The position numbers and the translations under genes were made by a program. 64,000 nucleotides of DNA, taken from the IMG/VR virus record IMGVR_UViG_3300037993_001242, positions 135,099 through 199,098 of that record; one strand, given 5' to 3'. Under the pieces are notes generated by a model, which saw only the letters and a list, made by a program, of their open reading frames with translations, made no database searches and was not told the origin of the DNA. Shown one piece after another: positions 1 to 64,000 of the stretch. This DNA comes from a virus. How positions within the stretch are numbered: position 1 is the first letter of the stretch; each line of letters starts with the position of its first letter.

Positions 1-1986
1 GGCGGCACCACACAGGCAGACTCGGCCAGCTTGACCGCGCCGGGCCAGTTGTCCCTCAGCATGGCCGGTGTGCTCCAGCCCGCCAATTACCGCGTCAGCG
101 TCTTAACCGTGCCTTGTCCGACCGTTGAAATCGCAGGCGCTCAAAACATCACCAACACATCAGGTACCCTCGGCGGAGCGACGTTCGAGATCAACGTACC
201 TTCCGGTTCAATCGCCAGCAAACAGTACCTTGTGGAAGACGGCGATGGCATCGTCTACAGCGGACAGACTTATGCGGCGGGAGATATTTTCTCCGGTGTT
301 TCTGGCACTTCCACTTACACCCAAGCCGGATCATTGACCTCGTCCATCCGGCAGTACGCCATCAACTTTCAACTGGCTCTTACTCCCGGCCCTTGGAAAG
401 CCACCGTCGCCTACACCGACCTGTCCGGCTTTTCCACGGGCTTTGGCATCAAAGCCCAATACGCCGCCAACGGAGCCAACACGGTCAACGTTATTCAGGA
501 CATCGTTCCCGAACCGTTCAGCGGCGTGCCGGGCACAGTTATCGAAACGGCTCCCGCAGGTTTTGATGTGGATAATACCGGCGCTTTCTCCTTCCCGGTA
601 TTCTGGACATACGGCACCGGCCAGTTGCACGTGCGCAGGATCATCTTTGAATCCGATACCACCACCGGCCATTACGAAGTTCAGGGCCAGTTCGGCAGCA
701 ATGCCCTCTCCTACGTGGATGTAACCGGCACCGCCTTCCAGCCGGATGTCATGCGCTTTGAATTCAATTCCACCAACAGCATCAATTTGCTCACGTTCAA
801 CGCCAACTGGACTGCCGAAGCTCAGATGCCGATCAAGTTCAAACAAATTCAGATTCAGACCGTTGGCACCTATACCCCCACGCCGGTAGCTGACGAATTT
901 TTTGGCTGGCGGCAGGAATGTGTCGACCGGGCCGAGCGGGTCATCCAGCAAGACTACGCGACGGCAGTGGCTGCTTTTGGCACCAACCTGCCGACCTTCC
1001 GCGATTCCGGTTCAAAGTGGAGTCCAGACGCCACCGAAAACTGGATGTCCTTCATTGAAACCACGCACCCCCGGCTCCGCGAAGTGCCAAACATTGACAA
1101 CACGCTGGGCATTGTTGACGGGCGGCAATACGAAGTCGTATCCGGGCCAGTTCTTTACGGAACAAACACTTACACAGTCGGCGAAACCTTTTTCGGCGAC
1201 ACCAATATCGACACCGCCTATACCGGTGGCAACGTGAAACAGGTTGGTGCATTCGTCAAATCCCTGCCCGGACACATCGGCAAACACGCGCTGATTCCGT
1301 ATGGTCTCGCGTACAACGGCAACGGCACGGTTACCTCCTACTACGATACCGACAAATCCGTGCCGGTGGTTGTGTCCTGCATTCCTTGGATGATCGATCA
1401 AGGCATTTACGTGGCCCAATCGGAATTCTGGACACCCGACTACATCATTGAAGCGCAAAGCGCCGCCCAGTCTAAAAAGTTGATTGCTCAAGCTGAAGCA
1501 GCCGTCACTCCCAGCGGAACCACTCCGACGGGATACAACTGCCAAGGCAATCCTTCGGATATTCACGACTTGATCTGGACAGGCGGCCCCTATGCCGCCG
1601 GAGTAACCATTTCCGGCACGGGCACGACCGTAAACGGTATCGTCGCGAACACCACTGGCAACAAAACGCTGTTGGGCGACATCGTGACGACTGTCTGCAA
1701 TCCGACCAATGCCGACGTAAGCATCCTGTTTACTTTCTCCGGCAGCATGACTTTCAGCGCGGGCGCTGATCACCAAAATATCGGCACAGTGTTCATTAGC
1801 GACAACGGATTGGCCACCAGCCAAACCATCGCTTCTCAAGCCGCGTTTTCGACACTTCAAAACACCCCGGCATCATTGATCGCTCCGGCTTTGTCGTTGA
1901 CAACGTTTACCATCCGTTTCACGACGACCACCCACGGCCACCACAACACAGTCAACATCAACGGTGCCGTCACTCTGAGTATATGA
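1..1986 (+). CDS. Large T/G/S/N-rich protein, probably virion structural; 5' end lies outside the window
   Basis: Frame is open from base 1 to TGA at 1984-1986; beta-rich low-charge composition; heads an overlap-coupled plus-strand operon. Confidence 0.6.
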   Translation, partial: GGTTQADSASLTAPGQLSLSMAGVLQPANYRVSVLTVPCPTVEIAGAQNITNTSGTLGGATFEINVPSGSIASKQYLVEDGDGIVYSGQTYAAGDIFSGVSGTSTYTQAGSLTSSIRQYAINFQLALTPGPWKATVAYTDLSGFSTGFGIKAQYAANGANTVNVIQDIVPEPFSGVPGTVIETAPAGFDVDNTGAFSFPVFWTYGTGQLHVRRIIFESDTTTGHYEVQGQFGSNALSYVDVTGTAFQPDVMRFEFNSTNSINLLTFNANWTAEAQMPIKFKQIQIQTVGTYTPTPVADEFFGWRQECVDRAERVIQQDYATAVAAFGTNLPTFRDSGSKWSPDATENWMSFIETTHPRLREVPNIDNTLGIVDGRQYEVVSGPVLYGTNTYTVGETFFGDTNIDTAYTGGNVKQVGAFVKSLPGHIGKHALIPYGLAYNGNGTVTSYYDTDKSVPVVVSCIPWMIDQGIYVAQSEFWTPDYIIEAQSAAQSKKLIAQAEAAVTPSGTTPTGYNCQGNPSDIHDLIWTGGPYAAGVTISGTGTTVNGIVANTTGNKTLLGDIVTTVCNPTNADVSILFTFSGSMTFSAGADHQNIGTVFISDNGLATSQTIASQAAFSTLQNTPASLIAPALSLTTFTIRFTTTTHGHHNTVNINGAVTLSI

Positions 1987-2264
1987 ATGGCATGAATGAC
2001 GAATTCAGTCTGCTGCCCAGCGATCTGGACATGGCGCGTCTGGCGGGAATACCAGTCGATGGCCGGGTGGAAGCTGAAAATCAGACGTGGGTCTGCCTTC
2101 GTTACCCGACCAAACCCGCCAAAGGCTGGCAGTGGTGCGAATACTCCTTGATCGTCAACTGTCCTAACGTGCCTGCCCACGGGGGCACGTATGAGTTTAA
2201 GTGCTTGAAGGGTGTTGTCGCCTATTTACAACAATTGGAAAACGTACGAAAGGCCAACCATTGA
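1983..2264 (+). CDS. Hypothetical protein (93 aa)
   Basis: ATGA overlap with upstream gene and TTGA overlap with downstream gene. Confidence 0.7.
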   Translation: MNGMNDEFSLLPSDLDMARLAGIPVDGRVEAENQTWVCLRYPTKPAKGWQWCEYSLIVNCPNVPAHGGTYEFKCLKGVVAYLQQLENVRKANH

Positions 2265-2635
2265 AAGCCGCACAAATCGTAAACCAACTGCTGGAAGTTG
2301 GCCCGGATGAAATCAATCCGAAACGGGAAATGCTGCGCGTTGATCCGGCGGCGGACATCAAGGAAATCGTTCACGCCCTGCAAAACGAAGGCATTCTTAC
2401 GCTCGCGTACAAGAGGGCCGCCGACATCCTTAAACTTCACGTAAAACTGACCGAATGGACAACCGAAGAAAGGCTTGAAAACTGGCTACATGTGTTTTTA
2501 ACGGGACAACTGAATCTTCAAATTGACATCCACGGAATGACAACCAGAAATTTAGGCCCCGATTATAGTGGCACCGCGTATGAAGTCATGTTCCCGCTGA
2601 AAGGCCAACCCACGCCCTTTACAAAGTTGGTGTAG
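2261..2635 (+). CDS. LLE-leader / DPDE-family protein (124 aa, TTG start)
   Basis: Starts MKAAQIVNQLLEVGPDEINPK, matching the family at 15385-15989. Confidence 0.75.
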   Translation: MKAAQIVNQLLEVGPDEINPKREMLRVDPAADIKEIVHALQNEGILTLAYKRAADILKLHVKLTEWTTEERLENWLHVFLTGQLNLQIDIHGMTTRNLGPDYSGTAYEVMFPLKGQPTPFTKLV

Positions 2636-2639
2636 TTAA
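2633..2639 (+). promoter_or_regulatory. Candidate late promoter TAGTTAA
   Basis: Ends 3 nt before GTG 2643; same motif and spacing at other LLE-leader genes; its TAG is also the upstream stop. Confidence 0.45.
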
Positions 2640-2642
2640 AAC

Positions 2643-3755
2643 GTGATCGCTGAAACCATCGTCCGCGCTTTGCTGGAAGAAGTTGAAGACCAGCACCGCT
2701 TTGTGACCGTCGTCGTCCTGCGCAACCCGGACGACCCGGAAGTCCTGTTGGTGCAGCGCAAAAATCCGCCGGAAGCAGGCAAGTGGGGCGCGCCGGGCGG
2801 CCATGCCAATGAAGGCGAAGCGCTTACGGACGCAGCCAAGCGCGAACTTAAAGAAGAAACGGGTATTGAGGCCGCCCAACTTCATTACTTTGACCGCGTA
2901 TTCATCCCGGAACGGGATGCCTTCGACAACTTCTACTGGACGGTTGTAGACGATGACGCCAGTGCCCGCCGGGGTGACGATGCCAAACACGTCAAATGGA
3001 CGAAAGTGGCCGAGATCGGCGAACTGGCTTTCAACTGCCACGTACAGATCAAGGACGCGGCTGACCGGGCGTTCGCCATCGGCAAAATTGCCGAATCAAA
3101 AGCCGAGGGCAAGTATGGACGCAACGGCCTGCTGATCGTTTTCGAGGGCATCGACGGCGCGGGCAAAACCACGCAGGTCAGGAAACTGACCGGCTGGCTC
3201 GCCGAACGCGGCTACAAGGTCAAGACCACCAAATGGAATTCATCGGAAATCCTCAACGGCGCGCTGTACAAAGCCAAAAAGCACAAGGAACTTTCGCCCA
3301 TCCTGTTCAGCCTGCTCCACGCTGCCGACCTCACGTGGCGCTACGAGAACATCGTCCGGCCCGCCCTCGACAAAGGCAAAGTCGTAATCTGCGACCGCTA
3401 CTATTACACCAGTTACGTCCGTGACAGCCTGCGCGGCGTCAACGATGCGATCCTCGATTACATTTACGAGGACTGGCGCAAACCCGACGTGGTCTTTTAC
3501 TGCAAGGTTCCCATTCGCACAGCGGTCGAGCGCTTGCTGCGCGAAAAAGGCGTGTATTACTACAGCGCCGGGCGGGACATCGGCTACAAAGGCAGCAAAG
3601 AGGAGTGTGCCATGCAATACGAGGAGGACATGGAAAAGGTGTACAAGCGCCTTTTTGCCAAAGAACCCAGTGTGTCTGAGATTAGTACCGAACGCCCGAT
3701 CAGCGAAATAGCTGATGAAATCAAGGCTATTTTGAAGAAAAAGTTCGATGTTTAA
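2643..3755 (+). CDS. Nudix hydrolase - thymidylate kinase fusion
   Basis: Nudix box GGHANEGEALTDAAKRELKEETGI; dTMP kinase motifs LIVFEGIDGAGKTTQ and VICDRYYYTS. Confidence 0.9.
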   Translation: MIAETIVRALLEEVEDQHRFVTVVVLRNPDDPEVLLVQRKNPPEAGKWGAPGGHANEGEALTDAAKRELKEETGIEAAQLHYFDRVFIPERDAFDNFYWTVVDDDASARRGDDAKHVKWTKVAEIGELAFNCHVQIKDAADRAFAIGKIAESKAEGKYGRNGLLIVFEGIDGAGKTTQVRKLTGWLAERGYKVKTTKWNSSEILNGALYKAKKHKELSPILFSLLHAADLTWRYENIVRPALDKGKVVICDRYYYTSYVRDSLRGVNDAILDYIYEDWRKPDVVFYCKVPIRTAVERLLREKGVYYYSAGRDIGYKGSKEECAMQYEEDMEKVYKRLFAKEPSVSEISTERPISEIADEIKAILKKKFDV

Positions 3756-3810
3756 CTTTGTTAAAATTAGTTGTTGACAACCTTCCTGACTTATGGTTTA
3801 TTTGGCGCAC

Positions 3811-4203
3811 ATGAAAGATACATAGGTTTCAAACGGTTCCTGTCTCCGGCTCTACGCGCTCGTGCGCACGGATGCAGGCATGTCTCCCGGCAAGACAGCT
3901 TCACAGGCCGGTCACGCTTACCTCGGAGCGTTCATCGAGGCTTCCCGCAAAACTCCTGACGCCGTTGCTGTCTACAGCAGCGAGCATCCCACGCCCGGCA
4001 CCAAGGTCTGTCTCAAAGGCAACCTGAACACCCTCCGGCGCGCTCAGGAAGAAGCCCAGAAGGCGGGTATTCCCCACTGCTTGATCATTGACTCAGGCTG
4101 CAAAAATTTCTTCAATGGTGAGCCGACCGTCACGGCGCTCGGATTTGGCCCGGCCACTGAAGAACAACTCACACCGTTTTTAAGGAGACTTCAAGTTTTA
4201 TGA
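3811..4203 (+). CDS. pth2: Peptidyl-tRNA hydrolase, PTH2 family, with in-frame TAG at 3823-3825
   Basis: LYALVRTDAGMSPGKTASQAGHAY, TKVCLK, IIDSG and TVTALGFGP motifs; ATG 3811 is in frame and no ATG/GTG/TTG lies between the TAG and GTG 3862. Confidence 0.8.
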
Positions 4204-4210
4204 ACAATTT

Positions 4211-4356
4211 GAGCAAGTGGCAGAATGGGACAATGCAGACCACGGAGAAAACTACGGCTAACAACCGAGACGGCGAAAGTATACGCGTGAAATCGCTGGA
4301 ACAACGTGAAATCCTAACCGTGCGACTTGGTGGTTCGACTCCACCCTTGCTCACCA
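4211..4356 (+). tRNA. tRNA-like RNA 1 with about 65 extra nt in the anticodon arm
   Basis: Acceptor GAGCAAG/CTTGCTC plus A-CCA; D arm GCA-GAATGGGACAA-TGC; T arm GGTGG-TTCGACT-CCACC; helix CACGG/CCGTG encloses 72 nt. Confidence 0.8.
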
Positions 4357-4362
4357 ATTTAC

Positions 4363-4501
4363 GGGGTGCATTACACACAGAGGAAACTGGCCCTTGGGGT
4401 AAAAGCGCAGACCAGAGAGAACGTGTGGGAAGTAGCATTATGGCAATGCCGCAGTACGCAAGTGCTGTGCTAAGTGGGTTCGATCCCCACCCACCCCGCC
4501 A
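4363..4501 (+). tRNA. tRNA-like RNA 2 with a 63-nt insert in the acceptor strand and a GCAA tetraloop instead of an anticodon loop
   Basis: GGGGTG[insert 4369-4431]G pairs with CCACCCC, then G-CCA; D arm GCATT/AATGC; T arm GTGGG-TTCGATC-CCCAC. Confidence 0.7.
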
Positions 4502-4508
4502 ATTTAAT

Positions 4509-4588
4509 GCGGAGGTAGCTCAGTTGGCAGAGCGCGTGGAGCCTTCACAGGTTTCACGAGGTCGGACGTTCGATCCGTTCCCTCCGCG
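4509..4588 (+). tRNA. tRNA-like RNA 3 with an extended 9-10 bp anticodon stem; loop contains TCA
   Basis: Acceptor GCGGAGG/CCTCCGC; D arm GCTC-AGTTGGCA-GAGC; variable loop AGGTC; T arm GGACG-TTCGATC-CGTTC; no encoded CCA. Confidence 0.8.
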
Positions 4589-4601
4589 ACACTTACAAAC
4601 A

Positions 4602-5093
4602 TCACAACAGTCCGAGACTTTTATTTGTGACAGCCATCTTACCAAATATGCGCACAGATTCCTCGTCAAAGACAGCCGCAGCTTCCTGCGGCGTTGCATG
4701 GTATCCAAAATTTTTACGGCCATTGTTGATATAGATCACAGCGCGCCAAGGCCGTTTGCGATTTCCACGAGGATCAAGTTCAACACCTTTGAAGAAACTC
4801 TTACTGCTGCGCACAACCAGACATTGTCGCCTACTCTTGAGATTGCAGCGCATGTGACTAAAACCAACGTTGTTGAGATCGAAAAACAGTTCGATGGCGT
4901 TTGGTTCGTGCAGCCACGGTTTAACATGATCAATCGTAAAATCATTCACGGAAGCAATCAATTTTCCACAGCGTATACATGTAGCCATACCGGCTTTTAC
5001 TGCCAGCATATAAAGCAACATTTTCCGCAAACGATTACTGGCCGTACCAACTGACATGCCCAACTGCCTTGATTTTTCAGCATTTTTATCCAT
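4602..5093 (-). CDS. HNH endonuclease with C-terminal AP2 DNA-binding domain
   Basis: CIRCG...IDHVKP...SHMRCN HNH core; FKGVE...PWRAVIY...FGYHATPQEAAAVFDE AP2 pattern. Confidence 0.85.
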   Translation of the reverse strand: MDKNAEKSRQLGMSVGTASNRLRKMLLYMLAVKAGMATCIRCGKLIASVNDFTIDHVKPWLHEPNAIELFFDLNNVGFSHMRCNLKSRRQCLVVRSSKSFFKGVELDPRGNRKRPWRAVIYINNGRKNFGYHATPQEAAAVFDEESVRIFGKMAVTNKSLGLL

Positions 5094-5117
5094 ATAACAA
5101 AGAACAAAACAAAACCT

Positions 5118-5438
5118 ATGAAATTCACATCCAAAGACGAATACTTACGCTGGCGTTCCGAGTGGAAAGCCAATTACCAAACCCTCAGCCAGCAAATCCG
5201 AGACGTTAAATTCGCCCGGTGGTTCGAGGATTCACGGCGCGGCGGTGTCAAGATGAACGCGGCGCAGACCCAGCGCTACGAGGCCATCGCCAAAGCGCAC
5301 AAGACCCAGTGGGGCTTCTTCCCCAACCATGCGCTCAAACAGCTTCGGGACAAGGCCACAGCCCTGCTCGCCGAGCGCGTTGCCTCGAAGATCGCGGCGC
5401 AAGAGTGCTATCAGGCTCGCCAACTGCACCCGGCCTGA
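5118..5438 (+). CDS. Hypothetical protein (106 aa)
   Basis: ATG after an A-rich leader; fills the gap between flanking genes. Confidence 0.7.
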   Translation: MKFTSKDEYLRWRSEWKANYQTLSQQIRDVKFARWFEDSRRGGVKMNAAQTQRYEAIAKAHKTQWGFFPNHALKQLRDKATALLAERVASKIAAQECYQARQLHPA

Positions 5439-6692
5439 TCAGACGTGCAGAAACGTACGGCTGCCCGGCGGCTTGACCGCGTCATGGGCAGCCGTGTTGT
5501 ATTCAAGTGCGTGACGCGGTAACTCAAATTCAAATCCGCGATTCACCGCCGCTTGATTATCAAACGACAGTTGCACCCAAGTCACAGGGCCGTTGGGTTT
5601 TAGACCAAACTGATTAAGCGCCTTATTGACCTTGATTTTGGCTCCCCGTGCTGTGGCGTAAACATGGCCGTATACACGCCATTTATTTTCGTGGCGACAG
5701 ACGCCGATAGCGCGCAACCCAACACTGTCCATAGCCCACATGAGCTTGTCGACTCTGGCCTTGGTCTCGAATGTGGTTTTAATAAATTGACGCGGATCAA
5801 CGGCGTCAGGGTCTAAAGTTTCAGTCACGCGTTTGTTTGTTTCCAGCCACAACGCCATGGCTACATCCATGGCTGTACTATATGTTTTACCTTTGAAAAT
5901 TTTTGTTGGAACGCCCGTAGCGTCAATAACCCGCCATTTACCAGACTTGTTCAGACCTATTTTACCAAGGCCATTATTCCAGAGTGCATGTTCATCGGTT
6001 AAGACCGCGTACCAGTCAGCATATTTAGCAAACCTGAAATCTGGCGTTGTTAGGGTGTACGCCTTGGGATCAACGGCATCTGGATCAAGTGCCTCTTTGA
6101 TGCTGAATTCAGCTATCAATTGATCAAGGCGCACTCCCAGCAATGCGCGCTCAACGTATTTGGAACTTGTAAGCTCCCATCTGCCATTCTCACTTGTGTA
6201 CACTTGCACAGTAAGTTCATCGAGCGGCTCCCCCGCACCGAAATGGCTGTGGTTGGGCCAGACAATCAACTGATAATTGCCTATGTTTTTAAAGTAGAAA
6301 CCCGGAGAATCTTGTCTCGATGCTTCCAGCGCAAATCCGCGTTCACCCAGCGTCTTCAGCCAGTTAAAGGTGCTGCGCGCATAATGACGAGGATCAACAT
6401 CGTCAGGATCAGCTTCACGCAGCGCCATCAGCTTGTGTATACGCTGGGCGGCTGCCTCAGCAAATTGAGCGTGCCGGACGCGAATGGTGGTGATGGCGTA
6501 GCCCTGCTTACGTGCCTCCTGCCGGGCCTGTATGGACGCCTTGCCCTTGTTTTCAGCGTGGCCCGTGGCCAGCGCGTGGGTTTCGTCGGGCAGCGGCAGC
6601 AGCGACCAATACCAGATGTGGCTCCCGTTTATTGGAGCGGGCCGGTATTCAAGGGCGGCATACCTGCGTTGAAACAAGGCGTTAGCGTTCAC
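5439..6692 (-). CDS. DPDE-linker multi-module protein (417 aa, three linkers)
   Basis: LREADPDDVDPR, IKEALDPDAVDPK, VTETLDPDAVDPR. Confidence 0.85.
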   Translation of the reverse strand: MNANALFQRRYAALEYRPAPINGSHIWYWSLLPLPDETHALATGHAENKGKASIQARQEARKQGYAITTIRVRHAQFAEAAAQRIHKLMALREADPDDVDPRHYARSTFNWLKTLGERGFALEASRQDSPGFYFKNIGNYQLIVWPNHSHFGAGEPLDELTVQVYTSENGRWELTSSKYVERALLGVRLDQLIAEFSIKEALDPDAVDPKAYTLTTPDFRFAKYADWYAVLTDEHALWNNGLGKIGLNKSGKWRVIDATGVPTKIFKGKTYSTAMDVAMALWLETNKRVTETLDPDAVDPRQFIKTTFETKARVDKLMWAMDSVGLRAIGVCRHENKWRVYGHVYATARGAKIKVNKALNQFGLKPNGPVTWVQLSFDNQAAVNRGFEFELPRHALEYNTAAHDAVKPPGSRTFLHV

Positions 6693-6695
6693 ACG

Positions 6696-6702
6696 CTAAC
6701 TA
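6696..6702 (-). promoter_or_regulatory. Candidate late promoter TAGTTAG
   Basis: 3 nt before GTG 6692; independent of the upstream stop at 6707. Confidence 0.5.
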
Positions 6703-6706
6703 CCGC

Positions 6707-6922
6707 CTACAATAAGGTGCCCGCTGATGGCAAAATACCATCAGCGGGCAGTGAAAACAGTCTCTCCAGCTTAATCGACGGACGGTAAGCAATCTTCCGT
6801 TTGTCCGCCATGAACCGCTTGATCTGGACGTGGACGTACTTCGCAAACCGAGCCGCCCAGTAGCGGATCGTTGCCTCGTACACGAACTCGGTTACGAAAA
6901 TACGTACAAACCAAACGAACAT
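6707..6922 (-). CDS. Hypothetical protein (71 aa), probably leaderless
   Basis: ATG 6 nt after a sigma70-like -10 element. Confidence 0.55.
   Translation of the reverse strand: MFVWFVRIFVTEFVYEATIRYWAARFAKYVHVQIKRFMADKRKIAYRPSIKLERLFSLPADGILPSAGTLL
6718..6750 (-). terminator. 13-bp perfect inverted repeat, probable terminator
   Basis: TGCCCGCTGATGG-CAAAATA-CCATCAGCGGGCA just upstream of the candidate late promoter; weak U-tract. Confidence 0.55.
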
Positions 6923-6928
6923 GCCTAA

Positions 6929-6956
6929 ACTGTATACCGCGCTTTAAATTCGTCAA
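6929..6956 (-). promoter_or_regulatory. Sigma70-like promoter TTGACG-N16-TACAGT
   Basis: -35/-10 pair with GTATAC overlapping the -10; ATG 6 nt downstream. Confidence 0.6.
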
Positions 6957-6964
6957 CATAAAAA

Positions 6965-7180
6965 TTAAACGTCATTTTTCAGCCTGATGTGCTTAGTTTC
7001 GATGTCGAGCACGAGCGCTTCGACACGTTGAGCCAATTGTTCGGGCGGGCATTTGAGTTTTTCGGCCAGATGTTGCACCAGCACACGGTTAGTGACCATG
7101 CGCTGGTATTGTTTCCTGAGCCTACGTTTCCACTTCAGCCGTCGTTTTCGGGTAGACCAGATTCTGAGGACAATTATCAT
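6965..7180 (-). CDS. Hypothetical protein (71 aa)
   Basis: ATGA overlap with the Toprim gene. Confidence 0.6.
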   Translation of the reverse strand: MIIVLRIWSTRKRRLKWKRRLRKQYQRMVTNRVLVQHLAEKLKCPPEQLAQRVEALVLDIETKHIRLKNDV

Positions 7181-8070
7181 TTCTTTTTCTGATTGTCCGC
7201 ACGCAAGGACGCAACCGCCGTCCGTAGGAGTTTCTTGTCCTCTTCCTCTTTGGCTTTAACATCGTCCATTTTGTCTTCGTCCAAAACGTGACTGAACGCC
7301 TCGCGGATCACCTGTCCAAGAACTTCCGGCGGCAAGGCGTCAACTTCCCACGACTCATTGCCGTGCCGACCAACGTACGCCAAAGCCCGGCTGTCGCTCA
7401 TTTTGGCCGGGTTGGGCGGCGGGTTATACTCCTCGATCTGCTCCATCGTCAGGGCCAGCTTTTGCACCATCACTTCCGACCCAAACATGTGCAACCGCTC
7501 ACGGATGTCGCGCACCATATCCTCACCGGAGGGGTCGTGATCACCGAGGTAAAACAAAATGGAAGTCTGGCCGTTATTTTCGTGGCGGATCATTCGCTGC
7601 GCCGCCTCGTACAGGGCGCTCTGACTGGAATAGCCCTTGTTGACCATCATCGTGACGTGAAACTCGTTGGCAAGGGGCAGCAGCACGCCGGAAAGGGCAT
7701 CCTTCTCGACCCAAAGCTCAACATAGTGCTGCTGGCCCGCCCACCGGGGCAGCCGAAATGAGTGGAAAGCGGCGTCCAGCAATTCATCCAAATCCTCGAA
7801 TTCCGGCGGGGATTTGGGCACCCGGACGCGATCCTCAATAGCGTCCCAGTCAATCAGCCCGGCCAGCCGGGCGTCACTGATCAGCTTGCCGAGGTTTTTG
7901 TAGGACTTTTCCTCGTTGGTGATCAGGTTGGCGATGACATGCTGGTAATAAAGCTGGCGCAACGTCAGCTTGAGACCTTGGGCCTGATACCGGACAATAA
8001 TTTCATTGGCGACGCGAACGCGTTCGCGTTTTTCGTCGCTCCAGCGGCTTTCTACGAATGCTTGTTTCAT
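7177..8070 (-). CDS. Topoisomerase VI subunit A-like Toprim protein
   Basis: LTLRQLYY winged-helix segment; ELWVEKDAL; YLGDHDPSG (DxD); WEVDAL. Confidence 0.8.
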   Translation of the reverse strand: MKQAFVESRWSDEKRERVRVANEIIVRYQAQGLKLTLRQLYYQHVIANLITNEEKSYKNLGKLISDARLAGLIDWDAIEDRVRVPKSPPEFEDLDELLDAAFHSFRLPRWAGQQHYVELWVEKDALSGVLLPLANEFHVTMMVNKGYSSQSALYEAAQRMIRHENNGQTSILFYLGDHDPSGEDMVRDIRERLHMFGSEVMVQKLALTMEQIEEYNPPPNPAKMSDSRALAYVGRHGNESWEVDALPPEVLGQVIREAFSHVLDEDKMDDVKAKEEEDKKLLRTAVASLRADNQKKK

Positions 8071-8117
8071 AATATCTCTATACCAATAATGGGGACAGCG
8101 TTAACCCCTAAAGGACA

Positions 8118-8486
8118 CTATTTTCTTCGCTTTTGAAGTTTACGAACGTGTTCAACCGGCGGGCGTTTGACCAGATAGCGCTTGTTGTGCGTTCGTGCTC
8201 CGCGTTCGCTGGTGTATAAATCCCAATAGGGGCGTAGCAGGTCTTGACCGCGCTTTAGTCCTTTTGGGACTCTGCCTATGATACATTTGGAAAAGCGCCA
8301 GCTTGAACGTCCAACGCAACCAACGCCCGGTTTATGGGTATCTTCCCTGCCGGTGTGCATTTTCATTGTTTGCCAGCGGACGAACTGAAATGAACCCACG
8401 TCAGCACCCGAAAACCGCATGTAAAGAGTTTGGCCCCGCTTGATGGGAGTTATCTTGATTTTATCAGACAATTTTTGCGCGTTCAT
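8118..8486 (-). CDS. Basic hypothetical protein (122 aa), probably leaderless
   Basis: ATG 6 nt after the -10 element. Confidence 0.7.
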   Translation of the reverse strand: MNAQKLSDKIKITPIKRGQTLYMRFSGADVGSFQFVRWQTMKMHTGREDTHKPGVGCVGRSSWRFSKCIIGRVPKGLKRGQDLLRPYWDLYTSERGARTHNKRYLVKRPPVEHVRKLQKRRK

Positions 8487-8492
8487 ACCAGT

Positions 8493-8521
8493 AATGTATA
8501 CGGGTATGACAATAATGTCAA
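8493..8521 (-). promoter_or_regulatory. Sigma70-like promoter TTGACA-N17-TACATT
   Basis: Consensus -35, 17-nt spacer, GTATACATT core. Confidence 0.7.
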
Positions 8522-8540
8522 TAGAAAAATTTAATCGCCT

Positions 8541-9470
8541 CTACTTGGGTTCATGTGGCTCGTTGCCACCCGCATGACCACAAACATCGCCCCCGGTATC
8601 ATCCACCAAAACGCCCTGTTCCTGCTTGACCCGCTTGTTGCAGTGAGCGCAACGGTGAGACCATGTTGCTCCGAATTTACCGCGCTCTATATCCTGCTGA
8701 GTCAATTCGACCCATATCTGCCTTAATTGATCCCAGTCCCCTTTTTCGGCAACCCCCGCGTAAATTAAAATGGCCTGATCCAGATCATAACCGGCCTTCG
8801 TCAACTCCGCTCGCGCCAGCGCTTCAGCATCTTCCTTGGAAACAGCTTGAACCGGATAGTCAAGCGCCGGTGGGCCATCTACTTCAATATCCCTACCCTC
8901 AACGTCTTTGGCTCCCTCGAATGATACGATCCAGTAGTGACCGGGCAGCTTTTTAAGCATAACCCGTGGGTCAACTTCGTCGGGATCGATGGCTTCCCTG
9001 ACTCGTTGCACGCGATCCCGGTGGTCTGCCCATTCCTGTTTGGCGCGCTTTTTCTCCACGCCGGTCATGTCGAACGGACTGGTCACCATGCTCCAACGCC
9101 CGCAGGCGCATTTCCACCCATCCCACGATGATACCAATCGGCAGGGCTTGTGGCCGTGCTTGAGGCTGAAGCGCTTGAAGTTGATGTCATCAGGATCGAG
9201 CGCTTCGTTACGATATTTGGGCTTTGAAACGATCCCGTATTTTCGTTCCAGTTCTTCTCGTGGTGTATGGTATATTTCTTCCTCTTCCACTTGTTGGGGC
9301 CAATCACTGAATGGACAGGTTAAATCAGCACAGTATCCTGATTGGTCAACGTCACTACCGCATTTTTTACAAAAACCCGGTATGTGAAGTACTTGCTGTT
9401 TGAAGTCAACGTCGTCAGGATCAGCTTCCAGCAGGCGGGAAACGATGAATTGTGCTCGCGGGGTGTTCAC
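8541..9470 (-). CDS. LLE-leader, DPDE-linker multi-module protein (309 aa)
   Basis: IVSRLLEADPDDVDFK, NEALDPDDINFK, VREAIDPDEVDPR; Cys-containing modules lie between linkers. Confidence 0.85.
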   Translation of the reverse strand: MNTPRAQFIVSRLLEADPDDVDFKQQVLHIPGFCKKCGSDVDQSGYCADLTCPFSDWPQQVEEEEIYHTPREELERKYGIVSKPKYRNEALDPDDINFKRFSLKHGHKPCRLVSSWDGWKCACGRWSMVTSPFDMTGVEKKRAKQEWADHRDRVQRVREAIDPDEVDPRVMLKKLPGHYWIVSFEGAKDVEGRDIEVDGPPALDYPVQAVSKEDAEALARAELTKAGYDLDQAILIYAGVAEKGDWDQLRQIWVELTQQDIERGKFGATWSHRCAHCNKRVKQEQGVLVDDTGGDVCGHAGGNEPHEPK

Positions 9471-9796
9471 GACTGCGATACCGCGCTCATGGCCGTCTGC
9501 TCCACGTAGCGCTGGGCATCGTCACGCGTGGCAAAGCCATCTTTTTGGGGAGCGCGCCGGGGCATGGCAAACCAAGGACTTTGCAGCGTCCGGGCCTTGG
9601 CCTCCGGCGTCATGGACGGCGGCAGGTTGGTTTCCATGTGCTTGCTGATCATGCCCAGCCACCGGCCATCCGACGAATGTACACCGTAAACTTCCGGCTG
9701 GTCTTCGACCGGTTGCAGCGTGCTGGATAGAGGAGCCGCACTCGTCGGTTCATCTTCCAGCAAAAAGGATACCATCTGGCGTGCTCTGGTGCTCAT
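9467..9796 (-). CDS. LLE-leader protein
   Basis: MSTRARQMVSFLLEDE; GTGA overlap with the next gene. Confidence 0.65.
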   Translation of the reverse strand: MSTRARQMVSFLLEDEPTSAAPLSSTLQPVEDQPEVYGVHSSDGRWLGMISKHMETNLPPSMTPEAKARTLQSPWFAMPRRAPQKDGFATRDDAQRYVEQTAMSAVSQS

Positions 9797-9798
9797 GT

Positions 9799-10137
9799 TC
9801 AGCCGCTTGTTTTGTCGTCTTTTTGAGGATGCCACTTAAAGCGAGTGGTCAAATCGTGCTTGAACGACGGCGTTTCCGCTTTAGGCGGTATTTTAATCTT
9901 AATCGTCGGCCTGCTTGCTTTAGGTTCAGCCGAGATGGCTGAGGTTTGCTCGTCCGGCTCCACTGTTGGTACCTGCGCAGAATACGCCCGTTGACCCAAA
10001 AAGTCCTTGGCCGTGAATTTGAACTTTTTAAAACCGCTTTGCCGCCACGGATCACTTGCGCCACCAACAGGCACAGGTGTATTTCCAGCGTATTCCAGCA
10101 GCTTGTCTACGACTTCGGCAGCAGTTAGTTTGACCAT
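9799..10137 (-). CDS. LLE-leader protein
   Basis: MVKLTAAEVVDKLLEY; TAGTTAA 4 nt upstream. Confidence 0.65.
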   Translation of the reverse strand: MVKLTAAEVVDKLLEYAGNTPVPVGGASDPWRQSGFKKFKFTAKDFLGQRAYSAQVPTVEPDEQTSAISAEPKASRPTIKIKIPPKAETPSFKHDLTTRFKWHPQKDDKTSG

Positions 10138-10141
10138 TGCC

Positions 10142-10148
10142 TTAACTA
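10142..10148 (-). promoter_or_regulatory. Candidate late promoter TAGTTAA
   Basis: 4 nt before ATG 10137; not part of a stop codon. Confidence 0.5.
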
Positions 10149-10153
10149 CGACA

Positions 10154-10879
10154 TCATCTTCCACGATACCTCACCGAACCTTGGCGCACCAACGGACGAC
10201 CCATCCGATAACGCGTCAATCTTGATTTTGGCATCCGTACGATTGCCGGTGAATCTGGCTCCTTATTGATGGTGGCAAACGCCCGTTCAACCCGGCTGGC
10301 ATTCAAGCTTACAGGTAGTAGTGGTCTCGAAAACGCCCTTTCTATCCAAGCATCCATAAAAACATAAAGCTCCTTAATATCTTCAAACGAATGCGTGTGC
10401 AGAACACGAATGATGCCAATCATCTCCGTTTCAAATTCTTCCAGATCAGAGTGCTCATGTATCGAATAATGCCGGGTAAATTCACCGTCTGGCGTCACCA
10501 CCAACACATGCTTGATCCCGCGCCGCCCCGACACGCGCCGAAACCATCCAAAAGCAAACCAAGTCGTCAACGTGTTGTCCAAAACGTGACCATCCGCGCC
10601 ACAATTCACAAATATCCGGCAAAAACTTGCTGGACGCTTTGACCGTTCGTGTTTGTAGCCTCTGGCCAGTGGAACATCTCGAACGTATGCCTTGAGATGA
10701 TTGCTGCTCGCCGATTTATTAAGATTAAACTCCAAGCGCTTCAACCGCTCGGTTACGTTCAGATGATCCCATACGTAGAAATCGAGGGCGTCCGGGTCAA
10801 ACTTCTGGTGCTGGTGTTGAAGGGGCTTTTTCACTGGGTTCTTCTTTGTACCGCGTGAACGGTTTGATGGGTTTGTCAA
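10154..10879 (-). CDS. Hypothetical protein (up to 241 aa, start uncertain)
   Basis: Long ORF in the minus-strand run; contains a partial FDPDALDF motif. Confidence 0.6.
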   Translation of the reverse strand: MTNPSNRSRGTKKNPVKKPLQHQHQKFDPDALDFYVWDHLNVTERLKRLEFNLNKSASSNHLKAYVRDVPLARGYKHERSKRPASFCRIFVNCGADGHVLDNTLTTWFAFGWFRRVSGRRGIKHVLVVTPDGEFTRHYSIHEHSDLEEFETEMIGIIRVLHTHSFEDIKELYVFMDAWIERAFSRPLLPVSLNASRVERAFATINKEPDSPAIVRMPKSRLTRYRMGRPLVRQGSVRYRGR

Positions 10880-11321
10880 ACCAGACCACGCTGTCGTCGT
10901 TCATTTCCGCACCGACATAATCGGTCGGCAATATGGCCATTTGGCCTTCACTCGGTTTCCTGTACGCCGACCGCAAACCATAACCTTTAGCCGCTAAAGC
11001 GGCTTTTCCTTTGGCATACGGGCCGGTACCGGAATAATGAAGCTGCTCACCGGTGATAAATCGCTTCACATCTTTACGCTTTTTGCCGTACCGCGCAAGT
11101 TCGCGCTCAAGTTCTACCACACAACGAAGTTCGTCCCACGTAGCATCGGCTTTCCGACGCAGGGTCTTCAACTGGAGAAATTTGGCATGAATCGAATCCC
11201 AGTGTTTAAAAAGTTCAGAGTGTTCGCCGGTCGGCTCGTCGGCTCCCTGCGGCGGAGGCGGCACCGGCTGGTCAAGATCAGTTTCAGTCAAAACATCCAC
11301 TATGTTTTTCGCTTTGCTCAT
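10797..11321 (-). CDS. LLE-like leader protein (174 aa)
   Basis: MSKAKNIVDVLTETD followed by a Pro-rich linker; TAATTAG 3 nt upstream. Confidence 0.7.
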   Translation of the reverse strand: MSKAKNIVDVLTETDLDQPVPPPPQGADEPTGEHSELFKHWDSIHAKFLQLKTLRRKADATWDELRCVVELERELARYGKKRKDVKRFITGEQLHYSGTGPYAKGKAALAAKGYGLRSAYRKPSEGQMAILPTDYVGAEMNDDSVVWFDKPIKPFTRYKEEPSEKAPSTPAPEV

Positions 11322-11584
11322 AGTCTAATTACTTCGCCACACCGGACACAAACATCGCAGACATACTGCTTTTCCGTCACGTCATTGCCGTTTCTTAACA
11401 TTCGTTCAAACGTATCCAACGCTTCCATCTCCTCGCCTATCGGAGCCGCATCTATAAGGCGCTCCAAATCCTCAGCCGTCGACGGCGGATGATGAACATG
11501 AGAATCCACGCTGGCCGTGTTGTAGCGCGGCTTAAACTTATGGCCGAAAATCAGCCCAAACAGTCCTCGACAGCGCTTATTCAT
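11318..11584 (-). CDS. Small Cys/His protein, DUF1660-like
   Basis: CRGLFGLIFGHKF at the N-terminus and CDVCVRCG at the C-terminus. Confidence 0.55.
   Translation of the reverse strand: MNKRCRGLFGLIFGHKFKPRYNTASVDSHVHHPPSTAEDLERLIDAAPIGEEMEALDTFERMLRNGNDVTEKQYVCDVCVRCGEVIRL
11325..11331 (-). promoter_or_regulatory. Candidate late promoter TAATTAG
   Basis: 3 nt before ATG 11321. Confidence 0.45.
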
Positions 11585-12653
11585 TATTCAATCCAACCAA
11601 AGTATGATCGAGCCAAATCCGTTTATGGGTCTTCCAAAATCCCTGTTTGGCCGCTTCATCAGCGTTGGCCCAGTCTATGTAGCCATCCGCCGTGCGTGGC
11701 AGCAGGGCCACCGGCACCAATTCGCTCTTTTTGCCGATCACTTGATACGTCCAGTGAGCGGCCCGGCGATGAAGCGCCGGACTGGCATGGGTTCCGGTGC
11801 CGTCGCTCTGGCGCACCATGCGGTAATTGGCTCCGATAATGATGGGTGCCCAAATTGCCGGGCGTTCCACGCCTCGTTTCACTTTGGCTGGACGATCCAC
11901 TTTTTCCTTGCCAACCAGACCATCACGCCAGTTGAGTACGCACAGAAGTTTGAGCATCAACAATGACACTTTATCGGTGGCTTCCTTGTTCTTGGCCACC
12001 ACGTTTGCCGGGGCACCTGTCCAGTCGGTATAGTCAAAATCCTTCGTGATAGCGTCAGCCAAGGTCTCGTTCCAGTAACTGGACACGTAATTTTCCATAC
12101 GGCCATTTTTCCACGCATACCACATCCATGACACCTTGTCCTGTGTCGCCTCGATCTCCGGCGCGCCGGGAAAGTACTTGCAGGTCATCGGCTTTTTCCA
12201 TTGCTGACACGCGTATACATAGCAGGTATCGATACCCAGATAATCGTGCATGAATTTCGCTGGAAATCCAAAAACCAAGCCCGGCATGGGCCACTTCAGT
12301 TCCTCGATCCGCAGGTCTTTGGGCAGTTCCGTCGCCGCCACCGCCCGGATGAACTCGTCGGCCACGTAGTAAACCGGCACATCTTGGTTGATGACCTCGT
12401 AACAAATCGCCTGCGCTGTAATCCGTTGGGGTATCACCGGTCTGCCGGAAGCGATGTCCTCTGCATTCTCACCGACCATCACATGCAGCCCGACGGCAAC
12501 TTCCTTGCTGCTGTGATACGTGCCGGGAGCCTGTCGTTTTTTCGGCTCGTAGATGGACAACATCAAAAGCGGAATGTCGGCGTGCATATCCTGCATCACC
12601 GCGCTCAAGGTGGGCCAGCGCTGCATCATCTTAGCTTCGGCAGGATCAATCAT
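11577..12653 (-). CDS. Hypothetical phage protein (358 aa)
   Basis: Long ORF overlapping both neighbours; C-terminal SPALHRRAAHW motif. Confidence 0.75.
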   Translation of the reverse strand: MIDPAEAKMMQRWPTLSAVMQDMHADIPLLMLSIYEPKKRQAPGTYHSSKEVAVGLHVMVGENAEDIASGRPVIPQRITAQAICYEVINQDVPVYYVADEFIRAVAATELPKDLRIEELKWPMPGLVFGFPAKFMHDYLGIDTCYVYACQQWKKPMTCKYFPGAPEIEATQDKVSWMWYAWKNGRMENYVSSYWNETLADAITKDFDYTDWTGAPANVVAKNKEATDKVSLLMLKLLCVLNWRDGLVGKEKVDRPAKVKRGVERPAIWAPIIIGANYRMVRQSDGTGTHASPALHRRAAHWTYQVIGKKSELVPVALLPRTADGYIDWANADEAAKQGFWKTHKRIWLDHTLVGLNNE

Positions 12654-12885
12654 GGCATTCTGCCTTTTTAAGGAACCACCAAACCGCCGCTGCCAGCAGG
12701 AGATAGGCGAGTGCCAGAATCAGAAATTCCGTGTCCAGCCGGTCAATGCGGTGTTGTAGTTCGGCAATCTGGCCGCTGGCGTACGACGCGTTGGCTCTGG
12801 CCATTTCAAGGGTTTGGTGCATCATCTGCGCGGTAGGATCGTTGGTACCGTGAGGCAGAGCAATAACTGCAAACAAAGTTTTCAT
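12646..12885 (-). CDS. Small coiled-coil plus transmembrane protein
   Basis: C-terminal hydrophobic run FLILALAYLLLAAAVWWFL. Confidence 0.65.
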   Translation of the reverse strand: MKTLFAVIALPHGTNDPTAQMMHQTLEMARANASYASGQIAELQHRIDRLDTEFLILALAYLLLAAAVWWFLKKAECHD

Positions 12886-13991
12886 AATTTGGTTTCGATA
12901 TAAGGTTCAGGGAACGGTCGAGCCACAAATTTAAGTGACTCGAAATAGCGATAGTCGTCGGCTCCCGCAATGAAACCGTGGCCTTTCAAATTCAATACAA
13001 ATCGGGTGACATTTTCCGGGCCGTGACCATCCCAAATCTTTTCCGCGATGTCGCCCGCTTCCTGATACGCACCACAGGGCCAGAGGGTGTCAATAAAATC
13101 GGCTCCAGCCACGTAAACGTGGCCATGAATCAGGTATTTGATGCGTGGATAAGTCGCGAACAAATGCGCCTGTATCGGAGTATCTACGGAAGGTTTATGT
13201 TCACCAAAATACTTGTAGACAGTTTTTGGCCCCGACCCCGGAGTCAAGATCACCGGCACAAATCCATCCGCACCAATGGATGCTTTGTCGATGTTGCGCC
13301 GTGAAATAAAAGCAATGTCGCCATCCCGAAAGGCGGGAAAACCGTGACTACACCGAAAGGCAGCATTCCCGACGAAACGCTCAACGATCTTGGGCACTGG
13401 CAACAGCCCACTGAATTGCTGCGCTGCCGTGCGGATGTAATCAAAAAATCCGGTTTCTTCCGGCACTGGCGGTACGGCACCTTCAATCCGCTCGGTGCCA
13501 ATGCGCAGGACGGTCGCTAAAAACTTCAGACGATTGCCAATGGCACGGCCCATGTCCGTAAAATCCATGGACTCGTAAAACAAATTGCCCAACGGATCAT
13601 ATAAGCGGGCGCGATAACGGCTATCCTGCTTGGTGAATACAACGACCAGATTGGACTTCAGGTGAAGCGCGTGCTGGATGATTTGCGCCAGATCATAATT
13701 CTTTTCGACCACGCGCTTGGAAGTCACCAACAGGCAGGTTTTGTTCTGGGCCTTGATCTCGCGCACCGTGGTTTTGGGCGCGTCGTTGGGCACGTTGGCA
13801 ATCCAGATCACCGCAATACCGAGTGTACGCGCTGCCGCACTGGCCTCTTGCAATTTCTCCAGTCCGCCGCCATTGATAAAGATACCCTCTGCACCGAGAA
13901 CGTCGGCCACGCCGCGATGCAGCGCTGCCGCAAGACTGGAAGGTCTGCCGCCAGCATTGTCAAAATTGCCACCTACAAAAACGTATCTCAT
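12882..13991 (-). CDS. Fusion of an unknown alpha/beta domain and a class II aldolase/adducin domain
   Basis: GNAAFR, KPSVDTPIQ, LIHGHVY, PCG..EA and LKGHG match the class II aldolase metal-binding pattern. Confidence 0.7.
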   Translation of the reverse strand: MRYVFVGGNFDNAGGRPSSLAAALHRGVADVLGAEGIFINGGGLEKLQEASAAARTLGIAVIWIANVPNDAPKTTVREIKAQNKTCLLVTSKRVVEKNYDLAQIIQHALHLKSNLVVVFTKQDSRYRARLYDPLGNLFYESMDFTDMGRAIGNRLKFLATVLRIGTERIEGAVPPVPEETGFFDYIRTAAQQFSGLLPVPKIVERFVGNAAFRCSHGFPAFRDGDIAFISRRNIDKASIGADGFVPVILTPGSGPKTVYKYFGEHKPSVDTPIQAHLFATYPRIKYLIHGHVYVAGADFIDTLWPCGAYQEAGDIAEKIWDGHGPENVTRFVLNLKGHGFIAGADDYRYFESLKFVARPFPEPYIETKL

Positions 13992-14001
13992 GGTTCATTG
14001 C

Positions 14002-14029
14002 TGGCCTGCCAACAGAGGTTGGCAGGCCA
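14002..14029. terminator. 12-bp inverted repeat, possible terminator or RNA stability hairpin
   Basis: TGGCCTGCCAAC-AGAG-GTTGGCAGGCCA in the intergenic gap. Confidence 0.5.
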
Positions 14030-14043
14030 ATTCAACGCGTTGA

Positions 14044-14409
14044 TTATTGCTGCCGGTTTTTGCGCGCACGCACGGCAAGACTGGCCTTTTGCGCCCGCAA
14101 CAGTACGGCATACGGAACGTGCTCGCAACCAATGTACACGTCGCCCAATTTGCCATCATAGTCACCACCGTCATTGTCGACGGAAAAGTTGACCGTATGG
14201 CCGCCGGTGACTGATCTAATGGTCTTGGGCGGCTTGGGCTGGTCGTGCATGTACCGGGCGTGTTCCACAATGCGATCCAGTTCTGCCGCTGTCACCTGCT
14301 TCTTGCCTGCTTCCTCGCCGCCTTGATAGTCACAGATGGCTCCGGTGGCGTCCACACAGAGGGCCAAGTCACTTGGTAACGCTATGGTTGGTAGTTTGGT
14401 GTCTTTCAT
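14044..14409 (-). CDS. Hypothetical protein (121 aa)
   Basis: ATGA overlap; tiles the run. Confidence 0.65.
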   Translation of the reverse strand: MKDTKLPTIALPSDLALCVDATGAICDYQGGEEAGKKQVTAAELDRIVEHARYMHDQPKPPKTIRSVTGGHTVNFSVDNDGGDYDGKLGDVYIGCEHVPYAVLLRAQKASLAVRARKNRQQ

Positions 14410-14993
14410 AGTTTTGTCTGATGTTTTGTTTTACTGTTTGTTTTGATATTCCCGCCACGTGGCCGGAAAGCGCCGTAAATTTTCTTGGGAGGCTCGGCAA
14501 AGTAGCGCAGCAGCGCCGGGCAGAACCAACCTTCCATTTTGAGTTGCTCGCAAAAGTACCAGTCGCCGGTGCCGCTTTCGTCCCCGCGCAACCACGTTAA
14601 TTCGATGATCGTCCCCGGAAATGGCCGGTCGGAAAACATGCAGATGAATCCGTTTTCCGCATCAGGAATCTTGGAGGTTATCGTGTCGAGGATGGTGTCC
14701 ACCCCGGACACGAAAGCCTCCTTGTTCAATCCCGTGGCGGGGTCGTCAAAAACCCACAGTCCGTTCCACTTGTAGGGCATGATGACGCGGATTTCGTTGC
14801 GCGGTGAAACAAGGGCGCGGCAATCGCCCAAAGTCAATTCGACGCTGCTTAGTCCGTGCTGGGCATACGCGATCAGCGTATCGTCAGGATGCCGCTGATT
14901 GAAGCAGGGCGACCCTTCGTACAGGTCGTGGATGCGCACGATCTCCGCAATTTTTTGAAACGCCGAGGCAAACGTTGAGGGGGTATCGTTCAT
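14406..14993 (-). CDS. Protein with a DUF6717-like C-terminal domain
   Basis: PYKWNGLWVFDDPATGLNKEAFVSG...FPG...WFCPALLRYF pattern; start MNDTPST. Confidence 0.6.
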   Translation of the reverse strand: MNDTPSTFASAFQKIAEIVRIHDLYEGSPCFNQRHPDDTLIAYAQHGLSSVELTLGDCRALVSPRNEIRVIMPYKWNGLWVFDDPATGLNKEAFVSGVDTILDTITSKIPDAENGFICMFSDRPFPGTIIELTWLRGDESGTGDWYFCEQLKMEGWFCPALLRYFAEPPKKIYGAFRPRGGNIKTNSKTKHQTKL

Positions 14994-14994
14994 A

Positions 14995-15333
14995 TCAGTT
15001 GCGGCTGGCCGTGGCTTTGCGATAAACCCAAACGGCCATGTCTTTGGGCATGACGACGACCGTGACTTCGGCGGGATGATTGAGCACAAAGACGCCAGAA
15101 TGGTCGATCCCCTCTGATGTGTTGGCTTGAACGACCATGGCGCTGAACTCCGTGGATTTGCCCTCCAAGCCGCGAGAACCTTTGGGGGTGGATTTATCCG
15201 TCCAGACAATTTCACCGGTGTCAACTGCCTCGGTGAATCGGTGCAAGTACTTTACCGCGCTGGCAATCACGCCAACACCGTTGACGGCGGCAACCGCAGC
15301 ATCTCTTAACGCTTTATCGAAATTATCGTCCAT
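14995..15333 (-). CDS. Hypothetical protein
   Basis: ATG 15333 lies 9 nt after the promoter -10. Confidence 0.6.
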   Translation of the reverse strand: MDDNFDKALRDAAVAAVNGVGVIASAVKYLHRFTEAVDTGEIVWTDKSTPKGSRGLEGKSTEFSAMVVQANTSEGIDHSGVFVLNHPAEVTVVVMPKDMAVWVYRKATASRN

Positions 15334-15342
15334 GCTCAAAGC

Positions 15343-15371
15343 ACCGTATACAATAACCGGCACTCTGTCAA
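15343..15371 (-). promoter_or_regulatory. Sigma70-like promoter TTGACA-N17-TACGGT
   Basis: Consensus -35 and GTATAC core. Confidence 0.65.
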
Positions 15372-15384
15372 CACTAAAATTTAA

Positions 15385-15669
15385 CTAAAAAAGGCGCGAT
15401 TCAACCAGCGGTTCAAGCTCGGCGGCGTAAAAATATAGATTGTCTCCGGGTTCAAATCCGTCGACGTGTATCCAAACCGAATCTGGATCGTCGGTTGTTG
15501 TAACCACAGTTGCTTTTTCGCGAGGCCAGCCGCGCTTGTTGAGCATTACCCGTTCTCCCTTCAAAAATCTCTGCCGCTGCTGCGGACGCGCCATACGCAC
15601 ATAATGCTTCGGATCAACTTCGTCCGGGTCGGTTTCCAGCAACCTGTTTACAAGATCGTGCGTGTTCAT
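15385..15669 (-). CDS. LLE-leader / DPDE protein with an SH3-like body (94 aa)
   Basis: MNTHDLVNRLLETDPDEVDPKHY; FLKGERVML...ATVV...VWIHVDG...AELEPL. Confidence 0.8.
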   Translation of the reverse strand: MNTHDLVNRLLETDPDEVDPKHYVRMARPQQRQRFLKGERVMLNKRGWPREKATVVTTTDDPDSVWIHVDGFEPGDNLYFYAAELEPLVESRLF

Positions 15670-15989
15670 ACATTTTTAGGCCCGATGTATTGAATACTGA
15701 TGACGTAAGACACGTCATCCTTGGGCACCAAATCCGGTCGATTGAGCGCGTCAATGGCATTGAAAAACTGTTCCACCCAAATCGTTTCATCGATTTCATC
15801 GTCAGGTTCAGTCCCAGCGGGCGGCGCAAGCGGCACGATCACAACCGCAGTATATCCTTCTTCCGGCGTGGGCAAGTCAACGGTGACGTGGTACTCGTAC
15901 AGCAGGTTGATGTGCTGCAAATAGTCCTTCGGACGAAGTTCGTCCGGGCCAACTTCCAGCAACCGGTTTACAATGTTGTGCGCATTCAT
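15666..15989 (-). CDS. LLE-leader / DPDE protein (107 aa)
   Basis: MNAHNIVNRLLEVGPDELRPKDY. Confidence 0.8.
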   Translation of the reverse strand: MNAHNIVNRLLEVGPDELRPKDYLQHINLLYEYHVTVDLPTPEEGYTAVVIVPLAPPAGTEPDDEIDETIWVEQFFNAIDALNRPDLVPKDDVSYVISIQYIGPKNV

Positions 15990-17437
15990 CCGTGTCGTCT
16001 AATCCAACTAAGTATCAACTTTTTGGCTTCGAGTTCCGAAAGATCAAATTTTTGAGTTCCTTTGATGTTGTCTTCGCCCTCACGCCAATCCGCCACAGAC
16101 ACTGTCCACAGACCGTCCTCCTGCTTTCTTGCCGTGTAAACAAAATCAGTAGTGTTACGTTCAAAAGTAGGATAACTTACGGTTTGCCCCTGTATCACCG
16201 GCAATTCTGGATCAGCCACAAATTCCTTGTCCTCGCGTCCTTCAAAACCGTGCGCTCTAAGCCACGATTCAAAAGACTGCGGCAACTGCCGGAAAAGTTC
16301 TTTGGCTGGAGGCGGCTGATCCGGGTCAATCGACTCCACAACTTCTGGGATGTGCCGCCATTCCAATTTAGCCCTGCAACGGCCACACTCCTGCAAATCG
16401 AGATCATCTTCGTCGCCGGGCTTGATGCCGTTGAATCCAGCCTCCAGATACGAAAAATCATCCATCAACAACCCCCGGAAATGGCAGATCGGGCATTCCA
16501 CCAGTGGATTGCCAGTGTCTTCTGGATTGGCAATCACAATCAGTCGACCCTGAATCTTCAAATCACGCGGGGTCATCCCTTTGGTGTAATCTTTGGGCTT
16601 TATCTCGTCAGGATCGAGCGCTTCATTGACCGTCAATCCGAGCTTGTGGGCTAAATCAGGGCGCGCTCGTCGTATCCAAAGCGCCAGTGCTTTCTGGAAA
16701 ACAGTCATCGAAGCCGATGTCCCCCAACGATCAATATATTCCGCAATGTACCCCGTGCCTTCCATGGTTCTCAACGACTGAACATCTTCTGGATTTTCCG
16801 AACCAAAGTTGATTAGCGCGAGTTCATCCGAATCGTTTCGTCGTCTGCAATTGCTGTATACGTTCTCAATAAATTTATCAGACTTGGTAGCAAAGTATGG
16901 CGCAGCATCCGTTGTCACAGGTGGCACTCCCTCTGGCGCGTCCTCTTCATCCACCCAGATTTCCACCATGAATCGCTCTGGAATTTTTCGGAGAAATTCT
17001 TTGGGTTTAATTTCATCAGGATCGAACGCTTCGTCCATGCCGGGTGGCTCAAGATGGATGTCGTCCGCGTCTCCATGCTCCGGCGGCGAATACTCGTTAT
17101 CAACTGCTTGGGCAAAAACTTCAACAGGCTGTCCCGCCTCTTGTTCCATTTCGTCCTGCGGCTTCCAGCCTACACCGATCCAATGAACACTGGAATACGC
17201 GTATAATTTTGCCTGCCAGACGTAAATCCACAGCAAAGTCTTTCCTTCAGTGAAACGCGCCAATTTTTCGTATTGAGCTTCGTTGGGTTTCGACATCTGC
17301 ACAAAGCGCCAACCCAATTTTTCCAGTGCGCCCCGAATCTCCAACAGCAATCCCTTTGGCACATCAGACAGGTACTGACGTGGATTAACATCATCCACGG
17401 CATCAAGCAAAGCTGAAACTAGGCAGCGCGGCGTCAC
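15986..17437 (-). CDS. DPDE-linker multi-module protein (483 aa, four modules)
   Basis: VSALLDAVDDVNPR, MDEAFDPDEIKPK, VNEALDPDEIKPK, VVESIDPDQP; third module has CPIC...CGRC. Confidence 0.85.
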   Translation of the reverse strand: MTPRCLVSALLDAVDDVNPRQYLSDVPKGLLLEIRGALEKLGWRFVQMSKPNEAQYEKLARFTEGKTLLWIYVWQAKLYAYSSVHWIGVGWKPQDEMEQEAGQPVEVFAQAVDNEYSPPEHGDADDIHLEPPGMDEAFDPDEIKPKEFLRKIPERFMVEIWVDEEDAPEGVPPVTTDAAPYFATKSDKFIENVYSNCRRRNDSDELALINFGSENPEDVQSLRTMEGTGYIAEYIDRWGTSASMTVFQKALALWIRRARPDLAHKLGLTVNEALDPDEIKPKDYTKGMTPRDLKIQGRLIVIANPEDTGNPLVECPICHFRGLLMDDFSYLEAGFNGIKPGDEDDLDLQECGRCRAKLEWRHIPEVVESIDPDQPPPAKELFRQLPQSFESWLRAHGFEGREDKEFVADPELPVIQGQTVSYPTFERNTTDFVYTARKQEDGLWTVSVADWREGEDNIKGTQKFDLSELEAKKLILSWIRRHG

Positions 17438-17440
17438 GCT

Positions 17441-17447
17441 CTAACTA
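17441..17447 (-). promoter_or_regulatory. Candidate late promoter TAGTTAG
   Basis: 3 nt before GTG 17437; the second TAG is also the upstream stop. Confidence 0.45.
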
Positions 17448-17686
17448 TCGGCAACGGTGGCCACTAGCCGGTTGATTTCTTCGTCGTAAGTGGTCAGCGC
17501 TTTATAGAGGTCTTCCAGCAGAGCGTAAGGCTTTCCGTTGAACCACCAGTAACCGCCTTTGGCTTCAAATTCCATGTCGCGGTACGTGGCCGGATAGTTT
17601 TGCATGGGCTGACAGCACATCATGACATCGCTGCACCAGCGCTTGAAAACAGCATCGTCGAATTTCCATTTCACTACTGTCCACAT
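17441..17686 (-). CDS. Hypothetical protein (81 aa)
   Basis: TGATG overlap with NADAR; start MWTVVKW. Confidence 0.6.
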   Translation of the reverse strand: MWTVVKWKFDDAVFKRWCSDVMMCCQPMQNYPATYRDMEFEAKGGYWWFNGKPYALLEDLYKALTTYDEEINRLVATVADS

Positions 17687-18159
17687 CACTTCAAACGGTC
17701 GGGCAGAGCCTCCTCGTACTGTGGATTGCCCTCGATGACGCGGTACATCTGCCGCACGACCATCAAAAGCTGGCCCAGCTTGTTTAGACCTTTGCCGTCG
17801 CATACACCCCAGAACGTGTCACCCCACGTATTGCCCTCGATCAATTCCTCGTTGCCTGTGGCTAACAGCTTGGCCCGCAGATCGGCATCAAAGAATTTCT
17901 GCGTCAACAGGTCGGCCATAACCTCCAGCCTGACCTTGTTCCAATGGGGATTAAAATCTTCTCTGGGAATGATTTTGCCCAGCTTTTTAGCGATGCCCGG
18001 CGAAGACGCCAACAGGATTTTCTCACGCCACTGCCGCTTCTCGGTTTTAGCCGCCTGAAACGCATGTTCAACACTAGGGTACAAAATGCCATCCAGATAA
18101 ACGGATGCCGCGTAAAAATTAGACAAAAACCGGTAATCACCTTTGAACTCGCTGATCAT
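17686..18159 (-). CDS. NADAR (YbiA-like) family protein
   Basis: FLSNFY, PSVEHAFQAAK, AKKLGK, LLATG.EELIEGNTWGDTFWG, GLNKLGQLLM. Confidence 0.9.
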   Translation of the reverse strand: MISEFKGDYRFLSNFYAASVYLDGILYPSVEHAFQAAKTEKRQWREKILLASSPGIAKKLGKIIPREDFNPHWNKVRLEVMADLLTQKFFDADLRAKLLATGNEELIEGNTWGDTFWGVCDGKGLNKLGQLLMVVRQMYRVIEGNPQYEEALPDRLK

Positions 18160-18165
18160 GCGCCT

Positions 18166-18193
18166 AATGTATACGGTGACGACCCGATGTCAA
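18166..18193 (-). promoter_or_regulatory. Sigma70-like promoter TTGACA-N16-TACATT
   Basis: ATG of NADAR lies 6 nt downstream (leaderless). Confidence 0.7.
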
Positions 18194-18197
18194 ATGT

Positions 18198-18932
18198 TCA
18201 ACGCATCTGACGCGGCGGAACAAGACGATTCAAGTTTCGCACTCGGAAAGATGCCATTGGACTGGACTTTTGCGGCGTGATTTTTAAACTTATTTTAACC
18301 GGCGCTGTCGCGCAAAAGAAAACCGCCAATGGCTCATAAATCAAAAGCGGCATTCCTGATACTTCAGGGGAAAGTAAACTTTCAAGGCCGTCGGTTGAAT
18401 ACGCCGTAGCCGCATAGTAGCACTGTGCCGGAGACAAACCTGAAACAATAACACCCATGTTTGTTTCTAAGATTCCGTTGTTAGTCCAGAAATCCGATTG
18501 AGGAACATTTACATGGTTTGTATACACTCCACTGACCGGGCCATAGTAAAGGTTGTAGCCTGCCACAGCCGGATTGGTGGCTATGTCCCATTCAAGCCCC
18601 TGCACCCACTTTGGCTTGTTGGTAAAAACGTTTAGCGTACTGGCTGGCACAATTATACTGGCATATCCAGTGGCAATTAAAGTCCAGTTGGTGCGCGGTG
18701 TTAACAAATTGGAGGTAGCATAAAGCGTAAAATTAGTTGGCGGAACAACCGACACAACTACTCCGGTAGACGCCAATGACGGGCCGACCGGCACCGCCAA
18801 ACTCGCTAAAATGGCACTGACGCTTTTATTACCACCCGCTGGCAAGGGCAACGGCGGGCCGGTCGGTATCTGCCGTATAGCACACGACACGAGCAGCAGA
18901 GCCGCTAAAAATATGGTCAAATACGTTTTCAA
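18198..18932 (-). CDS. Lipoprotein with a fibronectin type III-like domain (TTG start)
   Basis: MKTYLTIFLAALLLVSC lipobox; LEWD...VAGYNLYYGPVSGVYT...YYAATAYSTDGLES FN3 pattern. Confidence 0.7.
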   Translation of the reverse strand: MKTYLTIFLAALLLVSCAIRQIPTGPPLPLPAGGNKSVSAILASLAVPVGPSLASTGVVVSVVPPTNFTLYATSNLLTPRTNWTLIATGYASIIVPASTLNVFTNKPKWVQGLEWDIATNPAVAGYNLYYGPVSGVYTNHVNVPQSDFWTNNGILETNMGVIVSGLSPAQCYYAATAYSTDGLESLLSPEVSGMPLLIYEPLAVFFCATAPVKISLKITPQKSSPMASFRVRNLNRLVPPRQMR

Positions 18933-18942
18933 ACCTGCCGCC

Positions 18943-20313
18943 TTAAATAGCCGCCTTGTCACTCCAGTAGCGCGCCAGTGCAACTCGCGCACAGCGCTCC
19001 TGAAACTGCGCTCCAGTTTCGCCCCCTCCCTGCGACACTGCAATCTCAATCTCGGCTGGATAATCCCGCAGTACGCGCTTGGCCACACCCCGGCGGCAGT
19101 GTTCGTCCAGCGGGCCAAATTCCAAAATCCGGTCAATCCGGCCCGGTCGGGTGGTCATTTGACCGGTACCTGCAATTCCGAGCGCTTCGTCAATGGCGTT
19201 GACGTGGTTGGTGGTCACCACGAGAAAGATGCCATCCACCGAATCAATGCCACCGATGGTGTTCAACAAACAATCAAAGGTCAGACCGCCGCCGTCTTCG
19301 CTGAGTTTGTTGGTGCGCTTGTCAAACGTAGCGTCGATGTCCTCGATCAAAGCAATGCACGGCACACTGGTCAGTATCTGCCGCCACGAGTTCACAAATT
19401 CGCGATTAGACATGCTGGTCAAATCGAAAATACAAACCGGCAAATCTTCAGTCTGCGCCACGGCGCGCACCAACGAGGTTTTGCCCGTGCCCGGCCTCCC
19501 GTGAAGCAGCCAGCCGCGCCGCCACGGGATTTGGCGTTCCTTGTACCATTTTTCGCTCACCTTCCAGCGGTGGGCTTCCTCCACCAGTTCCAGCACTTCC
19601 GCCGGGTAGCACAGCACATCAAAAGGCGAAACAACTTCCATGATTTCAACGCCGATCTCGTCCCGTTTCCAGCGCAGCAGGCGCACCGATTCATTCATCC
19701 GCCGGTCATTGATGCCTTTGGAACTGCACCCGGCAGCCGTGGGCATGGCAGGTTCGTCCTTGTTGCCGTAACCCCGGCGTCCACCTGACCCAAAAACCCG
19801 GTCGATGTAAAAACGCCGTTTGCTGCCGTATCCGTTGGCGTCGTTTTTATTATACCGATCCAGCGCCTCCAAAATCAGCTTATCCGGGTCAAAGGTACCC
19901 CGGATGAAGCGGATCGTGGCTTTGAAATTTTTGCTTTCGGTTTTTGGCACGCCCCCTTCCCAGCCGCCGTCGGTCTGTGCTCCAAAGCCACAAAGGATTG
20001 GCCGCCAGCCCGACCAAAATAAAATGGCGTCCTTGCCCAGCATTTCGTAGGCAATACCAATAGTGCGCGCCACCGGGCGCACAAACAGATTGTCCCCGGC
20101 ATAGTCTCGCGGCCCGATGGGAGTCCGTCGCATCGTCGCCCAACAATAACCCGCTACCGCATCCAGCACCGGAGAGCCGTCAATGCGTACCGTGACAATA
20201 AACAGGCTGATCAAACGGGTGCCCACGCCGCGAATCCAGCCCCACGCCAAAGCCAGAATGCTGGCCAGCGTCAGGCCGCCGAAAATTGAGGTAGTGACAG
20301 GATTAAGCGCCAT
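18943..20313 (-). CDS. BCS1-like AAA+ ATPase with an N-terminal membrane anchor
   Basis: WRRGWLLHGRPGTGKTS, LIEDID, LLNTIGG, VVTTNH, RPGRID; hydrophobic N-terminus. Confidence 0.85.
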   Translation of the reverse strand: MALNPVTTSIFGGLTLASILALAWGWIRGVGTRLISLFIVTVRIDGSPVLDAVAGYCWATMRRTPIGPRDYAGDNLFVRPVARTIGIAYEMLGKDAILFWSGWRPILCGFGAQTDGGWEGGVPKTESKNFKATIRFIRGTFDPDKLILEALDRYNKNDANGYGSKRRFYIDRVFGSGGRRGYGNKDEPAMPTAAGCSSKGINDRRMNESVRLLRWKRDEIGVEIMEVVSPFDVLCYPAEVLELVEEAHRWKVSEKWYKERQIPWRRGWLLHGRPGTGKTSLVRAVAQTEDLPVCIFDLTSMSNREFVNSWRQILTSVPCIALIEDIDATFDKRTNKLSEDGGGLTFDCLLNTIGGIDSVDGIFLVVTTNHVNAIDEALGIAGTGQMTTRPGRIDRILEFGPLDEHCRRGVAKRVLRDYPAEIEIAVSQGGGETGAQFQERCARVALARYWSDKAAI

Positions 20314-20334
20314 GTCGGGTAAGAACCCGAAAAA

Positions 20335-20580
20335 TCAGCGCACGGAATTGATCGGTGGAAATGGTTCGTCACACTGGCCGCACCAATGCCAGACAACGAG
20401 CACTTCCTTGGCGTCATCGTCGAATCGCCTGCCGCCCCACAACTCGAAAATCGTCCATTTGGCGATATTATTGCACAGGTTGCACTTGCCCATGCCGTTG
20501 ATGGGCCGGATGGCCACGGGCCGTCCGTTGAATTCGTACAAGCTCAGAGTGTCCAGTTTCAATGAATCTGCATCACTCAT
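20335..20580 (-). CDS. Small zinc-ribbon protein
   Basis: CNLC...WCGQC. Confidence 0.6.
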   Translation of the reverse strand: MSDADSLKLDTLSLYEFNGRPVAIRPINGMGKCNLCNNIAKWTIFELWGGRRFDDDAKEVLVVWHWCGQCDEPFPPINSVR

Positions 20581-20590
20581 AGGATTACCT

Positions 20591-21025
20591 TTAACTACTG
20601 GCCGCCGGTAGCCCTAAATCGCAGGTGGTGGCAATCAAGGCCAGTTTAGCCAGTTGTTTTTGCACGGCTTCGGCCTCCCGAACCCATTGCGCGTGCATCT
20701 TTTCAGCTTCCGCATAGGTGGAGCACCTGTGTTGTTTCCCATCCAGCCAGCCGCCGAAAATCATAGTCTCGAACAAAATTGGCGGATCACCCGGACTGAA
20801 ATGGTTGTGGTCAATGGAGAGAAAAACGGTTGAAACTGTCATGTCCCCGACCTGCGTCACTTCGATCAAAGGATCGTCGTGGGGATGATTTATACGGTGA
20901 GCCATCCACGCTTCCAGCGTGTTAAAGGCAACAACTTTTTTGCCTACGAGGACGTAGTGCTTGAGTCCGACTGTAGGCATTCCTTTTTGGCCTCCTCTTT
21001 GGTCAGGTGCTTGGCGTGCATCCAA
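20591..21025 (-). CDS. Hypothetical phage protein (start uncertain)
   Basis: VSTVFLSIDH...PILFETMIFGG...RCSTYAEAEKMH pattern. Confidence 0.65.
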   Translation of the reverse strand: MDARQAPDQRGGQKGMPTVGLKHYVLVGKKVVAFNTLEAWMAHRINHPHDDPLIEVTQVGDMTVSTVFLSIDHNHFSPGDPPILFETMIFGGWLDGKQHRCSTYAEAEKMHAQWVREAEAVQKQLAKLALIATTCDLGLPAASS

Positions 21026-21390
21026 GGTGGAGGGGTTTCAGTTATCTTGCGGGCAAACTCGTCACCGTCCCCGTGAATTGGAAAGAAGTCACCAATCTCG
21101 TGCGCCACCACGCCGATGGTCTTGATGTAGTTGTGCATGTCCTGCTCAATTTGAGCCTCGGTCTTGTTGGTGGCGGTGGCGCTATACCAGCTTTTTTCGT
21201 CGTCGCTGTCCCAGATGCGGTCATCCTTTTTATGCCGAAACCGAAAAACAATTTTCCATGTGGTCGGCTCCGTCATTTTGCGGGACACGCACAACATGAA
21301 GTCACCGCCGTTGCCAAACCGGCTGAAATGCTTGGGAAGCTCAAAAAACCACATGCCAATGTAGTAGTTTTCAGGATTGATCTCGATCAT
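20944..21390 (-). CDS. Hypothetical protein (148 aa)
   Basis: Tiles the minus-strand run. Confidence 0.6.
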   Translation of the reverse strand: MIEINPENYYIGMWFFELPKHFSRFGNGGDFMLCVSRKMTEPTTWKIVFRFRHKKDDRIWDSDDEKSWYSATATNKTEAQIEQDMHNYIKTIGVVAHEIGDFFPIHGDGDEFARKITETPPPWMHAKHLTKEEAKKECLQSDSSTTSS

Positions 21391-21444
21391 GCGACACCTG
21401 TATACACGTTAAGCAAACCGTCATCAAGAAAATTTAGCGCCATC

Positions 21445-21960
21445 TTAAAAGTATTTCAGGGCCAGAAAATTGCACAGCAAATGCAGGCTGTTGTCTGCGA
21501 TAATGGTCAACCAGACGGTGATAAACAGCGGACGGGGTGCATGGGTCTTTTTGGCCGCCATGTACGCCTGAAGCAAATCCATCTTTTCGTCGAATTCCTT
21601 GGGCGGGACAACCACGTTTCCTGACTGGCTCAACGCCGTGGTAAAGTTGACGGTAAATTCGTCCTCCGTGCGCTCATCAAAATAACCCGTGCGCGAGCAG
21701 AGCTTCCACGCTGGGAAACCATGGCCATCAATATGATTCTTCAACCAGATGACGTATCGAACCAAACCAAACCGGTCGATGATGAAATGCGTCCCGGCGA
21801 TGATCGCCAGCGCCTTCCACGAATGCGTCAGGAGCAGGAAGGGCAACGCGTACAAGCAGACATGGACGAGGCAAGGCCATGACCGCTTCGACTTGTTCAA
21901 GGCCATCCAATCCGATTGCAGGAAAAAATCGCCAAATAAATGACACAAAAGTTGATTCAT
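21445..21960 (-). CDS. DUF3307 family membrane protein
   Basis: HLFGDFFLQSDWMA.NK, LVHVCLY, THFIIDRF, DNSLHL. Confidence 0.8.
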   Translation of the reverse strand: MNQLLCHLFGDFFLQSDWMALNKSKRSWPCLVHVCLYALPFLLLTHSWKALAIIAGTHFIIDRFGLVRYVIWLKNHIDGHGFPAWKLCSRTGYFDERTEDEFTVNFTTALSQSGNVVVPPKEFDEKMDLLQAYMAAKKTHAPRPLFITVWLTIIADNSLHLLCNFLALKYF

Positions 21961-21980
21961 ATTTAAGCCTTTCTCTTGGT

Positions 21981-22283
21981 TTAGCTACCATCGTTGGTGC
22001 CTTCGATCTGCCGGATGGCTTCGACCGCCGACATGTGCGGTTTCACTTCGTCTTTGAGCACAACGTGGTCTTCCCAAAACATCTTCTTGCGAAACCGCGT
22101 TGTCCTGAATTGCTCGGACAAAATCGTCAACGCGGCTTTGGCCATCCATTCCTCGGTATACACCAGTGGCCCTTCGTCGTTGCCCATCCAGCACTTGTCC
22201 CGCGTGTCCCATATCCCGTATTTGGCCAGTTGTGCATGGGTCGCCGCTTTAAATTCCTGACGTGATCCTTCTTCAGGCAGCAT
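21981..22283 (-). CDS. PExG-tag family protein (dispersed member)
   Basis: MLPEEGSRQEFKAATH. Confidence 0.75.
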   Translation of the reverse strand: MLPEEGSRQEFKAATHAQLAKYGIWDTRDKCWMGNDEGPLVYTEEWMAKAALTILSEQFRTTRFRKKMFWEDHVVLKDEVKPHMSAVEAIRQIEGTNDGS

Positions 22284-22286
22284 AGC

Positions 22287-22550
22287 TCAGTGACGACTAT
22301 AAAAGAATGGATCGTATTTTTCCAGATCAACTCCGCACAATACCGCCCATTCCTTGACGTGGGGCATCCAGTCGAGATCGTACGTTGATCCCGCCGGGTC
22401 GTAATCAACGCAGGTTTCCTTCACGTGCGACCGGTTGAACATGGCCTCTGCCAGCGCTTTACGCAGCAGTTGAACCTCGTTGACCAGCAACACAGCATCT
22501 TCTGGGGTAACTTCAGTCATCGGCTCCTCCAAAACAGCAAACGCCGCCAT
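22287..22550 (-). CDS. Hypothetical protein (start possibly 22520)
   Basis: Tiles the run. Confidence 0.55.
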   Translation of the reverse strand: MAAFAVLEEPMTEVTPEDAVLLVNEVQLLRKALAEAMFNRSHVKETCVDYDPAGSTYDLDWMPHVKEWAVLCGVDLEKYDPFFYSRH

Positions 22551-23029
22551 CTGCTTTCCTGTTTCACACCCAAAAAGCGCTCAACCGCAGGCATGGGATT
22601 CACCCACTTTTTCCGCTCAATTGGAATCAGAGGGCACTCTGTTTTGTTCAGGTGTCCGTGTTCATAGCCCCAAGCAAGCCACGCATCATCGGCGTCAGCG
22701 ACGGTATACTTTGCAAAGCCACCTTCGACCTCCGGCTTATAGGGCGATTCCTTGACGATGTCCATTAACAGCAGCATGACGGCCATGCTGGAGTAGCAGT
22801 GATTTACCCGCTTGTTGTACATCCATTGAAAAATACCCGGCAGGGCCATCCGACCGTACTGCATGATCTCCGCATACGTCGTGGAACAATGGCGCATGTG
22901 CCCGGCCAATGAACAAAAGCCGGTGCTTTCCTCGTGCTGGCGCACCAAATCCATGATGTAGTTTTTATCTACATCCTGCGCCAAAACTGCCCGTTTAAAA
23001 TTGCGGGCTGTGCCTTCTTCGGGAATCAT
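22517..23029 (-). CDS. PExG-tag family protein (dispersed member)
   Basis: MIPEEGTARNFKRAVL. Confidence 0.8.
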   Translation of the reverse strand: MIPEEGTARNFKRAVLAQDVDKNYIMDLVRQHEESTGFCSLAGHMRHCSTTYAEIMQYGRMALPGIFQWMYNKRVNHCYSSMAVMLLLMDIVKESPYKPEVEGGFAKYTVADADDAWLAWGYEHGHLNKTECPLIPIERKKWVNPMPAVERFLGVKQESRWRRLLFWRSR

Positions 23030-23640
23030 TTTGCTGGTATCAGTTGGTCTCGGAGCACGGTATAGGAAGCAAAGAATATCCGTCGAGCCGAAAACTCAGG
23101 GGTGGCCTTGGGAATGGCTTCATCGATCAGCCGTTCAACGTTTTCCACGCCAACCCGGACAATACAGTTGGCAATTTTGGTGTCCACCAGTGGACGATTG
23201 ATCTTGGCCGCCAGCACTTTGGCCTTTTCCATCCACGGCTCGCGCTGCTCCTTGGTGATGGACGGCAGATGCGCGGGCGGTGGTGTAGGCGGAGGCACGC
23301 CTGCGGCGGCTCTTCTGTCCAACCGGAGTGCCTTGGCTTTTAAGTGCTTGCTGTAATTTGCCGCATGTTGCAGCAAAACTTTTTTGACTTCCGCGTCCAT
23401 GTCGAAACGAAAATCCGAAACGTCAATGGGCTGGATGTTTGAAATTACGCCCGCTGTTTGAAACGCTTCGACGACTTTCATCGTCTCGAAAAAGGTACAG
23501 CCAACCTCAGTCGCGATTGTTTTAAGGCTGGCAATCTGATTCTGGCGCGATTTTACCGTCACCAACCGCAGAAAAATACGCTGTTCGACCGGGAGGGCCG
23601 CCAACTTCGTACCGGGTTTAATTTTGAATGGAACCGCCAT
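23026..23640 (-). CDS. Hypothetical protein, possible N-terminal winged-HTH
   Basis: SLKTIATEVGCTFFETMKVVEAFQTAGVI. Confidence 0.55.
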   Translation of the reverse strand: MAVPFKIKPGTKLAALPVEQRIFLRLVTVKSRQNQIASLKTIATEVGCTFFETMKVVEAFQTAGVISNIQPIDVSDFRFDMDAEVKKVLLQHAANYSKHLKAKALRLDRRAAAGVPPPTPPPAHLPSITKEQREPWMEKAKVLAAKINRPLVDTKIANCIVRVGVENVERLIDEAIPKATPEFSARRIFFASYTVLRDQLIPAK

Positions 23641-23663
23641 AGCTACTTCTTTTTATAGAGTCT

Positions 23664-24053
23664 TCATTTACCTTCAAGAACGGGGCCGGGCCGCCAGTTC
23701 GGGTTCAATGCTTGGCGTACACCCGGCAACGGGGTTCGGTGCGTTTTACCACCTGATCTATACCAGTGGCAGCTACCTTCAACCGGCTGGACGATGGTTT
23801 CTGCTTCAACAATGCGGTCGCAGTAAAACCAGCCCTTCGTGTCCGCCAAAGCCGCCTGACCGTAATGCGCGCCTCGATAGCGCTGGCCATGGTTACGGCA
23901 CGTGGTACACATCTCAAACGTCCCCGGAACCGCATAGAGCGCCAGCACGGCCCGTTTAAGCTCGTGCTTCGATCCTTCCTCCGGCAACATTACCGCAGGA
24001 GCAATGCCAAGCCTGCCAAGGGCATCGATGACTTTGTGGAGCAGCGTCGTCAA
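23664..24053 (-). CDS. PExG-tag family protein, tag after a 20-aa extension
   Basis: VMLPEEGSKHELKRAVL followed by CTTC. Confidence 0.7.
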   Translation of the reverse strand: MTTLLHKVIDALGRLGIAPAVMLPEEGSKHELKRAVLALYAVPGTFEMCTTCRNHGQRYRGAHYGQAALADTKGWFYCDRIVEAETIVQPVEGSCHWYRSGGKTHRTPLPGVRQALNPNWRPGPVLEGK

Positions 24054-24182
24054 TTGTTTCCTGACGGACTGTATACAAAGTCACCGTCAGGATTCAACTC
24101 ATATCTGTGGCCAGCCATGAAAACAATCACAGTGTTGCCCGCCAACGTCTGGTGCTTGTCCATTGGGCCGCGCCGGTGATCT

Positions 24183-26824
24183 TCACGGGACGTGCTGTTG
24201 TGTCCACTCCAGCCATTGGCCCAGCCAGCACTTATGCTCCTTTTTACCGGTGTCGAGCAAATACCAGATGTAGTTTTTGTCCCGACGAATCACCTTGCGC
24301 GACCGCCCGTTAAAGGCGGTGAGGGTATCACCGGGCTGCGGATCAATTTTAGGATCGTGTTCGATTGCAGTTGTCATTCGTAAAGCTGGGATAGCGCTTC
24401 CTTCCATGCAGCAGCAAATTTTTCTATAAAAGTATCTCTTTCCTCGACAGTGTGAAAGGTATGGGTGCTTTTTTCCGCATCTCGATAACGAATATAAACA
24501 CCAAATGTATTGATACCGGTAGTACCGTGCGCGCACACGCTGACGACGCTTTCAGCATTGTAATACCCGGCACCAAACTTAAAAATCGGCGGGCGAACAG
24601 CCAGCTTGATCAACCGCTGTTTGGCTTCAGTCGGCGTTAGATCGTCAGGGTCAAGCATGGTTGTATACTACTCGGTTTTAACCGGAAATGGAAGCGGATA
24701 ATCAACATTCAAAGGTTTGCCTCCAGCCAGCACCCGTCGGTAATCAATTTCAAACGCGTTGATGTTGAGCAGGGCTTTGGCCATCCGCTGCTCAAAGGAT
24801 TCCGGCGGAGCTTCCTTGGCGTTTTTGTTGATCTTCGGGCACCAGCGGTCAACGACCGTATCCAGCGTCTTGCGCAATTCGTCCAGCGATGAAGTTCCCG
24901 ATGATTTCATTTTCAGTGTGGGGCCGTGTGGACTTTCCGGCGTTGCGCCGCAATTGGCGCACTTGGGCATCGTTGAAGTGGTTTCGGATGTAATTTCTTC
25001 CGGCACCTGAACAGGGCCGCCGCAAATCGAGCAAGTTCCAATAGTTTTCATCATGCCGTTAAGAACAGTGTTTCAGAACACCTTCCACGGTAATACTCCA
25101 AATTTTAACGCCGTTTAACTCGGTTGTATACGCGTTAGATACTGCCCGATAAAGTTCTCGCTTGCTGTCGAAATCAGAAGAAATGAAGCGTACCTCGAAA
25201 ATATCGCCGCACTCAAGCTGCCGCATACGCACACGCTTTCCGTTTCGGTAAATATGTTTGAGTTCTATTCCGTTTTCCTCGTCTGGAAATTCTGGTTGCC
25301 GTTCAATTAAAGCTGGCCCCATGACGACAAGTGCGGCAATTGCGCTCATTGTCTGTTTTATAAAACTACGTCGAGTTTTCATGCTTTTACTTCATTAAAT
25401 ACTTGTATACCAAGAGTATAAATCCACATAAAAGTCCGATCCAAGTACAAACCACAAAAACATCACCCCAGTTTCCCTTAGTTCTGCCCCTATCTTCATC
25501 TATAATTTTTATGCTCATCTAAACGGATTACTTTTTGTATACAGTAAATCCAAGCATTTTACCCGGCGCTTCCGGCGTTTCATCCTCAACCACAATGGCC
25601 ACCCGCTGTCCGGTCAACGGCTCCAAAACACCATTTAAAAGGCCCAGCGTGCTGGCGCTATAGCTGTCCACTGCCTCACCCAAACCCGGATAGGCCCGGA
25701 CTTGTACGGTGGGGTGTTCAGCCAACTGATGATTGCAGTCAACGCGGTGCCGGATCAGATTTTCCACAGCTACCCGATCACGCCTGAAAGCGTCGTTCAG
25801 CGCGTCCACTGCCGCCTGTATATCGTGTTTCATAACGTTCCAGTGTCCAAATGCCACGCGATCATAAAAGTGACGAACTTTTTCGGCCCATAACCTACCG
25901 GACGTGGATCGACAATTCGACCAACGAGAATCGGATCAGGATGTCGCTGCCGGTCGGCGGGAAGCATCCCCAGTTCGTCGAACACCTTCAACTGCATTGC
26001 GTGGGTGGTCGCTTCCATGATGTGGAGCTTGGCCATGTTCGCCGGAAATTCCAGTTCGTCCCATTTGTCAACCCAGTAGTTGCGCACGGTGCGTCCGTGC
26101 TGATCTTTGAATTGCTCGCTCTGACGCAACGTAGGAACTGGGTTTTTGTAGTCACCTTCGCCCACAGGAAGCGCACGGGCATCCTGACTCAAATTGGGCA
26201 CATAGCTTTCCGTGCGGATGATCCGGGCAGGCTTCTTGCGATCAGTGCGGATGGCAAATAATGTCACCGGAAAATTGGGAACGATGTAGTACCCGGCTTC
26301 CAACGCCGTCAGCATCTTCTTGTAATACTCGACCCGCTTGGCGGCCAGTTCCCAGTGCCGCTTGAGCACGCCGGACTTCCATTTGTGCGCAATTGCGTGC
26401 TTGTATGCGCCTTCCAGTTCATCACGCTCGGTACAGATCACGGCCAGCTTGCGCTTGCACCATTCAATCAAGGTCGTCTGGCATTGAAGCATTTCCACCG
26501 GCGTCTGCGCCGACAAGTCAACTTCGGCCTTGGCATCTACAACCGTCGTGGTGTTGACCGCAGCCGGAACAAGTGCTTGAGTCGATTCAGCAGGATTTGT
26601 TTCTGTGCTCATGTGGGATTAGAACCGTATTCCGCGCCGTGATGGCACAGGCAATCCGACGAGCGGCAAACGCCCTCATGATCGACGTAGGTCGGCCCGC
26701 ACCCTTCGCACAGCACTTCCATGAATTTTTCCTTGGCCGTGTCCTCCGGCGTGCTCAGGCCCTTCAAATCGCCAAAGTCCTCGCCAAGTTTCTCAATACT
26801 GCATTGCCTGCAAAAATCAGCCAT
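24183..26824 (-). other. Run of small hypothetical CDSs: 24183-24377, 24374-24658, 24668-25054 (CSIC/CANC), 25059-25382, 25387-25518 (43-aa membrane protein), 25528-25833, 25830-26612, 26609-26824 (Cys-rich)
   Basis: Contiguous same-strand tiling with several ATGA overlaps. Confidence 0.6.
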
Positions 26825-26987
26825 ATTGGTTTATGTGTTGTATACAGCCAAAAAACCTCTGGCTGCAAGATTTAAGTTAAAATAATTTTCTCACTCTTTT
26901 TCGTGGCCAAACACAGCATCGAAATCACAGCCTTCACAAATCGTGATCCCGTTAGTTGATCCCAACCGCAAAGCCCGCGTCCTCCTG

Positions 26988-26994
26988 TAATTAG
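26988..26994 (+). promoter_or_regulatory. Candidate late promoter TAATTAG
   Basis: 5 nt before ATG 27000 at the head of the plus-strand cassette. Confidence 0.4.
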
Positions 26995-26999
26995 TTTAG

Positions 27000-27227
27000 A
27001 TGAGCACCGTTGCATCGAGCACAGCAAAAATGCCCGTAACATACGTGCCGACTCCCGGTAGCGCCGCAGCCGCCGCAGGAGGCGGAAACGCACCCGTTAT
27101 TTACACGGCTGACCCAAATGTTGAAGATTTGAAACCTGCCGATGTCAATTCGCCGTCAACAGCCTATTCGGCTGACGGTACTGGTGCTTTTTTTGGTTGG
27201 TCTGTTAAATATCAAAAATGGGTATGA
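27000..27227 (+). CDS. Small PVTYVP-motif protein (75 aa)
   Basis: KMPVTYVPTPGS; C-terminal GAFFGWSVKYQKWV. Confidence 0.65.
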   Translation: MSTVASSTAKMPVTYVPTPGSAAAAAGGGNAPVIYTADPNVEDLKPADVNSPSTAYSADGTGAFFGWSVKYQKWV

Positions 27228-28924
27228 AAAATTGCGTTATAATTCTAACTCTGTTTGCGGCTACGATTCTGTTTGCTGCTAGTCCTTCTGTGCAGCAACT
27301 GACTACGCCTCCCGGAATTGATGGGTTAATAGCCACCGTGTCTGGAATTGAGACTGTCACAAACGCCAATCCTGTTTTTTACGTGTGTCCATGGACTAAT
27401 CTTACTGATAAGGTTACAAATTCAACTTTATGGTATGGGCCATGGCGTGGCAGCAACTATGTCCAACTGGCGGTGAACGCATTGCGATATTACCAGCAGA
27501 CTAATCGATTTCAGGTGGGCGGTGGACGCATTGAGGTTTTGGGAATCAACTACTCCCCAGACCCGATCATATTTACCAACACCGGGGCCGGAATTGAGTC
27601 GTTTGAACTATATGCGCCATCTTTCACTTATGGTGCCTTGGTCTGTCTGACCAACCCCTGCATTCAGATGATTAGTTCGGGTGATTCTTTTTACAGCCAG
27701 AACTTGACCATCCGAAACTTGATAATTTCGAGCCTTCAAAACCAGACCAACTTCCTGATTTTCATGGACGGCGGAGACAGGTTCCAATTTGAAGACGATT
27801 GGTTTGGTTATTGGGGGTTTATGACCAACAATCAAGTCAACGGGACTGTGATTGGCTTAGTCACCCCCACAACTGGAGAAGCGGTAGATAAAGCCAATCT
27901 TGTGATTCATATAACGGAATCAGCCGACAAAAGCATTTTCTCCCGCAATCACATGCTTGGGCTTGCAGCCGTCGAGTTTGATATAGACCATCTCGACTGT
28001 GAATATAATCAGGCTTCGTTTTGTGGAAATAATCTTGGCGGAAACGGCTATACCACCGTGTCAACCGACTGGGATTCAACGTCTCTTTACTCCATTGGCG
28101 CGGTTTTCATTGTGACTCCCAATGCTAACCAAGGTTACTATAATTTCAGGGGCAATTTTTTCTACAGATGCTTGGCTGGATACTATTCGCCGGGAGGCAG
28201 TCTCAGTCACTTTATTTCGTATGATGACGAGTTTGAGTCCACCGGATTTGAATGTTTGCTTGGTTCGGCAGGTCAATTTTACCTCGTAAACCCCCAAATA
28301 CATCAAGCCTTTCCAGACACGGCTATCGCTGGAACAATTTCCGGCCCTCCGTACACGGTCTCAGCCCCGTTCACCGCTTCGTATGTTGATCTGACTCAAT
28401 CGCCGATAGTTTGGTCAGTTGGCAGTTCATTCCCACTGATTAGTGTGGTTGGCACCGACTCCGCTGCCTTTTTCCAAGGTGATGGGTCGATGGTGACTAA
28501 CATTCCAGCGACCAGCGTTACTGGCCAATATCCTCCAATTAATGCTCCAACTAACGTAGCTGGAACCAATTTCAATAATACTATAGTGGCTACCAATTTT
28601 ATTGGCAATGGTAAGGGGTTGACAAATTTGACCGGTCTTTTATTTACCAACAGTCCAGCATCATTTTTAAAATCGGGAGGCCCTGTAACAGTTAATGCTG
28701 CCGGTTTCTTATCTGTTTCCGTTCTTGTAACCAACACTCAAATAACTTGGCTAACCAACACCGTTAGCCATGTATGCCTTCAATTGCAAAACCCTACAGG
28801 GACTTCCCAGACTGTAGACAAAGCTGCGATATTCTGCAACTCAAATGACACCGTGATCGTAACCAACATGTCTGGCAGTGGTGGTACTACCATTGTGGGA
28901 TGCTGGTACCAAGTGTTGCATTAA
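27224..28924 (+). CDS. Signal-peptide, beta-rich T/N/S-rich protein, possible polysaccharide-binding or depolymerase-like
   Basis: MKNCVIILTLFAATILFA/ASP Sec-type signal; repeated beta-strand/Asn pattern. Confidence 0.6.
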   Translation: MKNCVIILTLFAATILFAASPSVQQLTTPPGIDGLIATVSGIETVTNANPVFYVCPWTNLTDKVTNSTLWYGPWRGSNYVQLAVNALRYYQQTNRFQVGGGRIEVLGINYSPDPIIFTNTGAGIESFELYAPSFTYGALVCLTNPCIQMISSGDSFYSQNLTIRNLIISSLQNQTNFLIFMDGGDRFQFEDDWFGYWGFMTNNQVNGTVIGLVTPTTGEAVDKANLVIHITESADKSIFSRNHMLGLAAVEFDIDHLDCEYNQASFCGNNLGGNGYTTVSTDWDSTSLYSIGAVFIVTPNANQGYYNFRGNFFYRCLAGYYSPGGSLSHFISYDDEFESTGFECLLGSAGQFYLVNPQIHQAFPDTAIAGTISGPPYTVSAPFTASYVDLTQSPIVWSVGSSFPLISVVGTDSAAFFQGDGSMVTNIPATSVTGQYPPINAPTNVAGTNFNNTIVATNFIGNGKGLTNLTGLLFTNSPASFLKSGGPVTVNAAGFLSVSVLVTNTQITWLTNTVSHVCLQLQNPTGTSQTVDKAAIFCNSNDTVIVTNMSGSGGTTIVGCWYQVLH

Positions 28925-28928
28925 GACC

Positions 28929-30233
28929 ATGACCACACCGACAAGTTTAGAAACCGGAATGGATGTAACGCTCGTACTGGATGATCTGTCTGGTATTGCG
29001 CCGACAGCGTTCGTCACGTCGAGTAGTGTCGGCGTACCTGTAACGTATGTTCCGACAGAACCAGCGTCCTCTGTAAGCAGTACTTTCTTTGCTTTCCACA
29101 TGGCTTACGGTGGAGCGGCCATTTTTAATAAAAACACCAGTACTTGGACGACATATCCGGCGACTGTGGATGACGATGGTAGCTGCATTTATAACGGAAC
29201 CAGATACGGCGCTCCGACTGCCGGTTCCAGAGGAGCGGTGCTGAATCAGGCAGTTGATGCTTTTAATTTGCTTCCGAACGCCGATCTCTGGATCAGTCCC
29301 GGCACCTTCGATACCGGCGGCGCGCTGTGGGCCAATCCCAGAAACATCTATCTGGATTTAAGCAATGGCTCGACATCCTTGTCGGGAAACGCAGGAACCT
29401 CCAGCAATTCCGTTTACGGGGCTGGCAGCAACAGCACGCAGTTACTCTTTACTTGCGACGGTTCCACTTGGGGCACTTTTGCCGTGATTCGTTTGGGAGC
29501 AAACGGCTCGGTCATCGCCGGTTTGAAAATAACCGGCTACTATGACCGGCCCGATCAGTTCATTGAGGGACGGGAATTTCAATTGGGGGACACTGGCAGC
29601 GCCAACATGTTTTTGTACGATCTCTATCTTGATCCCGTCCCATGGATGCTGCCAGACACAACTGTCCTGAAAGATGGATACCAGACGGGTGCCGTAGTCT
29701 GGACGCACGCGGGTCTAAGCGATCACCCTATCTATACCATTGAATCGGGCCACGGCACGGTGGGAGCCTTGAGTGGGAACATAGTGAATTGTACTCTTTA
29801 CGGAAACTATGGAATTTTAGTGTTGGACGGCGGTTGCCCCCTTGGCCAAAGTGTAAATGTTTACAATTCGAGCCTGAATTTCAGGCATACCAGCATTGCG
29901 GGCGGTGGTGGGGCAATAACCGCCAACTACTTGGTTGGTGGTCTGCCCGGAAGGGTCAATTTCTACAACTGCATCATTGACGGCGGTGCGGTGGCCTTGA
30001 TCGCGGTTGACAATCAAAGTCCTTGCACTACAAGTCTCTATAACGGGACTACGATTCAAAACATGGCAGCAGGAGCGACTGCTTCGATCACCAATGCTTC
30101 GGGCACGCTCAATGTAGCGCCCTCCGTCGTTTATCCCAATTCCAGCGGGGTGTTGACTCCCGTGGCGGATGTGGTTCCGACCGTCCCAAGTTTGCCGGTG
30201 CTCTCTTATCCCACACCCGTTTTTACTACATGA
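28929..30233 (+). CDS. Beta-helix-like fibre/spike protein with N-terminal PVT motifs
   Basis: GMDVTLV and VPVTYVP at the N-terminus; LWISPGTFD and IVNCTL/FYNCII beta-helix-type segments. Confidence 0.55.
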   Translation: MTTPTSLETGMDVTLVLDDLSGIAPTAFVTSSSVGVPVTYVPTEPASSVSSTFFAFHMAYGGAAIFNKNTSTWTTYPATVDDDGSCIYNGTRYGAPTAGSRGAVLNQAVDAFNLLPNADLWISPGTFDTGGALWANPRNIYLDLSNGSTSLSGNAGTSSNSVYGAGSNSTQLLFTCDGSTWGTFAVIRLGANGSVIAGLKITGYYDRPDQFIEGREFQLGDTGSANMFLYDLYLDPVPWMLPDTTVLKDGYQTGAVVWTHAGLSDHPIYTIESGHGTVGALSGNIVNCTLYGNYGILVLDGGCPLGQSVNVYNSSLNFRHTSIAGGGGAITANYLVGGLPGRVNFYNCIIDGGAVALIAVDNQSPCTTSLYNGTTIQNMAAGATASITNASGTLNVAPSVVYPNSSGVLTPVADVVPTVPSLPVLSYPTPVFTT

Positions 30234-30312
30234 TTTATGAACAGGCCGGAGCGGCTGCAACTGTATACGCTGCAAACACGCATCCGGTACCTGTAATTAC
30301 ATGTAAAGCAGC

Positions 30313-30516
30313 ATGAGCACACCAACAACAAAAACAGCCGGTATGCCGGTGACTTTGGTACCCAATCCCGGTTCAGCCGACGACGCCAGCAGCGGAGCCG
30401 ATACCCACATCAACTATGCGGGGCCACCAACGGAAAATCCACCGGTAACGCTGGCATACATCGTCGTAGACACAAATGGCCAACAATGGCAGTACTACCA
30501 AGGAGGCTGGAACTGA
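30313..30516 (+). CDS. Small PVTLVP-motif protein (67 aa)
   Basis: GMPVTLVPNPGS; C-terminal VVDTNGQQWQYYQGGWN. Confidence 0.65.
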   Translation: MSTPTTKTAGMPVTLVPNPGSADDASSGADTHINYAGPPTENPPVTLAYIVVDTNGQQWQYYQGGWN

Positions 30517-30520
30517 TTTT

Positions 30521-32521
30521 ATGCGAAAAACTATCTTGTTGATTTTAGTATTAACGTTTGTAAACGTGGTTTTTGCAAACATTTATACAGGCACTCTAAA
30601 TGGAAACGTAAATGGGCCTTCCAGCTATGCAACAAATGCCGGTGTAGCAAATACTGTTTCTAGTACAAACTTCAACGACCAGTTGGCCCGAAGCAATACC
30701 AACGCTCCCAATCTTTCAGTTGGCTACTCCACCACGGCGACGAATGCGTGGGTGTTAAAAGGCGGGGGATATGTTGACACTAACCCGGCAGTTTATGGCA
30801 GTAGCGGAAAAAAGATTTACTTCAATTCTTATCCAAATTATCCCGGCTTCGATGCTCAGGCAAACATTTTCAACATTTATGGTGACACAACCGGGATTCA
30901 ATTTTTGGGCTATGACGGAAGTATCCAAGGTAATTTCAAGGGCGACAATTTTAAAATAAAATCCGGCGGGAATATCCCAATCGTTGTGGATAACCACCTT
31001 GATATGCGCCAGATGGAACCTGTGCCGATATTGCTTTACTCGGATTGGTTTGAAGTTGAAACCAACCATACCGAATCATGGACAACCAACAAAATATATT
31101 GGATGTACACCAACGGTCTTTATGCGGCTGGTTACAATTACTTTGAGATTGATGATGGTTGGATGGCAACGGCCAGAATTGGTGGCCATCTTGTGCCCGA
31201 CCCGGCTAAGTTCCCGCATGGCATAACCAACATCACCGCCTTTGCCCACTCTCTTGGTATAAAGGTCATCATCTATGATGTTGGAGGATTGACCACTTGC
31301 GCGGGTTTTCCCGGCTCGACAGCAAACTATGTGCAGCAGGATGTAGTTGATTTCATGCTCTGGGGGTTAGATGGAATTTTTGTGGATGGTTGTGTCGGCA
31401 GGCCGGAAGTATCGGGTAGTATGTTTTCGACCGCCATCCTCAATGCTGGCAATCAGGTTGGCCAATACGGGCTTGGAATTACTTTATCAAACAATCCTTC
31501 CATGCTGTTAATGGGGTCAGTAAATTACGTTGGTTATGGCACAAGCACTCTGGTCAAAGATGCGAGAAGCCAATCATTGAATTTCAATTCGTCGGTTCTT
31601 GGGGTGCCGTTTTTCGGTGACCAATATACTGTGGAAGCGGTTGCTACCAGCGGAAAAGTTCTTCTCGAAGATACATCTGAACGAGACATCGGGAATTATT
31701 TTTCTCTGCATGATTGCATTGGAGCCGTTCCCTGCGGAATAAGTCAGTTGGTTATGACTACGAATGCCCAGCAAGCATTTGTGACTATGAGCGCAATGAT
31801 GCCGGGCGATGTCTGGTTGACAGGAGTTACCAATCCCATCAACCTTTTCCCGTTCACAAACTTGGAAGTGAATGCAGCGATTAAAAATCCTTTGTGTTCG
31901 CCGGGAACGCTGATTTCGTCAAACACGCAAGCGATGGTGTTTACCCGCGCCCTTGGTTCTTATCCGGCTACAAATGTTCCGCCAACTATAGGAACGAGCA
32001 ATCTGGTTGCCTTCTTCAACTTCAGCAATGTCGCTCAGAATGTCGCGGTAACGTTGCCATCCGGCAACTATTACAACGTTCGCGATCTGTGGTTCCAGAC
32101 GAACTTCGTTGGCCCTGCGACCGGCACATTTTCCTTTTTGGTTCCATCTAACAATGCAAGCCTGTTTTTGCTTCAACAGGTGCCGAACACGCTCGTTGGC
32201 GGAATTCTTCTTTCCAATGACTTTGCGAATGGGGCATCCATTTATTTGCCCGGCGGCACAAACTCAGGATCACAAGCAATAAGGGTCGGAGGGTTTTTGG
32301 GGGCCTCTACAACGCCCGGAATTACATCTGACAACACGACCCTGATTCTGGTTGGAGGGGGTTTCGCCGGGACTCAATTTCAAAACAAAGCGCGCAACCT
32401 GATTACGGGACAAATTTACGACAATGGAACTTTTCAAATTGTCGGCCCTCTGATTGTCGGGGTGCAGGTGGTATATCCTCACTTAACCAACCATGTTTAT
32501 ACTTGGACTGATGCCCCATGA
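30521..32521 (+). CDS. GH27 (alpha-galactosidase family) glycoside hydrolase with signal peptide
   Basis: MRKTILLILVLTFVNVVFA signal; GYNYFEIDDGW, PDPAKFPHG, TCAGFPGS, WGLDGIFVDGC; C-terminal VAFFN...VRDLW beta-sandwich. Confidence 0.85.
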   Translation: MRKTILLILVLTFVNVVFANIYTGTLNGNVNGPSSYATNAGVANTVSSTNFNDQLARSNTNAPNLSVGYSTTATNAWVLKGGGYVDTNPAVYGSSGKKIYFNSYPNYPGFDAQANIFNIYGDTTGIQFLGYDGSIQGNFKGDNFKIKSGGNIPIVVDNHLDMRQMEPVPILLYSDWFEVETNHTESWTTNKIYWMYTNGLYAAGYNYFEIDDGWMATARIGGHLVPDPAKFPHGITNITAFAHSLGIKVIIYDVGGLTTCAGFPGSTANYVQQDVVDFMLWGLDGIFVDGCVGRPEVSGSMFSTAILNAGNQVGQYGLGITLSNNPSMLLMGSVNYVGYGTSTLVKDARSQSLNFNSSVLGVPFFGDQYTVEAVATSGKVLLEDTSERDIGNYFSLHDCIGAVPCGISQLVMTTNAQQAFVTMSAMMPGDVWLTGVTNPINLFPFTNLEVNAAIKNPLCSPGTLISSNTQAMVFTRALGSYPATNVPPTIGTSNLVAFFNFSNVAQNVAVTLPSGNYYNVRDLWFQTNFVGPATGTFSFLVPSNNASLFLLQQVPNTLVGGILLSNDFANGASIYLPGGTNSGSQAIRVGGFLGASTTPGITSDNTTLILVGGGFAGTQFQNKARNLITGQIYDNGTFQIVGPLIVGVQVVYPHLTNHVYTWTDAP

Positions 32522-32539
32522 CAACACGCGCAAAATCTT

Positions 32540-32695
32540 ATGAAAAATAACGCTATATTTGGATATGTGGGAGTTTTATTTTTTCTGATTGCTTCTATTT
32601 TACTTGGATCAGCGGACTGGAAAATAGCGGCTGGATTAAGTGCCTTGGGAATATCAGTAATTTGTTTCTGGCGATGTATTCGTAAAAATTCATGA
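32540..32695 (+). CDS. 51-aa two-TM membrane protein
   Basis: Translated by hand: MKNNAIFGYVGVLFFLIASILLGSADWKIAAGLSALGISVICFWRCIRKNS. Confidence 0.55.
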   Translation: MKNNAIFGYVGVLFFLIASILLGSADWKIAAGLSALGISVICFWRCIRKNS

Positions 32696-32766
32696 CCACC
32701 CCAAATGAAAATCTTTGCCGCTGGCTCTCTTGTGTGTCTTTGTGCGCGGGTTGAATCACAATCCGG

Positions 32767-33348
32767 TTAAGTCCAGTCCCAGCCACACAGAGGACAGATT
32801 TCCAAAAAAGTGTATACCGTCTCCGTAAAGAAAGCTCCTTCTTCCTGCGACCGCCGTCCATAACTGATCTGCTTGCAGCACGGACACTGACGCGTCTCCA
32901 CACGGCGCTTGTTCCGCCGGAGGACTCGCCAGTCGGTGATTAAGTTGCACGATCTGCGCCGTATCATATTGGCCATCCGCTGCTCGACGCTGTCCATAAT
33001 CCACCAAGCACCAGCTTCTTTGGCTCGGTCATAGTACGTCCGAAATTCTTCAAAAATAACGGCCCGTCTGTTTTCACCGTGGCGGTGAGAGACCAGCAAC
33101 AGCCACACGCAGCCAAATTGAACAATACTGACTGGAAGACGCATCCACGTCGTCCATGTGCTGACACCATAGACAAAATCAACGAGCATCAGGAGAAGTT
33201 GATCCGCACCCATGCTCCCGTTGAGCATGACGCCCCACTTGACGATTGGGTTGTCCAGCCAGTGCAATTCGCGATAACGTGGTATCGGCGGCAATGCGTG
33301 CAGCAGCGCGTGCTTAAAATCGCTGGCGCTTCCTTCTTCCGGGATCAT
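32767..33348 (-). CDS. PExG-tag family membrane protein (dispersed member)
   Basis: MIPEEGSASDFKHALL; two hydrophobic segments; C-terminal CPCC/CPLC. Confidence 0.75.
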   Translation of the reverse strand: MIPEEGSASDFKHALLHALPPIPRYRELHWLDNPIVKWGVMLNGSMGADQLLLMLVDFVYGVSTWTTWMRLPVSIVQFGCVWLLLVSHRHGENRRAVIFEEFRTYYDRAKEAGAWWIMDSVEQRMANMIRRRSCNLITDWRVLRRNKRRVETRQCPCCKQISYGRRSQEEGAFFTETVYTFLEICPLCGWDWT

Positions 33349-33563
33349 GGCTTGATGAAAGAACCGGTAGCCTGCTCGTCCCAGCCCATGTCCTCGTCGA
33401 TCTCCGCGCCATTCTTGCGGCTAAACTCCCACGGGCCGCAATAAATGCGGTCTTTGGTGACGCCGGTCACTTTCAACGTCATAACAGCACCGCCAACGCC
33501 GCCGATTAATCGTTCGACGCTGTCACCGACCTGAACTTTATCCAGTTTATTTTCAGCACTCAT
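33345..33563 (-). CDS. Small SH3-like hypothetical protein
   Basis: VQVGDSVERLIGG...LKVTGVTKDRI; ATGA overlap. Confidence 0.6.
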   Translation of the reverse strand: MSAENKLDKVQVGDSVERLIGGVGGAVMTLKVTGVTKDRIYCGPWEFSRKNGAEIDEDMGWDEQATGSFIKP

Positions 33564-33600
33564 TTTGTTTACATCCTTAATTTGTGTGGTAATTTACGGC

Positions 33601-34254
33601 ATGAACCTCGTCATTGAAATTCGGGCCGCCGAAGGCGGTGATGATGCCAAACAATTGGTCGTCGAGCAATCCAAGCTGTACTCTCGCCTCTGTTCCAAAG
33701 CCGGTCTCTGACTGGAAGCGGTCGAAATCCGTCCCGGCTTCGCCGCACTGCGCGTCACCGGCGCTACTGCCCAACAAGTCTTCCAAAACGAATCCGGCGG
33801 CCACCGCTGGATGCGAGATCGCACCGGCAAAGTCCACACCAGCACCGTCACCGTGGCTGTCTTGGAAGAACCGACCTCCGGCCAACTTACGCTCAACATG
33901 GCCGACGTAGACATCACCGCCTGCCGGGGTTCCGGTGCGGGCGGCCAGCATCGCAACAAAGTCAGCAGCGCCATCCAGATCAGGCACCGACCCACCGGCT
34001 TGTACGTCCGCTGCGAGACCGAGCGGTCGCAGCACCAAAACCGGGAAATTGCGCTGGCCGTCCTGCGCGCCCGGCTGTGGGAGGCCCGCCAGCACGAAAC
34101 CGTCCAGCAGGCCAATGGCATCCGCCGCGACCAAATCGGCAGCGGAATGCGCGGCGACAAACGCCGGACGGTAGCGTTGCATCGGGGTGAAGCGGTGGAT
34201 CATATCACAGGAAAGCGCTGGCGCATTGTGGATTATCTCAAAGGCAACTGGTAA
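33601..34254 (+). CDS. Class I peptide chain release factor homologue (GGQ) with in-frame TGA at 33709-33711
   Basis: IEIRAAEGGDDA, NESGGHRW, GKVHTSTVTVAVL, GSGAGGQHRNKVSSA, ERSQHQNRE, QIGSGMRGDKRRT all in one frame either side of the TGA. Confidence 0.9.
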
Positions 34255-34258
34255 AAAG

Positions 34259-34555
34259 CTACGGCGTTACACGGGGCAAAGTCTCGATAAAAGCCTGCAC
34301 CTTGGCAATCAACTCGCCCATCGTCCGCGCCTCGATTTTGTGTTCACCGGTGGTGTTACCATTTTTAAATGTCACGTTGGCATAAATCACTGGCGGATGA
34401 TCGGGCCACCCCTCGATCCTGTACCATCGCAGCATAACACCCGTAATATGCGCCGATGCAAACGGGTCTTGAAGCAAAGACAGCGCGTCTTGATGGATGG
34501 CTCCGCCCAGCAAATTCATGTGTATACAAATAGCGGTTACGATTGAGGATCGCAA
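34259..34555 (-). CDS. Hypothetical protein
   Basis: Tiles the run. Confidence 0.5.
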   Translation of the reverse strand: MRSSIVTAICIHMNLLGGAIHQDALSLLQDPFASAHITGVMLRWYRIEGWPDHPPVIYANVTFKNGNTTGEHKIEARTMGELIAKVQAFIETLPRVTP

Positions 34556-34911
34556 TTCATATTTTTATACACTGGGGCCGTATTCCGGTTCCGCTGGCGT
34601 ATCCTGCCGCATTCTGACCGCCGCCGGAGTTCCTCAATGCCAACCTGTTTTTCCGTGACAATGTTGTAGGCGTGGTTGCAAGCATGATGTGAAAGCACCA
34701 CCCGTCTCTCCCCGCTGTGCCTGCCGCGCTCCGGGGAATAACGGGAATCAAGATGCTCAAAGGTGGCCAGATCGGACGGCTGCGGCTGGTGCCGGACGTG
34801 CCCCTGCATCAACCGCATGGGCTTGTGGCACCAGTAACAAAGCCCCTTTTGCAGGTTAAAAAGTCTTACCCGCTTTTCCCACTTACGCTGTGACTCAGAG
34901 AATTCGGACAT
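34537..34911 (-). CDS. HNH endonuclease-like protein
   Basis: QKGLCYWC...ATFEHL...SHHACN. Confidence 0.75.
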   Translation of the reverse strand: MSEFSESQRKWEKRVRLFNLQKGLCYWCHKPMRLMQGHVRHQPQPSDLATFEHLDSRYSPERGRHSGERRVVLSHHACNHAYNIVTEKQVGIEELRRRSECGRIRQRNRNTAPVYKNMNCDPQS

Positions 34912-35734
34912 TCGACCACCATTTCTCGTCAGCTTCGTTACGGGTCGCTTGGGCAATGGCAACCTTTCGCTGACGGACTTTGACTTTTTGCTGCTGTCCC
35001 ATATCCCGCCACTGGAACCACTTCCCGTCCAGACAAAAGAACTCGGTCTCCTTGACTTCGTTCATGACGGCGTTTTTATCCAATGATTTAGTTTTGCTTT
35101 CCATAAATTTTACAAGGTTTTGCCATGACTCGGTTTTTTCGATGATGGCGCGGGCGCACTCTGAAGCGGCGTCAAAACCGGACTCTACGTAGCACAGGCC
35201 GATTTCAACTTCTGCCGCCGATCCCCGGCGCGTATCACCGTGCCCCAGATTCTTGTTGCGGATCAATTGGCCCGAAAAATCAAAATACAGCCGCTGATCC
35301 GTGCTGCACAGTTCATGCACCATCACCCGCCCGGTCAGCGCCACCAGTGCATCACCAAAATGTTCCAACTGCCGGTTCGTGTATTTCTTGTTTCCGACAA
35401 TGACCGCCGGGGATTGTATCAAAATACGGGGCGAAGGGGCGGCTCGTGGCACTTGAATCACTGGCGGCGAAGGCTGAATCACGTCAGCTACCGGTATTGG
35501 CTTATCACCGTCCAAGGCATCGGCGGCGCTCGGCTCGTGGATGTCTTGAAAAAGACGCTTCCAATCCGTGATGGGCGTGCCGTCCAGTGTATTGACCGTG
35601 TAGCGGCCTGTCGCAATCAACCGGCGCACAAATTCCTTGCTGGCCTTGCCTTTAAAGGGGATGGGACGCCTTTCGTATTCAGGCACCACCGGCGGGCTGG
35701 GAGGTTGAGTGGAGCTATCGGCGTCGGCGCTCAT
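34895..35734 (-). CDS. Hypothetical protein (279 aa)
   Basis: Long ORF with short overlaps on both sides. Confidence 0.65.
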   Translation of the reverse strand: MSADADSSTQPPSPPVVPEYERRPIPFKGKASKEFVRRLIATGRYTVNTLDGTPITDWKRLFQDIHEPSAADALDGDKPIPVADVIQPSPPVIQVPRAAPSPRILIQSPAVIVGNKKYTNRQLEHFGDALVALTGRVMVHELCSTDQRLYFDFSGQLIRNKNLGHGDTRRGSAAEVEIGLCYVESGFDAASECARAIIEKTESWQNLVKFMESKTKSLDKNAVMNEVKETEFFCLDGKWFQWRDMGQQQKVKVRQRKVAIAQATRNEADEKWWSNVRIL

Positions 35735-36221
35735 GCTTGGGGGCTAAAAGTGATTGACCGTCGATGGATTGCATTTTATGCGCCTTGAACAGCGTAATGA
35801 GGCTGTCCATGCCTTCCGGCTTGACGGCACCATACTCGGCCATGGCACGGCCAATAGTCACCAGCCTTTCGATTTTCCGGTAGAGCACCGCTGTTTCCGC
35901 CTGCAAGTACAGATTGCACTCTGCCCGGCTGATGGGCAGCCGGTAACCACCGCCGCTGCCAACGCTCACAATCACTGGAATGTGATGCTTGGTGCGCAGC
36001 GATCCCACGATGTCGTCCAGTGAGGAACTTATCGGGCAAGCTGCCGCATAGAGTTCGCTGGTCTTGACCTGACGAGCGTCATTGAGGGCCTTCACCAGCA
36101 CACCAACAATTGCCTGCTCGTCCTTCGTCATTTGGCCCCACTGGGCCTTTACCTGCTCGTCTATCTGTTTTACGAAAACATCATCTACCTGAATATCAAC
36201 ACGTAAGACTCGTTGTGGCAT
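35715..36221 (-). CDS. Hypothetical protein, possible winged-HTH
   Basis: LDDIVGSLRTKHHIPVIVSVGSGGGYRL; has its own promoter. Confidence 0.6.
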   Translation of the reverse strand: MPQRVLRVDIQVDDVFVKQIDEQVKAQWGQMTKDEQAIVGVLVKALNDARQVKTSELYAAACPISSSLDDIVGSLRTKHHIPVIVSVGSGGGYRLPISRAECNLYLQAETAVLYRKIERLVTIGRAMAEYGAVKPEGMDSLITLFKAHKMQSIDGQSLLAPKHERRRR

Positions 36222-36236
36222 ATTTAATTGGTAATT

Positions 36237-36265
36237 AGTTTACCAATTGATTCACACCCTGTCAA
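36237..36265 (-). promoter_or_regulatory. Sigma70-like promoter TTGACA-N17-TAAACT
   Basis: Near-consensus elements with 17-nt spacer. Confidence 0.7.
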
Positions 36266-36271
36266 ACAAAA

Positions 36272-36303
36272 CAGCGCGGCTGGGAATCAAACCAGCCGCG
36301 CTG
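36272..36303 (-). terminator. Rho-independent terminator
   Basis: 12-bp GC-rich stem CAGCGCGGCTGG/CCAGCCGCGCTG followed on the minus strand by TTTTGTTT. Confidence 0.75.
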
Positions 36304-36335
36304 CAACCCTAACCCAAACGTTTGCCTCTTTGTAA

Positions 36336-36626
36336 CTACCCACCAAAAGCTTCGACACTGCTGAGTACCGCCGTGTTCAACACCACGTATTCCTGTGTGT
36401 CCCAGTCCCATGCCTCGAAAACCAGCACGTCGGCGTCCCCGATGGCGCGTTCGCGATCAATGACGGCGGGACTGGGACTGCCGGGGAGTTTTTTGACACG
36501 AGCCGTGTCCAGCAACTCGGCCTTGATCATTGGCCGGTCACCAACACGGATGTAATGGGCATACTCCGGGTCAGGCGTCCAGAAGCCATCAGGCGTTTCA
36601 GCGCGGCCTGTCCGGTACAAAGTCAT
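36336..36626 (-). CDS. Hypothetical protein (96 aa)
   Basis: TAATG overlap with the upstream gene. Confidence 0.6.
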   Translation of the reverse strand: MTLYRTGRAETPDGFWTPDPEYAHYIRVGDRPMIKAELLDTARVKKLPGSPSPAVIDRERAIGDADVLVFEAWDWDTQEYVVLNTAVLSSVEAFGG

Positions 36627-37099
36627 TAAACTGGCGGTGGTTCCGTTGGCAGAGGTTCAGCCGGTGGTGCTTCGACTGGCGGTTCCGGCACAGCAGGTTC
36701 GGCTGCCGCAGTCTCTGCGGGGGCACCGGCAGGTGGTGCGGGAGGAGCACCAAATTTGGCCCGAAGTTCTTCGTCCGTCATCAGTACATCCCGAAAGCGC
36801 TTTTCCGGCCCTCGCAACCAACGAGCTTCGGCTTCCTCGCGGGAGACCGGCGGATACGTCTGCTGCGTAACCGGACTCGTAAATCCGTTCACGCGCTCGT
36901 CGACGAAACGTTTCTTGACCTGATCCAGCACACGCTGCATCCACGGCTCCCAGTTGCCCTCTGACGCGGCTTCTGGAGCCACAGGCTCGGCAGCAGGCGG
37001 AGCGGAGGCTGTGGGCACGGCGGGCGTCGCCGGGGCGGGTTCTTCAGGCGGAGGTTCTTGGTCTTCCCTGACCTGACGGATCGTGTCTTTGGCGTTCAT
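36626..37099 (-). CDS. WEPWM-family paralogue 1 with Pro/Ala/Glu-rich flanks
   Basis: MNAKDTIRQVRE; WEPWMQRVLDQVKKRFVDERV. Confidence 0.75.
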   Translation of the reverse strand: MNAKDTIRQVREDQEPPPEEPAPATPAVPTASAPPAAEPVAPEAASEGNWEPWMQRVLDQVKKRFVDERVNGFTSPVTQQTYPPVSREEAEARWLRGPEKRFRDVLMTDEELRAKFGAPPAPPAGAPAETAAAEPAVPEPPVEAPPAEPLPTEPPPV

Positions 37100-37431
37100 A
37101 TTGCGCTTGATTGTGTAGGTAGCTGTTTACGCCGCCAACCTCCAAGTTGGCGGTTGATCTTAGGATCATACGTTTTCAAAACTTCTCGAAAGTGAGGTTC
37201 AGCCGCAAGCCATCTTTGCTCAGCTTGTTCTCGTGAGACAGGAGGATAAGATGCGCCACCGCTTGGATGGGTAAAACCTGCAACACGTTCCTTAATAAAC
37301 CTGTCTTTCATCGCGCCCATAACCCGCTCCATTACCACCGGATCAGGTTCCCACAAGTCGGGATTGTCGAAATCAGGATCACTGAAAACGTCATGCTCCC
37401 GCAAACGCTGAATCGTCTGTTTTGCGTTCAT
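37096..37431 (-). CDS. WEPWM-family paralogue 2
   Basis: MNAKQTIQRLRE; WEP...KDRFIKERV...YPPVSREQAEQRWL. Confidence 0.75.
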   Translation of the reverse strand: MNAKQTIQRLREHDVFSDPDFDNPDLWEPDPVVMERVMGAMKDRFIKERVAGFTHPSGGASYPPVSREQAEQRWLAAEPHFREVLKTYDPKINRQLGGWRRKQLPTQSSAI

Positions 37432-37748
37432 GTAAATTTATGCGGCTTCAATGGTGAAGAACCGGGACGGCTTAAACGTTCAGCGTGCTGTTCCCGTATC
37501 TTTGGATCAGTCTGTATACGCTTTTTCATACTGTTGACCTGAACCTGCCACGCCTCGATGGCCGCTTCCGTACCCATGGGTGGATGCACCTGACCGGCTT
37601 TGTCCGTCCAGCCATAGGCCCGCTCTTCAATAAAGCGGCTGCGGATGTTGTTGAAGAGCCGCTGCATCCAAGGTTCCCATGGCGCAGACGGCAACCCGGC
37701 GCGTGACTCCTTCACGCGTCGAATGGCCTGTTTTGCACTGATGCTCAT
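37428..37748 (-). CDS. WEPWM-family paralogue 3
   Basis: SAKQAIRRVKE; WEPWMQRLF...RFIEER. Confidence 0.75.
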   Translation of the reverse strand: MSISAKQAIRRVKESRAGLPSAPWEPWMQRLFNNIRSRFIEERAYGWTDKAGQVHPPMGTEAAIEAWQVQVNSMKKRIQTDPKIREQHAERLSRPGSSPLKPHKFT

Positions 37749-37990
37749 TCAAATACCTGCGGATACCAGCGCTTCAACAACTCCATGATGGCTGGGCTGT
37801 TTCTTGCGTCTTCAATTTCCCGGCGCACTGTCGGTTCGACTTCAGTCCACCGGCGCTGGGCGTCAATCATAGCTACAGGTGGCGGCGCTCCCGTTTTGGC
37901 GGGCTGAGTCATATTGGTCGTGTATACGTGCTTGAGAAGATCAAGCAACTTGTCCATCCATGGCTCCCATTTGGTCGTGCTCTCGTTCAT
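37745..37990 (-). CDS. WEPWM-family paralogue 4
   Basis: KWEPWMDKLL...PPVAMIDAQRRW. Confidence 0.7.
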   Translation of the reverse strand: MNESTTKWEPWMDKLLDLLKHVYTTNMTQPAKTGAPPPVAMIDAQRRWTEVEPTVRREIEDARNSPAIMELLKRWYPQVFE

Positions 37991-38271
37991 ATAAACATGA
38001 CTTTACGCGTCTCCGACAGGTCGTGCCAAGGCTCGTCCGTCCGGCGGATCAAACCTTCCTCGGCGTGTTGCAGCCATGCTTCCATATAATACGACGTTGA
38101 TGTATACAGATCAAGGGTGATAATGTGAACCCAGTAGCCAGAGACGGCCAAAACCGCCATTGGATCACGATGATTGGGAATTACGTAGGAATAACCCTCC
38201 ACCGGCAGCCCCGCCGCCGCCCGCAGCAGACACGCTTTGAAATCGTAGCGCGTGCCACTTTCGGGGATCAT
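37987..38271 (-). CDS. PExG-tag family protein (dispersed member; ORF is open upstream to 38385)
   Basis: MIPESGTRYDFKACLL. Confidence 0.7.
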   Translation of the reverse strand: MIPESGTRYDFKACLLRAAAGLPVEGYSYVIPNHRDPMAVLAVSGYWVHIITLDLYTSTSYYMEAWLQHAEEGLIRRTDEPWHDLSETRKVMFI

Positions 38272-38359
38272 AAAGAGCAGCGGAGTGCCCAGCAGTTCGG
38301 CCCGGCAAGGGTTGGGGAAGTACGGGCCGCCTTGGAAAACCGGGCACTCCGCCGTGTTT

Positions 38360-38746
38360 TTAGTCCTCCGCCGATAGCGCATCAAGCTTGGCTGATTTCA
38401 CGTAACTGGAATTGGATACTGCCCACTTGTAGCTCCAATCCCAAATGTCCTGCACAAAGTTGGAGAATTCAGCCGCCGTGATGATGATAGTGTCGTCCAC
38501 GCTCATTTCCAGCATCTGAATCGCCCGGTCATACTGGGCCGTGTAATCCTGTGGTTGCACCAGCCGTGTAATTCTGGCCAACACAAACGGCTTACCGTTG
38601 CGCGCTGCCTTCAATTGGGCATCCAGTTCCTTGATGGCCACTTCCCGGTACTTCTCCTGTGCCTTCAAGAAAATGGCCCGGTGTTCGGCGCGATTTCTGC
38701 ACAGAATTTCCAGCAGTTCGTCTTTTTTAACTTTGACTTGGTTCAT
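38360..38746 (-). CDS. Hypothetical phage protein (128 aa)
   Basis: Helical protein; VKVKKDELLEIL..NRAEH...YDRAIQMLEMSVD. Confidence 0.7.
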   Translation of the reverse strand: MNQVKVKKDELLEILCRNRAEHRAIFLKAQEKYREVAIKELDAQLKAARNGKPFVLARITRLVQPQDYTAQYDRAIQMLEMSVDDTIIITAAEFSNFVQDIWDWSYKWAVSNSSYVKSAKLDALSAED

Positions 38747-38748
38747 GT

Positions 38749-40485
38749 TTACTCTCCGTTTCCATTTTGGCTGGCGCGTCCGTCGATAGCGCCAGTGGTT
38801 TGGTATTGGTGAACCCGTTGTACCGCCTCGCCCAGAAGCTGCTCAGACGTGGGCTTATGTTCGCTCTCGACCATCTCAATGTGTTTCTTGAGCGCTTTGG
38901 CCGCCAGCACCAGATCGTTGGCCGTGACCTTGCCCATGATTTCAGTGCCTTCGCGATGAATCGCAAAGCGCTTGGCTTTCTGCACCGCCTCGGCAATGAA
39001 CGAGGGCACAAACCCGGCCAGTTCTTTGCCCGCCTCAGTCAGGTCGATGTCCTTGACCAGCAGCGAATGGCCGTCATCGTTCCGGGCAAACATCTGCACA
39101 AACCGAACCGAGGTTTTGCCATCCGGCGCATCCAAACTGATGACCGTGTCGATGCGCCCGGCGCGTAGAAAAGCCGGTTCGATGTCTTCGGGCTTGTTGG
39201 TCGTCAGGATAGTGATGATCGGCTTGTCCTTGGTGTCCACGCCGTCGATGGTGTTCAGGATTTCGTTGATGTCACCGTCGCGGTCGCCGCTCATGACCTG
39301 ATCGATGTCCTCGGCGAACACCACCGCCGGTGCGTACAGTTGCGCCAAGACCAGCGCATCAGCAAGCTGCTCGGCATTCTTGAGGTAAATAAACGTCCAA
39401 CCATTGCGGACGCATTTGGAGGCCAGCACGCGAGCCGCCAACGTCTTGCCGGTGCCGTACGGCCCCATCAACAGGCAGCCGTGCTTGAGTGGGATGTTGT
39501 TGCGCAAGCACGCCTCGGTTTTCTCGATCAAGGTGAAAACGTTGGCCCGCAGTTCAAAGTCCGTCACGTCGTTCAAGATCAGCATATTTTCATCCACGTT
39601 CTTCACGTCGATGAAATTGGGCGCGTCGTTAATGGGATTAAAGCGCCGGTCTTCGTCGATGAACGACAGGTCAATGGTGATCGCCTGCCCTTTGTAAATG
39701 CTCTGCTCCTTGAGCCGCTGGCGCGCCAATGCGATGATACGCTTGACCTCTGGCTCAAACTTGCGCTTGATCTCGCCACGCAGTACCAAGGCGGCATCCT
39801 TGGCCAGTTCAGTATCGAAGAAGCCACCTTCCCACTTCGGGATGGCGATCCGGCCCAGCGGAGCCGTCTCGAAACCGCCGTTGGCCAGCGGCACCTGAAC
39901 CATCATTGGTGGCTCTTTTTCGCCGAAAAAGCCGGGCGTGTCTTCCAAGCTGGCAAAGCCGTATACTTCCTTGAGCGCCCGCATCACCGCCACGATGCCA
40001 TCCAGCGGATAGCAAGCAATTTTGTCGAAGATGGCGACTTTCTTTTCCTCGGCCTCTTCCTGCCGCTTGAGCCAAATATGCGCTTCGGGGTAGGACATTC
40101 CTTCGGGAATGATGATCTGGGTGCCTTCGCGGAGAATGCGCACTTCCTTGAAGGTCGTACCGTCGTTGGCTTCGTCATCCGCTGATTTACGGAAGGGTGT
40201 TGGTGTAAGGGTTGAAGGTTGTACGTCGGCCATGTTCATAGATTTTTTGGTGTAGTTGCCGGGTGGCATAGATTTGTCTGGTGCTTTCAGTTGTTTGGTT
40301 TCAGTGGGTTTAGGTTCTTCAAGGAGTTCGATGTCCATGGGCCGTATCCCTGCGGCCATACCCAAGCGAAGATGGAGCCTTTCAGCCAGTATGTGCATCA
40401 CTTGGCTGAATGCCTCCATTTCTTCGATGGGAACCTGCGTGGAAAACGTTTGGCCCGAAGGCAACTGAACAAATACTTGTGGCAT
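38749..40485 (-). CDS. AAA+ ATPase (single AAA module, long N-terminal region)
   Basis: GCLLMGPYGTGKT, VFAEDID, ILNTIDG, LTTNKP, FLRAGRID. Confidence 0.9.
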   Translation of the reverse strand: MPQVFVQLPSGQTFSTQVPIEEMEAFSQVMHILAERLHLRLGMAAGIRPMDIELLEEPKPTETKQLKAPDKSMPPGNYTKKSMNMADVQPSTLTPTPFRKSADDEANDGTTFKEVRILREGTQIIIPEGMSYPEAHIWLKRQEEAEEKKVAIFDKIACYPLDGIVAVMRALKEVYGFASLEDTPGFFGEKEPPMMVQVPLANGGFETAPLGRIAIPKWEGGFFDTELAKDAALVLRGEIKRKFEPEVKRIIALARQRLKEQSIYKGQAITIDLSFIDEDRRFNPINDAPNFIDVKNVDENMLILNDVTDFELRANVFTLIEKTEACLRNNIPLKHGCLLMGPYGTGKTLAARVLASKCVRNGWTFIYLKNAEQLADALVLAQLYAPAVVFAEDIDQVMSGDRDGDINEILNTIDGVDTKDKPIITILTTNKPEDIEPAFLRAGRIDTVISLDAPDGKTSVRFVQMFARNDDGHSLLVKDIDLTEAGKELAGFVPSFIAEAVQKAKRFAIHREGTEIMGKVTANDLVLAAKALKKHIEMVESEHKPTSEQLLGEAVQRVHQYQTTGAIDGRASQNGNGE

Positions 40486-40520
40486 TTTTGGTTTTGCCGC
40501 CGGAGGCAGCGTCAGCAGGT

Positions 40521-40979
40521 TTATGGCTGATGATACCGCGTGGACACATCGCGTGAAGGTGGAACCGCGCCGGGGCCGCCGGGGGACTCTTCCTTGGTGC
40601 TGCTCTTGACGCCCAGTCGCTGCTCGTCAAAATGCAGTTCCAACGGCGCAGCCGTCTTCGGATTGCGCTCTTTTTTGGACGTGACGCCGATGCGCACACA
40701 GCCGTTGTGGAATTCGGTATGCACGGTGGCGATGCCCTTGAAGCCAGTGACCGTGTCCTTAACTTCGGTGCCCAGCACGGCGGGCACCGGACGCGGATTT
40801 TTGGCAAGGTCTTTGTCGAGGCGGCTTTCCTCGATCCACTCCTCATGGATGGCCCCTTCCTTGAGTTTGGCGCTGGTGACGCAGATGTGCGCGCAGCCGT
40901 GCAAAAATGTGCTGATGGCGGTAGCAATGCCTTCAAAGCCAGTGACACTGTCTTTAACTTTTTGATTGAGTGTGATCAT
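40521..40979 (-). CDS. Protein with an internally duplicated small beta domain
   Basis: VKDSVTGFEGIAT...HGCAHICV and VKDTVTGFKGIAT...NGCVRIGV. Confidence 0.75.
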   Translation of the reverse strand: MITLNQKVKDSVTGFEGIATAISTFLHGCAHICVTSAKLKEGAIHEEWIEESRLDKDLAKNPRPVPAVLGTEVKDTVTGFKGIATVHTEFHNGCVRIGVTSKKERNPKTAAPLELHFDEQRLGVKSSTKEESPGGPGAVPPSRDVSTRYHQP

Positions 40980-41088
40980 CTGATAATTTTGGTTGATGTT
41001 GATTTATTTTGTCCGTGAACTTCGGGAGGACTGTATACAACTGCTGCGCGGTTTGGCAAGCACTAAAAATCTTTTATTGACGAAATTT

Positions 41089-42045
41089 TTAGTGCGGCTT
41101 GAGCAAACGATATTGACCGCACATCAACACAACCTGAATGGCCAGCAGTGCCAGCCAGACGACGAACCACAGGCACCGATCTTTGGTCGGCAATTCGGGC
41201 CGCTCGTCTTGGTCTGGTTCCTCAACCGTACTACCCTCCCGCCGCCGAATCCGCCGGTGGAACCACTCGCCCAGCCAATAAAGGGCCGCGATGAACGCGC
41301 CGAAAGAGCAATCGACCATGTTCGCCCAGAAATGATGACCAACATTAAGGCAGGTTAAAAGCAGCATGACCCAGAAAATAGAGTATACCGCCACCGCCTT
41401 ACGCCTGTGTGTCCAGCGGTCAATGTCCATGACCACGAGTATCCACAAAATCAACATGCCGGGTTCACCCACCATGGCGGTAAACACCAGCAGCAAACCA
41501 TAACCAAGGTAGCGTAGCCGGTAGTCCGTGGCCTGCGTGATCCGCCCGCCGTCAAAGGGCGAGATCGGGATCATGTTGAAGAGGTTGATGGCGACACCGA
41601 TCAACGACGCGGACAACCAGAAACGCTGGCCGTTGAACAAGTAGGGCAGTGCAAAAACCATGGCTGCAATCGTACCCAGCAACGGCCCGCCCAGACCCAC
41701 GTAGGCTTCGTCGTGCCGGTTGTTCAAACGCGGGCCGAAGATTACTGCCCCCAGAAACGGAATGAAGATCGGCAGCCGCAGGCCGAAGCCTTTTTGTTTG
41801 AGTGCCAGCACATGGCCCGTTTCATGCAGGAAGATCAACAGCAACAGGGCTACAGCCATCGCCAGACCCAAGGCAAACGATTCGCAAACGCTGAACAGCA
41901 CCATGCTGATCATGGAGATGAAAACCTTCAGCAGCTTGAACGACTTGAGCAGCTTGGCGGATTTGGCCAACATGCCCACCATGATCTTGGCGTGCTGACC
42001 GAAAAAACTTCTTCGAGGATGTGGTTCCGCGTTACCAGAGGTCAT
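41089..42045 (-). CDS. Site-2 protease (peptidase M50) family membrane metalloprotease
   Basis: HETGH zinc motif, FIPFLGA, GGPLLG, NLFNMIPISPFDGGR. Confidence 0.9.
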   Translation of the reverse strand: MTSGNAEPHPRRSFFGQHAKIMVGMLAKSAKLLKSFKLLKVFISMISMVLFSVCESFALGLAMAVALLLLIFLHETGHVLALKQKGFGLRLPIFIPFLGAVIFGPRLNNRHDEAYVGLGGPLLGTIAAMVFALPYLFNGQRFWLSASLIGVAINLFNMIPISPFDGGRITQATDYRLRYLGYGLLLVFTAMVGEPGMLILWILVVMDIDRWTHRRKAVAVYSIFWVMLLLTCLNVGHHFWANMVDCSFGAFIAALYWLGEWFHRRIRRREGSTVEEPDQDERPELPTKDRCLWFVVWLALLAIQVVLMCGQYRLLKPH

Positions 42046-43407
42046 GCAGGCTTATAATTGTACTGCCGGAAGTTATCGTACATCTCCGCCCGGCCTTTCG
42101 TATCCCGGTTGTCCATCTTCAAAGCAAGTTCATTGAGGGCAGCATCCCAACCGGGGCGTTCCAGTGACAGTTTCGCCAGCGCCAGCAATATCATCTGGCG
42201 GTCTCCTTCTTCGATTTCAAGATGGTGAGTCATTTCCACCACGTTACAATTACGCCGCCGGTGACGTATTCCCCGGCAGCTTTCATACTCGTGCGGCTCT
42301 CGCCTATCGTGAAGCGGACGTACCATTCGCAGGGCTTGTCGACTTCAGTCTGAAATTTAATGTCGTATACACCGTTCCAGTGATTGGTGCGCCCAAGCTC
42401 TTTCAGCGCCTCCTCGACCGTCCGGCCTATCGCATAGATGATCAACTGAAAGGTGCGCCGAAAATCATCGGGCTTCCTCGGCTGAAACTTTTTGCCGAAG
42501 TACATATCGTAAATCTGATCTTTTACACTGGTTTTTCGCATACGGCCTTCTCCGCTGCCTTCAGTTTGTCGACCAACTTAAACATTTTGACCGTATCCGC
42601 CGATGACAACATGCGCATTGAAAAAAAGATCGGCATCCCGTTGATCGACCTTGGCCCCGCCTTCTCCAGATACTCGTAAATCAATCCGGGCGAATCGGCT
42701 TTGAGTTTCTTGAATGCTTTTTCATCCATCAGGTTCAAAATCATGAACACCATCGGCAGATCATCCGGTCGGGCAACGTGCCGGTCACAAAAAATCATTC
42801 CGTGGTGAAAATCCACGGCAAGTTGTTTAATTTCTGCGTCGGTCAAATTTTTCATTTTCTTATTCTTGGTTTTTCCTCAGCCACCGCCCTGATCTCGACC
42901 ATGATGGCCAGCCCGATGGCATCGGTGCCAGTCGGATCGGCCTGTATGGCGGCGCGCATCTCCGGCTCACATTCGCCCAGCATCTCGTACCACAATCGTT
43001 GCCGTCGTTCAGCTTCATCTTTGGTCAGTTTAGGCAGAAACGATTTCACGCTTGGCCTCTTTGCGTTGGAGCTTGTGCGTTTTACGCTTCCAGCGCCGCC
43101 GGGCGATCCGTCTGGCTTGGTCGCCGTTGTTCCATACATCGTGAGGCGACATGAATCGGCCCCGCAGTCTGGACTCTTTTTTCGATTGTGGTTTCATAAC
43201 AAAATGCCCGCCTCGCCCCCAATCCCGGAGGGCCACACGAAGAGCGATCAACCCAGAAAGCATCTCCGCTGAGGCGGGCGAATTACGGATGAATTCGTCC
43301 GAACAGCCAGCAGACCGCCCATATCAAGCCAAGAACCAAAATCGCCTTGAAAAACTGCCGGTCAAGGTTGTACAGGCGCAAAGCTAATTTTTTCATACCG
43401 GTTCAGC

Positions 43408-43436
43408 AACGTATACAACTAGCAGGAAATTGTCAA
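43408..43436 (-). promoter_or_regulatory. Sigma70-like promoter TTGACA-N17-TACGTT
   Basis: GTATAC core; precedes the 37-aa ORF at 43396. Confidence 0.65.
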
Positions 43437-45451
43437 CAGTTAAATTTAATGCTTATCCTTTTCTTTCCTGTAGGCGAGGGCCATGGATAGCGCCAACACC
43501 GCCGATGCAGCCGCCAGCGCCAGCCAGTACGCCAGATCGGGTGGCAAACCGTGGCGATGCCGCGCAACAAGGATAAGCAAAGCCCGCAGATCGCAGTACA
43601 GGGCAAAACAACCGATCACAAAAGCTGCCCAGCGGATAAACTGCAACATAATCAATGCTTCATCTCCTCCAAGATGGGCGCGATCTCCACGACATTGGTG
43701 GCCAGTTTGACGTGGCGCAGGGTCGCATTCATGCCGTCAGCAAAACCTTCCTGATACTTCTGGATGTCGTGCATTTGAAGTTCCAGTTTATGCCGGGCAT
43801 TGACTTTTTCTTGAGTACGCGCCGTCATGATGATAAGCACCAGAATAGCTGCATACGCGATAACGAGTGTCAGCATTAGTATTTTTCTCATAATTTATCT
43901 GGGTTAACCTGCTTTGGCTTTAACGCGCTCCTGTTCGATGTCGAATTCCATTACTTTCCGGTCATGGACGCTGGCCTTGACCTGATCTTCTGGCCCCCAC
44001 CAACACTCACAACCCCAAACGACCTTGCCGCTGTCCAGCAGAATTTTGGGATTGGTGTGGCCCATTGCGGCCAGCGACAAACCAAACATGGTAATTTCCG
44101 GGGGCGGAACTTCTTCGCCCATGTACTGACCATAGCCGAAGATACGAACTTCGTCCTTGTCAGCGGACATAATGGCTCCCACCCGGTCACCGATCTGGTA
44201 GCCCCTTTTTACTTTGGGTTTTTCGTCTGGCATATCAATTCCTCTGGTTCGTTGTATCGCGGGCAATAATCGGAGGCCACGGCCACGGTCAGGGGGTCGC
44301 GACACCATGAAAAAAAGGGCGCAATGGCGCTCTGGCACCAGCCCGCCGCCTCGGTGCCCTGTTCATCCCCAAATTCACGCAGCGCCAGTTCAATTGCGCC
44401 GAGCAGCCGGTACTTGAAATCAGGCAAAGCGATCACCCGGCGCACGGCTTCCAAGTCCTGCCCGGCATACTCGTGTTTTATCGTGCGTCGCACTTCCCCG
44501 GTAAGACTTTCCTCCAAGACCGGCAGGTCAGCGAGTTGAAAAACGCGACCCCAAAAGTCCGTGCCCCATGAATTTACATTGAAGGTCTCGACATTGACGA
44601 ACGTCGGTTTGCCGTTGTGCATTCTGACTGGGCGGTAATCACGGCTCATGCTAATGAACTGTCATCAGGTCAAGCTCGGACAGATGCCAAAGTTCGGTGC
44701 CCACGCATTCACAGCCCTGCGGCTGATTATAGCGGTCGTAACCGAAAAACAATCCCACTGTGCCGTCACCCGTATCCACCGCGCTGACCATGGCATCACG
44801 GCCAGCGCGCCACCAATCCGGGTGATCGGCACGCACACGCACGAAATTACCGCTTTCTAATTGGATTTGAGTGCTCATGGTTCGTCCGGCAGTACGTCGC
44901 CTTTGTTGTATTTGCCCGCCGGGACGATCATCACGTCGTAACGGTCATTGACCTTTTCCTGCCCGGTTTGCAGCCGAAGTTCGGCGGTGTTACGGCCTGA
45001 GCCGTAACCGGGCCAACGCTTCATGTCCTTGCCAATCACGGCATCAACCTTGCGGGTGGCCTTCTCGAAAATGACCACGTCGGCACGTTCCTCTGATTTT
45101 TTCATATCAAGCAAGTTTCCGCTCTGAAATTAAAAACGGACTTCGATCCAACAGCAAATAGCCCAAGATGCGCGCCAAGACCCGAAACGACTCGGTTTCG
45201 GATTCAACAATGAAACAACTGCCGAAAAGAATAACCCGCTCGCGTTTTATTCTTATGTGAGCGGTCTTGTGCGCTTTTAAAAGCCTGTTTCTTTCAACCG
45301 GAGCTTCCCGCCCGCCGTATTCTTCCAAGGCGGCGGCTTCCTGCATTTCCTTGCGCAACGCCTCCGCGTCGCCGGAATTGATCTGCCCAGCCTGCTCGGC
45401 AGCAACCGTTCCGTTCGCTAAGACTTCAAAAATTGGATCAGGCATACGTGC

Positions 45452-45480
45452 AATGTATACGCGTAGGCTATGCGTGTCAA
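45452..45480 (-). promoter_or_regulatory. Sigma70-like promoter TTGACA-N17-TACATT
   Basis: ATG 45445 lies 6 nt downstream. Confidence 0.7.
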
Positions 45481-46217
45481 TAGGAAAGTTTAATGCACCG
45501 GGCCGTTGGTGAAGCCGACCGCCTCGCCATCCACGGTCACGATGTGCGTATCCCAGCCGATGCGGTCATCGTACATGTATTTTTCGACCTTCACCTGCTT
45601 GGGTTTGACCTTGAGCAGCGATGCCAACGCCGCGAGACTGGCATCCACTTCAATGACCGTTTCCATGGCTTCGGCCAGCGTACCTCGATGCTCCCGGAAT
45701 TTGATCTTGGCTGCGCTCATATCAGTTTGATGTGCTCTTCTTCGACCACGTCTACATACACGGGCTTGTTGGCCGCATCCCGCAAATGCGTCTTAACAAA
45801 CGTCCCCTGCCTAACTATAAACGGCACCAACTTCGTACCGCCGTCAAAGTTCCAAACAGCGTACAAGAACAGCGGCAGTTCCCGGATGCTGTTGATCATC
45901 AACTCCACGTTATTGGCCACGACCGCCTTCCAATCGGACAACACGGGCACACCCTTTTGTTTTTCGGTTTCCCCGACCGTGCGAATGTGGGGAATGACAA
46001 CACGCTTGTAACCCCGGAGCCGCAGGTCGTGCTCGGCCAGCCACGTGCAAAGCGGCTCGTCGTAGACGAGCTTACCATAGCCAACGTATTCGTCATCGGT
46101 AAATTCTTTCATTGGCGTAGGGAAGACCCAGTTTGGCAGCAATACGGCGCACCTGCTCCACGGTTTTGCCGCGTTTGATCTGGCGATAACCTTTATTGTT
46201 GTGATGCTTGCGCGTTT

Positions 46218-46454
46218 TCACAGTTTGGTAGGTTGCAGGCCATCCACCCAGCTATGCGCTTTGGCTACAGCCCGTTCACGCGATTCCGTCGAATCCACCT
46301 TATACCGAAAATGATGGTGCAACAAGTACCCACCGGTCGAGAGTGGGTCACGCACCTGAATGGTGCTGGTGCTGTTTTTACCCCGGCCCGCTTTGCCGCC
46401 GCTTTTACTGGCGTCAGCAATGACGTAACCTTTGTACTGAATGAAAAACTTCAT
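46218..46454 (-). CDS. Tandem-pair paralogue A
   Basis: YKGYVIADASKSGGKAGRGKNSTSTIQVR. Confidence 0.7.
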   Translation of the reverse strand: MKFFIQYKGYVIADASKSGGKAGRGKNSTSTIQVRDPLSTGGYLLHHHFRYKVDSTESRERAVAKAHSWVDGLQPTKL

Positions 46455-46723
46455 GCTGGTTGAAAGAACGAATCAATCCGCTGCCGGGCTTTTTCCACAG
46501 CCACGATCTGCTCGTCCCGCGAACCGACCGTATATCGGAACTGGCCTTTGACCAGATAGCCTTTGACCAGCGGATAACGCACCTGAATGGTGCTGGTGTG
46601 ATTCTTGTTGCGCCCAGCCTTGCCACCACGCTTATTGGCCTCGGCGATGGTGTAACCCCGGTAATTCTCCCGGCCTGTCCAGACGGGCTTGCGCAAATGA
46701 AGATCATGTTCGGTCTGGCTCAT
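46451..46723 (-). CDS. Tandem-pair paralogue B
   Basis: YRGYTIAEANKRGGKAGRNKNHTSTIQVR. Confidence 0.7.
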   Translation of the reverse strand: MSQTEHDLHLRKPVWTGRENYRGYTIAEANKRGGKAGRNKNHTSTIQVRYPLVKGYLVKGQFRYTVGSRDEQIVAVEKARQRIDSFFQPA

Positions 46724-47385
46724 GACAGCTTGGCCAGTTCGGCGTTGAGGCGCTCGATGATTTTAAGCCGCTCCTCGTTTTCGTCCTCGCGATAGCAGTC
46801 CACGGTGTTGGTCTTGCGCCGATACTTGCCGCCGAAGCCGAGATGGCCTTGGAAGCGGTACTCGTCGGTCGGATCATTGGTGTGATGCAATAAAAAGTCC
46901 GTCCGCATGGACTCTGGCGCGCCGCCAATGGAGACGAGCAGATCAAAGACCTTGTTGAACTTGTCCATCGGCACGAGCGCATCCGGCGCGATCTTAATCG
47001 AGAAGTACGGCATCCCGCCGGGCATGGCCTTCCACATTTCGCGGGGCATCAACATCGAAGCCTGCCCGGTGGCAATGCCCAGCACCAGCAGTTGTTCAAC
47101 GACCAGCAGTTGTTCAACGTTGCGGTGTTCACCCCACTGCCGCCCGTCCTTGGTCATGCAGGCATTCAGGAAGCTCCAGCCGCCGCCTTTATCGGTGCGG
47201 AATCCCTCTGGCAAACTGCTGAGCAGTTCCGCAATCTCCTGCTTGTGGCCCGCCAATCGCCCGCGATGAAAACCGAAATTGTGCAGGATGCCATTAACGA
47301 TCACCGGATCAGCCGTATCCTCGCCCTCGGCGAACAGGCAGTCCATGAAGATGGCATCGACATTTTCCGCTGTTAATTCTTTCAT
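46720..47385 (-). CDS. Hypothetical phage protein with an 18-nt in-frame tandem duplication
   Basis: GGGWSFLNACMTKDGRQWGEHRNVEQLLVVEQLLV; duplication at 47084-47119. Confidence 0.65.
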   Translation of the reverse strand: MKELTAENVDAIFMDCLFAEGEDTADPVIVNGILHNFGFHRGRLAGHKQEIAELLSSLPEGFRTDKGGGWSFLNACMTKDGRQWGEHRNVEQLLVVEQLLVLGIATGQASMLMPREMWKAMPGGMPYFSIKIAPDALVPMDKFNKVFDLLVSIGGAPESMRTDFLLHHTNDPTDEYRFQGHLGFGGKYRRKTNTVDCYREDENEERLKIIERLNAELAKLS

Positions 47386-47436
47386 AATTTTCTTTTGTAT
47401 ACGCTGTCGCGCCCGATATTTCAACCGGTAATTTGC

Positions 47437-48039
47437 TCAATAAAAGGCCCGGAATGAAGAACGGGCATTGGCACGCATCTGCGGGCGCGACCAAGATTCC
47501 ATCCAGACGCTGGGATTGTTGCGGTTTTTGTACTTGGCAAAACGGCGGCCCAGTTGGGCCATAAGCTTCAGGTTGTCCTCGGAAATTTCCGACCAGATGT
47601 CGAAGTAAATCACGTCGTACTTCATACCTTCCGGCGGCATCCACGTCGTGATGTCACCCTGAACGATCTTGATCTTTGGGTGCTTGTAGTGCTTGGCCAC
47701 CAGATCAATCACGTCTTGGTTGATCTCCACGACCGTAATCGACTGGATTCGATCCATGTTGTCCTTCAACCCGTCCAAAACCATGCCCAAGCCCAGCCCG
47801 GCCAGCAGGACGTGGCCGTGCGCCCGATACAGGAACTCGGAATTCGTCCGGCGCTCCATTTGGGTATCGGACATCACGACCGTCCCATTGATGCGCAGGC
47901 GAGCGTAGGTGCCCTCGTAGGCCGGACTGCCATGGATCATTGACATCAGCGCGTCCAGCTTGGTCACGGTGATGCGGTCAATTTCAACATTGCCCTTTTT
48001 GACGGGCCGAAACCGTTTGGCTAATTTGCTCAGGCTCAT
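47437..48039 (-). CDS. Class I SAM-dependent methyltransferase (spermidine-synthase-like fold)
   Basis: VLLAGLGLGM, ITVVEINQDVI, IVQGD, YDVIYFDIW. Confidence 0.8.
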   Translation of the reverse strand: MSLSKLAKRFRPVKKGNVEIDRITVTKLDALMSMIHGSPAYEGTYARLRINGTVVMSDTQMERRTNSEFLYRAHGHVLLAGLGLGMVLDGLKDNMDRIQSITVVEINQDVIDLVAKHYKHPKIKIVQGDITTWMPPEGMKYDVIYFDIWSEISEDNLKLMAQLGRRFAKYKNRNNPSVWMESWSRPQMRANARSSFRAFY

Positions 48040-49572
48040 CGCATGTTCTCCTTGGTGACCAATTGAATTGTGCCGATACCACGGGGCATGAGCGCCACCG
48101 TGGAATGCCCGATGGTGCGATCTATGGCAGAATACTGAAGCTCAATGCCGTACAGCCGCTGCCCATCGCGCTCCGGGGCCAAAAAGATTTCCAGATGCAC
48201 GCCCGCGTGTTCGATGGTCAAATGGTTGGTGGGCGACTGAATGAACCGCTTGACGCGGGGCGTCGAATACCACGCATCGACATAAAACGGCGACGGCGTC
48301 TGTTCGTCGGCCATCCGCGCAAGAGTGGCGTTCGCCGCATCCAATTCACGGCTGAGGTCTTTGATGTGCTCCTGTGCCCACTTGGGCAGCTTGGCGATCT
48401 GTTCGGGTGTTGGTTTCATGTTGTTTGATCTGGTTTATTTTGCGCTTTAGGCGGCGACCATTCTCCGGTGCAATGCGAAGAACGCTTTGATTTTGAGCCG
48501 GTATTCTTCCACCGTCTGGCTGTTGGCCAGAAAAGCGAAAGCCGGGCAGAGACCGTTCCGTTCGTACATCGCGGCCCCAAGCAATTCAGCATGGAGTGGA
48601 GTACGCCACGTTTGCGGGGATGCCTCCCTGCCCGGCAGAAGATTGTATTTGGCGGCCAGATGGGCGTCCTGCGGCTTGAGCCACACGTTGAGCGTAGCGC
48701 CCCGGCCCTGCTGCTTGTATTCATCAACAGCGACCCGCAGCACTTCCTCGGCGGTGCCCCGCGCATGAACGACGCGCTCGCCCCAGTGATGCTCACAGAT
48801 ATAATAGCGGCGGTAATTGTTCCAGCCCATGATGATCGCATGGCCGTTGTAGTTGGCATCGGCAGCCGCGATTGCACAACCAACACTGCCTTGACCGGCA
48901 GCATGACGGTTGATGGCGTCGATGACGCTGTAGGGTTTCTGCGGCAGGTGAAATTCCTGCATCTGGGTATTGGGTATCGGGGTTGTGTTCATGCGTTCCC
49001 TTTCTTCTTGCGTTTACCGGATTGAGCGGCTTCCAGCCGCGTCAAAATTTTGAGAGCATCGTGAACCAGTTGGCCGCCTGTTCTGGGTTCTCCGATCATT
49101 AAATCGCGTGCCCATTTTACCGTTGGTTCATCCCAATACTTGCCTTCGGTGGCTCCCATTAAAACCAGATAAGCCACGGCGCGTTTGAGCACATCGTTGC
49201 TGCCGCGCAACGCGGCATGTTCGGCCCTGATCTTGGCCAAACCAGCAGTGGAAATGTGATTGCCGAATTCATCGATGAATCGGCCCAGCGGTGTTGATTT
49301 GGTGCTGCTCATGGTAGTTGATAATTGGCGGGGTCGTACACGGCAGCCAGCACATTGCGGACAACCACGCGGCCCCTGCCGGGATGATTGTGGGAACCTT
49401 TGCCGACGTGATAGCGGGTGGGAATGCGCCGGGTTATTTCACCTTGAGCCGTGCGGCCAATAATGTGCTTGGGATATTTGGCCTTGAGGCCAGCAATCAA
49501 ACGCTGCCTGCATTCTTCTAACGTTTTGGCATCCATATACACCAATGTAGACGATGCCACGAAATCTGTCAA
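48036..49572 (-). other. Hypothetical CDSs 48036-48419, 48447-48992, 48989-49312, 49309-49572
   Basis: ATGA-coupled tiling. Confidence 0.6.
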
Positions 49573-49599
49573 TAGAAGAATTTAATGCGTAAAACCAGC

Positions 49600-49857
49600 C
49601 TAATATAGCCGTCTGGTCTGGTGGCCACCAATACCGCTGAATACAATATCTCTGGCCCATCGCTGAAACTGAGGATTGCTGCTGTTGATACACTGGTTGC
49701 AGACGACATCGGCAGTGTTCCCATTTTTACTGTGCGCTCTGGCTTCCAGATGAGTCAGCGGCTCAAAGCAGATGGCGCAATGCCACGCACCCAATGCTCG
49801 ATGCACGGAGCGTTTGAAATCATTCCGGCTCCCCTCTTCTATGAACTGCTGGAACAT
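49600..49857 (-). CDS. PExG-tag family zinc-ribbon protein (dispersed member)
   Basis: FIEEGSRNDFKRSVH; CAIC...CNQC. Confidence 0.7.
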   Translation of the reverse strand: MFQQFIEEGSRNDFKRSVHRALGAWHCAICFEPLTHLEARAHSKNGNTADVVCNQCINSSNPQFQRWARDIVFSGIGGHQTRRLY

Positions 49858-49869
49858 CGTATTTAGTGT

Positions 49870-50088
49870 ATGCCATCACAGATGAACGATTCAAACTGGT
49901 GCGGCCCCAATGCCGCTGGTATGGGCGGTACGCCCCGCACTGGCTCAGCCGACGACGGCTATGGGATGCACGGCCAAGTCTTCACCGGCGTCGCCACGCT
50001 GGGCCGAGTGTACAGCATTACCGGCCCCTATGTTGCCGGTGCCCAAGCCGCCAATACCGTGGACAGTTCCGGCACTCGCGTTTACTGA
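49870..50088 (+). CDS. Isolated plus-strand Gly/Ala/Thr-rich protein (72 aa)
   Basis: TATTTAG motif 3 nt upstream; composition resembles the other plus-strand structural-type genes. Confidence 0.55.
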   Translation: MPSQMNDSNWCGPNAAGMGGTPRTGSADDGYGMHGQVFTGVATLGRVYSITGPYVAGAQAANTVDSSGTRVY

Positions 50089-50827
50089 GTTGGGTGCGGT
50101 GGTTCGTGCCTGCTTTGGTGGGCAATTTCAAACTGCTGGCCCAACGCTCTCAACACCCGTGTCATGGCATCCAGCGCCTGCGCCATCACGTCACCGAATC
50201 CCGCGAGCATTCCCACGGTCTCGGTTACACATTTGACATGCGCTTCCTTCGACGGGAAGTGTTCCCGCTTGGCCTTGATGTGCAGTTGATCCCCCTCGAT
50301 CTTGGCGCAACTCCACGAGGTCGAAAACTCGTAAAGATATTCAGTGTGGGTCTGGGAAGCCAGCAGGACGACCCCGGCGATGTCGTGCTTGGCGAGCACA
50401 ACTTTGACTTCCTCCATCGCGGTTTTAAGTTTTGGATCAGGCATAATTAACCTCCTTTTGCTGCAACTCTACGTTTAAGTTCTGCTGAAAGTTCTTGGAT
50501 CAAAAAATCTTTGTTCAGGGACTTACCCGCCCGTTTTCGTTCGGCTGAAAAATCTTCTGCGAATTCGCGAAGACTGACCAAGTCTTCGTGCGCCAGATTG
50601 TATTTGCGGCGATACTTGTCGTGAACGATGTAGGCGGCTTTCCATTCCATGCTGCGAACCTGAGCTTGAAAATACACACCAAAATCTAACTTAGTGAGTA
50701 TGTGAACCAAACGAACACCTTTGCTTGGAATTTGCTTCCCGTCCACGGTGATGAACTCTTCAACATCGATGAATTTAAAAGCATCAGGATCAAGCGCCAT
50801 GTTTAAGTTTTGTAGCCATGGCCACAA
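50082..50827 (-). other. Hypothetical CDSs 50082-50444 and 50447-50827
   Basis: Same-strand tiling. Confidence 0.55.
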
Positions 50828-51044
50828 ATTGTCTACGATTTATTTCTTTGGCCCCGTACTTGACCGCCAGCGCCCGCTTCGCTTTGCAAATGTCATAGTG
50901 CGGATACCGCCGGTGCTGAAACCAACGGCGCGACACGCCAATCCGGTCAGCCATCATGTGTAGCGCTTCCTCAGTATCGGCCAGCAGGTGGCACATGATC
51001 ATCCGTCCATAGGGCCACACCGCCGCGTCCACGTAGACAGCCAT
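50790..51044 (-). CDS. DUF4031 family protein
   Basis: MAVYVD...CHLLADT.E.LH.MA..IG..RRWFQ...HYDI..KRALAV..GA. Confidence 0.8.
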   Translation of the reverse strand: MAVYVDAAVWPYGRMIMCHLLADTEEALHMMADRIGVSRRWFQHRRYPHYDICKAKRALAVKYGAKEINRRQFVAMATKLKHGA

Positions 51045-54000
51045 ACTGGATTTAATCAGGGTTATTTTTGTCAATGTCAGCCTCGATCCACAGCCATGCA
51101 GCACCGATCAGCATGGCGATTGAACCCGTAACGCACGTCATTATCTTCCAGTCCTTGAAGAACATGACAACGATAAACGCCGCAAACCCAAGGCAAGCGG
51201 CAACCAGCAGGCCGATGCCGACCCACTGGTAGATTTTAAGTATTTGTCGAGCAGTGGAGCTTTTCATAGTATCACCGGCGTCTACGTTTTATTCTTTTGG
51301 CCCGATTCTTCCGGTACTTCGGGATGTATGCAAGAACACAACGCTTGAAATCCTGTCGCGTTCCTTCCTCGACAAGCGCCAGTACGGGCAGACGCGCCAG
51401 TTTACCCATTTTTCTTCGGCTGTGGTTTCTTGGTCGGCGTCTCATTCGTCAAGTCGTACACCATGAAGTCGTCCGCCTGAATATCCTTGAGCAACGCCAC
51501 CAGCGACAGGCGCATTGACCGCTTGTTCATGCGTGGCGTACTAAATGCCAACGTGCGCCGCCCGCGCCGGAAACGCCAGCGAAAATCGCAGCCTTGTTTA
51601 AATAATTCAAGACGCAGCATGTTTCAAATACTCCTCCATGGACATTGTCCGCTCACATACTTTGCACTCCACCGTGTCGATGGTCTTGCGGCTCCATTCG
51701 CAGGTATGGGGCGCGTCCATGTTCTCTACTTGCGTGGAACCACAGTGCTCGCACGGCTTGGTGCCCGTGCGCTGCATACACCAGATACATTTAAGCCGGG
51801 GCATCGGTGGTATGGGTTTGATGTTTAAGCGCCAGAAACGCCTCGTTCTGTTCGTCGATCCGCTCGAACTCCAGCACCATGAACGCGGCGGCGCGCAGCA
51901 CGTGCTTCTGGGCGTCGAACCGCTCCGGGTGCCAGTATTGCTTCGGCCACGGCCAACCGGCGTGGCAAAAGCCTTCTGGCAGCGGGCCGAACCGCTGAAT
52001 TACGACGGCGCAATCCAGATGGGTCTTGGCGGCGCGAATGTACTCGTTGTGGTTCCGTTGCAACTGGTCGATGCCGGTCGCCCGAAGTCCGTCGGCTTCC
52101 GCTTGGATTATGTCTGTGGTTAGGGTCATGTTTTTCCTTTCTTAAATCGATGGTCAGGGACATACGTATCCTCGTGATCTTTAGTTCGACATCAATTAAA
52201 CCCTTCGATGAATTTACGCATTTCCATCGGGGTGCTGTTGAGACCTCCCAGCAACAGGATCGTGCCGAGTTCCAACGCGGGGTGATTTTCGGTTGCAGGG
52301 TCTTTTCGCATGTCGCTGACCATGCTTGCCCAAGCTTGGCTCGTCTCTCCCATGTCACAGTATTCGAGAGCGCGTTTCTTACACCACACCAAATGTTGTG
52401 CGCGTGTTGATGTCGAGCCAACCGGTGCATGGATTATCTTTTTGGCCGTGGACAACTCGTTATACCGGGTCATAAGCTCGTCGTACAGCGGCACCAGCGA
52501 GGGGTCGTCAGTGGATTGCAGGCCGCGCAGCGCATCGCCCAAGGATGCGAGATCATCGCGATTGCAGGCCAGCGCCCGGTCTCGGCGTATACGGTCATGT
52601 TCCGTCATGCTTGTCCTCCTCTTTCTTCATTTCCGGTTTAGTCGCCAGCCAGCGCACGATCTGTTCACATGCGGATTCGAGCGTGGTGTACCGGCAGCGA
52701 TCCAGAAAGTCCTCGTTCCGGCTGCTGGGCATTGGCTCGTACTCCCAACCGCCTTCCTTGTTGAGCACCGAACCGGCGCACACCACGGCCCACCGGCGCA
52801 CACTGTCCTCCGTCGAGCGCTCCTCGATGGTCACCCGGTCATAACCGACCTCGCTCAACATCGGAATGCGGTAAGCTTTGGGTATCAACTGCTCCGTCAA
52901 TTCTTTGGCCGTGGGTACTTTCATAAATTATTGTTTGGACAAACGGTCGTCTGAGACACACCAACCAACTAATAAGACCGCTAAGGCTATGGTGTTGAGG
53001 GCGAACAAAACTCCAAAACCTGCCCAGCCTCCTTGGGGCTGCCCTCCCGCTAAAAAGCCTATGGAACATAAGAGGTCTGCCATAAACAACGGCGTCACTA
53101 AAAAATATCTTTATCATATCGTCCAGCGGTTCATTTCGTTATTTTTTAATGGGCGCAACTTCCACCCGGACAAAATCACTCAAACCGATTTCAGCAAAGC
53201 ACGGGCAGAGCAACCCGTCAATCACGCCGTGCGCTTCGCTCGTAGGCGGGATGCCGACAACCTCGCGGTGGCAATTCGGACACCTATAAATATAACGGAC
53301 ACCAAGCTCCGACTTGGGCTTCAACTCAACCGACGGCAACAGCCGGGTTGGCACGTCGTAGCACTCGCGAACCTCACCGCAGACTTCGCACGGCCCCACG
53401 GACTTGGCCATGGAGATCGGCCAGTCCGCTGCTTTCCGGCATGGATCACAGTAAAACATATCTCAATCGCCGTCGGTGCTAATCCAAAGCATAACCCACT
53501 TGCTCATTTGTGTATACGCTTTTTTGGCAGCAGCTTTTTCAGGAACTCCAACTCGGCTCTGGCCGCTGCTCTAAACTTCTTGGAATTGCGCCCATAATCA
53601 AAATAAGCAACTTCTGCTGTGCGATAGGGTGTGTCGGCGCAGCCCGTCCGACCTGTTTTTTGCTGCACCGGGCAGCCGACACAACTGAAAGCTGCATTAT
53701 TAAACAAGTGGCACAGCGCACAGTTTCCGGGGCCGATGCCCTCGTATCGCTGTGTTTTGCCAGTAGCCAGCCGACGCCAATGGGTGATGACCTCCTTCAG
53801 AGCGTTCAAAGTTGTTGATGTCATATTGTTTTTACCTGACCAGCGGAAATTTGGTTTTGCGGTACTGCTTGCGGTATTTGATCTGGAATTGCCGCAGGCG
53901 ACCAATGGCCTGTTCAACGAATTCGTCCATCTCGTCGGGCGGCACATAGTTAAATTTATGGGCGTTGACCAGCAGGCGGTCGCTGATGCCGCCGATGATG

Positions 54001-55274
54001 GAAGTCACCCACCAAAATTCAAAGAGGTAATTTTCTTCCAGCGTTGGACAGTGGGGCAGAGCTTTGGCGGATTTACGCGGCATATCACTTCTTTCTCTTT
54101 GGCTTGATGGGCAGCCCGCAGATTTTACAGGGCGCATTGGACGAACGCGCCAAGAAAGTCCAACCGCACTTGCAGTATTTTATCTTCGTTTTCACATCAG
54201 AGGCATTATGGCAGATCGTGTATACAGCTATCCGGGTGAAATTCCCAGTAATCGCGCATGGCGAAGGTCTCGCCCAGCATGGCCGTGGCCACGCGCAGGC
54301 CGCGCAGGAACGCGTGAAGCAGTTCGGGCGTGTTGAAGGTTTCGTTCCACGCGCCTTTGTTGTCCTCCGCCACGATCTCAACCTGATATACGTCGGTCTG
54401 GGGGTCGGTCTGGCTGACTTCGATCTTGGTGACTTTGATTTTCTGTTTTTTCATATTCGATAGCGGCCCGCACCATCAGTACCGTTGGCTCGGTGTCGGC
54501 ATCCCACGACCAGAGCGCCTTGAGCAACTCCAGCCCGGCATCGTTGGTGGTGACGAAACCTTTCTTGACGGCCACGCTGATCGGCGCAATCAATGCCACG
54601 AACGGCGGAAAATTAAACTGAACGAGCACCGTCTTGTCGGCGTTGGCAGCGCGCCAGCGCCGGGCGTTCTCCGCCATGGCCTCCAGTTGGGCTTCGTATT
54701 CTGCTGCGGTCGGTGTCATACGGTTGATTTTTCCTGCTGGCCCCAGATGTGTTCGGTGACGTAATCACAAAACGCCGCCAAGACCTGTTGCTCGTAACCG
54801 GTGGCCTTGTCGATCATCGCGTCGATGGAGGCGCGCCCGATCAAGTGCTCCAACTTAAAACCAGTTACTGTGGTAAAATTTTCGCGAACTTCCTTCTGTT
54901 CAGCCGCCCACCCCACGCAGCCTGCCCACGCCTCGAACATCAACGGCATCCCCATCGGGATCAGCTTCATGCCATTGACTGGTGGTTCCGGTGGCATTGA
55001 ACATTATTTGTTGGTGTTGGACACGGTGGCGAGCGTCGGAATGAGCGCGCCTTTAATGATGCTGATGCAGACAAACAGGCCGACGCAATTCCAGAACGGG
55101 ATGATCTGGTATACCGGCGGAAGCCAGTAGAAGTACTTGGCTCCGATTCCGCAGACCGTCCATGCGATCCAAAACGGGATTGAGAGCGAGATGTTGGCAA
55201 TGAGCGAAATCGCCCATCCGATTATTGGCAACTTGTTTATCATAATTTATCCAATGAATTGGAACTTTCGTTTA

Positions 55275-55303
55275 CTTGTATACAGTGTGAAATTGGATTG
55301 CAA
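55275..55303 (-). promoter_or_regulatory. Sigma70-like promoter TTGCAA-N17-TACAAG
   Basis: GTATAC core at the same offset as the stronger copies. Confidence 0.45.
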
Positions 55304-55825
55304 TCCAAATCATTCTTCGCAAATGCACCAACGGCAACCGCAATACCGGCAGCCGGTACCGTCATGCTCTGGAATCTCGGCGTTGGCCGCATACTCAATC
55401 TCGATCTGCTCCTGCCGCGTGCGGCCCGCATGGTGCGCCTTGGTGCAGATTGGATCACAGGTCACGGTCTTTGGGTTCTGGTTGACAACCCGCGCACCGC
55501 ACACCACGCATTTGCGTCCCGGCCTCTTACTGCTCATACGCGTAAAGAACAGCCAGCGCGTGCGTCCACCTGCCCCCTGTTTAAAAAAGCAAGCGACGCC
55601 AAACGATACCAGACCGATGGTTTGTTCCTCACCGGTAACAATAAAACCCGGCCACGTCGTTCCACGCTGGCAAAACTCGCTGTGGATGGCGGCATTAGAC
55701 CCGTATTATTGAAAACACAGAACTGTTTTCAGTGCCCGTGTCACTATCCGCCGGGTCATCACAAATCATGCCACCTGTTATTAAACGACGATCCCACAGC
55801 TAACCGCCGCTCCATTGCGGATAAA

Positions 55826-55855
55826 TCAATTGCCAATCAATTGCCAACTAATTAG
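55826..55855. repeat. Tandem 11-nt repeat TCAATTGCCAA x2 followed by the palindrome CTAATTAG
   Basis: 55826-55836 and 55837-55847, then 55848-55855, in an intergenic tract. Confidence 0.7.
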
Positions 55856-56896
55856 CAAGCCAAATGCACAACCAACTGCAAACCAACCAAGTGTGCATAC
55901 TGACGCCGCCAATTTTTGTGCCATACAGGTCAAGTTGATGGCATAACAGCCCAAAACCACCTGCACAATACTATTGACAGTGTTTACTTTTCAGATTCAA
56001 AGATCAGTTTGGGCAGGAATCCAGCCTCTGTTCCCGGCTCCCGTGATTCAACCCAGATGCCTTCAATCGATATGTGCCTGCCACAACCGCCGCAAATAAA
56101 CGTAAAATGATCGGTTTGAGCCGGATCGATCTCATACTCCGTGCCCAGCGGGATTTCGTCCTTGAGCACTGGAAAGCCGCACGGGCAGATGCTCAGGCGC
56201 TTGAGCGTGACTTTATCGGCCATAACCGGGGAATATCAATTGTCCGTGTGGGTCACAAGTGCATTTGGGATACTCTTTGCGATGGCGCGCCATGATACGC
56301 TTGAAATGTCTGCGGGTTGTATCGGCAAACACGCACCACGACGCGTCCCAATCATTTGGCCCCAATTTTGCCGCCGCCAACCTGACTTCTCGTGGCAGCA
56401 GGTCTGGGCGCTTGACCGGCTTCAGGCACTCCAGCCGGATGGGCACTTCCGACGCGTATTTTTCTTCGCGGATGAACTTGATCCTATTCCTGATTGGCTC
56501 GGTGGCTGGCTCCAGCAATGACCGATGATGGATGTGCCAGTACAGTTTGGGTTTTTTCATGAACATCGAATTTCGTAGCGAGCAAGACGCCTGCTATTAT
56601 GGGCAGCGTCTGCAATTTGAGGGCATTTTTGCAAGTTATCCAAAAACTCCAACCACCACGCCGGAAACAATACTTCTTGACTTTTTGTGGCGGTGGTCTT
56701 TAGCATAGCTAAAGACCAATATCCAATGTATACAACAAAAGCAAGCCAAAAATGCCGTTCGTGATATTTTCATGATTTTGTCAGCAACAAAATTTACTGA
56801 AACCAAATTGTCGTGGTGCTGGAAGCTCGTCCTTTTGGCGGCGCTATGCCTGCTGGGCGGGTTCTTTGCCTACCTCGACATCGCCTTGACCCCGCC

Positions 56897-57175
56897 ATGA
56901 GCATTGCCCAATTCAACGACGATTGCCCCGGTTGTCGCCCGGCTGTCCTTGATCCCACCACCGGCCACGTGTTGCCACCAGAGCATCCCGTGATGGTCAC
57001 CGTCAATTCCGTATGGGCCACCACAACACTGGAAGAGCGCCGGGCCTTCCACAACGTCTGCTGCCTCAATTCACGAACCCCAGAAGACCTGAAGCTGGTG
57101 GCGGGCCTCAATGGACGCATCCAAGCCGCGTTGAACGCACTGGAGGCGTCGTCATCACAAGCCTTCGCCGAGTAG
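56897..57175 (+). CDS. Hypothetical protein (92 aa)
   Basis: MSIAQFNDDCPGCRP...; convergent with the end of the PExG array. Confidence 0.5.
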   Translation: MSIAQFNDDCPGCRPAVLDPTTGHVLPPEHPVMVTVNSVWATTTLEERRAFHNVCCLNSRTPEDLKLVAGLNGRIQAALNALEASSSQAFAE

Positions 57176-57177
57176 TT

Positions 57178-57420
57178 TCAATCGCGCAGCCGACCGCTAA
57201 GCAGAGGCGCACGAGGTATGTCGTCATCATAAAGCTGATGACGGCGCATCGGTGCAGCCATCCTCCAGTGATGTGTACCACATATCGGGCATTCCCAGAA
57301 CGACCTGATGTCCCTGTTTTTGAGGGCCACAACAAAATGTCCCCACACGCACATGTCCGTGACCACTGTATTCAGCAGGCAGTGCTTGAACTCTTTGGGA
57401 TTGCCTGCTTCAGGGATCAT
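57178..57420 (-). CDS. PExG-tag array member, zinc ribbon
   Basis: MIPEAGNPKEFKHCLL; CVWGH...CPIC. Confidence 0.8.
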   Translation of the reverse strand: MIPEAGNPKEFKHCLLNTVVTDMCVWGHFVVALKNRDIRSFWECPICGTHHWRMAAPMRRHQLYDDDIPRAPLLSGRLRD

Positions 57421-57673
57421 CGGGTTGAATGATTTTCAAATAGGCCATTTCCAGCCACGCCTGCAAGCTCATTGTTTGGGAAAGTTTATTTCCGTATTCA
57501 AGCATCACCACACCCCGACTGAAAACCTTGACCTGCACCTTCTCTAACCATTGATTTTCCAAGCCATTGCCATAAAACAACAGATAATAGCCGCCCACTT
57601 CAGGGCGCAGACCGGCACTGAAATCAAGCACCGCCCGCTTAAATTCGGCTTTGGTTCCGTCTTCGGGGATCAT
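57410..57673 (-). CDS. PExG-tag array member, Cys-free body
   Basis: MIPEDGTKAEFKRAVL. Confidence 0.8.
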   Translation of the reverse strand: MIPEDGTKAEFKRAVLDFSAGLRPEVGGYYLLFYGNGLENQWLEKVQVKVFSRGVVMLEYGNKLSQTMSLQAWLEMAYLKIIQPDDP

Positions 57674-57891
57674 TGTCGTACTGGCCCAGTGCCACAAATA
57701 TCAACAGTCTCATAAGCATGACAGTGCTCACACCAAAGCAATACGCCGATTTCAATGCCGCTCATCTCCTCCCAGAACAGGTCGTCAAGACTCAGCGGTT
57801 TGGGATGGCCACAGGCTTCACAGCGCTGTATCCTCACGTTTTCAAGCACACCGCGCTTGAACTCTTTAAAGGAGCCATCTTCGGGGATCAT
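57670..57891 (-). CDS. PExG-tag array member, zinc ribbon
   Basis: MIPEDGSFKEFKRGVL; CEAC...CEHC. Confidence 0.8.
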   Translation of the reverse strand: MIPEDGSFKEFKRGVLENVRIQRCEACGHPKPLSLDDLFWEEMSGIEIGVLLWCEHCHAYETVDICGTGPVRQ

Positions 57892-58099
57892 AATCGGGTG
57901 CAAGGATTTCAGGTATCAACGCCAATACATCGCGTAGTTTTCCGACGCAATCAGGACAATAGTGCCGATCCCACGAGTAGCTTGAGCCGATGACGCCCGG
58001 CACAAACCACTTGCCACACTGGCATTGGCACCGGCGCACTTCGCGCAACACCACGGCCTTGAACTCTTTGGGACTGCCCGTTTCAGGAATCTGGATCAT
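57866..58099 (-). CDS. PExG-tag array member, zinc ribbon
   Basis: MIQIPETGSPKEFKAVVL; CQCQC...CPDC. Confidence 0.8.
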   Translation of the reverse strand: MIQIPETGSPKEFKAVVLREVRRCQCQCGKWFVPGVIGSSYSWDRHYCPDCVGKLRDVLALIPEILAPDYDPRRWLL

Positions 58100-58295
58100 T
58101 ATAGTACAATCTCAAATGCTCAATGCTCGGATGCGGTAGATAGCCCCACACACCGCACAACGGACACTGATAAGGATAACGCTGATCCCAGTGGTTCATG
58201 GCAACAAACGGATGTCCCTTGGGGCAGTGCTCGACCACGACCACGTCCAGCACTATCCGTTTGAACTCCTGCCTATGACCGGTTTCCGGGATCAT
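58083..58295 (-). CDS. PExG-tag array member, zinc ribbon
   Basis: MIPETGHRQEFKRIVL; CPKGH...CPLC. Confidence 0.8.
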   Translation of the reverse strand: MIPETGHRQEFKRIVLDVVVVEHCPKGHPFVAMNHWDQRYPYQCPLCGVWGYLPHPSIEHLRLYYNDPDS

Positions 58296-58537
58296 ACGCC
58301 ACAGGTATCAACCGTGATGACGCTGATACGCGGATAGGCCCTTTCATTGCATCGGTGGCACAGCCTTTCGGGAAACGCTTTAATGAGATACTTCCAATGG
58401 CTGGAGTCGAGTAAACTTGAATTCAGCCACTCCGCGTCGTATGTCTCTCCGCAGCCGCAAGCGGCGCAGGCGTAACCTTGCACCACTTCCAGCACCGCCC
58501 GCTTAAATTCCTGTTTGCTGCCGGTTTCCGGGATCAT
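58292..58537 (-). CDS. PExG-tag array member, zinc ribbon
   Basis: MIPETGSKQEFKRAVL; CAAC...CHRC. Confidence 0.8.
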   Translation of the reverse strand: MIPETGSKQEFKRAVLEVVQGYACAACGCGETYDAEWLNSSLLDSSHWKYLIKAFPERLCHRCNERAYPRISVITVDTCGV

Positions 58538-58782
58538 GTGGTGAGCAGCCGTTGGCATTCGATTGACATCCATTCGGATTCTCTTTGTTGGTTACCGTTG
58601 CGATAATCGGCCCAGCAAACGGGACACCAACGGATGTCAAGTTCGTCGGTGTTGAGATCGTACCACTCTGTCCAATCTGCCGGGATGGTAAAACCTCTGC
58701 CGCAATAGACACAGTGCCAGACCCGCACCGTCGCCAAGACCGTGTGCTTGAACTCGACCCGGCTGCCGGTTTCAATTATCAT
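58534..58782 (-). CDS. PExG-tag array member, zinc ribbon
   Basis: MIIETGSRVEFKHTVL; CVYC...CPVC. Confidence 0.8.
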   Translation of the reverse strand: MIIETGSRVEFKHTVLATVRVWHCVYCGRGFTIPADWTEWYDLNTDELDIRWCPVCWADYRNGNQQRESEWMSIECQRLLTT

Positions 58783-58990
58783 TGTCAGCCTCAAAAAGCA
58801 TCTCGTGACAGGCAAGGATGCAGAAATCGCAGCCCCATAAATGCCCGTATTCCTTCGCCGCTGCAACCCAATTCATGTCTGGGGGCGGGCGGGCCACAAC
58901 GATGTGATGGCCGTTAGCGCACGTCCACGCGTGCAGTTCGGCCAGCACGTAGCGCTTGAATTCTTCTTTTGAGCCGTATTCGATGACCAC
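58772..58990 (-). CDS. PExG-tag array member, zinc ribbon
   Basis: VIEYGSKEEFKRYVL; CANGH...CDFC. Confidence 0.75.
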   Translation of the reverse strand: MVIEYGSKEEFKRYVLAELHAWTCANGHHIVVARPPPDMNWVAAAKEYGHLWGCDFCILACHEMLFEADNDN

Positions 58991-59207
58991 GCTCGATCCT
59001 CAGTTCGGCCTGCAAGCCCCACCATCGATGCTTGCAGAGGTTACAGTGCCACAACAATAGCCCGTGATAAGTTTTGGGCGGCTTCTCATTTTTGCGCACC
59101 CACTCAAATTCCGGTATGATCTGATGTCCATCGCTGCACGTCCACGCCCAAAGGTCGTTTAAGACCCACTGCTTAAACTCTTGTCTGGTGCCGTTTTCGG
59201 GGATCAT
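58914..59207 (-). CDS. PExG-tag array member, zinc ribbon
   Basis: MIPENGTRQEFKQWVL; CSDGH...CNLC. Confidence 0.8.
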   Translation of the reverse strand: MIPENGTRQEFKQWVLNDLWAWTCSDGHQIIPEFEWVRKNEKPPKTYHGLLLWHCNLCKHRWWGLQAELRIERGHRIRLKRRIQALRAGRTARVDVR

Positions 59208-59480
59208 TTAATTTTCCGGTTCAATGCCGTACATCGCCTGCAAATCCTGCTCTAACTCCACCGTCCATCCTGTGGACAACAGCGCTCGATGAACCAACCG
59301 GCCATTGGCGTCTCGCCATGCTTTGAACCGGCAGCTACAGGTCGGACATTGAAAGATCAACGTATCGTCGTAGCCGGATTCAAACGCCACGAACCGATGG
59401 CCCGCATTACAGCGGTCAAGCTCCACGTTTGACAAAACGCAGCGCTTGAAATCAGAAAAGGTTCCAGTTTCAGGAATCAT
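59208..59480 (-). CDS. PExG-tag array member, zinc ribbon
   Basis: MIPETGTFSDFKRCVL; CNAGH...CPTC. Confidence 0.8.
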   Translation of the reverse strand: MIPETGTFSDFKRCVLSNVELDRCNAGHRFVAFESGYDDTLIFQCPTCSCRFKAWRDANGRLVHRALLSTGWTVELEQDLQAMYGIEPEN

Positions 59481-59772
59481 CTTGGGCATCAATCCAACGT
59501 CCACCCTGCTGCTCCGCTTCCCGTGCCGGGACGGACGGCCACACGGAAATCGGGTCACGATCCACCAACATATCTTCGACCGCCGTACAATAAATTATCG
59601 TTTGCGGCGCACTCCACGCACTCATGCGCGAACAGCATTCCGGGCAAAACCCGATGTGCTTGTCGCCGACGCCGATGACATTCATCATCCCACAGGCCAT
59701 GCACGCCACGGCCCGCAATTCCGTCAGAACCGAATGCTTAAATTCAACTTTGGTTCCGTGTTCGGGGATCAT
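59470..59772 (-). CDS. PExG-tag array member, zinc ribbon
   Basis: MIPEHGTKVEFKHSVL; CMAC...CPEC. Confidence 0.8.
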   Translation of the reverse strand: MIPEHGTKVEFKHSVLTELRAVACMACGMMNVIGVGDKHIGFCPECCSRMSAWSAPQTIIYCTAVEDMLVDRDPISVWPSVPAREAEQQGGRWIDAQDDS

Positions 59773-59980
59773 GGGCGCGCACTCCATTCAACCGATCCAA
59801 ATAGTAGTCCAAGGCCGTCGACATGCCGTGGATGATCTCATAGCAGGATGGGCAAAAAGGTTCGATGGCTTCGAGGTTCTGCCGGACAAACGGCTGGCCG
59901 CAGTTGCAACACTGGGTCAAGGCCACGTTGCCCAACAACGAGCGTTTGCATTCGGCTCTGGTTCCGTGTTCAGGTATCAT
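59744..59980 (-). CDS. PExG-tag array member, zinc ribbon
   Basis: MIPEHGTRAECKRSLL; CCNC...CPSC. Confidence 0.8.
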   Translation of the reverse strand: MIPEHGTRAECKRSLLGNVALTQCCNCGQPFVRQNLEAIEPFCPSCYEIIHGMSTALDYYLDRLNGVRAHDPRTRNQS

Positions 59981-60243
59981 CGGCGCAAAGCTTTTTTCCA
60001 GTTGTTGAGTAGCACTTTTACCTGAGCAACCGGCACATTCGTAACGTTGATGTTGTATACAGTGCGCTCACCCAAGCGCACCGTGCTGATCGTTTTATCG
60101 AGCGTGCAACCACAGCAAAAATGCAATTCCGCCCGCGCCGGGTCAAGCACGCTGTAGTGGCCACAAGCCAGACACCAGCCCAGTTCCACGTCTTCAAGAA
60201 CCGTGTGCTTGAACTCTTTTGGGCTGCCGGTTTCAGGAATCAT
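59977..60243 (-). CDS. PExG-tag array member, zinc ribbon
   Basis: MIPETGSPKEFKHTVL; CLAC...CCGC. Confidence 0.8.
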   Translation of the reverse strand: MIPETGSPKEFKHTVLEDVELGWCLACGHYSVLDPARAELHFCCGCTLDKTISTVRLGERTVYNINVTNVPVAQVKVLLNNWKKALRR

Positions 60244-60287
60244 ACCGTAAACACTCCATTATTACTGACCGTGTAGGTCATGATAAT

Positions 60288-60506
60288 TTAATTGACGGGC
60301 TGCACCGGATACATCCGAACGCAGACGTTGTACCGGTTATGATCGATGCAGCGCGGGCAGTACATCGCCAGCGTGCCGATCCAGCCGCCGTCGGGATGAT
60401 CGATGTACTCCGCCACTTCCACGTGGCCGCAAGGGTAGCGCTGATGCTCGACCGCTTTCAGCAGGCAGCGCTTAAACTCTTTTTTAGTGCCGTTTTCGAC
60501 GATCAT
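60288..60506 (-). CDS. PExG-tag array member, zinc ribbon
   Basis: MIVENGTKKEFKRCLL; PCGH...CPRC. Confidence 0.8.
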   Translation of the reverse strand: MIVENGTKKEFKRCLLKAVEHQRYPCGHVEVAEYIDHPDGGWIGTLAMYCPRCIDHNRYNVCVRMYPVQPVN

Positions 60507-60759
60507 GCTTTTTGTGCCACTCCTCACAATCGATGCAGAGGCACCCGTTGGAAGCCATCTCGAATTCGTGACAGACGCGCAGACATTCCCCGCACTGAAC
60601 ATATCGTTCTGCATCAGGCCCACAGATTGGACAGCGGCCAGAATCTTTGCGCTCGTATTCGGGCAGGTACCAGTCCCAACACGAAACGCAGCAGTACTTG
60701 AGCACTTCGTTCAACACGCAATGCTTGAAGTCTTCTCTGGAGCCAGCTTCGATGAACAT
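60484..60759 (-). CDS. PExG-tag array member, double zinc ribbon
   Basis: MFIEAGSREDFKHCVL; CVSC, CPIC, CGEC, CIDC. Confidence 0.8.
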   Translation of the reverse strand: MFIEAGSREDFKHCVLNEVLKYCCVSCWDWYLPEYERKDSGRCPICGPDAERYVQCGECLRVCHEFEMASNGCLCIDCEEWHKKHDRRKRH

Positions 60760-60985
60760 GCTCTTCAAAAAGAACCGGTGTCCACCTTCCTCCACCGTAG
60801 CACATCATTAAAACGCACTGCTTCAATTCCTTGGCCTCATGTAACGGGCACAGGTCAGATTTGCGCATGGGCTGGTGGTACTCCGCCGGAAGAAACGAGC
60901 AGCCACATCGGGGCCAACGGAGCACCATGACGTTGTCCAAGACCCAGTGCTTGAACTCTTTGGAATTGCCGGTTTCGGGGATCAT
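60614..60985 (-). CDS. PExG-tag array member
   Basis: MIPETGNSKEFKHWVL; RCGC...CPLH; 3' end overlaps the next member by about 145 nt. Confidence 0.75.
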   Translation of the reverse strand: MIPETGNSKEFKHWVLDNVMVLRWPRCGCSFLPAEYHQPMRKSDLCPLHEAKELKQCVLMMCYGGGRWTPVLFEEHVHRSWLQRRLQALRVERSAQVLLRFVLGLVPARIRAQRFWPLSNLWA

Positions 60986-61272
60986 TGCCAGCCTCGCACA
61001 ATCAGCCCAAAGTCCTCCTCTTCCAAGAACCGCGATAACGTCATGACGCCGTGGCCCACATCCACCGAAAGATTGGGCGTAATTTTAATCCAACCTCCGT
61101 CCTTGTACAGGTCTATCCCCTTTATTTGAAAGCGGAAAATCACCCTTTCGGGCGCGGCACAGTCTGCATACAATGTATACTTGTCCCCCACATGAGGAAA
61201 GGGCCGCACCAGCGCCAAAACACACCGCTTAAAGTCGGTCGGGCTGCCTTCTTCAATCGTGCTCCCATTCAT
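60982..61272 (-). CDS. PExG-tag array member, SH3-like body
   Basis: TIEEGSPTDFKRCVL; PHVGDKYTL. Confidence 0.75.
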   Translation of the reverse strand: MNGSTIEEGSPTDFKRCVLALVRPFPHVGDKYTLYADCAAPERVIFRFQIKGIDLYKDGGWIKITPNLSVDVGHGVMTLSRFLEEEDFGLIVRGWQ

Positions 61273-61456
61273 ACCATTGAGTCACGAGGAACACCCCACT
61301 TTTGATGCAGTTGGGGCATATCCACTCCAAAGCAGGTGTATTGACTGGCGGCTCGAAGACAGGCCATTTCGTCTGGCAGGCAATGCACCAGCGCGGCTGA
61401 AAGAGCGCGAGCACGCTCCGCTTCAATTCTTGTTTGGTCACTTTCTCGTTGAGCAT
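61253..61456 (-). CDS. PExG-tag array member (degenerate tag), zinc ribbon
   Basis: MLNEKVTKQELKRSVL; CIAC...CPNC. Confidence 0.7.
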   Translation of the reverse strand: MLNEKVTKQELKRSVLALFQPRWCIACQTKWPVFEPPVNTPALEWICPNCIKSGVFLVTQWYEWEHD

Positions 61457-61673
61457 TTCTCAAAATGGCGTACAGGACTTCGCTTTTGGCTGCCCGACAT
61501 TCATCGCAATCCGTGTTGTCCAAGCCAGTCGTGGTGCCATAAGCATACTCCAATACGTCCAGTGCCACGCCGCTGGGAACGTACACGTGTCCGCAACGGT
61601 AAACGTAGGTGCAGACCGTGTCCAACACACAGCGCTTGAACTGTTGTTTGGTTCCAGTTTCCAATATCACCAT
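61269..61673 (-). CDS. PExG-tag array member, zinc ribbon
   Basis: MVILETGTKQQFKRCVL; RCGH...CDEC; 3' end overlaps the next member by about 190 nt. Confidence 0.7.
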   Translation of the reverse strand: MVILETGTKQQFKRCVLDTVCTYVYRCGHVYVPSGVALDVLEYAYGTTTGLDNTDCDECRAAKSEVLYAILRNAQRESDQTRIEAERARALSAALVHCLPDEMACLRAASQYTCFGVDMPQLHQKWGVPRDSMV

Positions 61674-62047
61674 GAACTCCCGTATGAACGCAGGCGCGTA
61701 CAATCGCCGCAGTAACCTTCCAATCGCCCAATCGTCAGCAAATCCGCCAGCGGCTCTTTCGTGCCCCAGTTGGCCACGGTTTCGTACTGCAATATGGCTA
61801 CGTGCCCGCACTTCGTAAAGCGGATGGCCACGCGCAGCGCCTGTATGCCTCCGTAACTGTAACCTAACTGAACCATCTTCAAGCAGGCAGCGCATAGAAA
61901 CGCGATTCGGGGGAGAATATCTGGCTCAGTGTAACCCGTGTGGACACGCTCCGCCGGAAGGCACCACTGCTCGCAAATGTAGCACTTCACACCCAACGCC
62001 AACATGGCGTGTTTGAAATCCTGTGGCGTTCCGGTTTCCGGTAACAT
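61667..62047 (-). CDS. PExG-tag array member, double zinc ribbon; first gene after a promoter
   Basis: MLPETGTPQDFKHAML; CYIC, CAAC, CGH, CGDC. Confidence 0.8.
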   Translation of the reverse strand: MLPETGTPQDFKHAMLALGVKCYICEQWCLPAERVHTGYTEPDILPRIAFLCAACLKMVQLGYSYGGIQALRVAIRFTKCGHVAILQYETVANWGTKEPLADLLTIGRLEGYCGDCTRLRSYGSSW

Positions 62048-62053
62048 GCGTAT

Positions 62054-62082
62054 ACAATAAAACGCGCAGTGCCTTTTGGCAA
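62054..62082 (-). promoter_or_regulatory. Sigma70-like promoter TTGCCA-N17-TATTGT heading 20 PExG genes
   Basis: ATG 62047 lies 6 nt downstream (leaderless). Confidence 0.6.
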
Positions 62083-62091
62083 CTGCGCGTT
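62061..62091 (-). terminator. Hairpin overlapping that promoter; probable terminator of the upstream gene
   Basis: AACGCGCAGT-GCC-TTTT-GGC-A-ACTGCGCGTT, followed on the minus strand by TTATTGT. Confidence 0.55.
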
Positions 62092-62120
62092 AGTCTCCTG
62101 ACCTTTTTTCAATCCACCAG

Positions 62121-62570
62121 CTAAACGGCAAGTACCTTCTTGCCCGCTGCCGTTGGATTGAAATCGGCAAATTTTCCACCGTCCTGCTTATGCTTGCGCA
62201 GTTCCGCCGCCACAGCCTGCCCCAGCGGCGTCAGTTTGAACACCGGGTTCATGCCCGTACCCCGGTTTTCCAGCAGACCGGCCCGCTCAAAGTCCTCCGC
62301 ACAGTCCCAGTCATCGTGGCTCTTCAATTGCAGTTTGGGGTCTTTCTTGTCGAAGAACCCTTTCAACCGGCTACCATAAGTCGACTTCCATTGATGCCCA
62401 TCCGTACCCATGGGAAAATAACCGTAACCGGGATGGCGCGTGAGGTTGACCCGGAAATTCCGGCGGTGCATGTCACTGACCAGACCCTTGAAATCCACGC
62501 ACAGGGTCTCAATGAAAGCCAACAGGCTCCAGTGGTCTTTGCCAAATTCGTTGATCGATACCGACTTCAT
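62121..62570 (-). CDS. Hypothetical phage protein interrupting the PExG array
   Basis: MKSVSINEFGKDHWSLLAFIET...HDDWDCAEDF; has its own promoter. Confidence 0.7.
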   Translation of the reverse strand: MKSVSINEFGKDHWSLLAFIETLCVDFKGLVSDMHRRNFRVNLTRHPGYGYFPMGTDGHQWKSTYGSRLKGFFDKKDPKLQLKSHDDWDCAEDFERAGLLENRGTGMNPVFKLTPLGQAVAAELRKHKQDGGKFADFNPTAAGKKVLAV

Positions 62571-62576
62571 ATCCTG

Positions 62577-62605
62577 CTTGTATACAACAACCATCGAATT
62601 GTCAA
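62577..62605 (-). promoter_or_regulatory. Sigma70-like promoter TTGACA-N17-TACAAG
   Basis: GTATAC core; ATG 62570 lies 6 nt downstream. Confidence 0.6.
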
Positions 62606-62614
62606 CTTTAAATT

Positions 62615-62800
62615 TTAATGGAAGCCTTGCAAGAGCCGCGCCGTCAATCGCGGATCGCAGTAAACTTTGTTGCACTCAGGACATGTTTGTCGGGGATAGA
62701 AATCGATGAAGTGGCCCCCGCATTGACGGCAGTAATAACTCCACAGATGCTCCAGCACCCAACGCTTTGTCGACTGCTTGGTGTAAAATTCAGGAACCAT
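62615..62800 (-). CDS. PExG-tag array member (degenerate tag), zinc ribbon
   Basis: MVPEFYTKQSTKRWVL; CRQC...CPEC. Confidence 0.7.
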   Translation of the reverse strand: MVPEFYTKQSTKRWVLEHLWSYYCRQCGGHFIDFYPRQTCPECNKVYCDPRLTARLLQGFH

Positions 62801-63035
62801 TTAACAGGGGCCATCTCCATTCCGGCTGAATGTGGAAAACCTGCTGGTACTGCTGAGTGTAGTACGAGCACAACTGGATGGCTTCCGTCGCAGTCATCCG
62901 AAAACCGCACAGCCCCTTGGTCGTGCCCAGCAATTCGGGATCGTTGGTGACCCAATATCCGATCAATTTGCGCGCAGGCAAGTGAGCCAACACAGCGTGC
63001 TTGAATTCCTGCTTGGTTCCAATTTCGGGCATCAT
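62790..63035 (-). CDS. PExG-tag array member, Cys-poor body
   Basis: MMPEIGTKQEFKHAVL. Confidence 0.8.
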   Translation of the reverse strand: MMPEIGTKQEFKHAVLAHLPARKLIGYWVTNDPELLGTTKGLCGFRMTATEAIQLCSYYTQQYQQVFHIQPEWRWPLLNGS

Positions 63036-63349
63036 AATAAACCTGATCTGAATTTCCACTCGTTGGTAAGGATGTTGTGCCAGATTTCCTCGTTTTGTCG
63101 TTCGACCCGGTAAATCTTATAAAACTCCACAGCTAACAGCAACCATACGGCGGCCATTCCAATAGCCAAACAGCCACTCATGGCGGCCAACATAGGCATG
63201 ATAATTGCCACAGCACCGGTGAGCAGCAACAATGGAAACCACATGGAGCGCACAAATGACTGCTGTTTAAAGACGGGCCTGCCGGGCAGCGCAGCCAGCA
63301 CCGCCCGCTTAAATTCCTGTTTGCTGCCTTCCTCGATCAGCGCGCTCAT
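63032..63349 (-). CDS. PExG-tag array member, two-TM body
   Basis: LIEEGSKQEFKRAVL; two hydrophobic helices. Confidence 0.8.
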   Translation of the reverse strand: MSALIEEGSKQEFKRAVLAALPGRPVFKQQSFVRSMWFPLLLLTGAVAIIMPMLAAMSGCLAIGMAAVWLLLAVEFYKIYRVERQNEEIWHNILTNEWKFRSGLL

Positions 63350-63603
63350 TTGGATTTCAGTTTAAAGGTGATCTGATAATCCAGCCGCCGGGGCCGATAA
63401 ACAAAAAGGCCGTCGTCAAGATCATGGATAAAAGTGAAGGTCTGGGTGCGCTTCTTGCCGTTGTGGGACGTGGTCGTCACCGTGAGCAGCGACTTCCGGC
63501 GGTCGGGGAGGGCCTTGAGCACCGCCTGCTTGAGCGCCTGCTTCGTGCCCGTCTCCGGCAGGGATAACTTCCGCAATTTCTTGGGCGTTTTGGTTTTCAT
63601 CAT
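63346..63603 (-). CDS. PExG-tag array member with a Lys-rich N-terminal extension
   Basis: SLPETGTKQALKQAVL. Confidence 0.7.
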   Translation of the reverse strand: MMKTKTPKKLRKLSLPETGTKQALKQAVLKALPDRRKSLLTVTTTSHNGKKRTQTFTFIHDLDDGLFVYRPRRLDYQITFKLKSK

Positions 63604-64000
63604 TCAACGTCGGCAAAATGACTTCGTACCGGGCAGTGCCCATCATAACCACATCGTGCCCATTATACACGGGAGCCATGTATACACCCTCACCCGCCCA
63701 ATCCGGGGTCGCCGTCCCAGCGTAGTACATGGTCACGATCACCCGCTGATAGTCAAGATGTTCCAGCACCGCCCGCTTAAATTCCTGACGAGTGCCTTCT
63801 TCGGGGAAGTACTGCTTGAACCAGATTTTGCCGTCGGCCACGACGTATTCAGCGGCCATCTTTTCAGCCACGCGAGGCAGGTCAATTTTGGGCGTGGGCC
63901 AAAAAATCCGAAAGCCGTTAAAAACCGACGTGAACCAGTTAACCAAATGGTGCGTCATCCCCGGTTGTATCACAAATTGTATACTTGGGGTCAACTCCAA
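63422..64000 (-). CDS. PExG-tag array member with an internal tag; start uncertain or outside the window
   Basis: YFPEEGTRQEFKRAVL after an upstream segment; 3' end overlaps the next member by about 180 nt. Confidence 0.65.
   Translation of the reverse strand: MELTPSIQFVIQPGMTHHLVNWFTSVFNGFRIFWPTPKIDLPRVAEKMAAEYVVADGKIWFKQYFPEEGTRQEFKRAVLEHLDYQRVIVTMYYAGTATPDWAGEGVYMAPVYNGHDVVMMGTARYEVILPTLNDENQNAQEIAEVIPAGDGHEAGAQAGGAQGPPRPPEVAAHGDDHVPQRQEAHPDLHFYP

Follow-up and report, generated by a model that had tools for sequence, protein, structure and literature searches.

The diverse internal proteins of phage T4 share only a capsid-targeting sequence of 10 residues that ends in L/I-x-E (PMC9026906, PMC3012670). 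This sequence is carried by IPI, IPII, IPIII and Alt and is removed by gp21, whose cleavage is Glu-specific, at the glutamyl-alanyl bond of L/I-x-E; gp245 of SPN3US likewise cleaves after Glu, with Ser at P1' (PMC9026906, PMC10052503). In phiKZ, 201phi2-1 and SPN3US, S77-like proteases (gp175, gp245) recognize Glu-specific short motifs in many head and ejection proteins and make several cuts per precursor; there, the repeated cuts destroy long propeptides and one mature fragment remains. The polyvalent proteins described by Iyer, Burroughs, Anand, de Souza and Aravind in 2017 combine 2 to >10 unrelated conflict-type domains in one polypeptide with extensive shuffling, and have InPase and 2H as signature domains; packaging and delivery together with the DNA are predicted for them, and built-in MPTase or other peptidase domains are proposed for their processing (PMC5512222). 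Since the word 'linker' is absent from the main text of that study, no conserved inter-domain junction is described there. Polyproteins of eukaryotic RNA viruses, finally, offer an analogy only: their functional units are translated as one chain, and a conserved cleavage junction recurs between them.

Here we analyzed a 64,000-nt window of the 199-kb genome of a large, uncultured phage from soil. Its relation to T4 is remote: identity to the nearest major capsid protein of a cultured phage is ≤30%. Three long ORFs of the window (polyproteins A, B and C) are best explained as cassette polyproteins, a subtype of polyvalent proteins in which small unrelated effector-type modules (median ∼100 aa) share one junction. 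The expression E-x(1,2)-[DG]PD-[EDAQ]-[VILP] gave 13 six-frame matches in the window, compared with means of 0.07 and 0.11 and a maximum of 2 in shuffled windows. With 13 copies against ∼0.1 expected, the junction motif is real and non-random. The first-pass annotation of this DNA had reported about 12 linker copies in six ORFs, and all six ORFs and their copies were recovered where it had placed them (Table 1). In the three long ORFs, the hydrophobic-x-E and DPD parts are reiterated between modules, and the hydrophobic-x that had been claimed to precede the Glu is present in 7 of 8 internal copies, the exception being R-N-E. The modules were described as mutually unrelated and 70–150 aa long; these sizes hold, and BLASTP of the window modules against each other gave no match at E ≤ 0.01.

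Table 1. Leader- and junction-bearing features of the 64,000-nt window
Feature	Position	Strand	Junction copies	Remarks
Single-module ORF	2261..2635	+	1	TTG start; N-terminal leader and G-P-D-E junction
Polyprotein A, 417 aa	5439..6692	-	3	Four modules (architecture B-H-O-C); TAGTTA-N4-start upstream
Polyprotein A junction 3, residues 289-305	5778..5828	-		V-T-E-T-L-DPD
Polyprotein A junction 2, residues 198-214	6051..6101	-		I-K-E-A-L-DPD; helix 182-200 ends at Glu
Polyprotein A junction 1, residues 91-106	6375..6422	-		L-R-E-A-DPD type; pLDDT <50 over residues 77-108
Polyprotein B, 309 aa	8541..9470	-	3 (one N-terminal)	N-terminal leader and three modules (N-M-.), including putative zinc-ribbon modules
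Polyprotein B internal junction, residues 157-173	8952..9002	-		V-R-E-A-I-DPD
Polyprotein B internal junction, residues 87-103	9162..9212	-		R-N-E-A-L-DPD
Polyprotein B N-terminal leader and junction, residues 1-26	9393..9470	-		
Leader-only ORF, 109 aa	9467..9796	-		Leader ends L-L-E; no DPD segment
Leader-only ORF, 112 aa	9799..10137	-		TAGTTA upstream
Leader-only ORF, 174 aa	10797..11321	-		Leader variant ends L-T-E
Single-module ORF, 94 aa	15385..15669	-	1	Full leader and DPD junction
Single-module ORF, 107 aa	15666..15989	-	1	Full leader and G-P-D-E junction
Polyprotein C, 483 aa	15986..17437	-	3 and a degenerate N-terminal copy	Four modules (U-Q-V-.); degenerate N-terminal leader (L-L-D); TAGTTA-N4-start upstream
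Polyprotein C junction 3, residues 366-382	16292..16342	-		Degenerate here and in ortholog P0006
Polyprotein C junction 2, residues 270-286	16580..16630	-		
Polyprotein C junction 1, residues 134-150	16988..17038	-		

The junction consists of two parts, a 10–12 residue N-terminal leader ending in V-x-x-L-L-E followed by D-P-D-x-V-D-P-K-x-Y-L. Across the proteins found, the consensus is [LVI]-x-E-[AS]-x-DPD-x-[VI]-[DN]-P-[KR]-x-Y-L: the end of an amphipathic helix leads into the [LVI]-x-E site and [AS], and an extended, acidic, proline-rich segment follows. The gp21-type consensus postulated for the junction was borne out by 112 sites, where P3 is L, V or I in 77% (hydrophobic in 86%, compared with a 31% background) and P1' is A or S in 79%. 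Of 93 sites anchored without requiring a Glu, 87 had one at most 3 residues ahead of DPD. Judged by its residues at P3, P1 and P1', the junction agrees with what is reported of Glu-specific cleavage by T4 gp21 and SPN3US gp245. In one relative (G002), the leader junction reads h-h-E-A-E-[TS]-P-[RK]-x-F-L instead, a change shared by the copies within its long ORFs. Conservation past DPD is strong (P-[KR]-x-Y-L-[KR]-x-[LV]-P) and brings the conserved stretch to ∼20 residues, more than a bare cleavage site needs, so the junction probably has a second role beyond cleavage. The DPD...P-K-x-Y-L part, conserved far beyond known protease needs, calls for an explanation other than gp21-type cleavage.

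A prohead protease, which the first-pass annotation had proposed looking for, is encoded in the genome and belongs to the gp21 family (S77; PF03420, 60.9 bits; phrog_207). Its best PDB match is T4 gp21 (5JBL, E = 4e-6), with the S-R-G serine motif aligned, and an S77 protease is also present in 5/5 sampled relatives. The protease domain makes up about the first 190 aa of a 571-aa protein in which it is fused to a coiled-coil scaffold. Among all genome ORFs of at least 80 aa this fusion ranks first for excess [LIV]-x-E-[AS] sites after correction for composition (9 found against 1.67 expected, z 5.5). The same excess is seen in 3/4 relatives (z 5–8), G002 being weak (z 1.8). The site over-represented in the canonical substrate of the protease, the scaffold, thus has the same consensus as the junction site, and the junction resembles a site at which the phage's own head-maturation protease would cut.

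At least 23 ORFs of the genome begin, right at the start codon, with the leader (M-x-A-[KR]-Q-[LI]-V-x-x-L-L-E); they are otherwise unrelated, and their bodies have no Pfam family in common. The leader is a separable element, and nine of these ORFs lack the DPD part; single-module genes carry one junction copy, behind the N-terminal leader. Its add-on character is seen in tandem paralogs at genome positions 122685 and 124177, of which the tagged one has 10 extra N-terminal residues before the homologous start. An alignment of 23 N-terminal copies shows V(-5), L(-2) and E(0) without exception (23/23) and L(-1) in 21/23, with 2–4 synonymous codons each, and 53% of identical-residue codon pairs differ. 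Invariant residues with varying synonymous codons indicate that selection acts on the peptide, as had been claimed. Three ORFs of the genome and one of relative G001 carry leader-like helices at the extreme C-terminus. The separable genome-wide leader, these C-terminal helices and the junctions in proteins of other phages had escaped the earlier reading.

With its shared leader, L/I-x-E ending (23/23) and S77 protease gene, the system resembles the T4 capsid-targeting sequence: the leader is the sole conserved part of unrelated small proteins, and the tagged genes are hypervariable among related phages. Unlike in T4, where a handful of genes are tagged, ∼23–30 are tagged here (∼10% of genes, a HAD-like enzyme among them), conservation extends ∼12 residues beyond the Glu, and the site is repeated inside polyproteins and accompanied by C-terminal copies. 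The tagged genes are scattered on both strands among accessory and nucleotide-metabolism genes, outside the head module, and the window polyprotein genes adjoin genes of the same two kinds.

Structure prediction had been suggested as a way to see whether the linkers fall between independent domains. The AlphaFold2 model of polyprotein A contains confident domains at residues 10–75, 111–200 and 310–410 (pTM 0.30), and its junctions are of low confidence, each preceded by a helix. Pfam domains lie wholly within modules. Together, these data support the view that the junction separates independent modules. Polyprotein A and its orthologs have no canonical leader; at their N-terminus the modelled structure is a beta-strand of module B. 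Pfam searches of the three window ORFs gave only a sub-threshold zinc-ribbon match.

An exhaustive profile search of 1.84 billion proteins yielded 27 representative junction-bearing proteins with up to 14 junction stretches, up to 12 modules (median 103 aa) and lengths up to 2419 aa; other phages known from metagenomes alone carry the same junction between unrelated small modules. InPase (172 bits), 2H phosphoesterase (2H/2_5_RNA_ligase2), Imm5-like and zinc-ribbon domains each lie wholly within one module, and a GNAT match is weak. We found 24 recurring module clusters, whose order differs between proteins through cassette insertion, deletion and duplication between junctions, and a given module may stand directly behind the N-terminal leader or behind an internal junction. 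Modules are therefore exchanged between genes at junctions, in line with the earlier idea of the linker as a shuffling site. The polyvalent type of architecture is found here, with four modules per window ORF (a leader and three modules in polyprotein B), up to 12 in relatives and shuffled order, and InPase and 2H, domains typical of proteins for which DNA-linked delivery is predicted, occur in the database relatives. Unlike in polyvalent proteins, most modules are small domains without a family match, and no peptidase Pfam match was found in the window ORFs or their database relatives. Unlike in the phiKZ-type precursors, each piece would be a folded module of its own, and the site is part of a long conserved junction. 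The RNA virus polyproteins are not homologous to those described here; in the phage, the protease has its own gene elsewhere in the genome, and what is released would be accessory cargo, not replication or structural proteins.

If the leader works like the T4 capsid-targeting sequence, it would dock the protein on the prohead scaffold core, and the S77 protease would cut after every junction Glu, removing the leader and freeing each module as a small protein starting [AS]-x-DPD. Once freed, the modules would stay in the head and probably enter the host by ejection. We give an even chance to the proposal that the long ORFs encode polyvalent cargo polyproteins, with a leader of the capsid-targeting type to direct them and with junctions that are cleaved as the head matures. 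The junction system suggests an undescribed plug-and-play loading of many small proteins into the virus particle. A wider version is possible but rather doubtful: the junction may be a universal 'plug', such that any small domain behind it, alone with the leader or as a bead of a polyprotein (≤2400 aa), would enter the prohead and be freed by the S77 protease. Each would keep an N-terminal handle, [AS]-x-DPD...P-K-x-Y-L, with a second role in DNA retention, ordered ejection or host docking, providing modular, evolvable arsenal delivery across uncultured large phages.

Some observations fit the cargo reading less well. About 30 tagged genes together with the polyprotein modules would imply some 45 cargo species, which is many; phiKZ-like heads contain ∼50 proteins. 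The location of the tagged genes, the leaderless polyprotein A and its orthologs, and the weak scaffold enrichment in G002 also speak against it, as does the finding that in 2/3 ortholog pairs junctions are not better conserved than modules. The C-terminal leader-like helices are more readily understood as a binding tag than as a propeptide to be removed.

These helices, which fit binding and not removal, are among the features that favor an uncleaved docking peptide, a short linear motif for one common partner (a phage hub protein or host machine), with the small tagged proteins as clients and the polyproteins as multivalent scaffolds with up to 14 copies. The ∼20 conserved residues, P-[KR]-x-Y-L-[KR]-x-[LV]-P included, and the tagging of a tenth of the genes, the HAD-like enzyme among them, are in keeping with such a peptide. 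However, it leaves unexplained the near-absence of Glu-to-Asp replacement and the match of the P3/P1/P1' pattern to the scaffold-enriched site, and a candidate partner was not found; we regard it as unlikely. Less likely still is cutting outside the prohead by a different cytoplasmic protease, of host or phage, in which case the genes would be ordinary expression polyproteins releasing early effectors in the infected cell. The neighboring genes and the leaderless polyprotein A are compatible with this, and gp21-type proteases are able to act on cytoplasmic substrates (PMC12991175). Yet the site fits the S77 consensus, single-module genes would gain nothing from losing a 12-residue leader in the cytoplasm, and no other protease was found, the PF18818 peptidase being absent from the genome and the polyproteins giving no peptidase match in Pfam.

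We consider it very improbable that the internal junctions have no protein function, as vestigial N-terminal tags from fused tagged genes or as a DNA-level recombination site. The leader helix is mostly retained in some internal copies (P0009 at 313, P0016 at 1539), the junctions of one protein are most similar to each other, and the modules are clearly mobile between genes, all of which such an origin would account for. Against it, the same residues recur in more than 100 internal copies despite low overall protein identity, and in the polyprotein C/P0006 ortholog pair the junctions are 81% identical compared with 54% for the modules. Furthermore, internal linkers are just 54% identical at the nucleotide level, vary synonymously and share no exact run beyond 17 nt; homologous recombination would need a higher identity.

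Were the junctions cleaved in the prohead, accessory or counter-defence proteins would here, for the first time in a phage, be made as true polyproteins in which one conserved processing site recurs. Prohead cutting would also mean that capsid targeting, which in T4 concerns a handful of proteins, can take in about one-tenth of a genome, and it would supply a processing step for those polyvalent proteins that lack their own peptidase. Leader and junction would then be a sequence rule by which virion cargo and the limits of modules could be predicted in uncultured phages, and they might serve as a packaging tag. A 20-residue peptide kept more than 100 times between unrelated domains points to a common partner even without cleavage.

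At locus L130, a 2543-aa relative is encoded after helicase and replication genes and ahead of large uncharacterized ORFs. The TAGTTA-N4-start of polyproteins A and C also precedes the genes for the neck adaptor, a core-like protein and a tail chaperone, which speaks for the cargo reading, and a looser variant lies upstream of the DNA polymerase gene; we regard the motif as a candidate late promoter only.

All ORFs and junction copies named in the first-pass annotation were located in the window, and the observation is confirmed and extends beyond the window. The junction is a conserved stretch of ∼20 residues, [LVI]-x-E-[AS]-x-DPD-x-[VI]-[DN]-P-[KR]-x-Y-L, lying between modules. A loose regular expression for it, run over the six frames of the window, gave 13 matches versus 0.07–0.11 in shuffles. 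In the three long window ORFs (polyproteins A, B and C), only the hydrophobic-x-E element and the DPD segment are kept between modules. Conserved residues are specified by several synonymous codons (53% of identical-residue codon pairs differ) and nucleotide identity among internal linkers is only 54%, indicating that selection acts on the peptide, as had been proposed, and leading us to reject DNA-level recombination as the cause of junction conservation. Two further ideas, ribosome skipping by a 2A-like peptide and acid-labile Asp-Pro bonds, were dropped as unsupported. Searches of the six ORFs against Pfam and PHROGs gave nothing over threshold.

In a survey of 93 sites anchored solely on [DG]PD-x3-P-[KRHQ], a Glu lies 1–3 residues upstream in 87, with Tyr at +9 in 62 and Leu at +10 in 55. 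Around the putative cut after the junction Glu, P3 is Leu, Val or Ile in 77% of 112 junction sites (hydrophobic in 86%, against a background of 31%), P1' is Ala or Ser in 79% and P2 varies. Modules have a median length of 103 aa.

The gp21-type protease that was sought in the genome is present as a 571-aa protease-scaffold fusion encoded at genome 25726–27441 on the minus strand, with the protease domain in the first ∼190 aa. The fusion matches Peptidase_S77, and T4 gp21 is its best PDB match, in an alignment that includes the S-R-G serine motif. T4 gp21 is reported to cut L/I-x-E at the glutamyl-alanyl bond, and SPN3US gp245 to prefer Ser at P1' (PMC9026906, PMC10052503). When genome ORFs of at least 80 aa were ranked by composition-corrected excess of [LIV]-x-E-[AS], this fusion came first (9 sites observed versus 1.67 expected, z 5.5). 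Among the scaffolds of related large phages, the excess reaches z 5–8 in G001, G004 and G005 and is weak in G002. Four of five phages share one such site immediately before a C-terminal R-R-L-S tail, where the G005 ortholog reads Q-R-L-S. The junction thus carries the site for which the canonical substrate of the phage's own S77 protease is enriched, which is indirect evidence for a putative link between the two. Two acidic, Ala/Pro-rich ORFs occupy the position of T4 gp67/gp68 directly upstream of the protease-scaffold gene; they have leader-like starts ending I-Q-E and L-G-E and further hydrophobic-x-E sites.

A whole-genome profile scan split the junction into two separable elements, the DPD-type segment and a leader, M-x-A-[KR]-Q-[LI]-V-x-x-L-L-E. 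At least 23 ORFs, scattered across genome positions 42–152 kb on both strands, have the leader beginning 0–4 residues from the start codon. After the Glu, 14 of these continue with [DG]-P-D-[ED]-[VL]-x-P-[KR]-x-Y, and in nine that lack the DPD segment an acidic, proline-rich stretch comes next. The bodies are mutually unrelated and mostly without a family, apart from a weak HAD-phosphatase match and weak zinc-ribbon matches. The HAD-phosphatase-like ORF is a leader-tagged enzyme with a recognisable fold. In a pair of tandem paralogs, the tagged copy has a 10-residue leader followed by an N-terminus whose homology to the untagged copy begins at residue 1 of the latter; judged by sequence, the pair shows the leader to be a prefix put before a homologous N-terminus. 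Leader-like helices also occur at the C-terminus, 1–5 residues before the stop, in three ORFs here and in one of G001 (near 61063, minus strand).

Positions of the features discussed, in window or genome coordinates
Feature	Position	Strand	Remarks
NUDIX hydrolase-thymidylate kinase fusion	window 2643–3755	+	370 aa; TAGTTA-N4 start; N-terminus weakly leader-like
Polyprotein A	window 5439–6692	-	417 aa; module architecture B-H-O-C
Polyprotein B	window 8541–9470	-	309 aa
Polyprotein C	window 15986–17437	-	483 aa
Two acidic, Ala/Pro-rich ORFs	genome 27959–29250 (locus L003:8962–10250)	-
Small HAD-phosphatase-like protein with leader	genome 42198–42548 (locus L004:4198–4548)	+	D-x-D-G-T starts a few residues past L-L-E
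Leader-tagged tandem paralog	genome 122685–124124	+	outside window
Untagged tandem paralog	genome 124177–124983	+	outside window
C-terminal leader-like helix	genome 79657–79920	-	A-x-Q-[IV]-V-x-x-L-L-E; outside window
C-terminal leader-like helix	genome 118381–118686	-	same motif; outside window
C-terminal leader-like helix	ORF ending near genome 128514	+	same motif; outside window
Second tag family ORFs	window 22517–23029, 32767–33348, 49600–49857, 58914–59207, 59977–60243, 60982–61272, 63032–63349	-
(G)TA[AG]TTA	window 2633–49866 and genome-wide; e.g. window 6693–6702, 17438–17447

Five large relatives were found via the capsid protein, and in all five the S77 protease is fused to the scaffold. 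The same leader is present on eight ORFs of G001 (MCP 91% identical) and on at least four of G005 (MCP 88%), and G004 (MCP 68%) has a further variant. In G002 (MCP 80%) the leader reads M-S-R-A-R-x-I-L-E-A-E-[TS]-P-[RK]-x-F-L and internal copies in its long ORFs show the same variant, indicating that N-terminal and internal copies of the junction change in concert. A 462-aa open frame on the minus strand of G001 is the ortholog of the NUDIX-thymidylate kinase fusion; it is longer by a C-terminal zinc-ribbon module, a homolog of the second module of polyprotein C, attached via an L-L-E-D-I-D-D-P junction.

A homolog search with polyprotein A returned three proteins, all junction-bearing: P0002, an ortholog of 682 aa in which the junction occurs six times; P0003, which combines the junction with an Imm5-like domain; and P0004, where it accompanies a 2H phosphoesterase domain and weak GNAT domains. 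A junction profile run exhaustively with HMMER against 1.84 billion representatives matched 27 proteins at E <= 0.001 (14 at E <= 1e-10), with up to 14 junction stretches each and lengths reaching 2419 aa. A cluster member, P0029 (2383 aa with 11 junctions), is encoded on a contig of 145 kb, and a 47%-identical relative of 2543 aa adjoins helicase and replication genes on a 113-kb metagenome contig. By tblastn with P0029, the cultured phages in the collection have no protein of this kind, the sole match being its 2H module. In IMG/VR, a degenerate nucleotide pattern encoding DPD-x-[VI]-DPK gave five matches, all single copies without an upstream Glu and probably due to chance.

The expectation that linkers separate independent domains was borne out, since Pfam domains fall wholly within modules. 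The InPase domain of P0005, another junction protein, spans residues 197–332 and is flanked by junctions near 100 and 350, the Imm5-like domain of P0003 (290–369) starts directly after a junction ending at 289, and the zinc ribbons of P0002 are likewise situated between junctions. An AlphaFold2 model of polyprotein A from a 9-row alignment has confident alpha/beta domains at 10–75, 111–200 and 310–410, with confidence below 50 over 77–108 and 200–307 (pTM 0.30). A helix leads up to every junction Glu in this model, and the opposing case, linkers buried inside folds, was not observed there. Foldseek with the model found no PDB match at E <= 0.001, and in BFVD only low-TM matches to uncharacterised large-phage proteins. 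For polyprotein C, single-sequence AlphaFold2 was uninformative, with a mean pLDDT of 37. When all proteins were cut at their junctions and the resulting modules clustered, 24 recurring types emerged in varying order, in agreement with the suggestion that modules are shuffled between genes at junctions. Relatives of polyprotein A have the architectures B-G-H-N-G-C, B-H-H-P-C, B-T-N-G-K-P-C and an 11-module form. Module type N is also the first module of polyprotein B, immediately after the N-terminal leader, and type Q is common to polyprotein C and an unrelated architecture.

The best available reading, drawn from analogy and indirect evidence, is that the junctions would be cleaved and their products packaged, to which we give an even chance. 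Alternatively, junction and leader could together be a docking motif that stays uncleaved; the length of the conserved segment past the Glu and the existence of C-terminal tags both leave room for this, and we consider this explanation possible if rather unlikely. A reiterated conserved junction is not described in the accessible literature, which covers the capsid-targeting sequence and polyvalent proteins.

Of only 82 genomic occurrences of TA[AG]TTA, 47 lie 2–15 nt ahead of an ORF start, mostly at 4 nt. The motif (G)TA[AG]TTA is rarer in the genome overall than expected from composition and frequently overlaps the stop codon of the upstream gene. TA[AG]TTA precedes the genes for the neck adaptor, a core-like protein upstream of the protease and a tail chaperone, as well as polyproteins A and C and ∼14 leader ORFs; a looser variant lies upstream of the DNA polymerase gene. 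This distribution fits a putative late-gene signal, and the motif may be either a late promoter that yields leaderless mRNAs or a signal for reinitiation. As for the late promoter of T4, TATAAATA, it is absent, the one copy in the genome being about the chance expectation.

The source virus is a single IMG/VR contig of 199,098 bp (53% GC), of which the window is the final 64 kb. The region had zero megablast matches among cultured phages, and an IMG/VR related-locus search with polyprotein C, P0016 and P0005 as queries returned zero relatives. The major head protein (phrog_138) and the head-maturation protease are encoded outside the window; major capsid proteins of cultured phages reach 30% identity at most, which argues that this is a deep-branching large phage without close kinship to T4. 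Phage functions within the window are the NUDIX-thymidylate kinase fusion, a topoisomerase-like protein and an AAA ATPase. A second N-terminal tag family, M-I-P-E-E-G-[ST]-x-x-[DE]-F-K-x-x-V-L, is carried by ∼10 small ORFs, most of which lie in the window's right half.

What the first reader, a model, noticed from the sequence alone, without database searches (positions are those of the whole stretch)
3811..34254. Possible stop-codon-gated translation rescue system: PTH2 (UAG), RF-like (UGA) and tRNA-like RNAs showing CUA and UCA
Seen: the only two genes where I found internal stops are the two peptidyl-tRNA hydrolysing enzymes, one per release-factor class (UAG is RF1-specific, UGA is RF2-specific). 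The RNA cluster next to PTH2 shows CUA and UCA at or near anticodon positions. Other genes use TAG and TGA as normal stops, so this is not genome-wide recoding. Inference: a sensor circuit that switches on rescue enzymes when host termination or tRNA pools are disturbed, for example by anti-phage defences, or when phage suppressor RNAs mature. The link between the parts is speculative.
Basis: inference. Interest (0 to 1): 0.75.

Follow-up and report, generated by a model that had tools for sequence, protein, structure and literature searches.

The report
Two stop-codon-gated phage translation genes
A roughly 240-kb phage with the normal genetic code keeps a UAG stop at codon 5 of its peptidyl-tRNA hydrolase gene, which its own UAG-reading tRNA can pass, and a UGA stop inside a shortened release-factor gene; both look like deliberately locked genes, not broken ones, and the odd tRNA-like RNAs next door are not the keys.

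Summary
Both in-frame stops are real and conserved. They belong to two separate recoding modules, not one circuit.

1. **Pth2 gate.** The Pth2 gene reads ATG-AAA-GAT-ACA-TAG, then an essential first beta-strand with no start codon before it. All 22 related phage Pth2 loci examined keep one or two early stops. Every suppressor tRNA found for such a locus matches its stop: CUA with TAG, UUA with TAA, UCA with TGA (cultured phage Atu_ph07). This phage's key is an ordinary tRNA-CUA 27 kb upstream, outside the window.

2. **Release-factor gate.** The release-factor gene encodes a short RF1-like protein: no domain 1, GGQ present, PxT loop deleted. Its UGA at codon 37 sits where 60 of 80 phage homologues carry a prfB-type +1 frameshift cassette (GGAGG-N3/4-CTT-stop-C). 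Here the cassette has become an in-frame UGA-C. The gene is under strong purifying selection (pN/pS 0.06), and no UGA-reading tRNA was found.

3. **tRNA-like RNAs.** The three RNAs behind Pth2 are tRNA mimics without a working anticodon loop. CUA and UCA at anticodon positions are not supported.

4. **Linkage.** The two modules occur independently across phages.

I found no publication describing either gate. This scan has reported both gates, and the mimics, on other DNA.

The parts
3774..3802 (+). Conserved TTGACA (3774-3779), 17-nt spacer, TTTATT (3797-3802), ending 8 nt before ATG 3811. Possible promoter giving a leaderless or nearly leaderless mRNA (inference).
   Evidence: Read from the sequence. 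TTGACA and TTTATT are conserved in L006, L007 and L009. The sigma-70 scan tool did not call this site because position 2 of the second hexamer is T.
3811..4203 (+). Pth2-family peptidyl-tRNA hydrolase gene: ATG 3811, four sense codons, the UAG gate, then 125 codons to TGA 4201-4203.
   Evidence: Pfam PF01981 6.9e-19. AlphaFold model pLDDT 89, with Foldseek TM 0.8-0.9 to Pth2 structures 2zv3, 1wn2 and 1xty. Homologue alignments.
3823..3825 (+). In-frame UAG (codon 5), followed by G. This is the gate codon.
   Evidence: Conserved in L006/L007/L008, L009 and L010/L011 (two TAGs in L010), and in 15 of 15 IMG/VR loci. The stop type matches the suppressor tRNA anticodon wherever one was found.
3847..3867 (+). 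Codons for beta-strand 1 (R-L-Y-A-L-V-R). They lie after the UAG and mostly before the first canonical start codon (GTG 3862).
   Evidence: Strand E8-14 in the model. Aligns to residues 2-8 of M. jannaschii Pth2. Window versus L006 differences in this stretch are mostly synonymous.
4211..4356 (+). tRNA mimic RNA1: 7-bp acceptor stem, D arm, T arm and encoded CCA, with about 70 extra nt in place of an anticodon loop.
   Evidence: Sequence and fold. ARAGORN calls it only in relaxed or intron mode, as Arg-CCU with a 65-nt insert. No Rfam family matches.
4363..4501 (+). tRNA mimic RNA2: acceptor stem, an inserted hairpin of about 55 nt, D arm, a 7-bp arm capped by a GCAA tetraloop, T arm and CCA.
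   Evidence: GCAA-capped mimics recur behind Pth2 in L006, L177 and L178.
4509..4591 (+). tRNA mimic RNA3: a full cloverleaf (Rfam tRNA 47.9 bits) whose anticodon arm is a sealed 9-10 bp hairpin. The 3' end reads ACA, not CCA.
   Evidence: The L009 orthologue has the same body but a UCGC loop, and its four 5'-strand changes all keep pairing.
4602..5093 (-). HNH homing-endonuclease gene inserted just after the RNA cluster. It is a neighbour, not part of the gate.
   Evidence: Pfam HNH 1.2e-5. Present in L009 and absent in L006.
33601..34254 (+). Short RF1-like factor gene (217 codons): domains 2-4 only, GGQ present, PxT loop deleted (4 residues), in-frame UGA at codon 37.
   Evidence: Pfam PCRF 6.5e-11 and RF-1 6.6e-28. 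NCBIfam prfA 167 bits against a cut-off of 400. Alignment to RF1 structures. Family alignment. pN/pS 0.063 against L003.
33706..33714 (+). CTC TGA CTG: an in-frame UGA-C at the position where relatives carry CTT-stop-C with an upstream GGAGG (+1 frameshift cassette).
   Evidence: The same nine bases occur in the 97%-identical L003. No significant downstream structure.

Best explanation
The finding holds two independent, conserved translational gates in a standard-code jumbo phage.

**Gate 1: Pth2.**
- The Pth2 mRNA starts at or near AUG 3811.
- After four codons the ribosome meets UAG-G. RF1 ends the tetrapeptide unless the phage's own amber suppressor tRNA-CUA (genome c111560-111633) inserts an amino acid.
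- Only readthrough produces a Pth2 that contains beta-strand 1.
- Pth2 output therefore follows suppressor-tRNA activity relative to RF1.
- My preferred purpose (inferred): to match peptidyl-tRNA recycling to the extra readthrough and drop-off load that an active suppressor creates. A timing or safety lock is nearly as likely.

**Gate 2: the short RF1-derived factor.**
- The protein has GGQ intact, no domain 1 and a deleted PxT loop. It is probably a codon-independent or rescue-type hydrolase.
- Full-length protein needs readthrough of UGA-C at codon 37.
- The site descends from a prfB-type +1 frameshift cassette. It has lost the SD-like element and the CUU slip codon, and the two frames are now fused.
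- Readthrough is most likely by near-cognate tRNA-Trp. The protein would then be made at a low level that rises when RF2 activity falls (inferred).

**The RNAs.** The three RNAs behind Pth2 are non-decoding tRNA mimics of unknown role.
For: **Pth2 gate.**
- The TAG is conserved in relatives with 95%, 85% and 68% protein identity. The codons between the TAG and the first start codon are under coding constraint.
- All 15 IMG/VR loci of this clade have one or two early stops and no start codon before beta-strand 1.
- A suppressor tRNA gene sits directly upstream of Pth2 in 12 loci. Its anticodon is CUA where the stops are TAG, and UUA in L181, where both stops are TAA.
- Cultured phage Phosso has TAG and tRNA-CUA. 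Cultured phage Atu_ph07 has TGA and its only suppressor tRNA reads UCA (PMC6102473).
- Every gate stop is followed by a purine. The genome's 33 TAG terminators are followed by T or C in 23 cases.
- Beta-strand 1 is one of the four strands in the pLDDT-89 model, which has the Pth2 fold.

**Release-factor gate.**
- 60 of 80 phage homologues have the cassette cGGAGGnnt-CTT-stop-C at the same codon, with the homologous sequence continuing in the +1 frame: 44 TGA, 13 TAG, 3 TAA.
- The same cassette occurs in Minicystis rosea and, read by hand, in a metagenome contig, L005.
- The window, L003 and L017 have an in-frame TGA and L016 an in-frame TAG at that codon, all with 0-frame continuation.
- Window versus L003: 41 synonymous and 8 non-synonymous differences. 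Upstream of the TGA the count is 7 and 0.
- G001 (L016, in-frame TAG) carries a tRNA-CUA.

**RNAs.**
Against: - Nothing here is experimental. Expression and charging of tRNA-CUA, the residue it inserts and any readthrough level are unknown.
- A strong suppressor should be costly, because 13% of the phage's own genes end in TAG.
- For the release-factor gene, no UCA tRNA, no Hirsh-type tRNA-Trp and no tRNA-Trp with a 4-bp anticodon stem was found. Readthrough may therefore be very low.
- G002 (L017, in-frame TGA) shows only a UUA tRNA, though that record is 39% complete.
- About 18% of this genome is missing.
- The promoter and leaderless-mRNA reading failed the sigma-70 scan.
- The purpose of either gate is inference only.
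Confidence: 0.62

Rival explanations
1. One reading: one integrated sensor circuit in which the three neighbouring tRNA-like RNAs are the UAG and UGA suppressors that switch on both rescue enzymes.
For: The RNAs lie directly behind Pth2 and have acceptor stems, T arms and, in two of the three, an encoded CCA. CUA and UCA trinucleotides do occur inside RNA1 and RNA3.
Against: - None of the three has a 7-nt anticodon loop on a 5-bp stem.
- RNA3's loop changes from UUCACA to UCGC in an otherwise identical orthologue.
- RNA2 ends in a GCAA tetraloop.
- Close relatives L006-L008 keep the TAG but have a single mimic.
- A canonical tRNA-CUA exists elsewhere in the genome, and it covaries with the stop type across phages.
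- The Pth2 and release-factor modules are distributed independently.
Confidence: 0.04
2. The Pth2 stop ends a regulatory mini-ORF (M-K-D-T) and is never read through. Pth2 is then made by reinitiation at a downstream or non-canonical codon, and the mini-ORF acts as a leader peptide or as a minigene that provokes drop-off.
For: - The leader is very short (3-8 codons) and conserved as M-x-x-T, like the lambda bar minigenes that interact with Pth (my own knowledge).
- GTG 3862 and ATG 3880 exist downstream, and gene callers use them.
Against: - Stop type and suppressor anticodon covary in three directions.
- Several loci carry two stops of the same type in series.
- Beta-strand 1 is conserved at the protein level, yet no ATG, GTG or TTG lies between the stop and it.
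- The codon after the stop varies (GTT, GAC, ATT, ACT, GCT), so it is not a fixed alternative start.
Confidence: 0.1
3. The release-factor UGA is decoded by a dedicated tRNA: an opal suppressor tRNA-UCA, or tRNA-Sec, encoded in the unsequenced 18% of the phage genome or by the host. In this case it is not a leaky stop.
For: - The Pth2 gate shows that this kind of phage uses suppressor keys.
- G001 pairs an in-frame TAG in its release-factor gene with a tRNA-CUA.
- One homologue has Cys at the aligned position.
Against: - No UCA tRNA was found in 199 kb.
- No significant hairpin follows the UGA, so there is no SECIS-like element.
- The aligned residue varies (T, S, C, D, E, V).
- G002, with the same in-frame TGA, shows only a UUA tRNA.
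Confidence: 0.15
4. One or both genes are decaying pseudogenes, or the stops are assembly errors.
For: - The release-factor gene has lost its frameshift cassette and its PxT loop.
- Gene callers truncate both genes.
Against: - The identical stops appear in independent assemblies from different samples: L003, and L006-L011.
- pN/pS is 0.063, with 7 synonymous and 0 non-synonymous changes upstream of the UGA.
- The Pth2 stop is conserved across cultured and uncultured phages.
Confidence: 0.04

Closest known systems
prfB (RF2) autoregulatory +1 programmed frameshift (SD-like element, CUU UGA C)
   Same: Most homologues of the window's short release factor carry the same cassette: GGAGG, a 3-4 nt spacer, CTT, a stop and C, with the protein continuing in the +1 frame. 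In both cases a stop codon inside a release-factor gene ties expression to termination efficiency.
   Different: - The protein is RF1-like, not RF2.
- The cassette sits in domain 2, at codon 35-37, not at codon 26 of domain 1.
- The stop can be TAG or TAA. TAG was never seen in 8,164 prfB genes, and no frameshift is known for prfA (PMC12421855).
- In this window the cassette is gone: CTC TGA C, no SD-like element, 0-frame continuation. The event needed is readthrough, not frameshifting.
Stop-codon-recoded phages with their own suppressor tRNAs (TAG to Gln or TGA to Trp; bioRxiv 10.1101/2021.08.26.457843)
   Same: A phage-encoded suppressor tRNA decodes in-frame stops in phage genes, and this is proposed to regulate when those genes are translated.
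   Different: Here the genome uses the standard code throughout: 33 of 259 ORFs end in TAG, and there is no excess of in-frame TAG. A single small gene carries the stop, always within the first few codons, and the tRNA gene is usually adjacent to it.
Archaeal and eukaryotic peptidyl-tRNA hydrolase 2 (PF01981; PDB 2zv3, 1wn2, 1xty, 1q7s)
   Same: Same fold (TM 0.8-0.9). The G-K motif, the Q-x-G-H-A motif and the aspartate of D-S-G are conserved.
   Different: This is a separate phage clade with its own motifs (for example DSGC-x-NFF). It scores below NCBIfam's equivalog cut-offs (61 bits against 126) and is gated by an early stop. Its activity and substrate are untested.
PrfH and ArfB, release-factor-derived ribosome rescue factors
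   Same: Like PrfH, the window protein lacks domain 1 and keeps GGQ. Like ArfB, it probably cannot read stop codons, because its PxT loop is deleted.
   Different: It scores best against RF1 (167 bits) and well below the PrfH cut-off (69 against 167). No rtcB neighbour was seen among the flanking ORFs I scanned, and it has no ArfB-type C-terminal tail.
Orphan suppressor tRNAs of standard-code jumbo phages (XacN1: PMC5852040; Atu_ph07: PMC6102473)
   Same: The situation is the same: a standard-code jumbo phage with a CUA or UCA tRNA and a peptidyl-tRNA hydrolase gene.
   Different: The XacN1 authors looked for targets only by extending ORFs past their 3' stops, and reported none. The Atu_ph07 authors named no specific target. 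Here the target is at the 5' end of the Pth2 gene. I confirmed this directly in Atu_ph07 and Phosso.
Canonical tRNA (Rfam RF00005) and the tRNA-like domain of tmRNA
   Same: The three RNAs have acceptor stems and T arms, and two have an encoded CCA. RNA3 scores 47.9 bits on the tRNA model.
   Different: None has a usable anticodon loop; the arms are sealed or expanded. None has the G3:U70 pair, a tag reading frame or tmRNA size. ARAGORN's tmRNA search is negative here, while the real tmRNA lies at genome c55346-55771.

Membership tests
Pth2 (PF01981) | Profile match above Pfam's gathering score | tested here: met
   68.6 bits against a cut-off of 23, covering profile positions 2-115.
Pth2 (PF01981) | Four-stranded alpha/beta Pth2 fold that includes N-terminal strand 1 | tested here: met
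   AlphaFold2 pLDDT 89 with strands at 8-14, 60-65, 84-89 and 101-110. Foldseek TM 0.8-0.9 to 2zv3, 1wn2 and 1xty. The fold is complete only if translation passes the UAG.
Pth2 (PF01981) | NCBIfam equivalog score for Pth2 (NF003314 or TIGR00283) | tested here: not met
   61 bits against 126, and 51 against 82. It is a divergent clade within the superfamily.
Pth2 (PF01981) | Hydrolysis of peptidyl-tRNA | not testable with these tools
   Only the conservation of the Lys and Asp columns could be checked.
Class-I release factor RF1 (prfA) | GGQ motif and RF-1 domain | tested here: met
   RF-1 domain 6.6e-28. GGQ is invariant in the alignment.
Class-I release factor RF1 (prfA) | N-terminal domain 1 | tested here: not met
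   The match starts at prfA profile position 105-113, and the protein has 217 residues.
Class-I release factor RF1 (prfA) | PxT stop-codon recognition tripeptide | tested here: not met
   A four-residue gap lies exactly at the V-P-x-T position relative to RF1 structures and to most family members, which keep P-P-T.
Class-I release factor RF1 (prfA) | NCBIfam equivalog cut-off | tested here: not met
   167 bits against 400.
PrfH (TIGR03072) | Equivalog score and linkage to rtcB | tested here: not met
   69 bits against 166.65. The flanking ORFs I scanned have no Pfam match. I did not search the whole genome for rtcB.
prfB-type +1 programmed frameshift cassette | SD-like element, CUU slip codon, stop and 3' C, with the protein continuing in the +1 frame | tested here: not met
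   The window has AAAGCCGGT-CTC-TGA-C and the homology continues in frame 0. The feature is met in 60 of 80 phage homologues and in Minicystis rosea.
Suppressor-tRNA-decoded stop (recoded-phage type) | A cognate suppressor tRNA encoded by the same genome | tested here: met
   For the Pth2 UAG: tRNA-CUA at genome c111560-111633, a normal cloverleaf with anticodon loop CU-CUA-AA. For the release-factor UGA: no UCA tRNA found, so not met.
Suppressor-tRNA-decoded stop (recoded-phage type) | Many genes with in-frame copies of the reassigned stop | tested here: not met
   Only the Pth2 gene qualifies.
Decoding tRNA (for RNA1-3) | A 5-bp anticodon stem with a 7-nt loop, U33 and a purine at 37, conserved among orthologues | tested here: not met
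Selenocysteine insertion at UGA | A SECIS hairpin just after the UGA, plus tRNA-Sec | tested here: not met
   Fold z-scores are -0.47 and +0.31. No tRNA-Sec in the record. The host is unknown.

The most novel reading that the evidence does not exclude
The suppressor tRNA, the stop-locked Pth2 and the anticodon-less tRNA mimics form one phage system. In it Pth2 does not simply recycle host peptidyl-tRNA. It acts on, or together with, the mimic RNAs, for example by deacylating charged mimics or by using them as decoys against host tRNA-targeting defences. The suppressor would report that the phage's own tRNA supply is working. The short PxT-less release factor would be a second, RF2-sensing rescue arm in the same programme.
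Probability: 0.15. Interest if true: 0.85.

Novelty: new variant of a known kind. Interest (0 to 1): 0.72.

Why it matters
**A target for orphan suppressor tRNAs.** Jumbo phages that use the standard code often carry suppressor tRNAs with no known target. The XacN1 authors looked for targets and found none (PMC5852040). A Pth2 gene locked by a matching early stop gives these tRNAs a concrete, testable client. It also defines a natural lock-and-key translational switch. Two cultured systems are available to test it: Atu_ph07 on Agrobacterium C58 and Phosso on Sinorhizobium.

**A wider reach for the prfB cassette.** The release-factor result shows that the prfB frameshift cassette, thought to be specific to RF2 and always UGA or UAA (PMC12421855), is widespread in a phage RF1-like family. 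There it also occurs with UAG, and it can decay into a plain readthrough site.

**Annotation.** Both features make gene callers truncate these genes systematically. Of the 120 best Pth2-clade cluster representatives, 80 lack strand 1.

Tried and rejected
- **Genome-wide recoding:** rejected on ORF statistics and a codon-model scan.
- **Opal-decoding tRNA:** no UCA tRNA was found. tRNA-Trp(CCA) has a normal 5-bp anticodon stem and G24.
- **SECIS or readthrough-stimulating hairpin after the UGA:** none significant.
- **+1 frame after CTC-TGA:** not homologous to release factors.
- **RNA1 as an intron-containing tRNA:** ARAGORN's intron mode gives Arg-CCU with a 65-nt insert. I rejected this for three reasons:
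  - The insert is too short for a group I intron.
  - The junction geometry is off.
  - No orthologue supports it.
- **Rfam:** no family matches RNA1 or RNA2. A YrlA match (E 0.35) merely bridges the T arm of RNA2 and the D arm of RNA3.
- **Sigma-70 promoter scan:** negative at both genes.
- **Searches that found nothing useful:**
  - Single-protein scans of viral contigs and a DNA search of the phage collection found no relatives.
  - The genome-contig scan returned only ordinary RF1 genes.
  - Relatives cannot be drawn for a virus record.


Full report
**What the window is.** The window is the last 64 kb of a 199,098-bp IMG/VR virus record that CheckV rates about 82% complete. The record is therefore from a phage of roughly 240 kb. 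ARAGORN finds about 40 canonical tRNAs and a tmRNA between 50 and 74 kb, and one tRNA with anticodon CUA at c111560-111633. All of these lie outside the window. The genome uses the standard code:
- Of 259 ORFs that win a codon-model test against the other five frames, 114 end in TGA, 112 in TAA and 33 in TAG.
- Stops flanked by coding signal on both sides are evenly spread over the three types and are mostly adjacent genes.

**The Pth2 gene.**
- From 3811 the sequence reads ATG AAA GAT ACA TAG GTT and continues open to TGA at 4201.
- The Pfam PTH2 match (6.9e-19) starts 8 codons after the TAG.
- Alignment to M. jannaschii Pth2 puts the natural N-terminus one residue before the R-L-Y-A-L-V-R strand.
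- An AlphaFold2 model built from 26 sequences (pLDDT 89) makes that stretch strand 1 of a four-stranded sheet. Foldseek returns only Pth2 structures at TM 0.8-0.9.
- No ATG, GTG or TTG lies between the TAG and this strand. The first, GTG 3862, is inside it.
- Translation from any canonical start would therefore remove a core strand.

**Conservation of the gate.**
- The closest relatives, found through their truncated gene calls, have 95%, 85% and 68% protein identity. All keep the arrangement: a leader of four or five sense codons ending in Thr (M-K-D-T, M-T-N-F-T, M-K-H-T), then TAG, then strand 1.
- L010 has two TAGs in series, both in the context ACG TAG GAC.
- Between the window and L006, differences in the stretch from the TAG to the internal Met are mostly synonymous.
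- A profile scan of IMG/VR gave 15 more loci. Every one has one or two in-frame stops 4-15 codons before strand 1.
- Among the 120 best cluster representatives of this clade, 80 called ORFs lack strand 1 and 36 have an ordinary ATG just before it. Gated and ungated forms coexist.

**The key.**
- In 12 of the loci a suppressor tRNA gene sits tens to a few hundred bases upstream of Pth2.
- Its anticodon is CUA wherever the stops are TAG. In L181 both stops are TAA and the tRNA reads UUA.
- L185 has a TGA stop, and no tRNA lies within the short fragment held.
- I then checked cultured phages:
  - Sinorhizobium phage Phosso reads ATG AAG TAT TAG GTT, and has a tRNA-CUA 4.6 kb upstream plus a second copy.
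  - Agrobacterium phage Atu_ph07 reads ATG ATT GGC GAA CAC TTT TGA ATT. The only suppressor among the 30 of its 31 tRNA matches I could scan has anticodon UCA, as its authors reported (PMC6102473).
- The stop type therefore follows the anticodon in all three directions.
- The base after every gate stop is a purine, mostly G. The genome's 33 ordinary TAG terminators are followed by T or C in 23 cases. From my own knowledge of the classical suppression-context studies, a 3' purine favours suppression.
- In this phage the tRNA-CUA is a normal cloverleaf with loop CU-CUA-AA, discriminator G and an encoded CCA. It shares its acceptor stem with the L010 suppressor. It lies 27 kb upstream of Pth2.

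**Reading of the Pth2 gate.**
- Shown:
  - The gate is conserved.
  - The stretch after it is under coding constraint.
  - No alternative start codon exists.
  - A cognate tRNA is present.
  - Stop and anticodon covary.
- Inferred: the tRNA is expressed and charged, it competes with RF1 at codon 5, and full-length Pth2 is made only then.
- I could not establish why Pth2 is the locked gene.
  - I favour coupling peptidyl-tRNA recycling to the readthrough load that the suppressor creates.
  - A timing or safety lock is nearly as plausible.
- The upstream TTGACA-17-TTTATT is conserved in L006 and L009 and ends 8 nt before the ATG, which suggests a leaderless mRNA. The consensus scan did not call it, so I treat it as a lead only.

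**The release-factor gene.**
- From ATG 33601 the frame runs 36 codons to TGA and then continues in the same frame to 34254.
- With the stop read through, the 217-residue product matches PCRF (6.5e-11) and RF-1 (6.6e-28) across the stop.
- It scores best on prfA (167 bits against a cut-off of 400), starting at profile position 105-113. It also scores below the PrfH cut-off.
- Against RF1 structures it has a four-residue gap exactly at the V-P-x-T segment. GGQ is intact.
- It is therefore a domain 2-4 factor that probably cannot read stop codons in the RF1 manner.

**Origin of the UGA.**
- Database homologues fall into two groups. One is uninterrupted. The other has called N-termini that do not align.
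- DNA for the second group shows why. Minicystis rosea and a metagenome contig read GGAG(G)-N3/4-CTT-TGA-C, with the protein continuing in the +1 frame.
- The 80 IMG/VR loci from contigs of up to 619 kb break down as follows:

| State at codon about 35-37 | Loci |
|---|---|
| Frameshift cassette with TGA | 44 |
| Frameshift cassette with TAG | 13 |
| Frameshift cassette with TAA | 3 |
| Uninterrupted | 12 |
| In-frame stop at the cassette codon, frame 0 continues (L016 TAG; L017 and L091 TGA) | 3 |
| In-frame TGA at another position (L078, L087) | 2 |
| Not classified by the script | 4 |
| +2 call I did not check (L005-type TAA) | 0 in this set |

- A recent survey of 12,753 genomes found this frameshift only in prfB, never with TAG, and not in prfA (PMC12421855).
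- The window, its 97% relative L003, and L017 also show the in-frame state at the cassette codon.
- In the window the SD-like element and CUU are gone (AAAGCCGGT-CTC-TGA-C). The closest uninterrupted homologue reads CTC ACC CTG at the same place.
- Window versus L003 shows 41 synonymous and 8 non-synonymous differences (pN/pS 0.063). The 36 codons before the UGA show 7 and 0. Both halves are translated and the stop is kept.
- How the UGA is passed is open:
  - No UCA tRNA was found.
  - tRNA-Trp is unremarkable.
  - No significant structure follows the stop.
  - The 3' C is the weak-termination context also used in prfB.
- G001, whose release-factor gene has an in-frame TAG, does carry a tRNA-CUA. 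G002, with an in-frame TGA, shows only tRNA-UUA in a 39%-complete record.
- I favour low-level near-cognate readthrough that rises when RF2 is limiting. A dedicated tRNA in the missing sequence is the main rival.

**The RNAs behind Pth2.** All three have 6-7 bp acceptor stems and canonical T arms. RNA1 and RNA2 also have an encoded CCA, while RNA3 ends in ACA.
- RNA3 scores 47.9 bits on the Rfam tRNA model, but its anticodon arm is a 9-10 bp sealed hairpin. The L009 orthologue has the same body, a different loop (UCGC), and four 5'-strand changes that all preserve pairing.
- RNA2 has an extra hairpin of about 55 nt and a 7-bp arm capped by GCAA.
- RNA1 has about 70 extra nucleotides.
- Related loci carry GCAA-capped cloverleaves, 55-nt mini forms and forms of 125-190 nt next to Pth2, either before or after it.
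- These are selected tRNA mimics that cannot decode. Their function is unknown.

**Are the parts one system?**
- None of 15 phage records with a gated Pth2 encodes an RF-1-domain protein. This includes records rated 100%, 98% and 89% complete.
- Of 33 records with the short release factor, 17 have a Pth2-family match. I examined the 11 strongest. Nine could be read, and all nine are a canonical type that starts at an ordinary ATG with no gate.
- The two gates are therefore independent modules that happen to coexist here.

**Relation to earlier work in this scan.**
- I reached the conclusions above before opening the scan's notes.
- Those notes describe the same three things on other DNA, many times: the suppressor-gated Pth2, the frameshift-gated short RF1-like factor, and the anticodon-less mimics.
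- Two notes on this same stretch read RNA1 as a CUA tRNA or as a replaced anticodon domain. My analysis contradicts the first and agrees with the second.
- What this window adds:
  - Both gates occur in one genome.
  - The suppressor has moved 27 kb away from Pth2.
  - The release-factor gate is in its decayed, in-frame UGA form and is combined with loss of the PxT loop.
- In the literature I could search, I found no description of either gate.

Noticed in passing
window 4602-5093 (-): An HNH endonuclease gene sits immediately after tRNA mimic RNA3. L009 has the same insertion, but the closer relatives L006-L008 do not. It looks like a homing-endonuclease insertion into the RNA cluster.
   Followed up: partly
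window 5118-5438 (+): A conserved 106-aa gene with no Pfam match follows the Pth2/RNA cluster in the window, L006 and L009. It begins M-K-F-T, which resembles the Pth2 leader M-K-D-T, but it has no stop.
   Followed up: partly
window 4589-4591: RNA3 ends in ACA where its L009 orthologue has an encoded CCA. The window copy would need 3' repair by the CCA-adding enzyme, or it may be decaying.
   Followed up: no
L012 3725-4327 (+); genome about 111.7-112.3 kb: The gene next to the tRNA-CUA, on the opposite strand, looks by eye like an HD-domain (SpoT/Mesh1-type) hydrolase. I did not test this with a profile search.
   Followed up: no
whole genome, e.g. window 43437 (-) and 15372 (-); genome 14785 (+), 68209 (-), 89731 (-), 111223 (-), 114089 (+): A motif recurs: GTTGACA, about 13-14 nt, then (T)GTATACA. 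It is often followed within 6-11 nt by ATG AAA. It may be a phage promoter class with very short leaders.
   Followed up: no
L066, L081, L078, L087: The release-factor homologues in these phage contigs carry in-frame TGAs at other positions, for example two in L066 and L081. This suggests phages recoded TGA to Trp, not a gate.
   Followed up: no
L278 6001-12578; also L251/L252 (G001) and L254 (G002): In several relatives the short release-factor gene heads or abuts a large tRNA array (34 tRNAs plus a tmRNA in L278). In this genome it lies about 95 kb from the array.
   Followed up: partly
genome 116474-117230 (+) and c119052-119172: ARAGORN's intron mode proposes a tRNA-Ala with a 666-nt insert and a tRNA-Thr with a 29-nt insert. 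The first could be a group I intron in a tRNA gene.
   Followed up: no
L182 1488-1973 and L187 1383-1841: In these relatives, arrays of 55-nt mini tRNA mimics (acceptor stem, small hairpin, T arm, CCA) and mimics of about 125-186 nt lie between the suppressor tRNA and Pth2. The mimics can therefore sit on either side of the gene.
   Followed up: partly

What the first reader, a model, noticed from the sequence alone, without database searches (positions are those of the whole stretch)
4211..4356. tRNA body with a 72-nt anticodon loop region; counting from the T arm gives anticodon CUA
Seen: perfect acceptor, D and T arms and an encoded CCA, but the helix CACGG/CCGTG encloses 72 nt rather than 7. 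Counting back from the T stem (variable loop GACTT, 3' stem strand CGTGC) puts CTA (4314-4316) at positions 34-36, followed by A37. Position 33 is C, not the canonical U. The insert holds a mini hairpin CGG-CTAACAA-CCG (4255-4267) that looks like a second anticodon loop. It is too short for a group I intron and I found no clean bulge-helix-bulge. Inference: either an intron-containing amber suppressor that could serve the adjacent PTH2 UAG, or a non-decoding tRNA mimic.
Basis: partly seen in the sequence, partly recalled or inferred. Interest (0 to 1): 0.75.

Follow-up and report, generated by a model that had tools for sequence, protein, structure and literature searches.

The report
Non-decoding phage tRNA look-alike, not suppressor
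This is a real phage gene for a tRNA-shaped RNA that has lost its codon-reading arm; it is not the amber suppressor, which the phage encodes elsewhere, and it lies in a stop-free reading frame joined to a stop-codon-gated peptidyl-tRNA hydrolase gene.

Summary
Window 4211-4356 (E1) has an all-Watson-Crick 7-bp acceptor stem, a T arm, a 3-bp D stem with a G·A mismatch, A73 and an encoded CCA. Its helix CACGG/CCGTG encloses exactly 72 nt.

The amber-suppressor reading does not hold:
- "CUA at 34-36" depends on one arbitrary register. In-silico splicing gives 16 different anticodons.
- I found no intron signature, and none of the splicing or ligase families tested.
- The 199-kb phage has a canonical tRNA(CUA) elsewhere (genome 111560-111633).

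E1 is the first of three tandem non-decoding tRNA look-alikes directly after pth2. Its insert is A-rich and folds no better than shuffles. It has no homologue in 114 related loci; close relatives carry other mimic types at this spot.

New here: the array lies in one stop-free frame that starts at an ATG overlapping the pth2 stop (ATGA). Ten Pth2-linked arrays share this; the two longest are open over about 570 nt (P<0.0003). The phage's ordinary tRNA arrays do not, and at least four arrays lying farther from pth2 are exceptions. Translation through the mimics is therefore likely, and it should compete with their folding and processing. The function of the released RNA is unknown.

Earlier notes of this scan already report the Pth2/tRNA-mimic cassette in about 18 other genomes.

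The parts
3774..3802 (+). Promoter-like site for the cassette: TTGACA, 17 nt, TTTATT preceded by TG. The pth2 ATG follows 8 nt later, so the mRNA is nearly leaderless.
   Evidence: Direct reading. Relatives have TTGACA/TATAGT-type sites at the same distance before their leader ATG. The generic scan did not list it.
3811..4203 (+). pth2 gene (Pfam PTH2). ATG at 3811, in-frame TAG as codon 5 (3823-3825), stop TGA at 4201-4203.
   Evidence: PF01981, E 6.7e-19; translation. In 89 of 90 distinct relatives with upstream sequence (91 loci listed; one lacks it), the first in-frame stop before the RTD motif is TAG. The one TAA case carries a tRNA(UUA).
4200..5054 (+). Stop-free frame. ATG 4200 overlaps the pth2 stop (ATGA); the frame runs through E1, E2 and E3 to TGA 5052-5054. 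It has no Pfam domain.
   Evidence: Stops per frame over 4211-4590 are 5/0/4. Dinucleotide-shuffle P for that frame being open is 0.005.
4211..4356 (+). E1, the finding: a tRNA-shaped gene of 146 nt. It has an acceptor stem, D arm, T arm, A73 and CCA; the anticodon arm is replaced.
4241..4322 (+). The replaced anticodon domain of E1: a 5-bp closing helix CACGG/CCGTG around a 72-nt segment that is 40% A. It holds the hairpin 4255-4267 and the direct repeat CGTGAAATC (4286-4294 and 4305-4313).
   Evidence: Folding z-scores are +0.23 to -0.35, no better than shuffles.
4363..4501 (+). E2: a second mimic. Its anticodon stem is sealed by a GCAA tetraloop, about 63 nt are inserted after the 5' acceptor strand, and it ends in CCA.
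4509..4588 (+). E3: a third mimic with a tRNA body (Rfam tRNA 47.9 bits). Its anticodon arm folds as a 10-bp hairpin with a 4-nt loop. CCA is not encoded.
   Evidence: The L004 orthologue keeps the hairpin through paired changes.
4602..5093 (-). HNH endonuclease gene inserted after the array. It is present in L004 and absent from L001 and L005.
   Evidence: PF01844.

Best explanation
E1 is a genuine phage gene for a tRNA-shaped RNA that cannot decode. It keeps the 'top half' of a tRNA: a 7-bp acceptor stem, T arm, elbow residues, A73, an encoded CCA, and the same (A)TTT trailer as the phage's real tRNAs. RNase P, 3'-end trimming enzymes, EF-Tu, Pth-type hydrolases and enzymes that attack the tRNA tail recognise this half (established knowledge). 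The anticodon arm is replaced by an A-rich, weakly structured 72-nt segment.

E1 is the first of three such look-alikes directly after a pth2 gene whose fifth codon is UAG. A separate canonical tRNA(CUA) elsewhere in the genome most likely reads that UAG (inferred).

Shown: the three look-alikes lie in one stop-free frame whose ATG overlaps the pth2 stop.

Inferred: ribosomes that finish pth2 re-initiate and translate through the array. A translating ribosome melts the tRNA folds, and RNase P cleavage would cut the message. Release of E1 as an RNA and translation of the region therefore exclude each other, and mimic output falls when UAG read-through rises.

Speculative: the released RNA acts as a decoy or sponge for a factor that binds tRNA acceptor ends.
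For: Anatomy and significance:
-.

Same gene grammar as the phage's real tRNAs:
- 39 of 40 ARAGORN calls (one of them E3) encode CCA, mostly followed by (A)TTT.

Not a decoder:
- ARAGORN and Rfam make no call.
- In-silico splicing gives 16 alternative anticodons.
- No bulge-helix-bulge fits the tRNA body.

Canonical tRNA(CUA):
- It lies at genome 111560-111633.
- 44 of 55 canonical tRNAs found next to pth2 in relatives are tRNA(CUA).

Recurrent class:
- 30 distinct non-canonical CCA-ended elements lie near pth2 in about 115 loci.

Stop-free frame:
- Stops per frame are window 5/0/4, L005 5/6/0, L007 6/4/0, L068 7/5/0, L029 10/16/0 (570 nt), L034 0/11/11 (564 nt) and L067 0/6/4.
- Shuffle P for these seven ranges from 0.024 to below 0.0003. 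L004 (4/3/0) and L025 (0/1/8) are also open but not individually significant (P 0.09 and 0.07); L001, at about 100 nt, was not tested.
- Eight of nine ordinary tRNA arrays in the same genome have stops in all three frames; the one open frame is in a 156-nt array.
- The open frame is always headed by an in-frame ATG 9-13 nt before the first element, or by an ATG-leader-TAG.
- In L001, L007 and L068 it runs in frame into the next protein gene. In L068 no canonical start lies before the conserved protein part.
- 50 of 83 pth2 genes end in an ATGA overlap, made with the Leu codons CTA or TTA, which are rare in the window's phage.
Against: - There is no expression, processing or ribosome data.
- E1 has no detectable homologue, so neither covariation nor conservation can be tested.
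- Its insert folds no better than shuffles.
- The closest relatives lack E1 altogether, so it could be dispensable.
- The stop-free rule is not universal. Arrays farther from pth2 (L094, L063, L103) have stops in all frames.
- For the window alone P is only 0.005.
- The frame staying open across the antisense strand of the HNH gene is not informative (P 0.17).
- The decoy role is pure inference.
Confidence: 0.62

Rival explanations
1. E1 is an intron-containing amber suppressor. The 65-72-nt insert is spliced out to leave a CUA anticodon loop that reads the UAG in pth2.
For: CTA lies at 4314-4316 and is followed by A. pth2 needs UAG read-through. Five in-silico deletions give an ARAGORN tRNA(CUA).
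Against: - The register is arbitrary and conflicts with the stated helix. Position 33 would be C.
- Fifteen other anticodons are equally obtainable.
- No bulge-helix-bulge fits the body, and no group I or other Rfam family matches.
- RtcB, EndA and Rnl2 are absent from the record.
- A canonical tRNA(CUA) already exists.
- Relatives carry anticodon-sealed mimics at this position, not decoders.
Confidence: 0.04
2. E1 is a decaying or chimeric tRNA gene, a recombination scar in a fast-turning-over array, with no function of its own. It is kept stop-free only because the frame it sits in must stay open.
For: - There is no homologue in 114 loci.
- The insert is unstructured.
- The array content differs between relatives whose flanks are 77-92% identical.
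- A mobile HNH gene lies next door.
Against: - All 12 top-half base pairs are Watson-Crick, and the CCA, A73 and elbow residues are intact.
- The same architecture (intact D arm, replaced anticodon domain, A73) is seen in L034:1191-1341, L029:1156-1341 and L094:897-1015.
Confidence: 0.2
3. E1 works only in cis, as an RNase P cleavage site ('tRNA punctuation') that sets the fate of the pth2 and downstream message. The released RNA has no role in trans.
For: Only the RNase P-relevant top half is conserved across the mimic types, down to 55-nt minihelix-like elements. The start codon lies 9-13 nt before the first element.
Against: One site would be enough, but arrays hold 3 to 7 elements of distinct, recurring types. 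D arms and elbow residues are retained although RNase P does not need them.
Confidence: 0.12
4. The region is an ordinary protein-coding gene (ORF 4200-5054) and the tRNA likeness is incidental.
For: The frame is open for 284 codons and gene callers annotate it in relatives.
Against: - The ORF has no Pfam domain.
- Its 'protein' is not conserved between relatives, except where the RNA elements are shared.
- The tRNA features are far beyond chance.
- Its distal half is the antisense strand of a real HNH gene.
Confidence: 0.02

Closest known systems
Stable tRNA-like RNAs in phage tRNA clusters (T4 species 1 and 2 RNAs, T5 RNA1-3; recalled from my own knowledge, not checked here)
   Same: They are phage-encoded, co-located with tRNA genes, have tRNA-type ends with CCA, have no decoding role, and their function has long been unknown.
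   Different: No sequence relation was tested. E1 sits beside a UAG-gated pth2 gene rather than in the main tRNA cluster, and it lies in a stop-free frame coupled to that gene.
Canonical tRNA (Rfam RF00005), including phage suppressor tRNA(CUA) as used in stop-codon recoding (bioRxiv 10.1101/2021.08.26.457843; XacN1, PMC5852040)
   Same: Acceptor stem, D arm, T arm, discriminator base, CCA and flanking (A)TTT are the same as in the phage's own tRNAs.
   Different: There is no 5-bp stem with a 7-nt anticodon loop and no U33. Neither Rfam nor ARAGORN calls it. The real tRNA(CUA) is a separate gene.
Intron-bearing phage tRNAs ('enigmatic introns' of Lak megaphages, PMC6784885)
   Same: An oversized phage tRNA gene with extra sequence in the anticodon region and no recognised intron class.
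   Different: The Lak cases resolve to a defined tRNA type once the insert is removed, and the inserts are conserved. E1 resolves to no unique anticodon and its insert is not conserved.
YrlA / Y RNA-like tRNA mimics bound by Ro60 (Rfam RF02553)
   Same: A non-decoding RNA with tRNA-like T and D arms. This same phage encodes a Ro60 orthologue and a YrlA-like RNA.
   Different: YrlA is circularly permuted, with a closed acceptor and no CCA end, and it lies next to rsr. E1 has open ends with CCA and lies 85 kb away.
tmRNA
   Same: A tRNA-like acceptor/T domain interrupted by a large insert, with a link to ribosome rescue and peptidyl-tRNA biology.
   Different: E1 has no G3:U70 pair, no tag reading frame ending in a stop (the frame runs straight through), no Rfam or ARAGORN tmRNA call, and is only 146 nt long.
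Phage tRNAs as counter-defence against tRNA-targeting immunity (PMC10264068, PMC11555353), and tRNA-tail cleavage by Cas12a3 (PMC12851939)
   Same: These supply a rationale for extra tRNA-shaped RNAs that keep the acceptor end.
   Different: Those phage tRNAs still decode. A decoy role for an RNA without an anticodon is my inference only.

Membership tests
Canonical tRNA (RF00005) | 7-bp acceptor stem, discriminator base, T arm with a T-loop, and a D arm with G18G19 | tested here: met
   Direct reading and the strict detector. The D stem is 3 bp plus G·A.
Canonical tRNA (RF00005) | 5-bp anticodon stem closing a 7-nt loop with U33 and a purine at 37 | tested here: not met
   The helix closes 72 nt.
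Canonical tRNA (RF00005) | Reaches the Rfam gathering score or gets an ARAGORN call | tested here: not met
   No Rfam match even at E<=10. ARAGORN makes no call, with or without introns.
Intron-containing tRNA (archaeal-type or group I) | A bulge-helix-bulge at the exon-intron junctions, or a group I fold | tested here: not met
   The only bulge-helix-bulge candidates use T-stem or variable-loop bases. Rfam finds nothing. 72 nt is too short for a group I intron.
Intron-containing tRNA (archaeal-type or group I) | One defined excision restores a canonical tRNA | tested here: not met
   56 of 918 deletions give a call, spread over 16 anticodons.
Intron-containing tRNA (archaeal-type or group I) | Splicing endonuclease and ligase available | tested here: inconclusive
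   No RtcB, tRNA_int_endo or Rnl2 in the record. The Rnl1 search had no positive control. The record is estimated 82% complete and the host is unknown.
Amber suppressor tRNA | CUA at positions 34-36 of a 7-nt loop | tested here: not met
   The register is arbitrary. A true tRNA(CUA) lies at genome 111560-111633.
tmRNA | G3:U70 pair, a tag ORF with a stop codon, pseudoknots | tested here: not met
   Position 3:70 is G-C. No stop occurs in the through-frame. ARAGORN -m and Rfam make no call.
YrlA | Permuted tRNA-like module on a Ro-binding stem, next to rsr | tested here: not met
   E1 is not permuted. The only YrlA-model match near it is a chance 20-bit hit spanning E2 and E3. The real YrlA-like RNA and rsr are at genome 52.7-54.5 kb.
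Pth2-linked tRNA-mimic arrays (a class seen in this scan, not a published family) | A CCA-ended tRNA top half with a non-decoding anticodon region, directly flanking a stop-gated pth2 | tested here: met
Pth2-linked tRNA-mimic arrays (a class seen in this scan, not a published family) | An orthologue of this particular element in related phages | tested here: not met
   nhmmer finds nothing in 114 loci. Exact-word scans find nothing. One search gave one chance match inside a coding region.
T4/T5 stable tRNA-like RNAs | Sequence or structure homology | not tested
   No model was to hand; this comparison comes from memory only.

The most novel reading that the evidence does not exclude
tRNA-shaped genes, both the suppressor tRNA and its anticodon-less look-alikes, are deliberately embedded in translated reading frames. 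Those frames are gated by the very stop codon the suppressor reads.
- With little suppressor, ribosomes stop in the leader, and the RNA folds and is cut out as tRNA and mimics.
- With much suppressor, ribosomes read on, melt the folds, and make Pth2 and the downstream proteins instead.

This would be a self-limiting switch between processing and translation. E1 would be one interchangeable module of it.
Probability: 0.3. Interest if true: 0.85.

Novelty: new variant of a known kind. Interest (0 to 1): 0.55.

Why it matters
- Annotation. E1 should not be recorded as a suppressor or an intron-bearing tRNA, and the 284-codon ORF over it should not be recorded as an ordinary protein gene.
- A cassette found in many large soil phages. 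It joins a stop-gated Pth2 gene, a matching suppressor tRNA, and tRNA look-alikes that keep only the acceptor/T half. I found no paper that describes it.
- A testable handle. The arrays directly abutting pth2 are kept free of stop codons in one frame and are headed by a start codon. If translation and RNase P processing really compete on the same RNA, this would be a new way for a virus to time or limit stop-codon suppression. It would also be a natural example of tRNA-shaped RNA inside coding sequence.

Tried and rejected
- **Searches for E1 homologues, all negative.**
  - Exact words of E1 gave no true hit in the viral and metagenome collections. The one 18-mer hit lies in coding DNA.
  - An E3 word in viral contigs gave nothing.
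  - nhmmer with E1 and with its insert found nothing in 114 loci.
  - A GTGAAAT-before-T-arm motif gave only three loose look-alikes.
  - blastn against the phage collection gave no match.
- **E1-type look-alikes.** L034:1191-1341, L029:1156-1341 and L094:897-1015 share the architecture and a similar D loop but no alignable insert or common fold. I did not build a covariance model from them.
- **E1/E2 shared word.** GCAGACCA..GAGAA matches 13 of 15 positions, but shuffle P is 0.05, so it is not significant.
- **Derivation from the phage's Leu tRNAs.** This is suggestive only (TG at 8-9, A73, a similar T arm). No claim is made.
- **Plus frame open across the antisense strand of the HNH gene.** This is uninformative. 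TTA, CTA and TCA together are only 1.2% of codons, so P is 0.17.
- **A minus-strand gene as the cause of the open frame.** Rejected: the minus-strand ORF 4169-4438 is not codon-aligned with it.
- **tmRNA and YrlA readings.** Both rejected; see the membership tests.
- **Generic promoter scan.** It missed the TTGACA/TTTATT site. I read that site by eye, so it is weak evidence.

Full report
**Setting**

The window is the last 64 kb of a single 199,098-bp virus record, estimated 82% complete. ARAGORN finds about 40 ordinary tRNA genes at 50-74 kb on the minus strand. It also finds a tmRNA-like call and a canonical tRNA with anticodon CUA at genome 111560-111633. In the window it calls only one gene, at 4508-4590. 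Rfam at gathering thresholds finds nothing in the window.

**The observation**

- The acceptor stem is 7 bp and all Watson-Crick (4211-4217 with 4346-4352). A73 follows, then an encoded CCA (4354-4356).
- The T arm is GGTGG / TTCGACT / CCACC (4329-4345).
- The D arm has three Watson-Crick pairs plus a G·A, around the loop AATGGGACA(A).
- The helix CACGG (4241-4245) / CCGTG (4318-4322) encloses exactly 72 nt.

A strict detector for a T arm, a 7/7 acceptor and CCA finds one hit in the window. The mean over 100 shuffles is 0.03 with G-U pairs allowed and 0.00 with Watson-Crick pairs only. E1 also follows the gene grammar of this phage's real tRNAs. Of ARAGORN's 40 tRNA calls (one of which is E3), 39 encode CCA, and most are followed by (A)TTT, as E1 is.

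**Why E1 is not an amber suppressor**

- The 'CUA at 34-36' count takes CGTGC as the 3' stem strand. In the helix's own register, positions 34-36 read CCU.
- I deleted every single internal segment of 50-85 nt and ran ARAGORN on each product. Of 918 deletions, 56 gave a tRNA call, with 16 different anticodons: UAA 8, CGU 7, CUA 5, CCU 5, ACG 5 and others. The sequence does not single out CUA.
- No bulge-helix-bulge is compatible with the tRNA body. Rfam finds no intron or ribozyme family, even at E<=10.
- The record holds no RtcB, splicing endonuclease, Rnl2-type ligase or CCA-adding enzyme. The Rnl1 search had no positive control.
- The phage's own tRNA(CUA) has a textbook loop, CUCUAAA. Its acceptor stem, GCTTCCG/CGGAAGC, is the same as in the suppressors beside pth2 in relatives.

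**What surrounds E1**

E1 starts 8 nt after the stop codon of a Pfam PTH2 gene. That gene's fifth codon is TAG. Two more tRNA-shaped genes follow.
- E2 (4363-4501) has its anticodon stem capped by a GCAA tetraloop.
- E3 (4509-4588) has a tRNA body scoring 47.9 bits on the Rfam tRNA model, but its anticodon arm folds as a 10-bp hairpin.

None of the three can decode.

**Relatives**

I collected about 115 related loci through Pth2.
- In 89 of 90 distinct loci with upstream sequence (91 were listed; one has none), the first in-frame stop before the conserved RTD motif is TAG, 27-87 nt upstream. The single TAA case carries a tRNA(UUA).
- Among 85 distinct CCA-ended tRNA-shaped elements found with strict criteria, 55 are canonical; 44 of these are tRNA(CUA) and one is tRNA(UUA). 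The other 30 are non-canonical: ten 55-nt minihelix-like elements and twenty of 65-189 nt.

The class to which E1 belongs is therefore recurrent. E1 itself is not.
- nhmmer finds no homologue of E1 or of its insert in any locus.
- Exact-word scans of the viral and metagenome collections find none.
- The closest relatives (95% Pth2 identity) have only an E3-like element at this spot.
- The next closest have a different mimic, with a D-loop insert and a GCAA-sealed anticodon stem.

The E1 insert is 40% A and folds no better than shuffled sequence. Its z-scores run from +0.23 to -0.35; for the whole of E1 the z-score is -0.77.

**The stop-free frame (new observation)**

Over 4211-4590 the three frames hold 5, 0 and 4 stop codons. 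The open frame begins at ATG 4200, which overlaps the pth2 stop as ATGA. The same holds in relatives whose arrays have different content.

| Locus | Stops per frame | Shuffle P, that frame open |
|---|---|---|
| window | 5/0/4 | 0.005 |
| L004 | 4/3/0 | 0.09 |
| L005 | 5/6/0 | 0.011 |
| L007 | 6/4/0 | 0.024 |
| L068 | 7/5/0 | 0.005 |
| L029 (570 nt) | 10/16/0 | <0.0003 |
| L034 (564 nt) | 0/11/11 | <0.0003 |
| L067 | 0/6/4 | 0.018 |
| L025 | 0/1/8 | 0.07 |

The P values come from dinucleotide-preserving shuffles. L001, with only about 100 nt, reads 1/1/0.

- Eight of the nine ordinary tRNA arrays of the same genome have stops in all three frames. The exception is a 156-nt array.
- Each open frame is headed by an in-frame ATG 9-13 nt before the first element. 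In L029, L034 and L067 it is headed instead by an ATG-leader-TAG that resembles the window's pth2 leader.
- In L001, L007 and L068 the frame continues in phase into the next protein gene. In L068 no canonical start codon precedes the conserved part of that protein.
- In L067 the frame runs through a TAG into pth2.
- Coupling at the pth2 stop is a family trait. Of 83 distinct pth2 genes, 50 end in ATGA, built with the Leu codons CTA or TTA, which are rare in the window's phage.

The rule has exceptions. Arrays lying some hundreds of bases from pth2 (L094, L063, L103) have stops in every frame.

**Interpretation**

- Shown: E1 is a real tRNA-shaped gene with no usable anticodon, in a stop-free frame coupled to a UAG-gated pth2.
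- Inferred: ribosomes translate through the array. Because a ribosome unfolds the tRNA shapes and RNase P cleavage would cut the message, release of the mimics and translation of the region should exclude each other. That ties mimic output inversely to UAG read-through.
- Speculative: once released, E1 acts through its acceptor/T half, for instance as a decoy for factors that bind or attack tRNA ends. Immunity aimed at the CCA tail exists (PMC12851939), and phage tRNAs are known to counter tRNA-targeting defences (PMC10264068, PMC11555353).
- A real rival is that E1 is a functionless recombination product, kept open only because its frame must stay open.

**Literature**

The papers I found mention phage suppressor tRNAs with unknown targets alongside a Pth gene (XacN1, PMC5852040). 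They also cover stop-codon recoding in phages (bioRxiv 10.1101/2021.08.26.457843) and unexplained inserts in Lak megaphage tRNAs (PMC6784885). None describes tRNA look-alikes embedded in a reading frame next to pth2.

**Earlier notes of this scan**

Earlier notes report the Pth2/tRNA-mimic cassette in about 18 other genomes, and report the neighbouring E2 and pth2 in this genome. I used them as leads. I re-tested the TAG gating and the recurrence of the mimics myself.

Noticed in passing
Genome 52670-53752 (minus) and about 54392-54505 (minus); outside the window (L115, L116): The phage encodes a Ro60/TROVE orthologue (PF05731, 67.6 and 60 bits, in a 580-aa open frame). Next to it lies a YrlA-like RNA: a full-length Rfam RF02553 match of 39.9 bits, E 2.8e-6, below the gathering score of 69. 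This is a second, permuted kind of tRNA mimic, inside the main tRNA cluster.
   Followed up: partly
Genome 58449-58533, 56507-56591, about 58540-58623 and about 56098-56181 (minus); outside the window: Four Leu tRNAs (anticodons UAG, UAA, CAG, CAA) are missed or mis-called by default ARAGORN. They carry about 6 extra nt between U8-G9 and the D stem and have no long variable arm.
   Followed up: partly
window 3811-3825, and leaders in L026, L029 and L034: The pth2 leader MKDT-TAG-VS.. recurs nearly word for word. L026 has the same ATGAAAGATACATAG, and L029 and L034 use a similar leader in front of the tRNA array itself. The base context after the stop (TAG GTT TC) is conserved.
   Followed up: partly
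L026:1352-1480; L023, L024, L067: In several relatives the suppressor tRNA(CUA) gene itself lies between the leader and pth2, in the pth2 reading frame, sometimes bracketed by two in-frame TAG codons. In some loci an in-frame TAG is the tRNA's own U8-A9-G10.
   Followed up: partly
L028:1290-1600: One relative gates pth2 with TAA twice instead of TAG and carries a tRNA with anticodon UUA. The stop type and the suppressor anticodon change together.
   Followed up: no
window 4602-5093 (minus): An HNH endonuclease gene with an AP2-like C-terminal part (read by eye, not scored) is inserted between the mimic array and the conserved 106-aa gene at 5118-5438. It is present in L004 and absent from L001 and L005, so it is probably a mobile homing endonuclease.
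   Followed up: partly
window 2643-3755: A Nudix-thymidylate kinase fusion gene lies upstream of pth2. A Nudix gene keeps this position in many relatives (L007, L009, L013).
   Followed up: no
window 4286-4294 and 4305-4313; L004:3539-3549: CGTGAAATC occurs twice inside the E1 insert. The longer word CGTGAAATCCT also forms the 5' strand of the sealed anticodon hairpin of the E3 orthologue in L004. This hints at exchange of pieces between mimic modules.
   Followed up: no
Genome 55346-55771 (minus); outside the window: ARAGORN calls a tmRNA with an unusually long 33-residue tag. I did not check it against Rfam.
   Followed up: no
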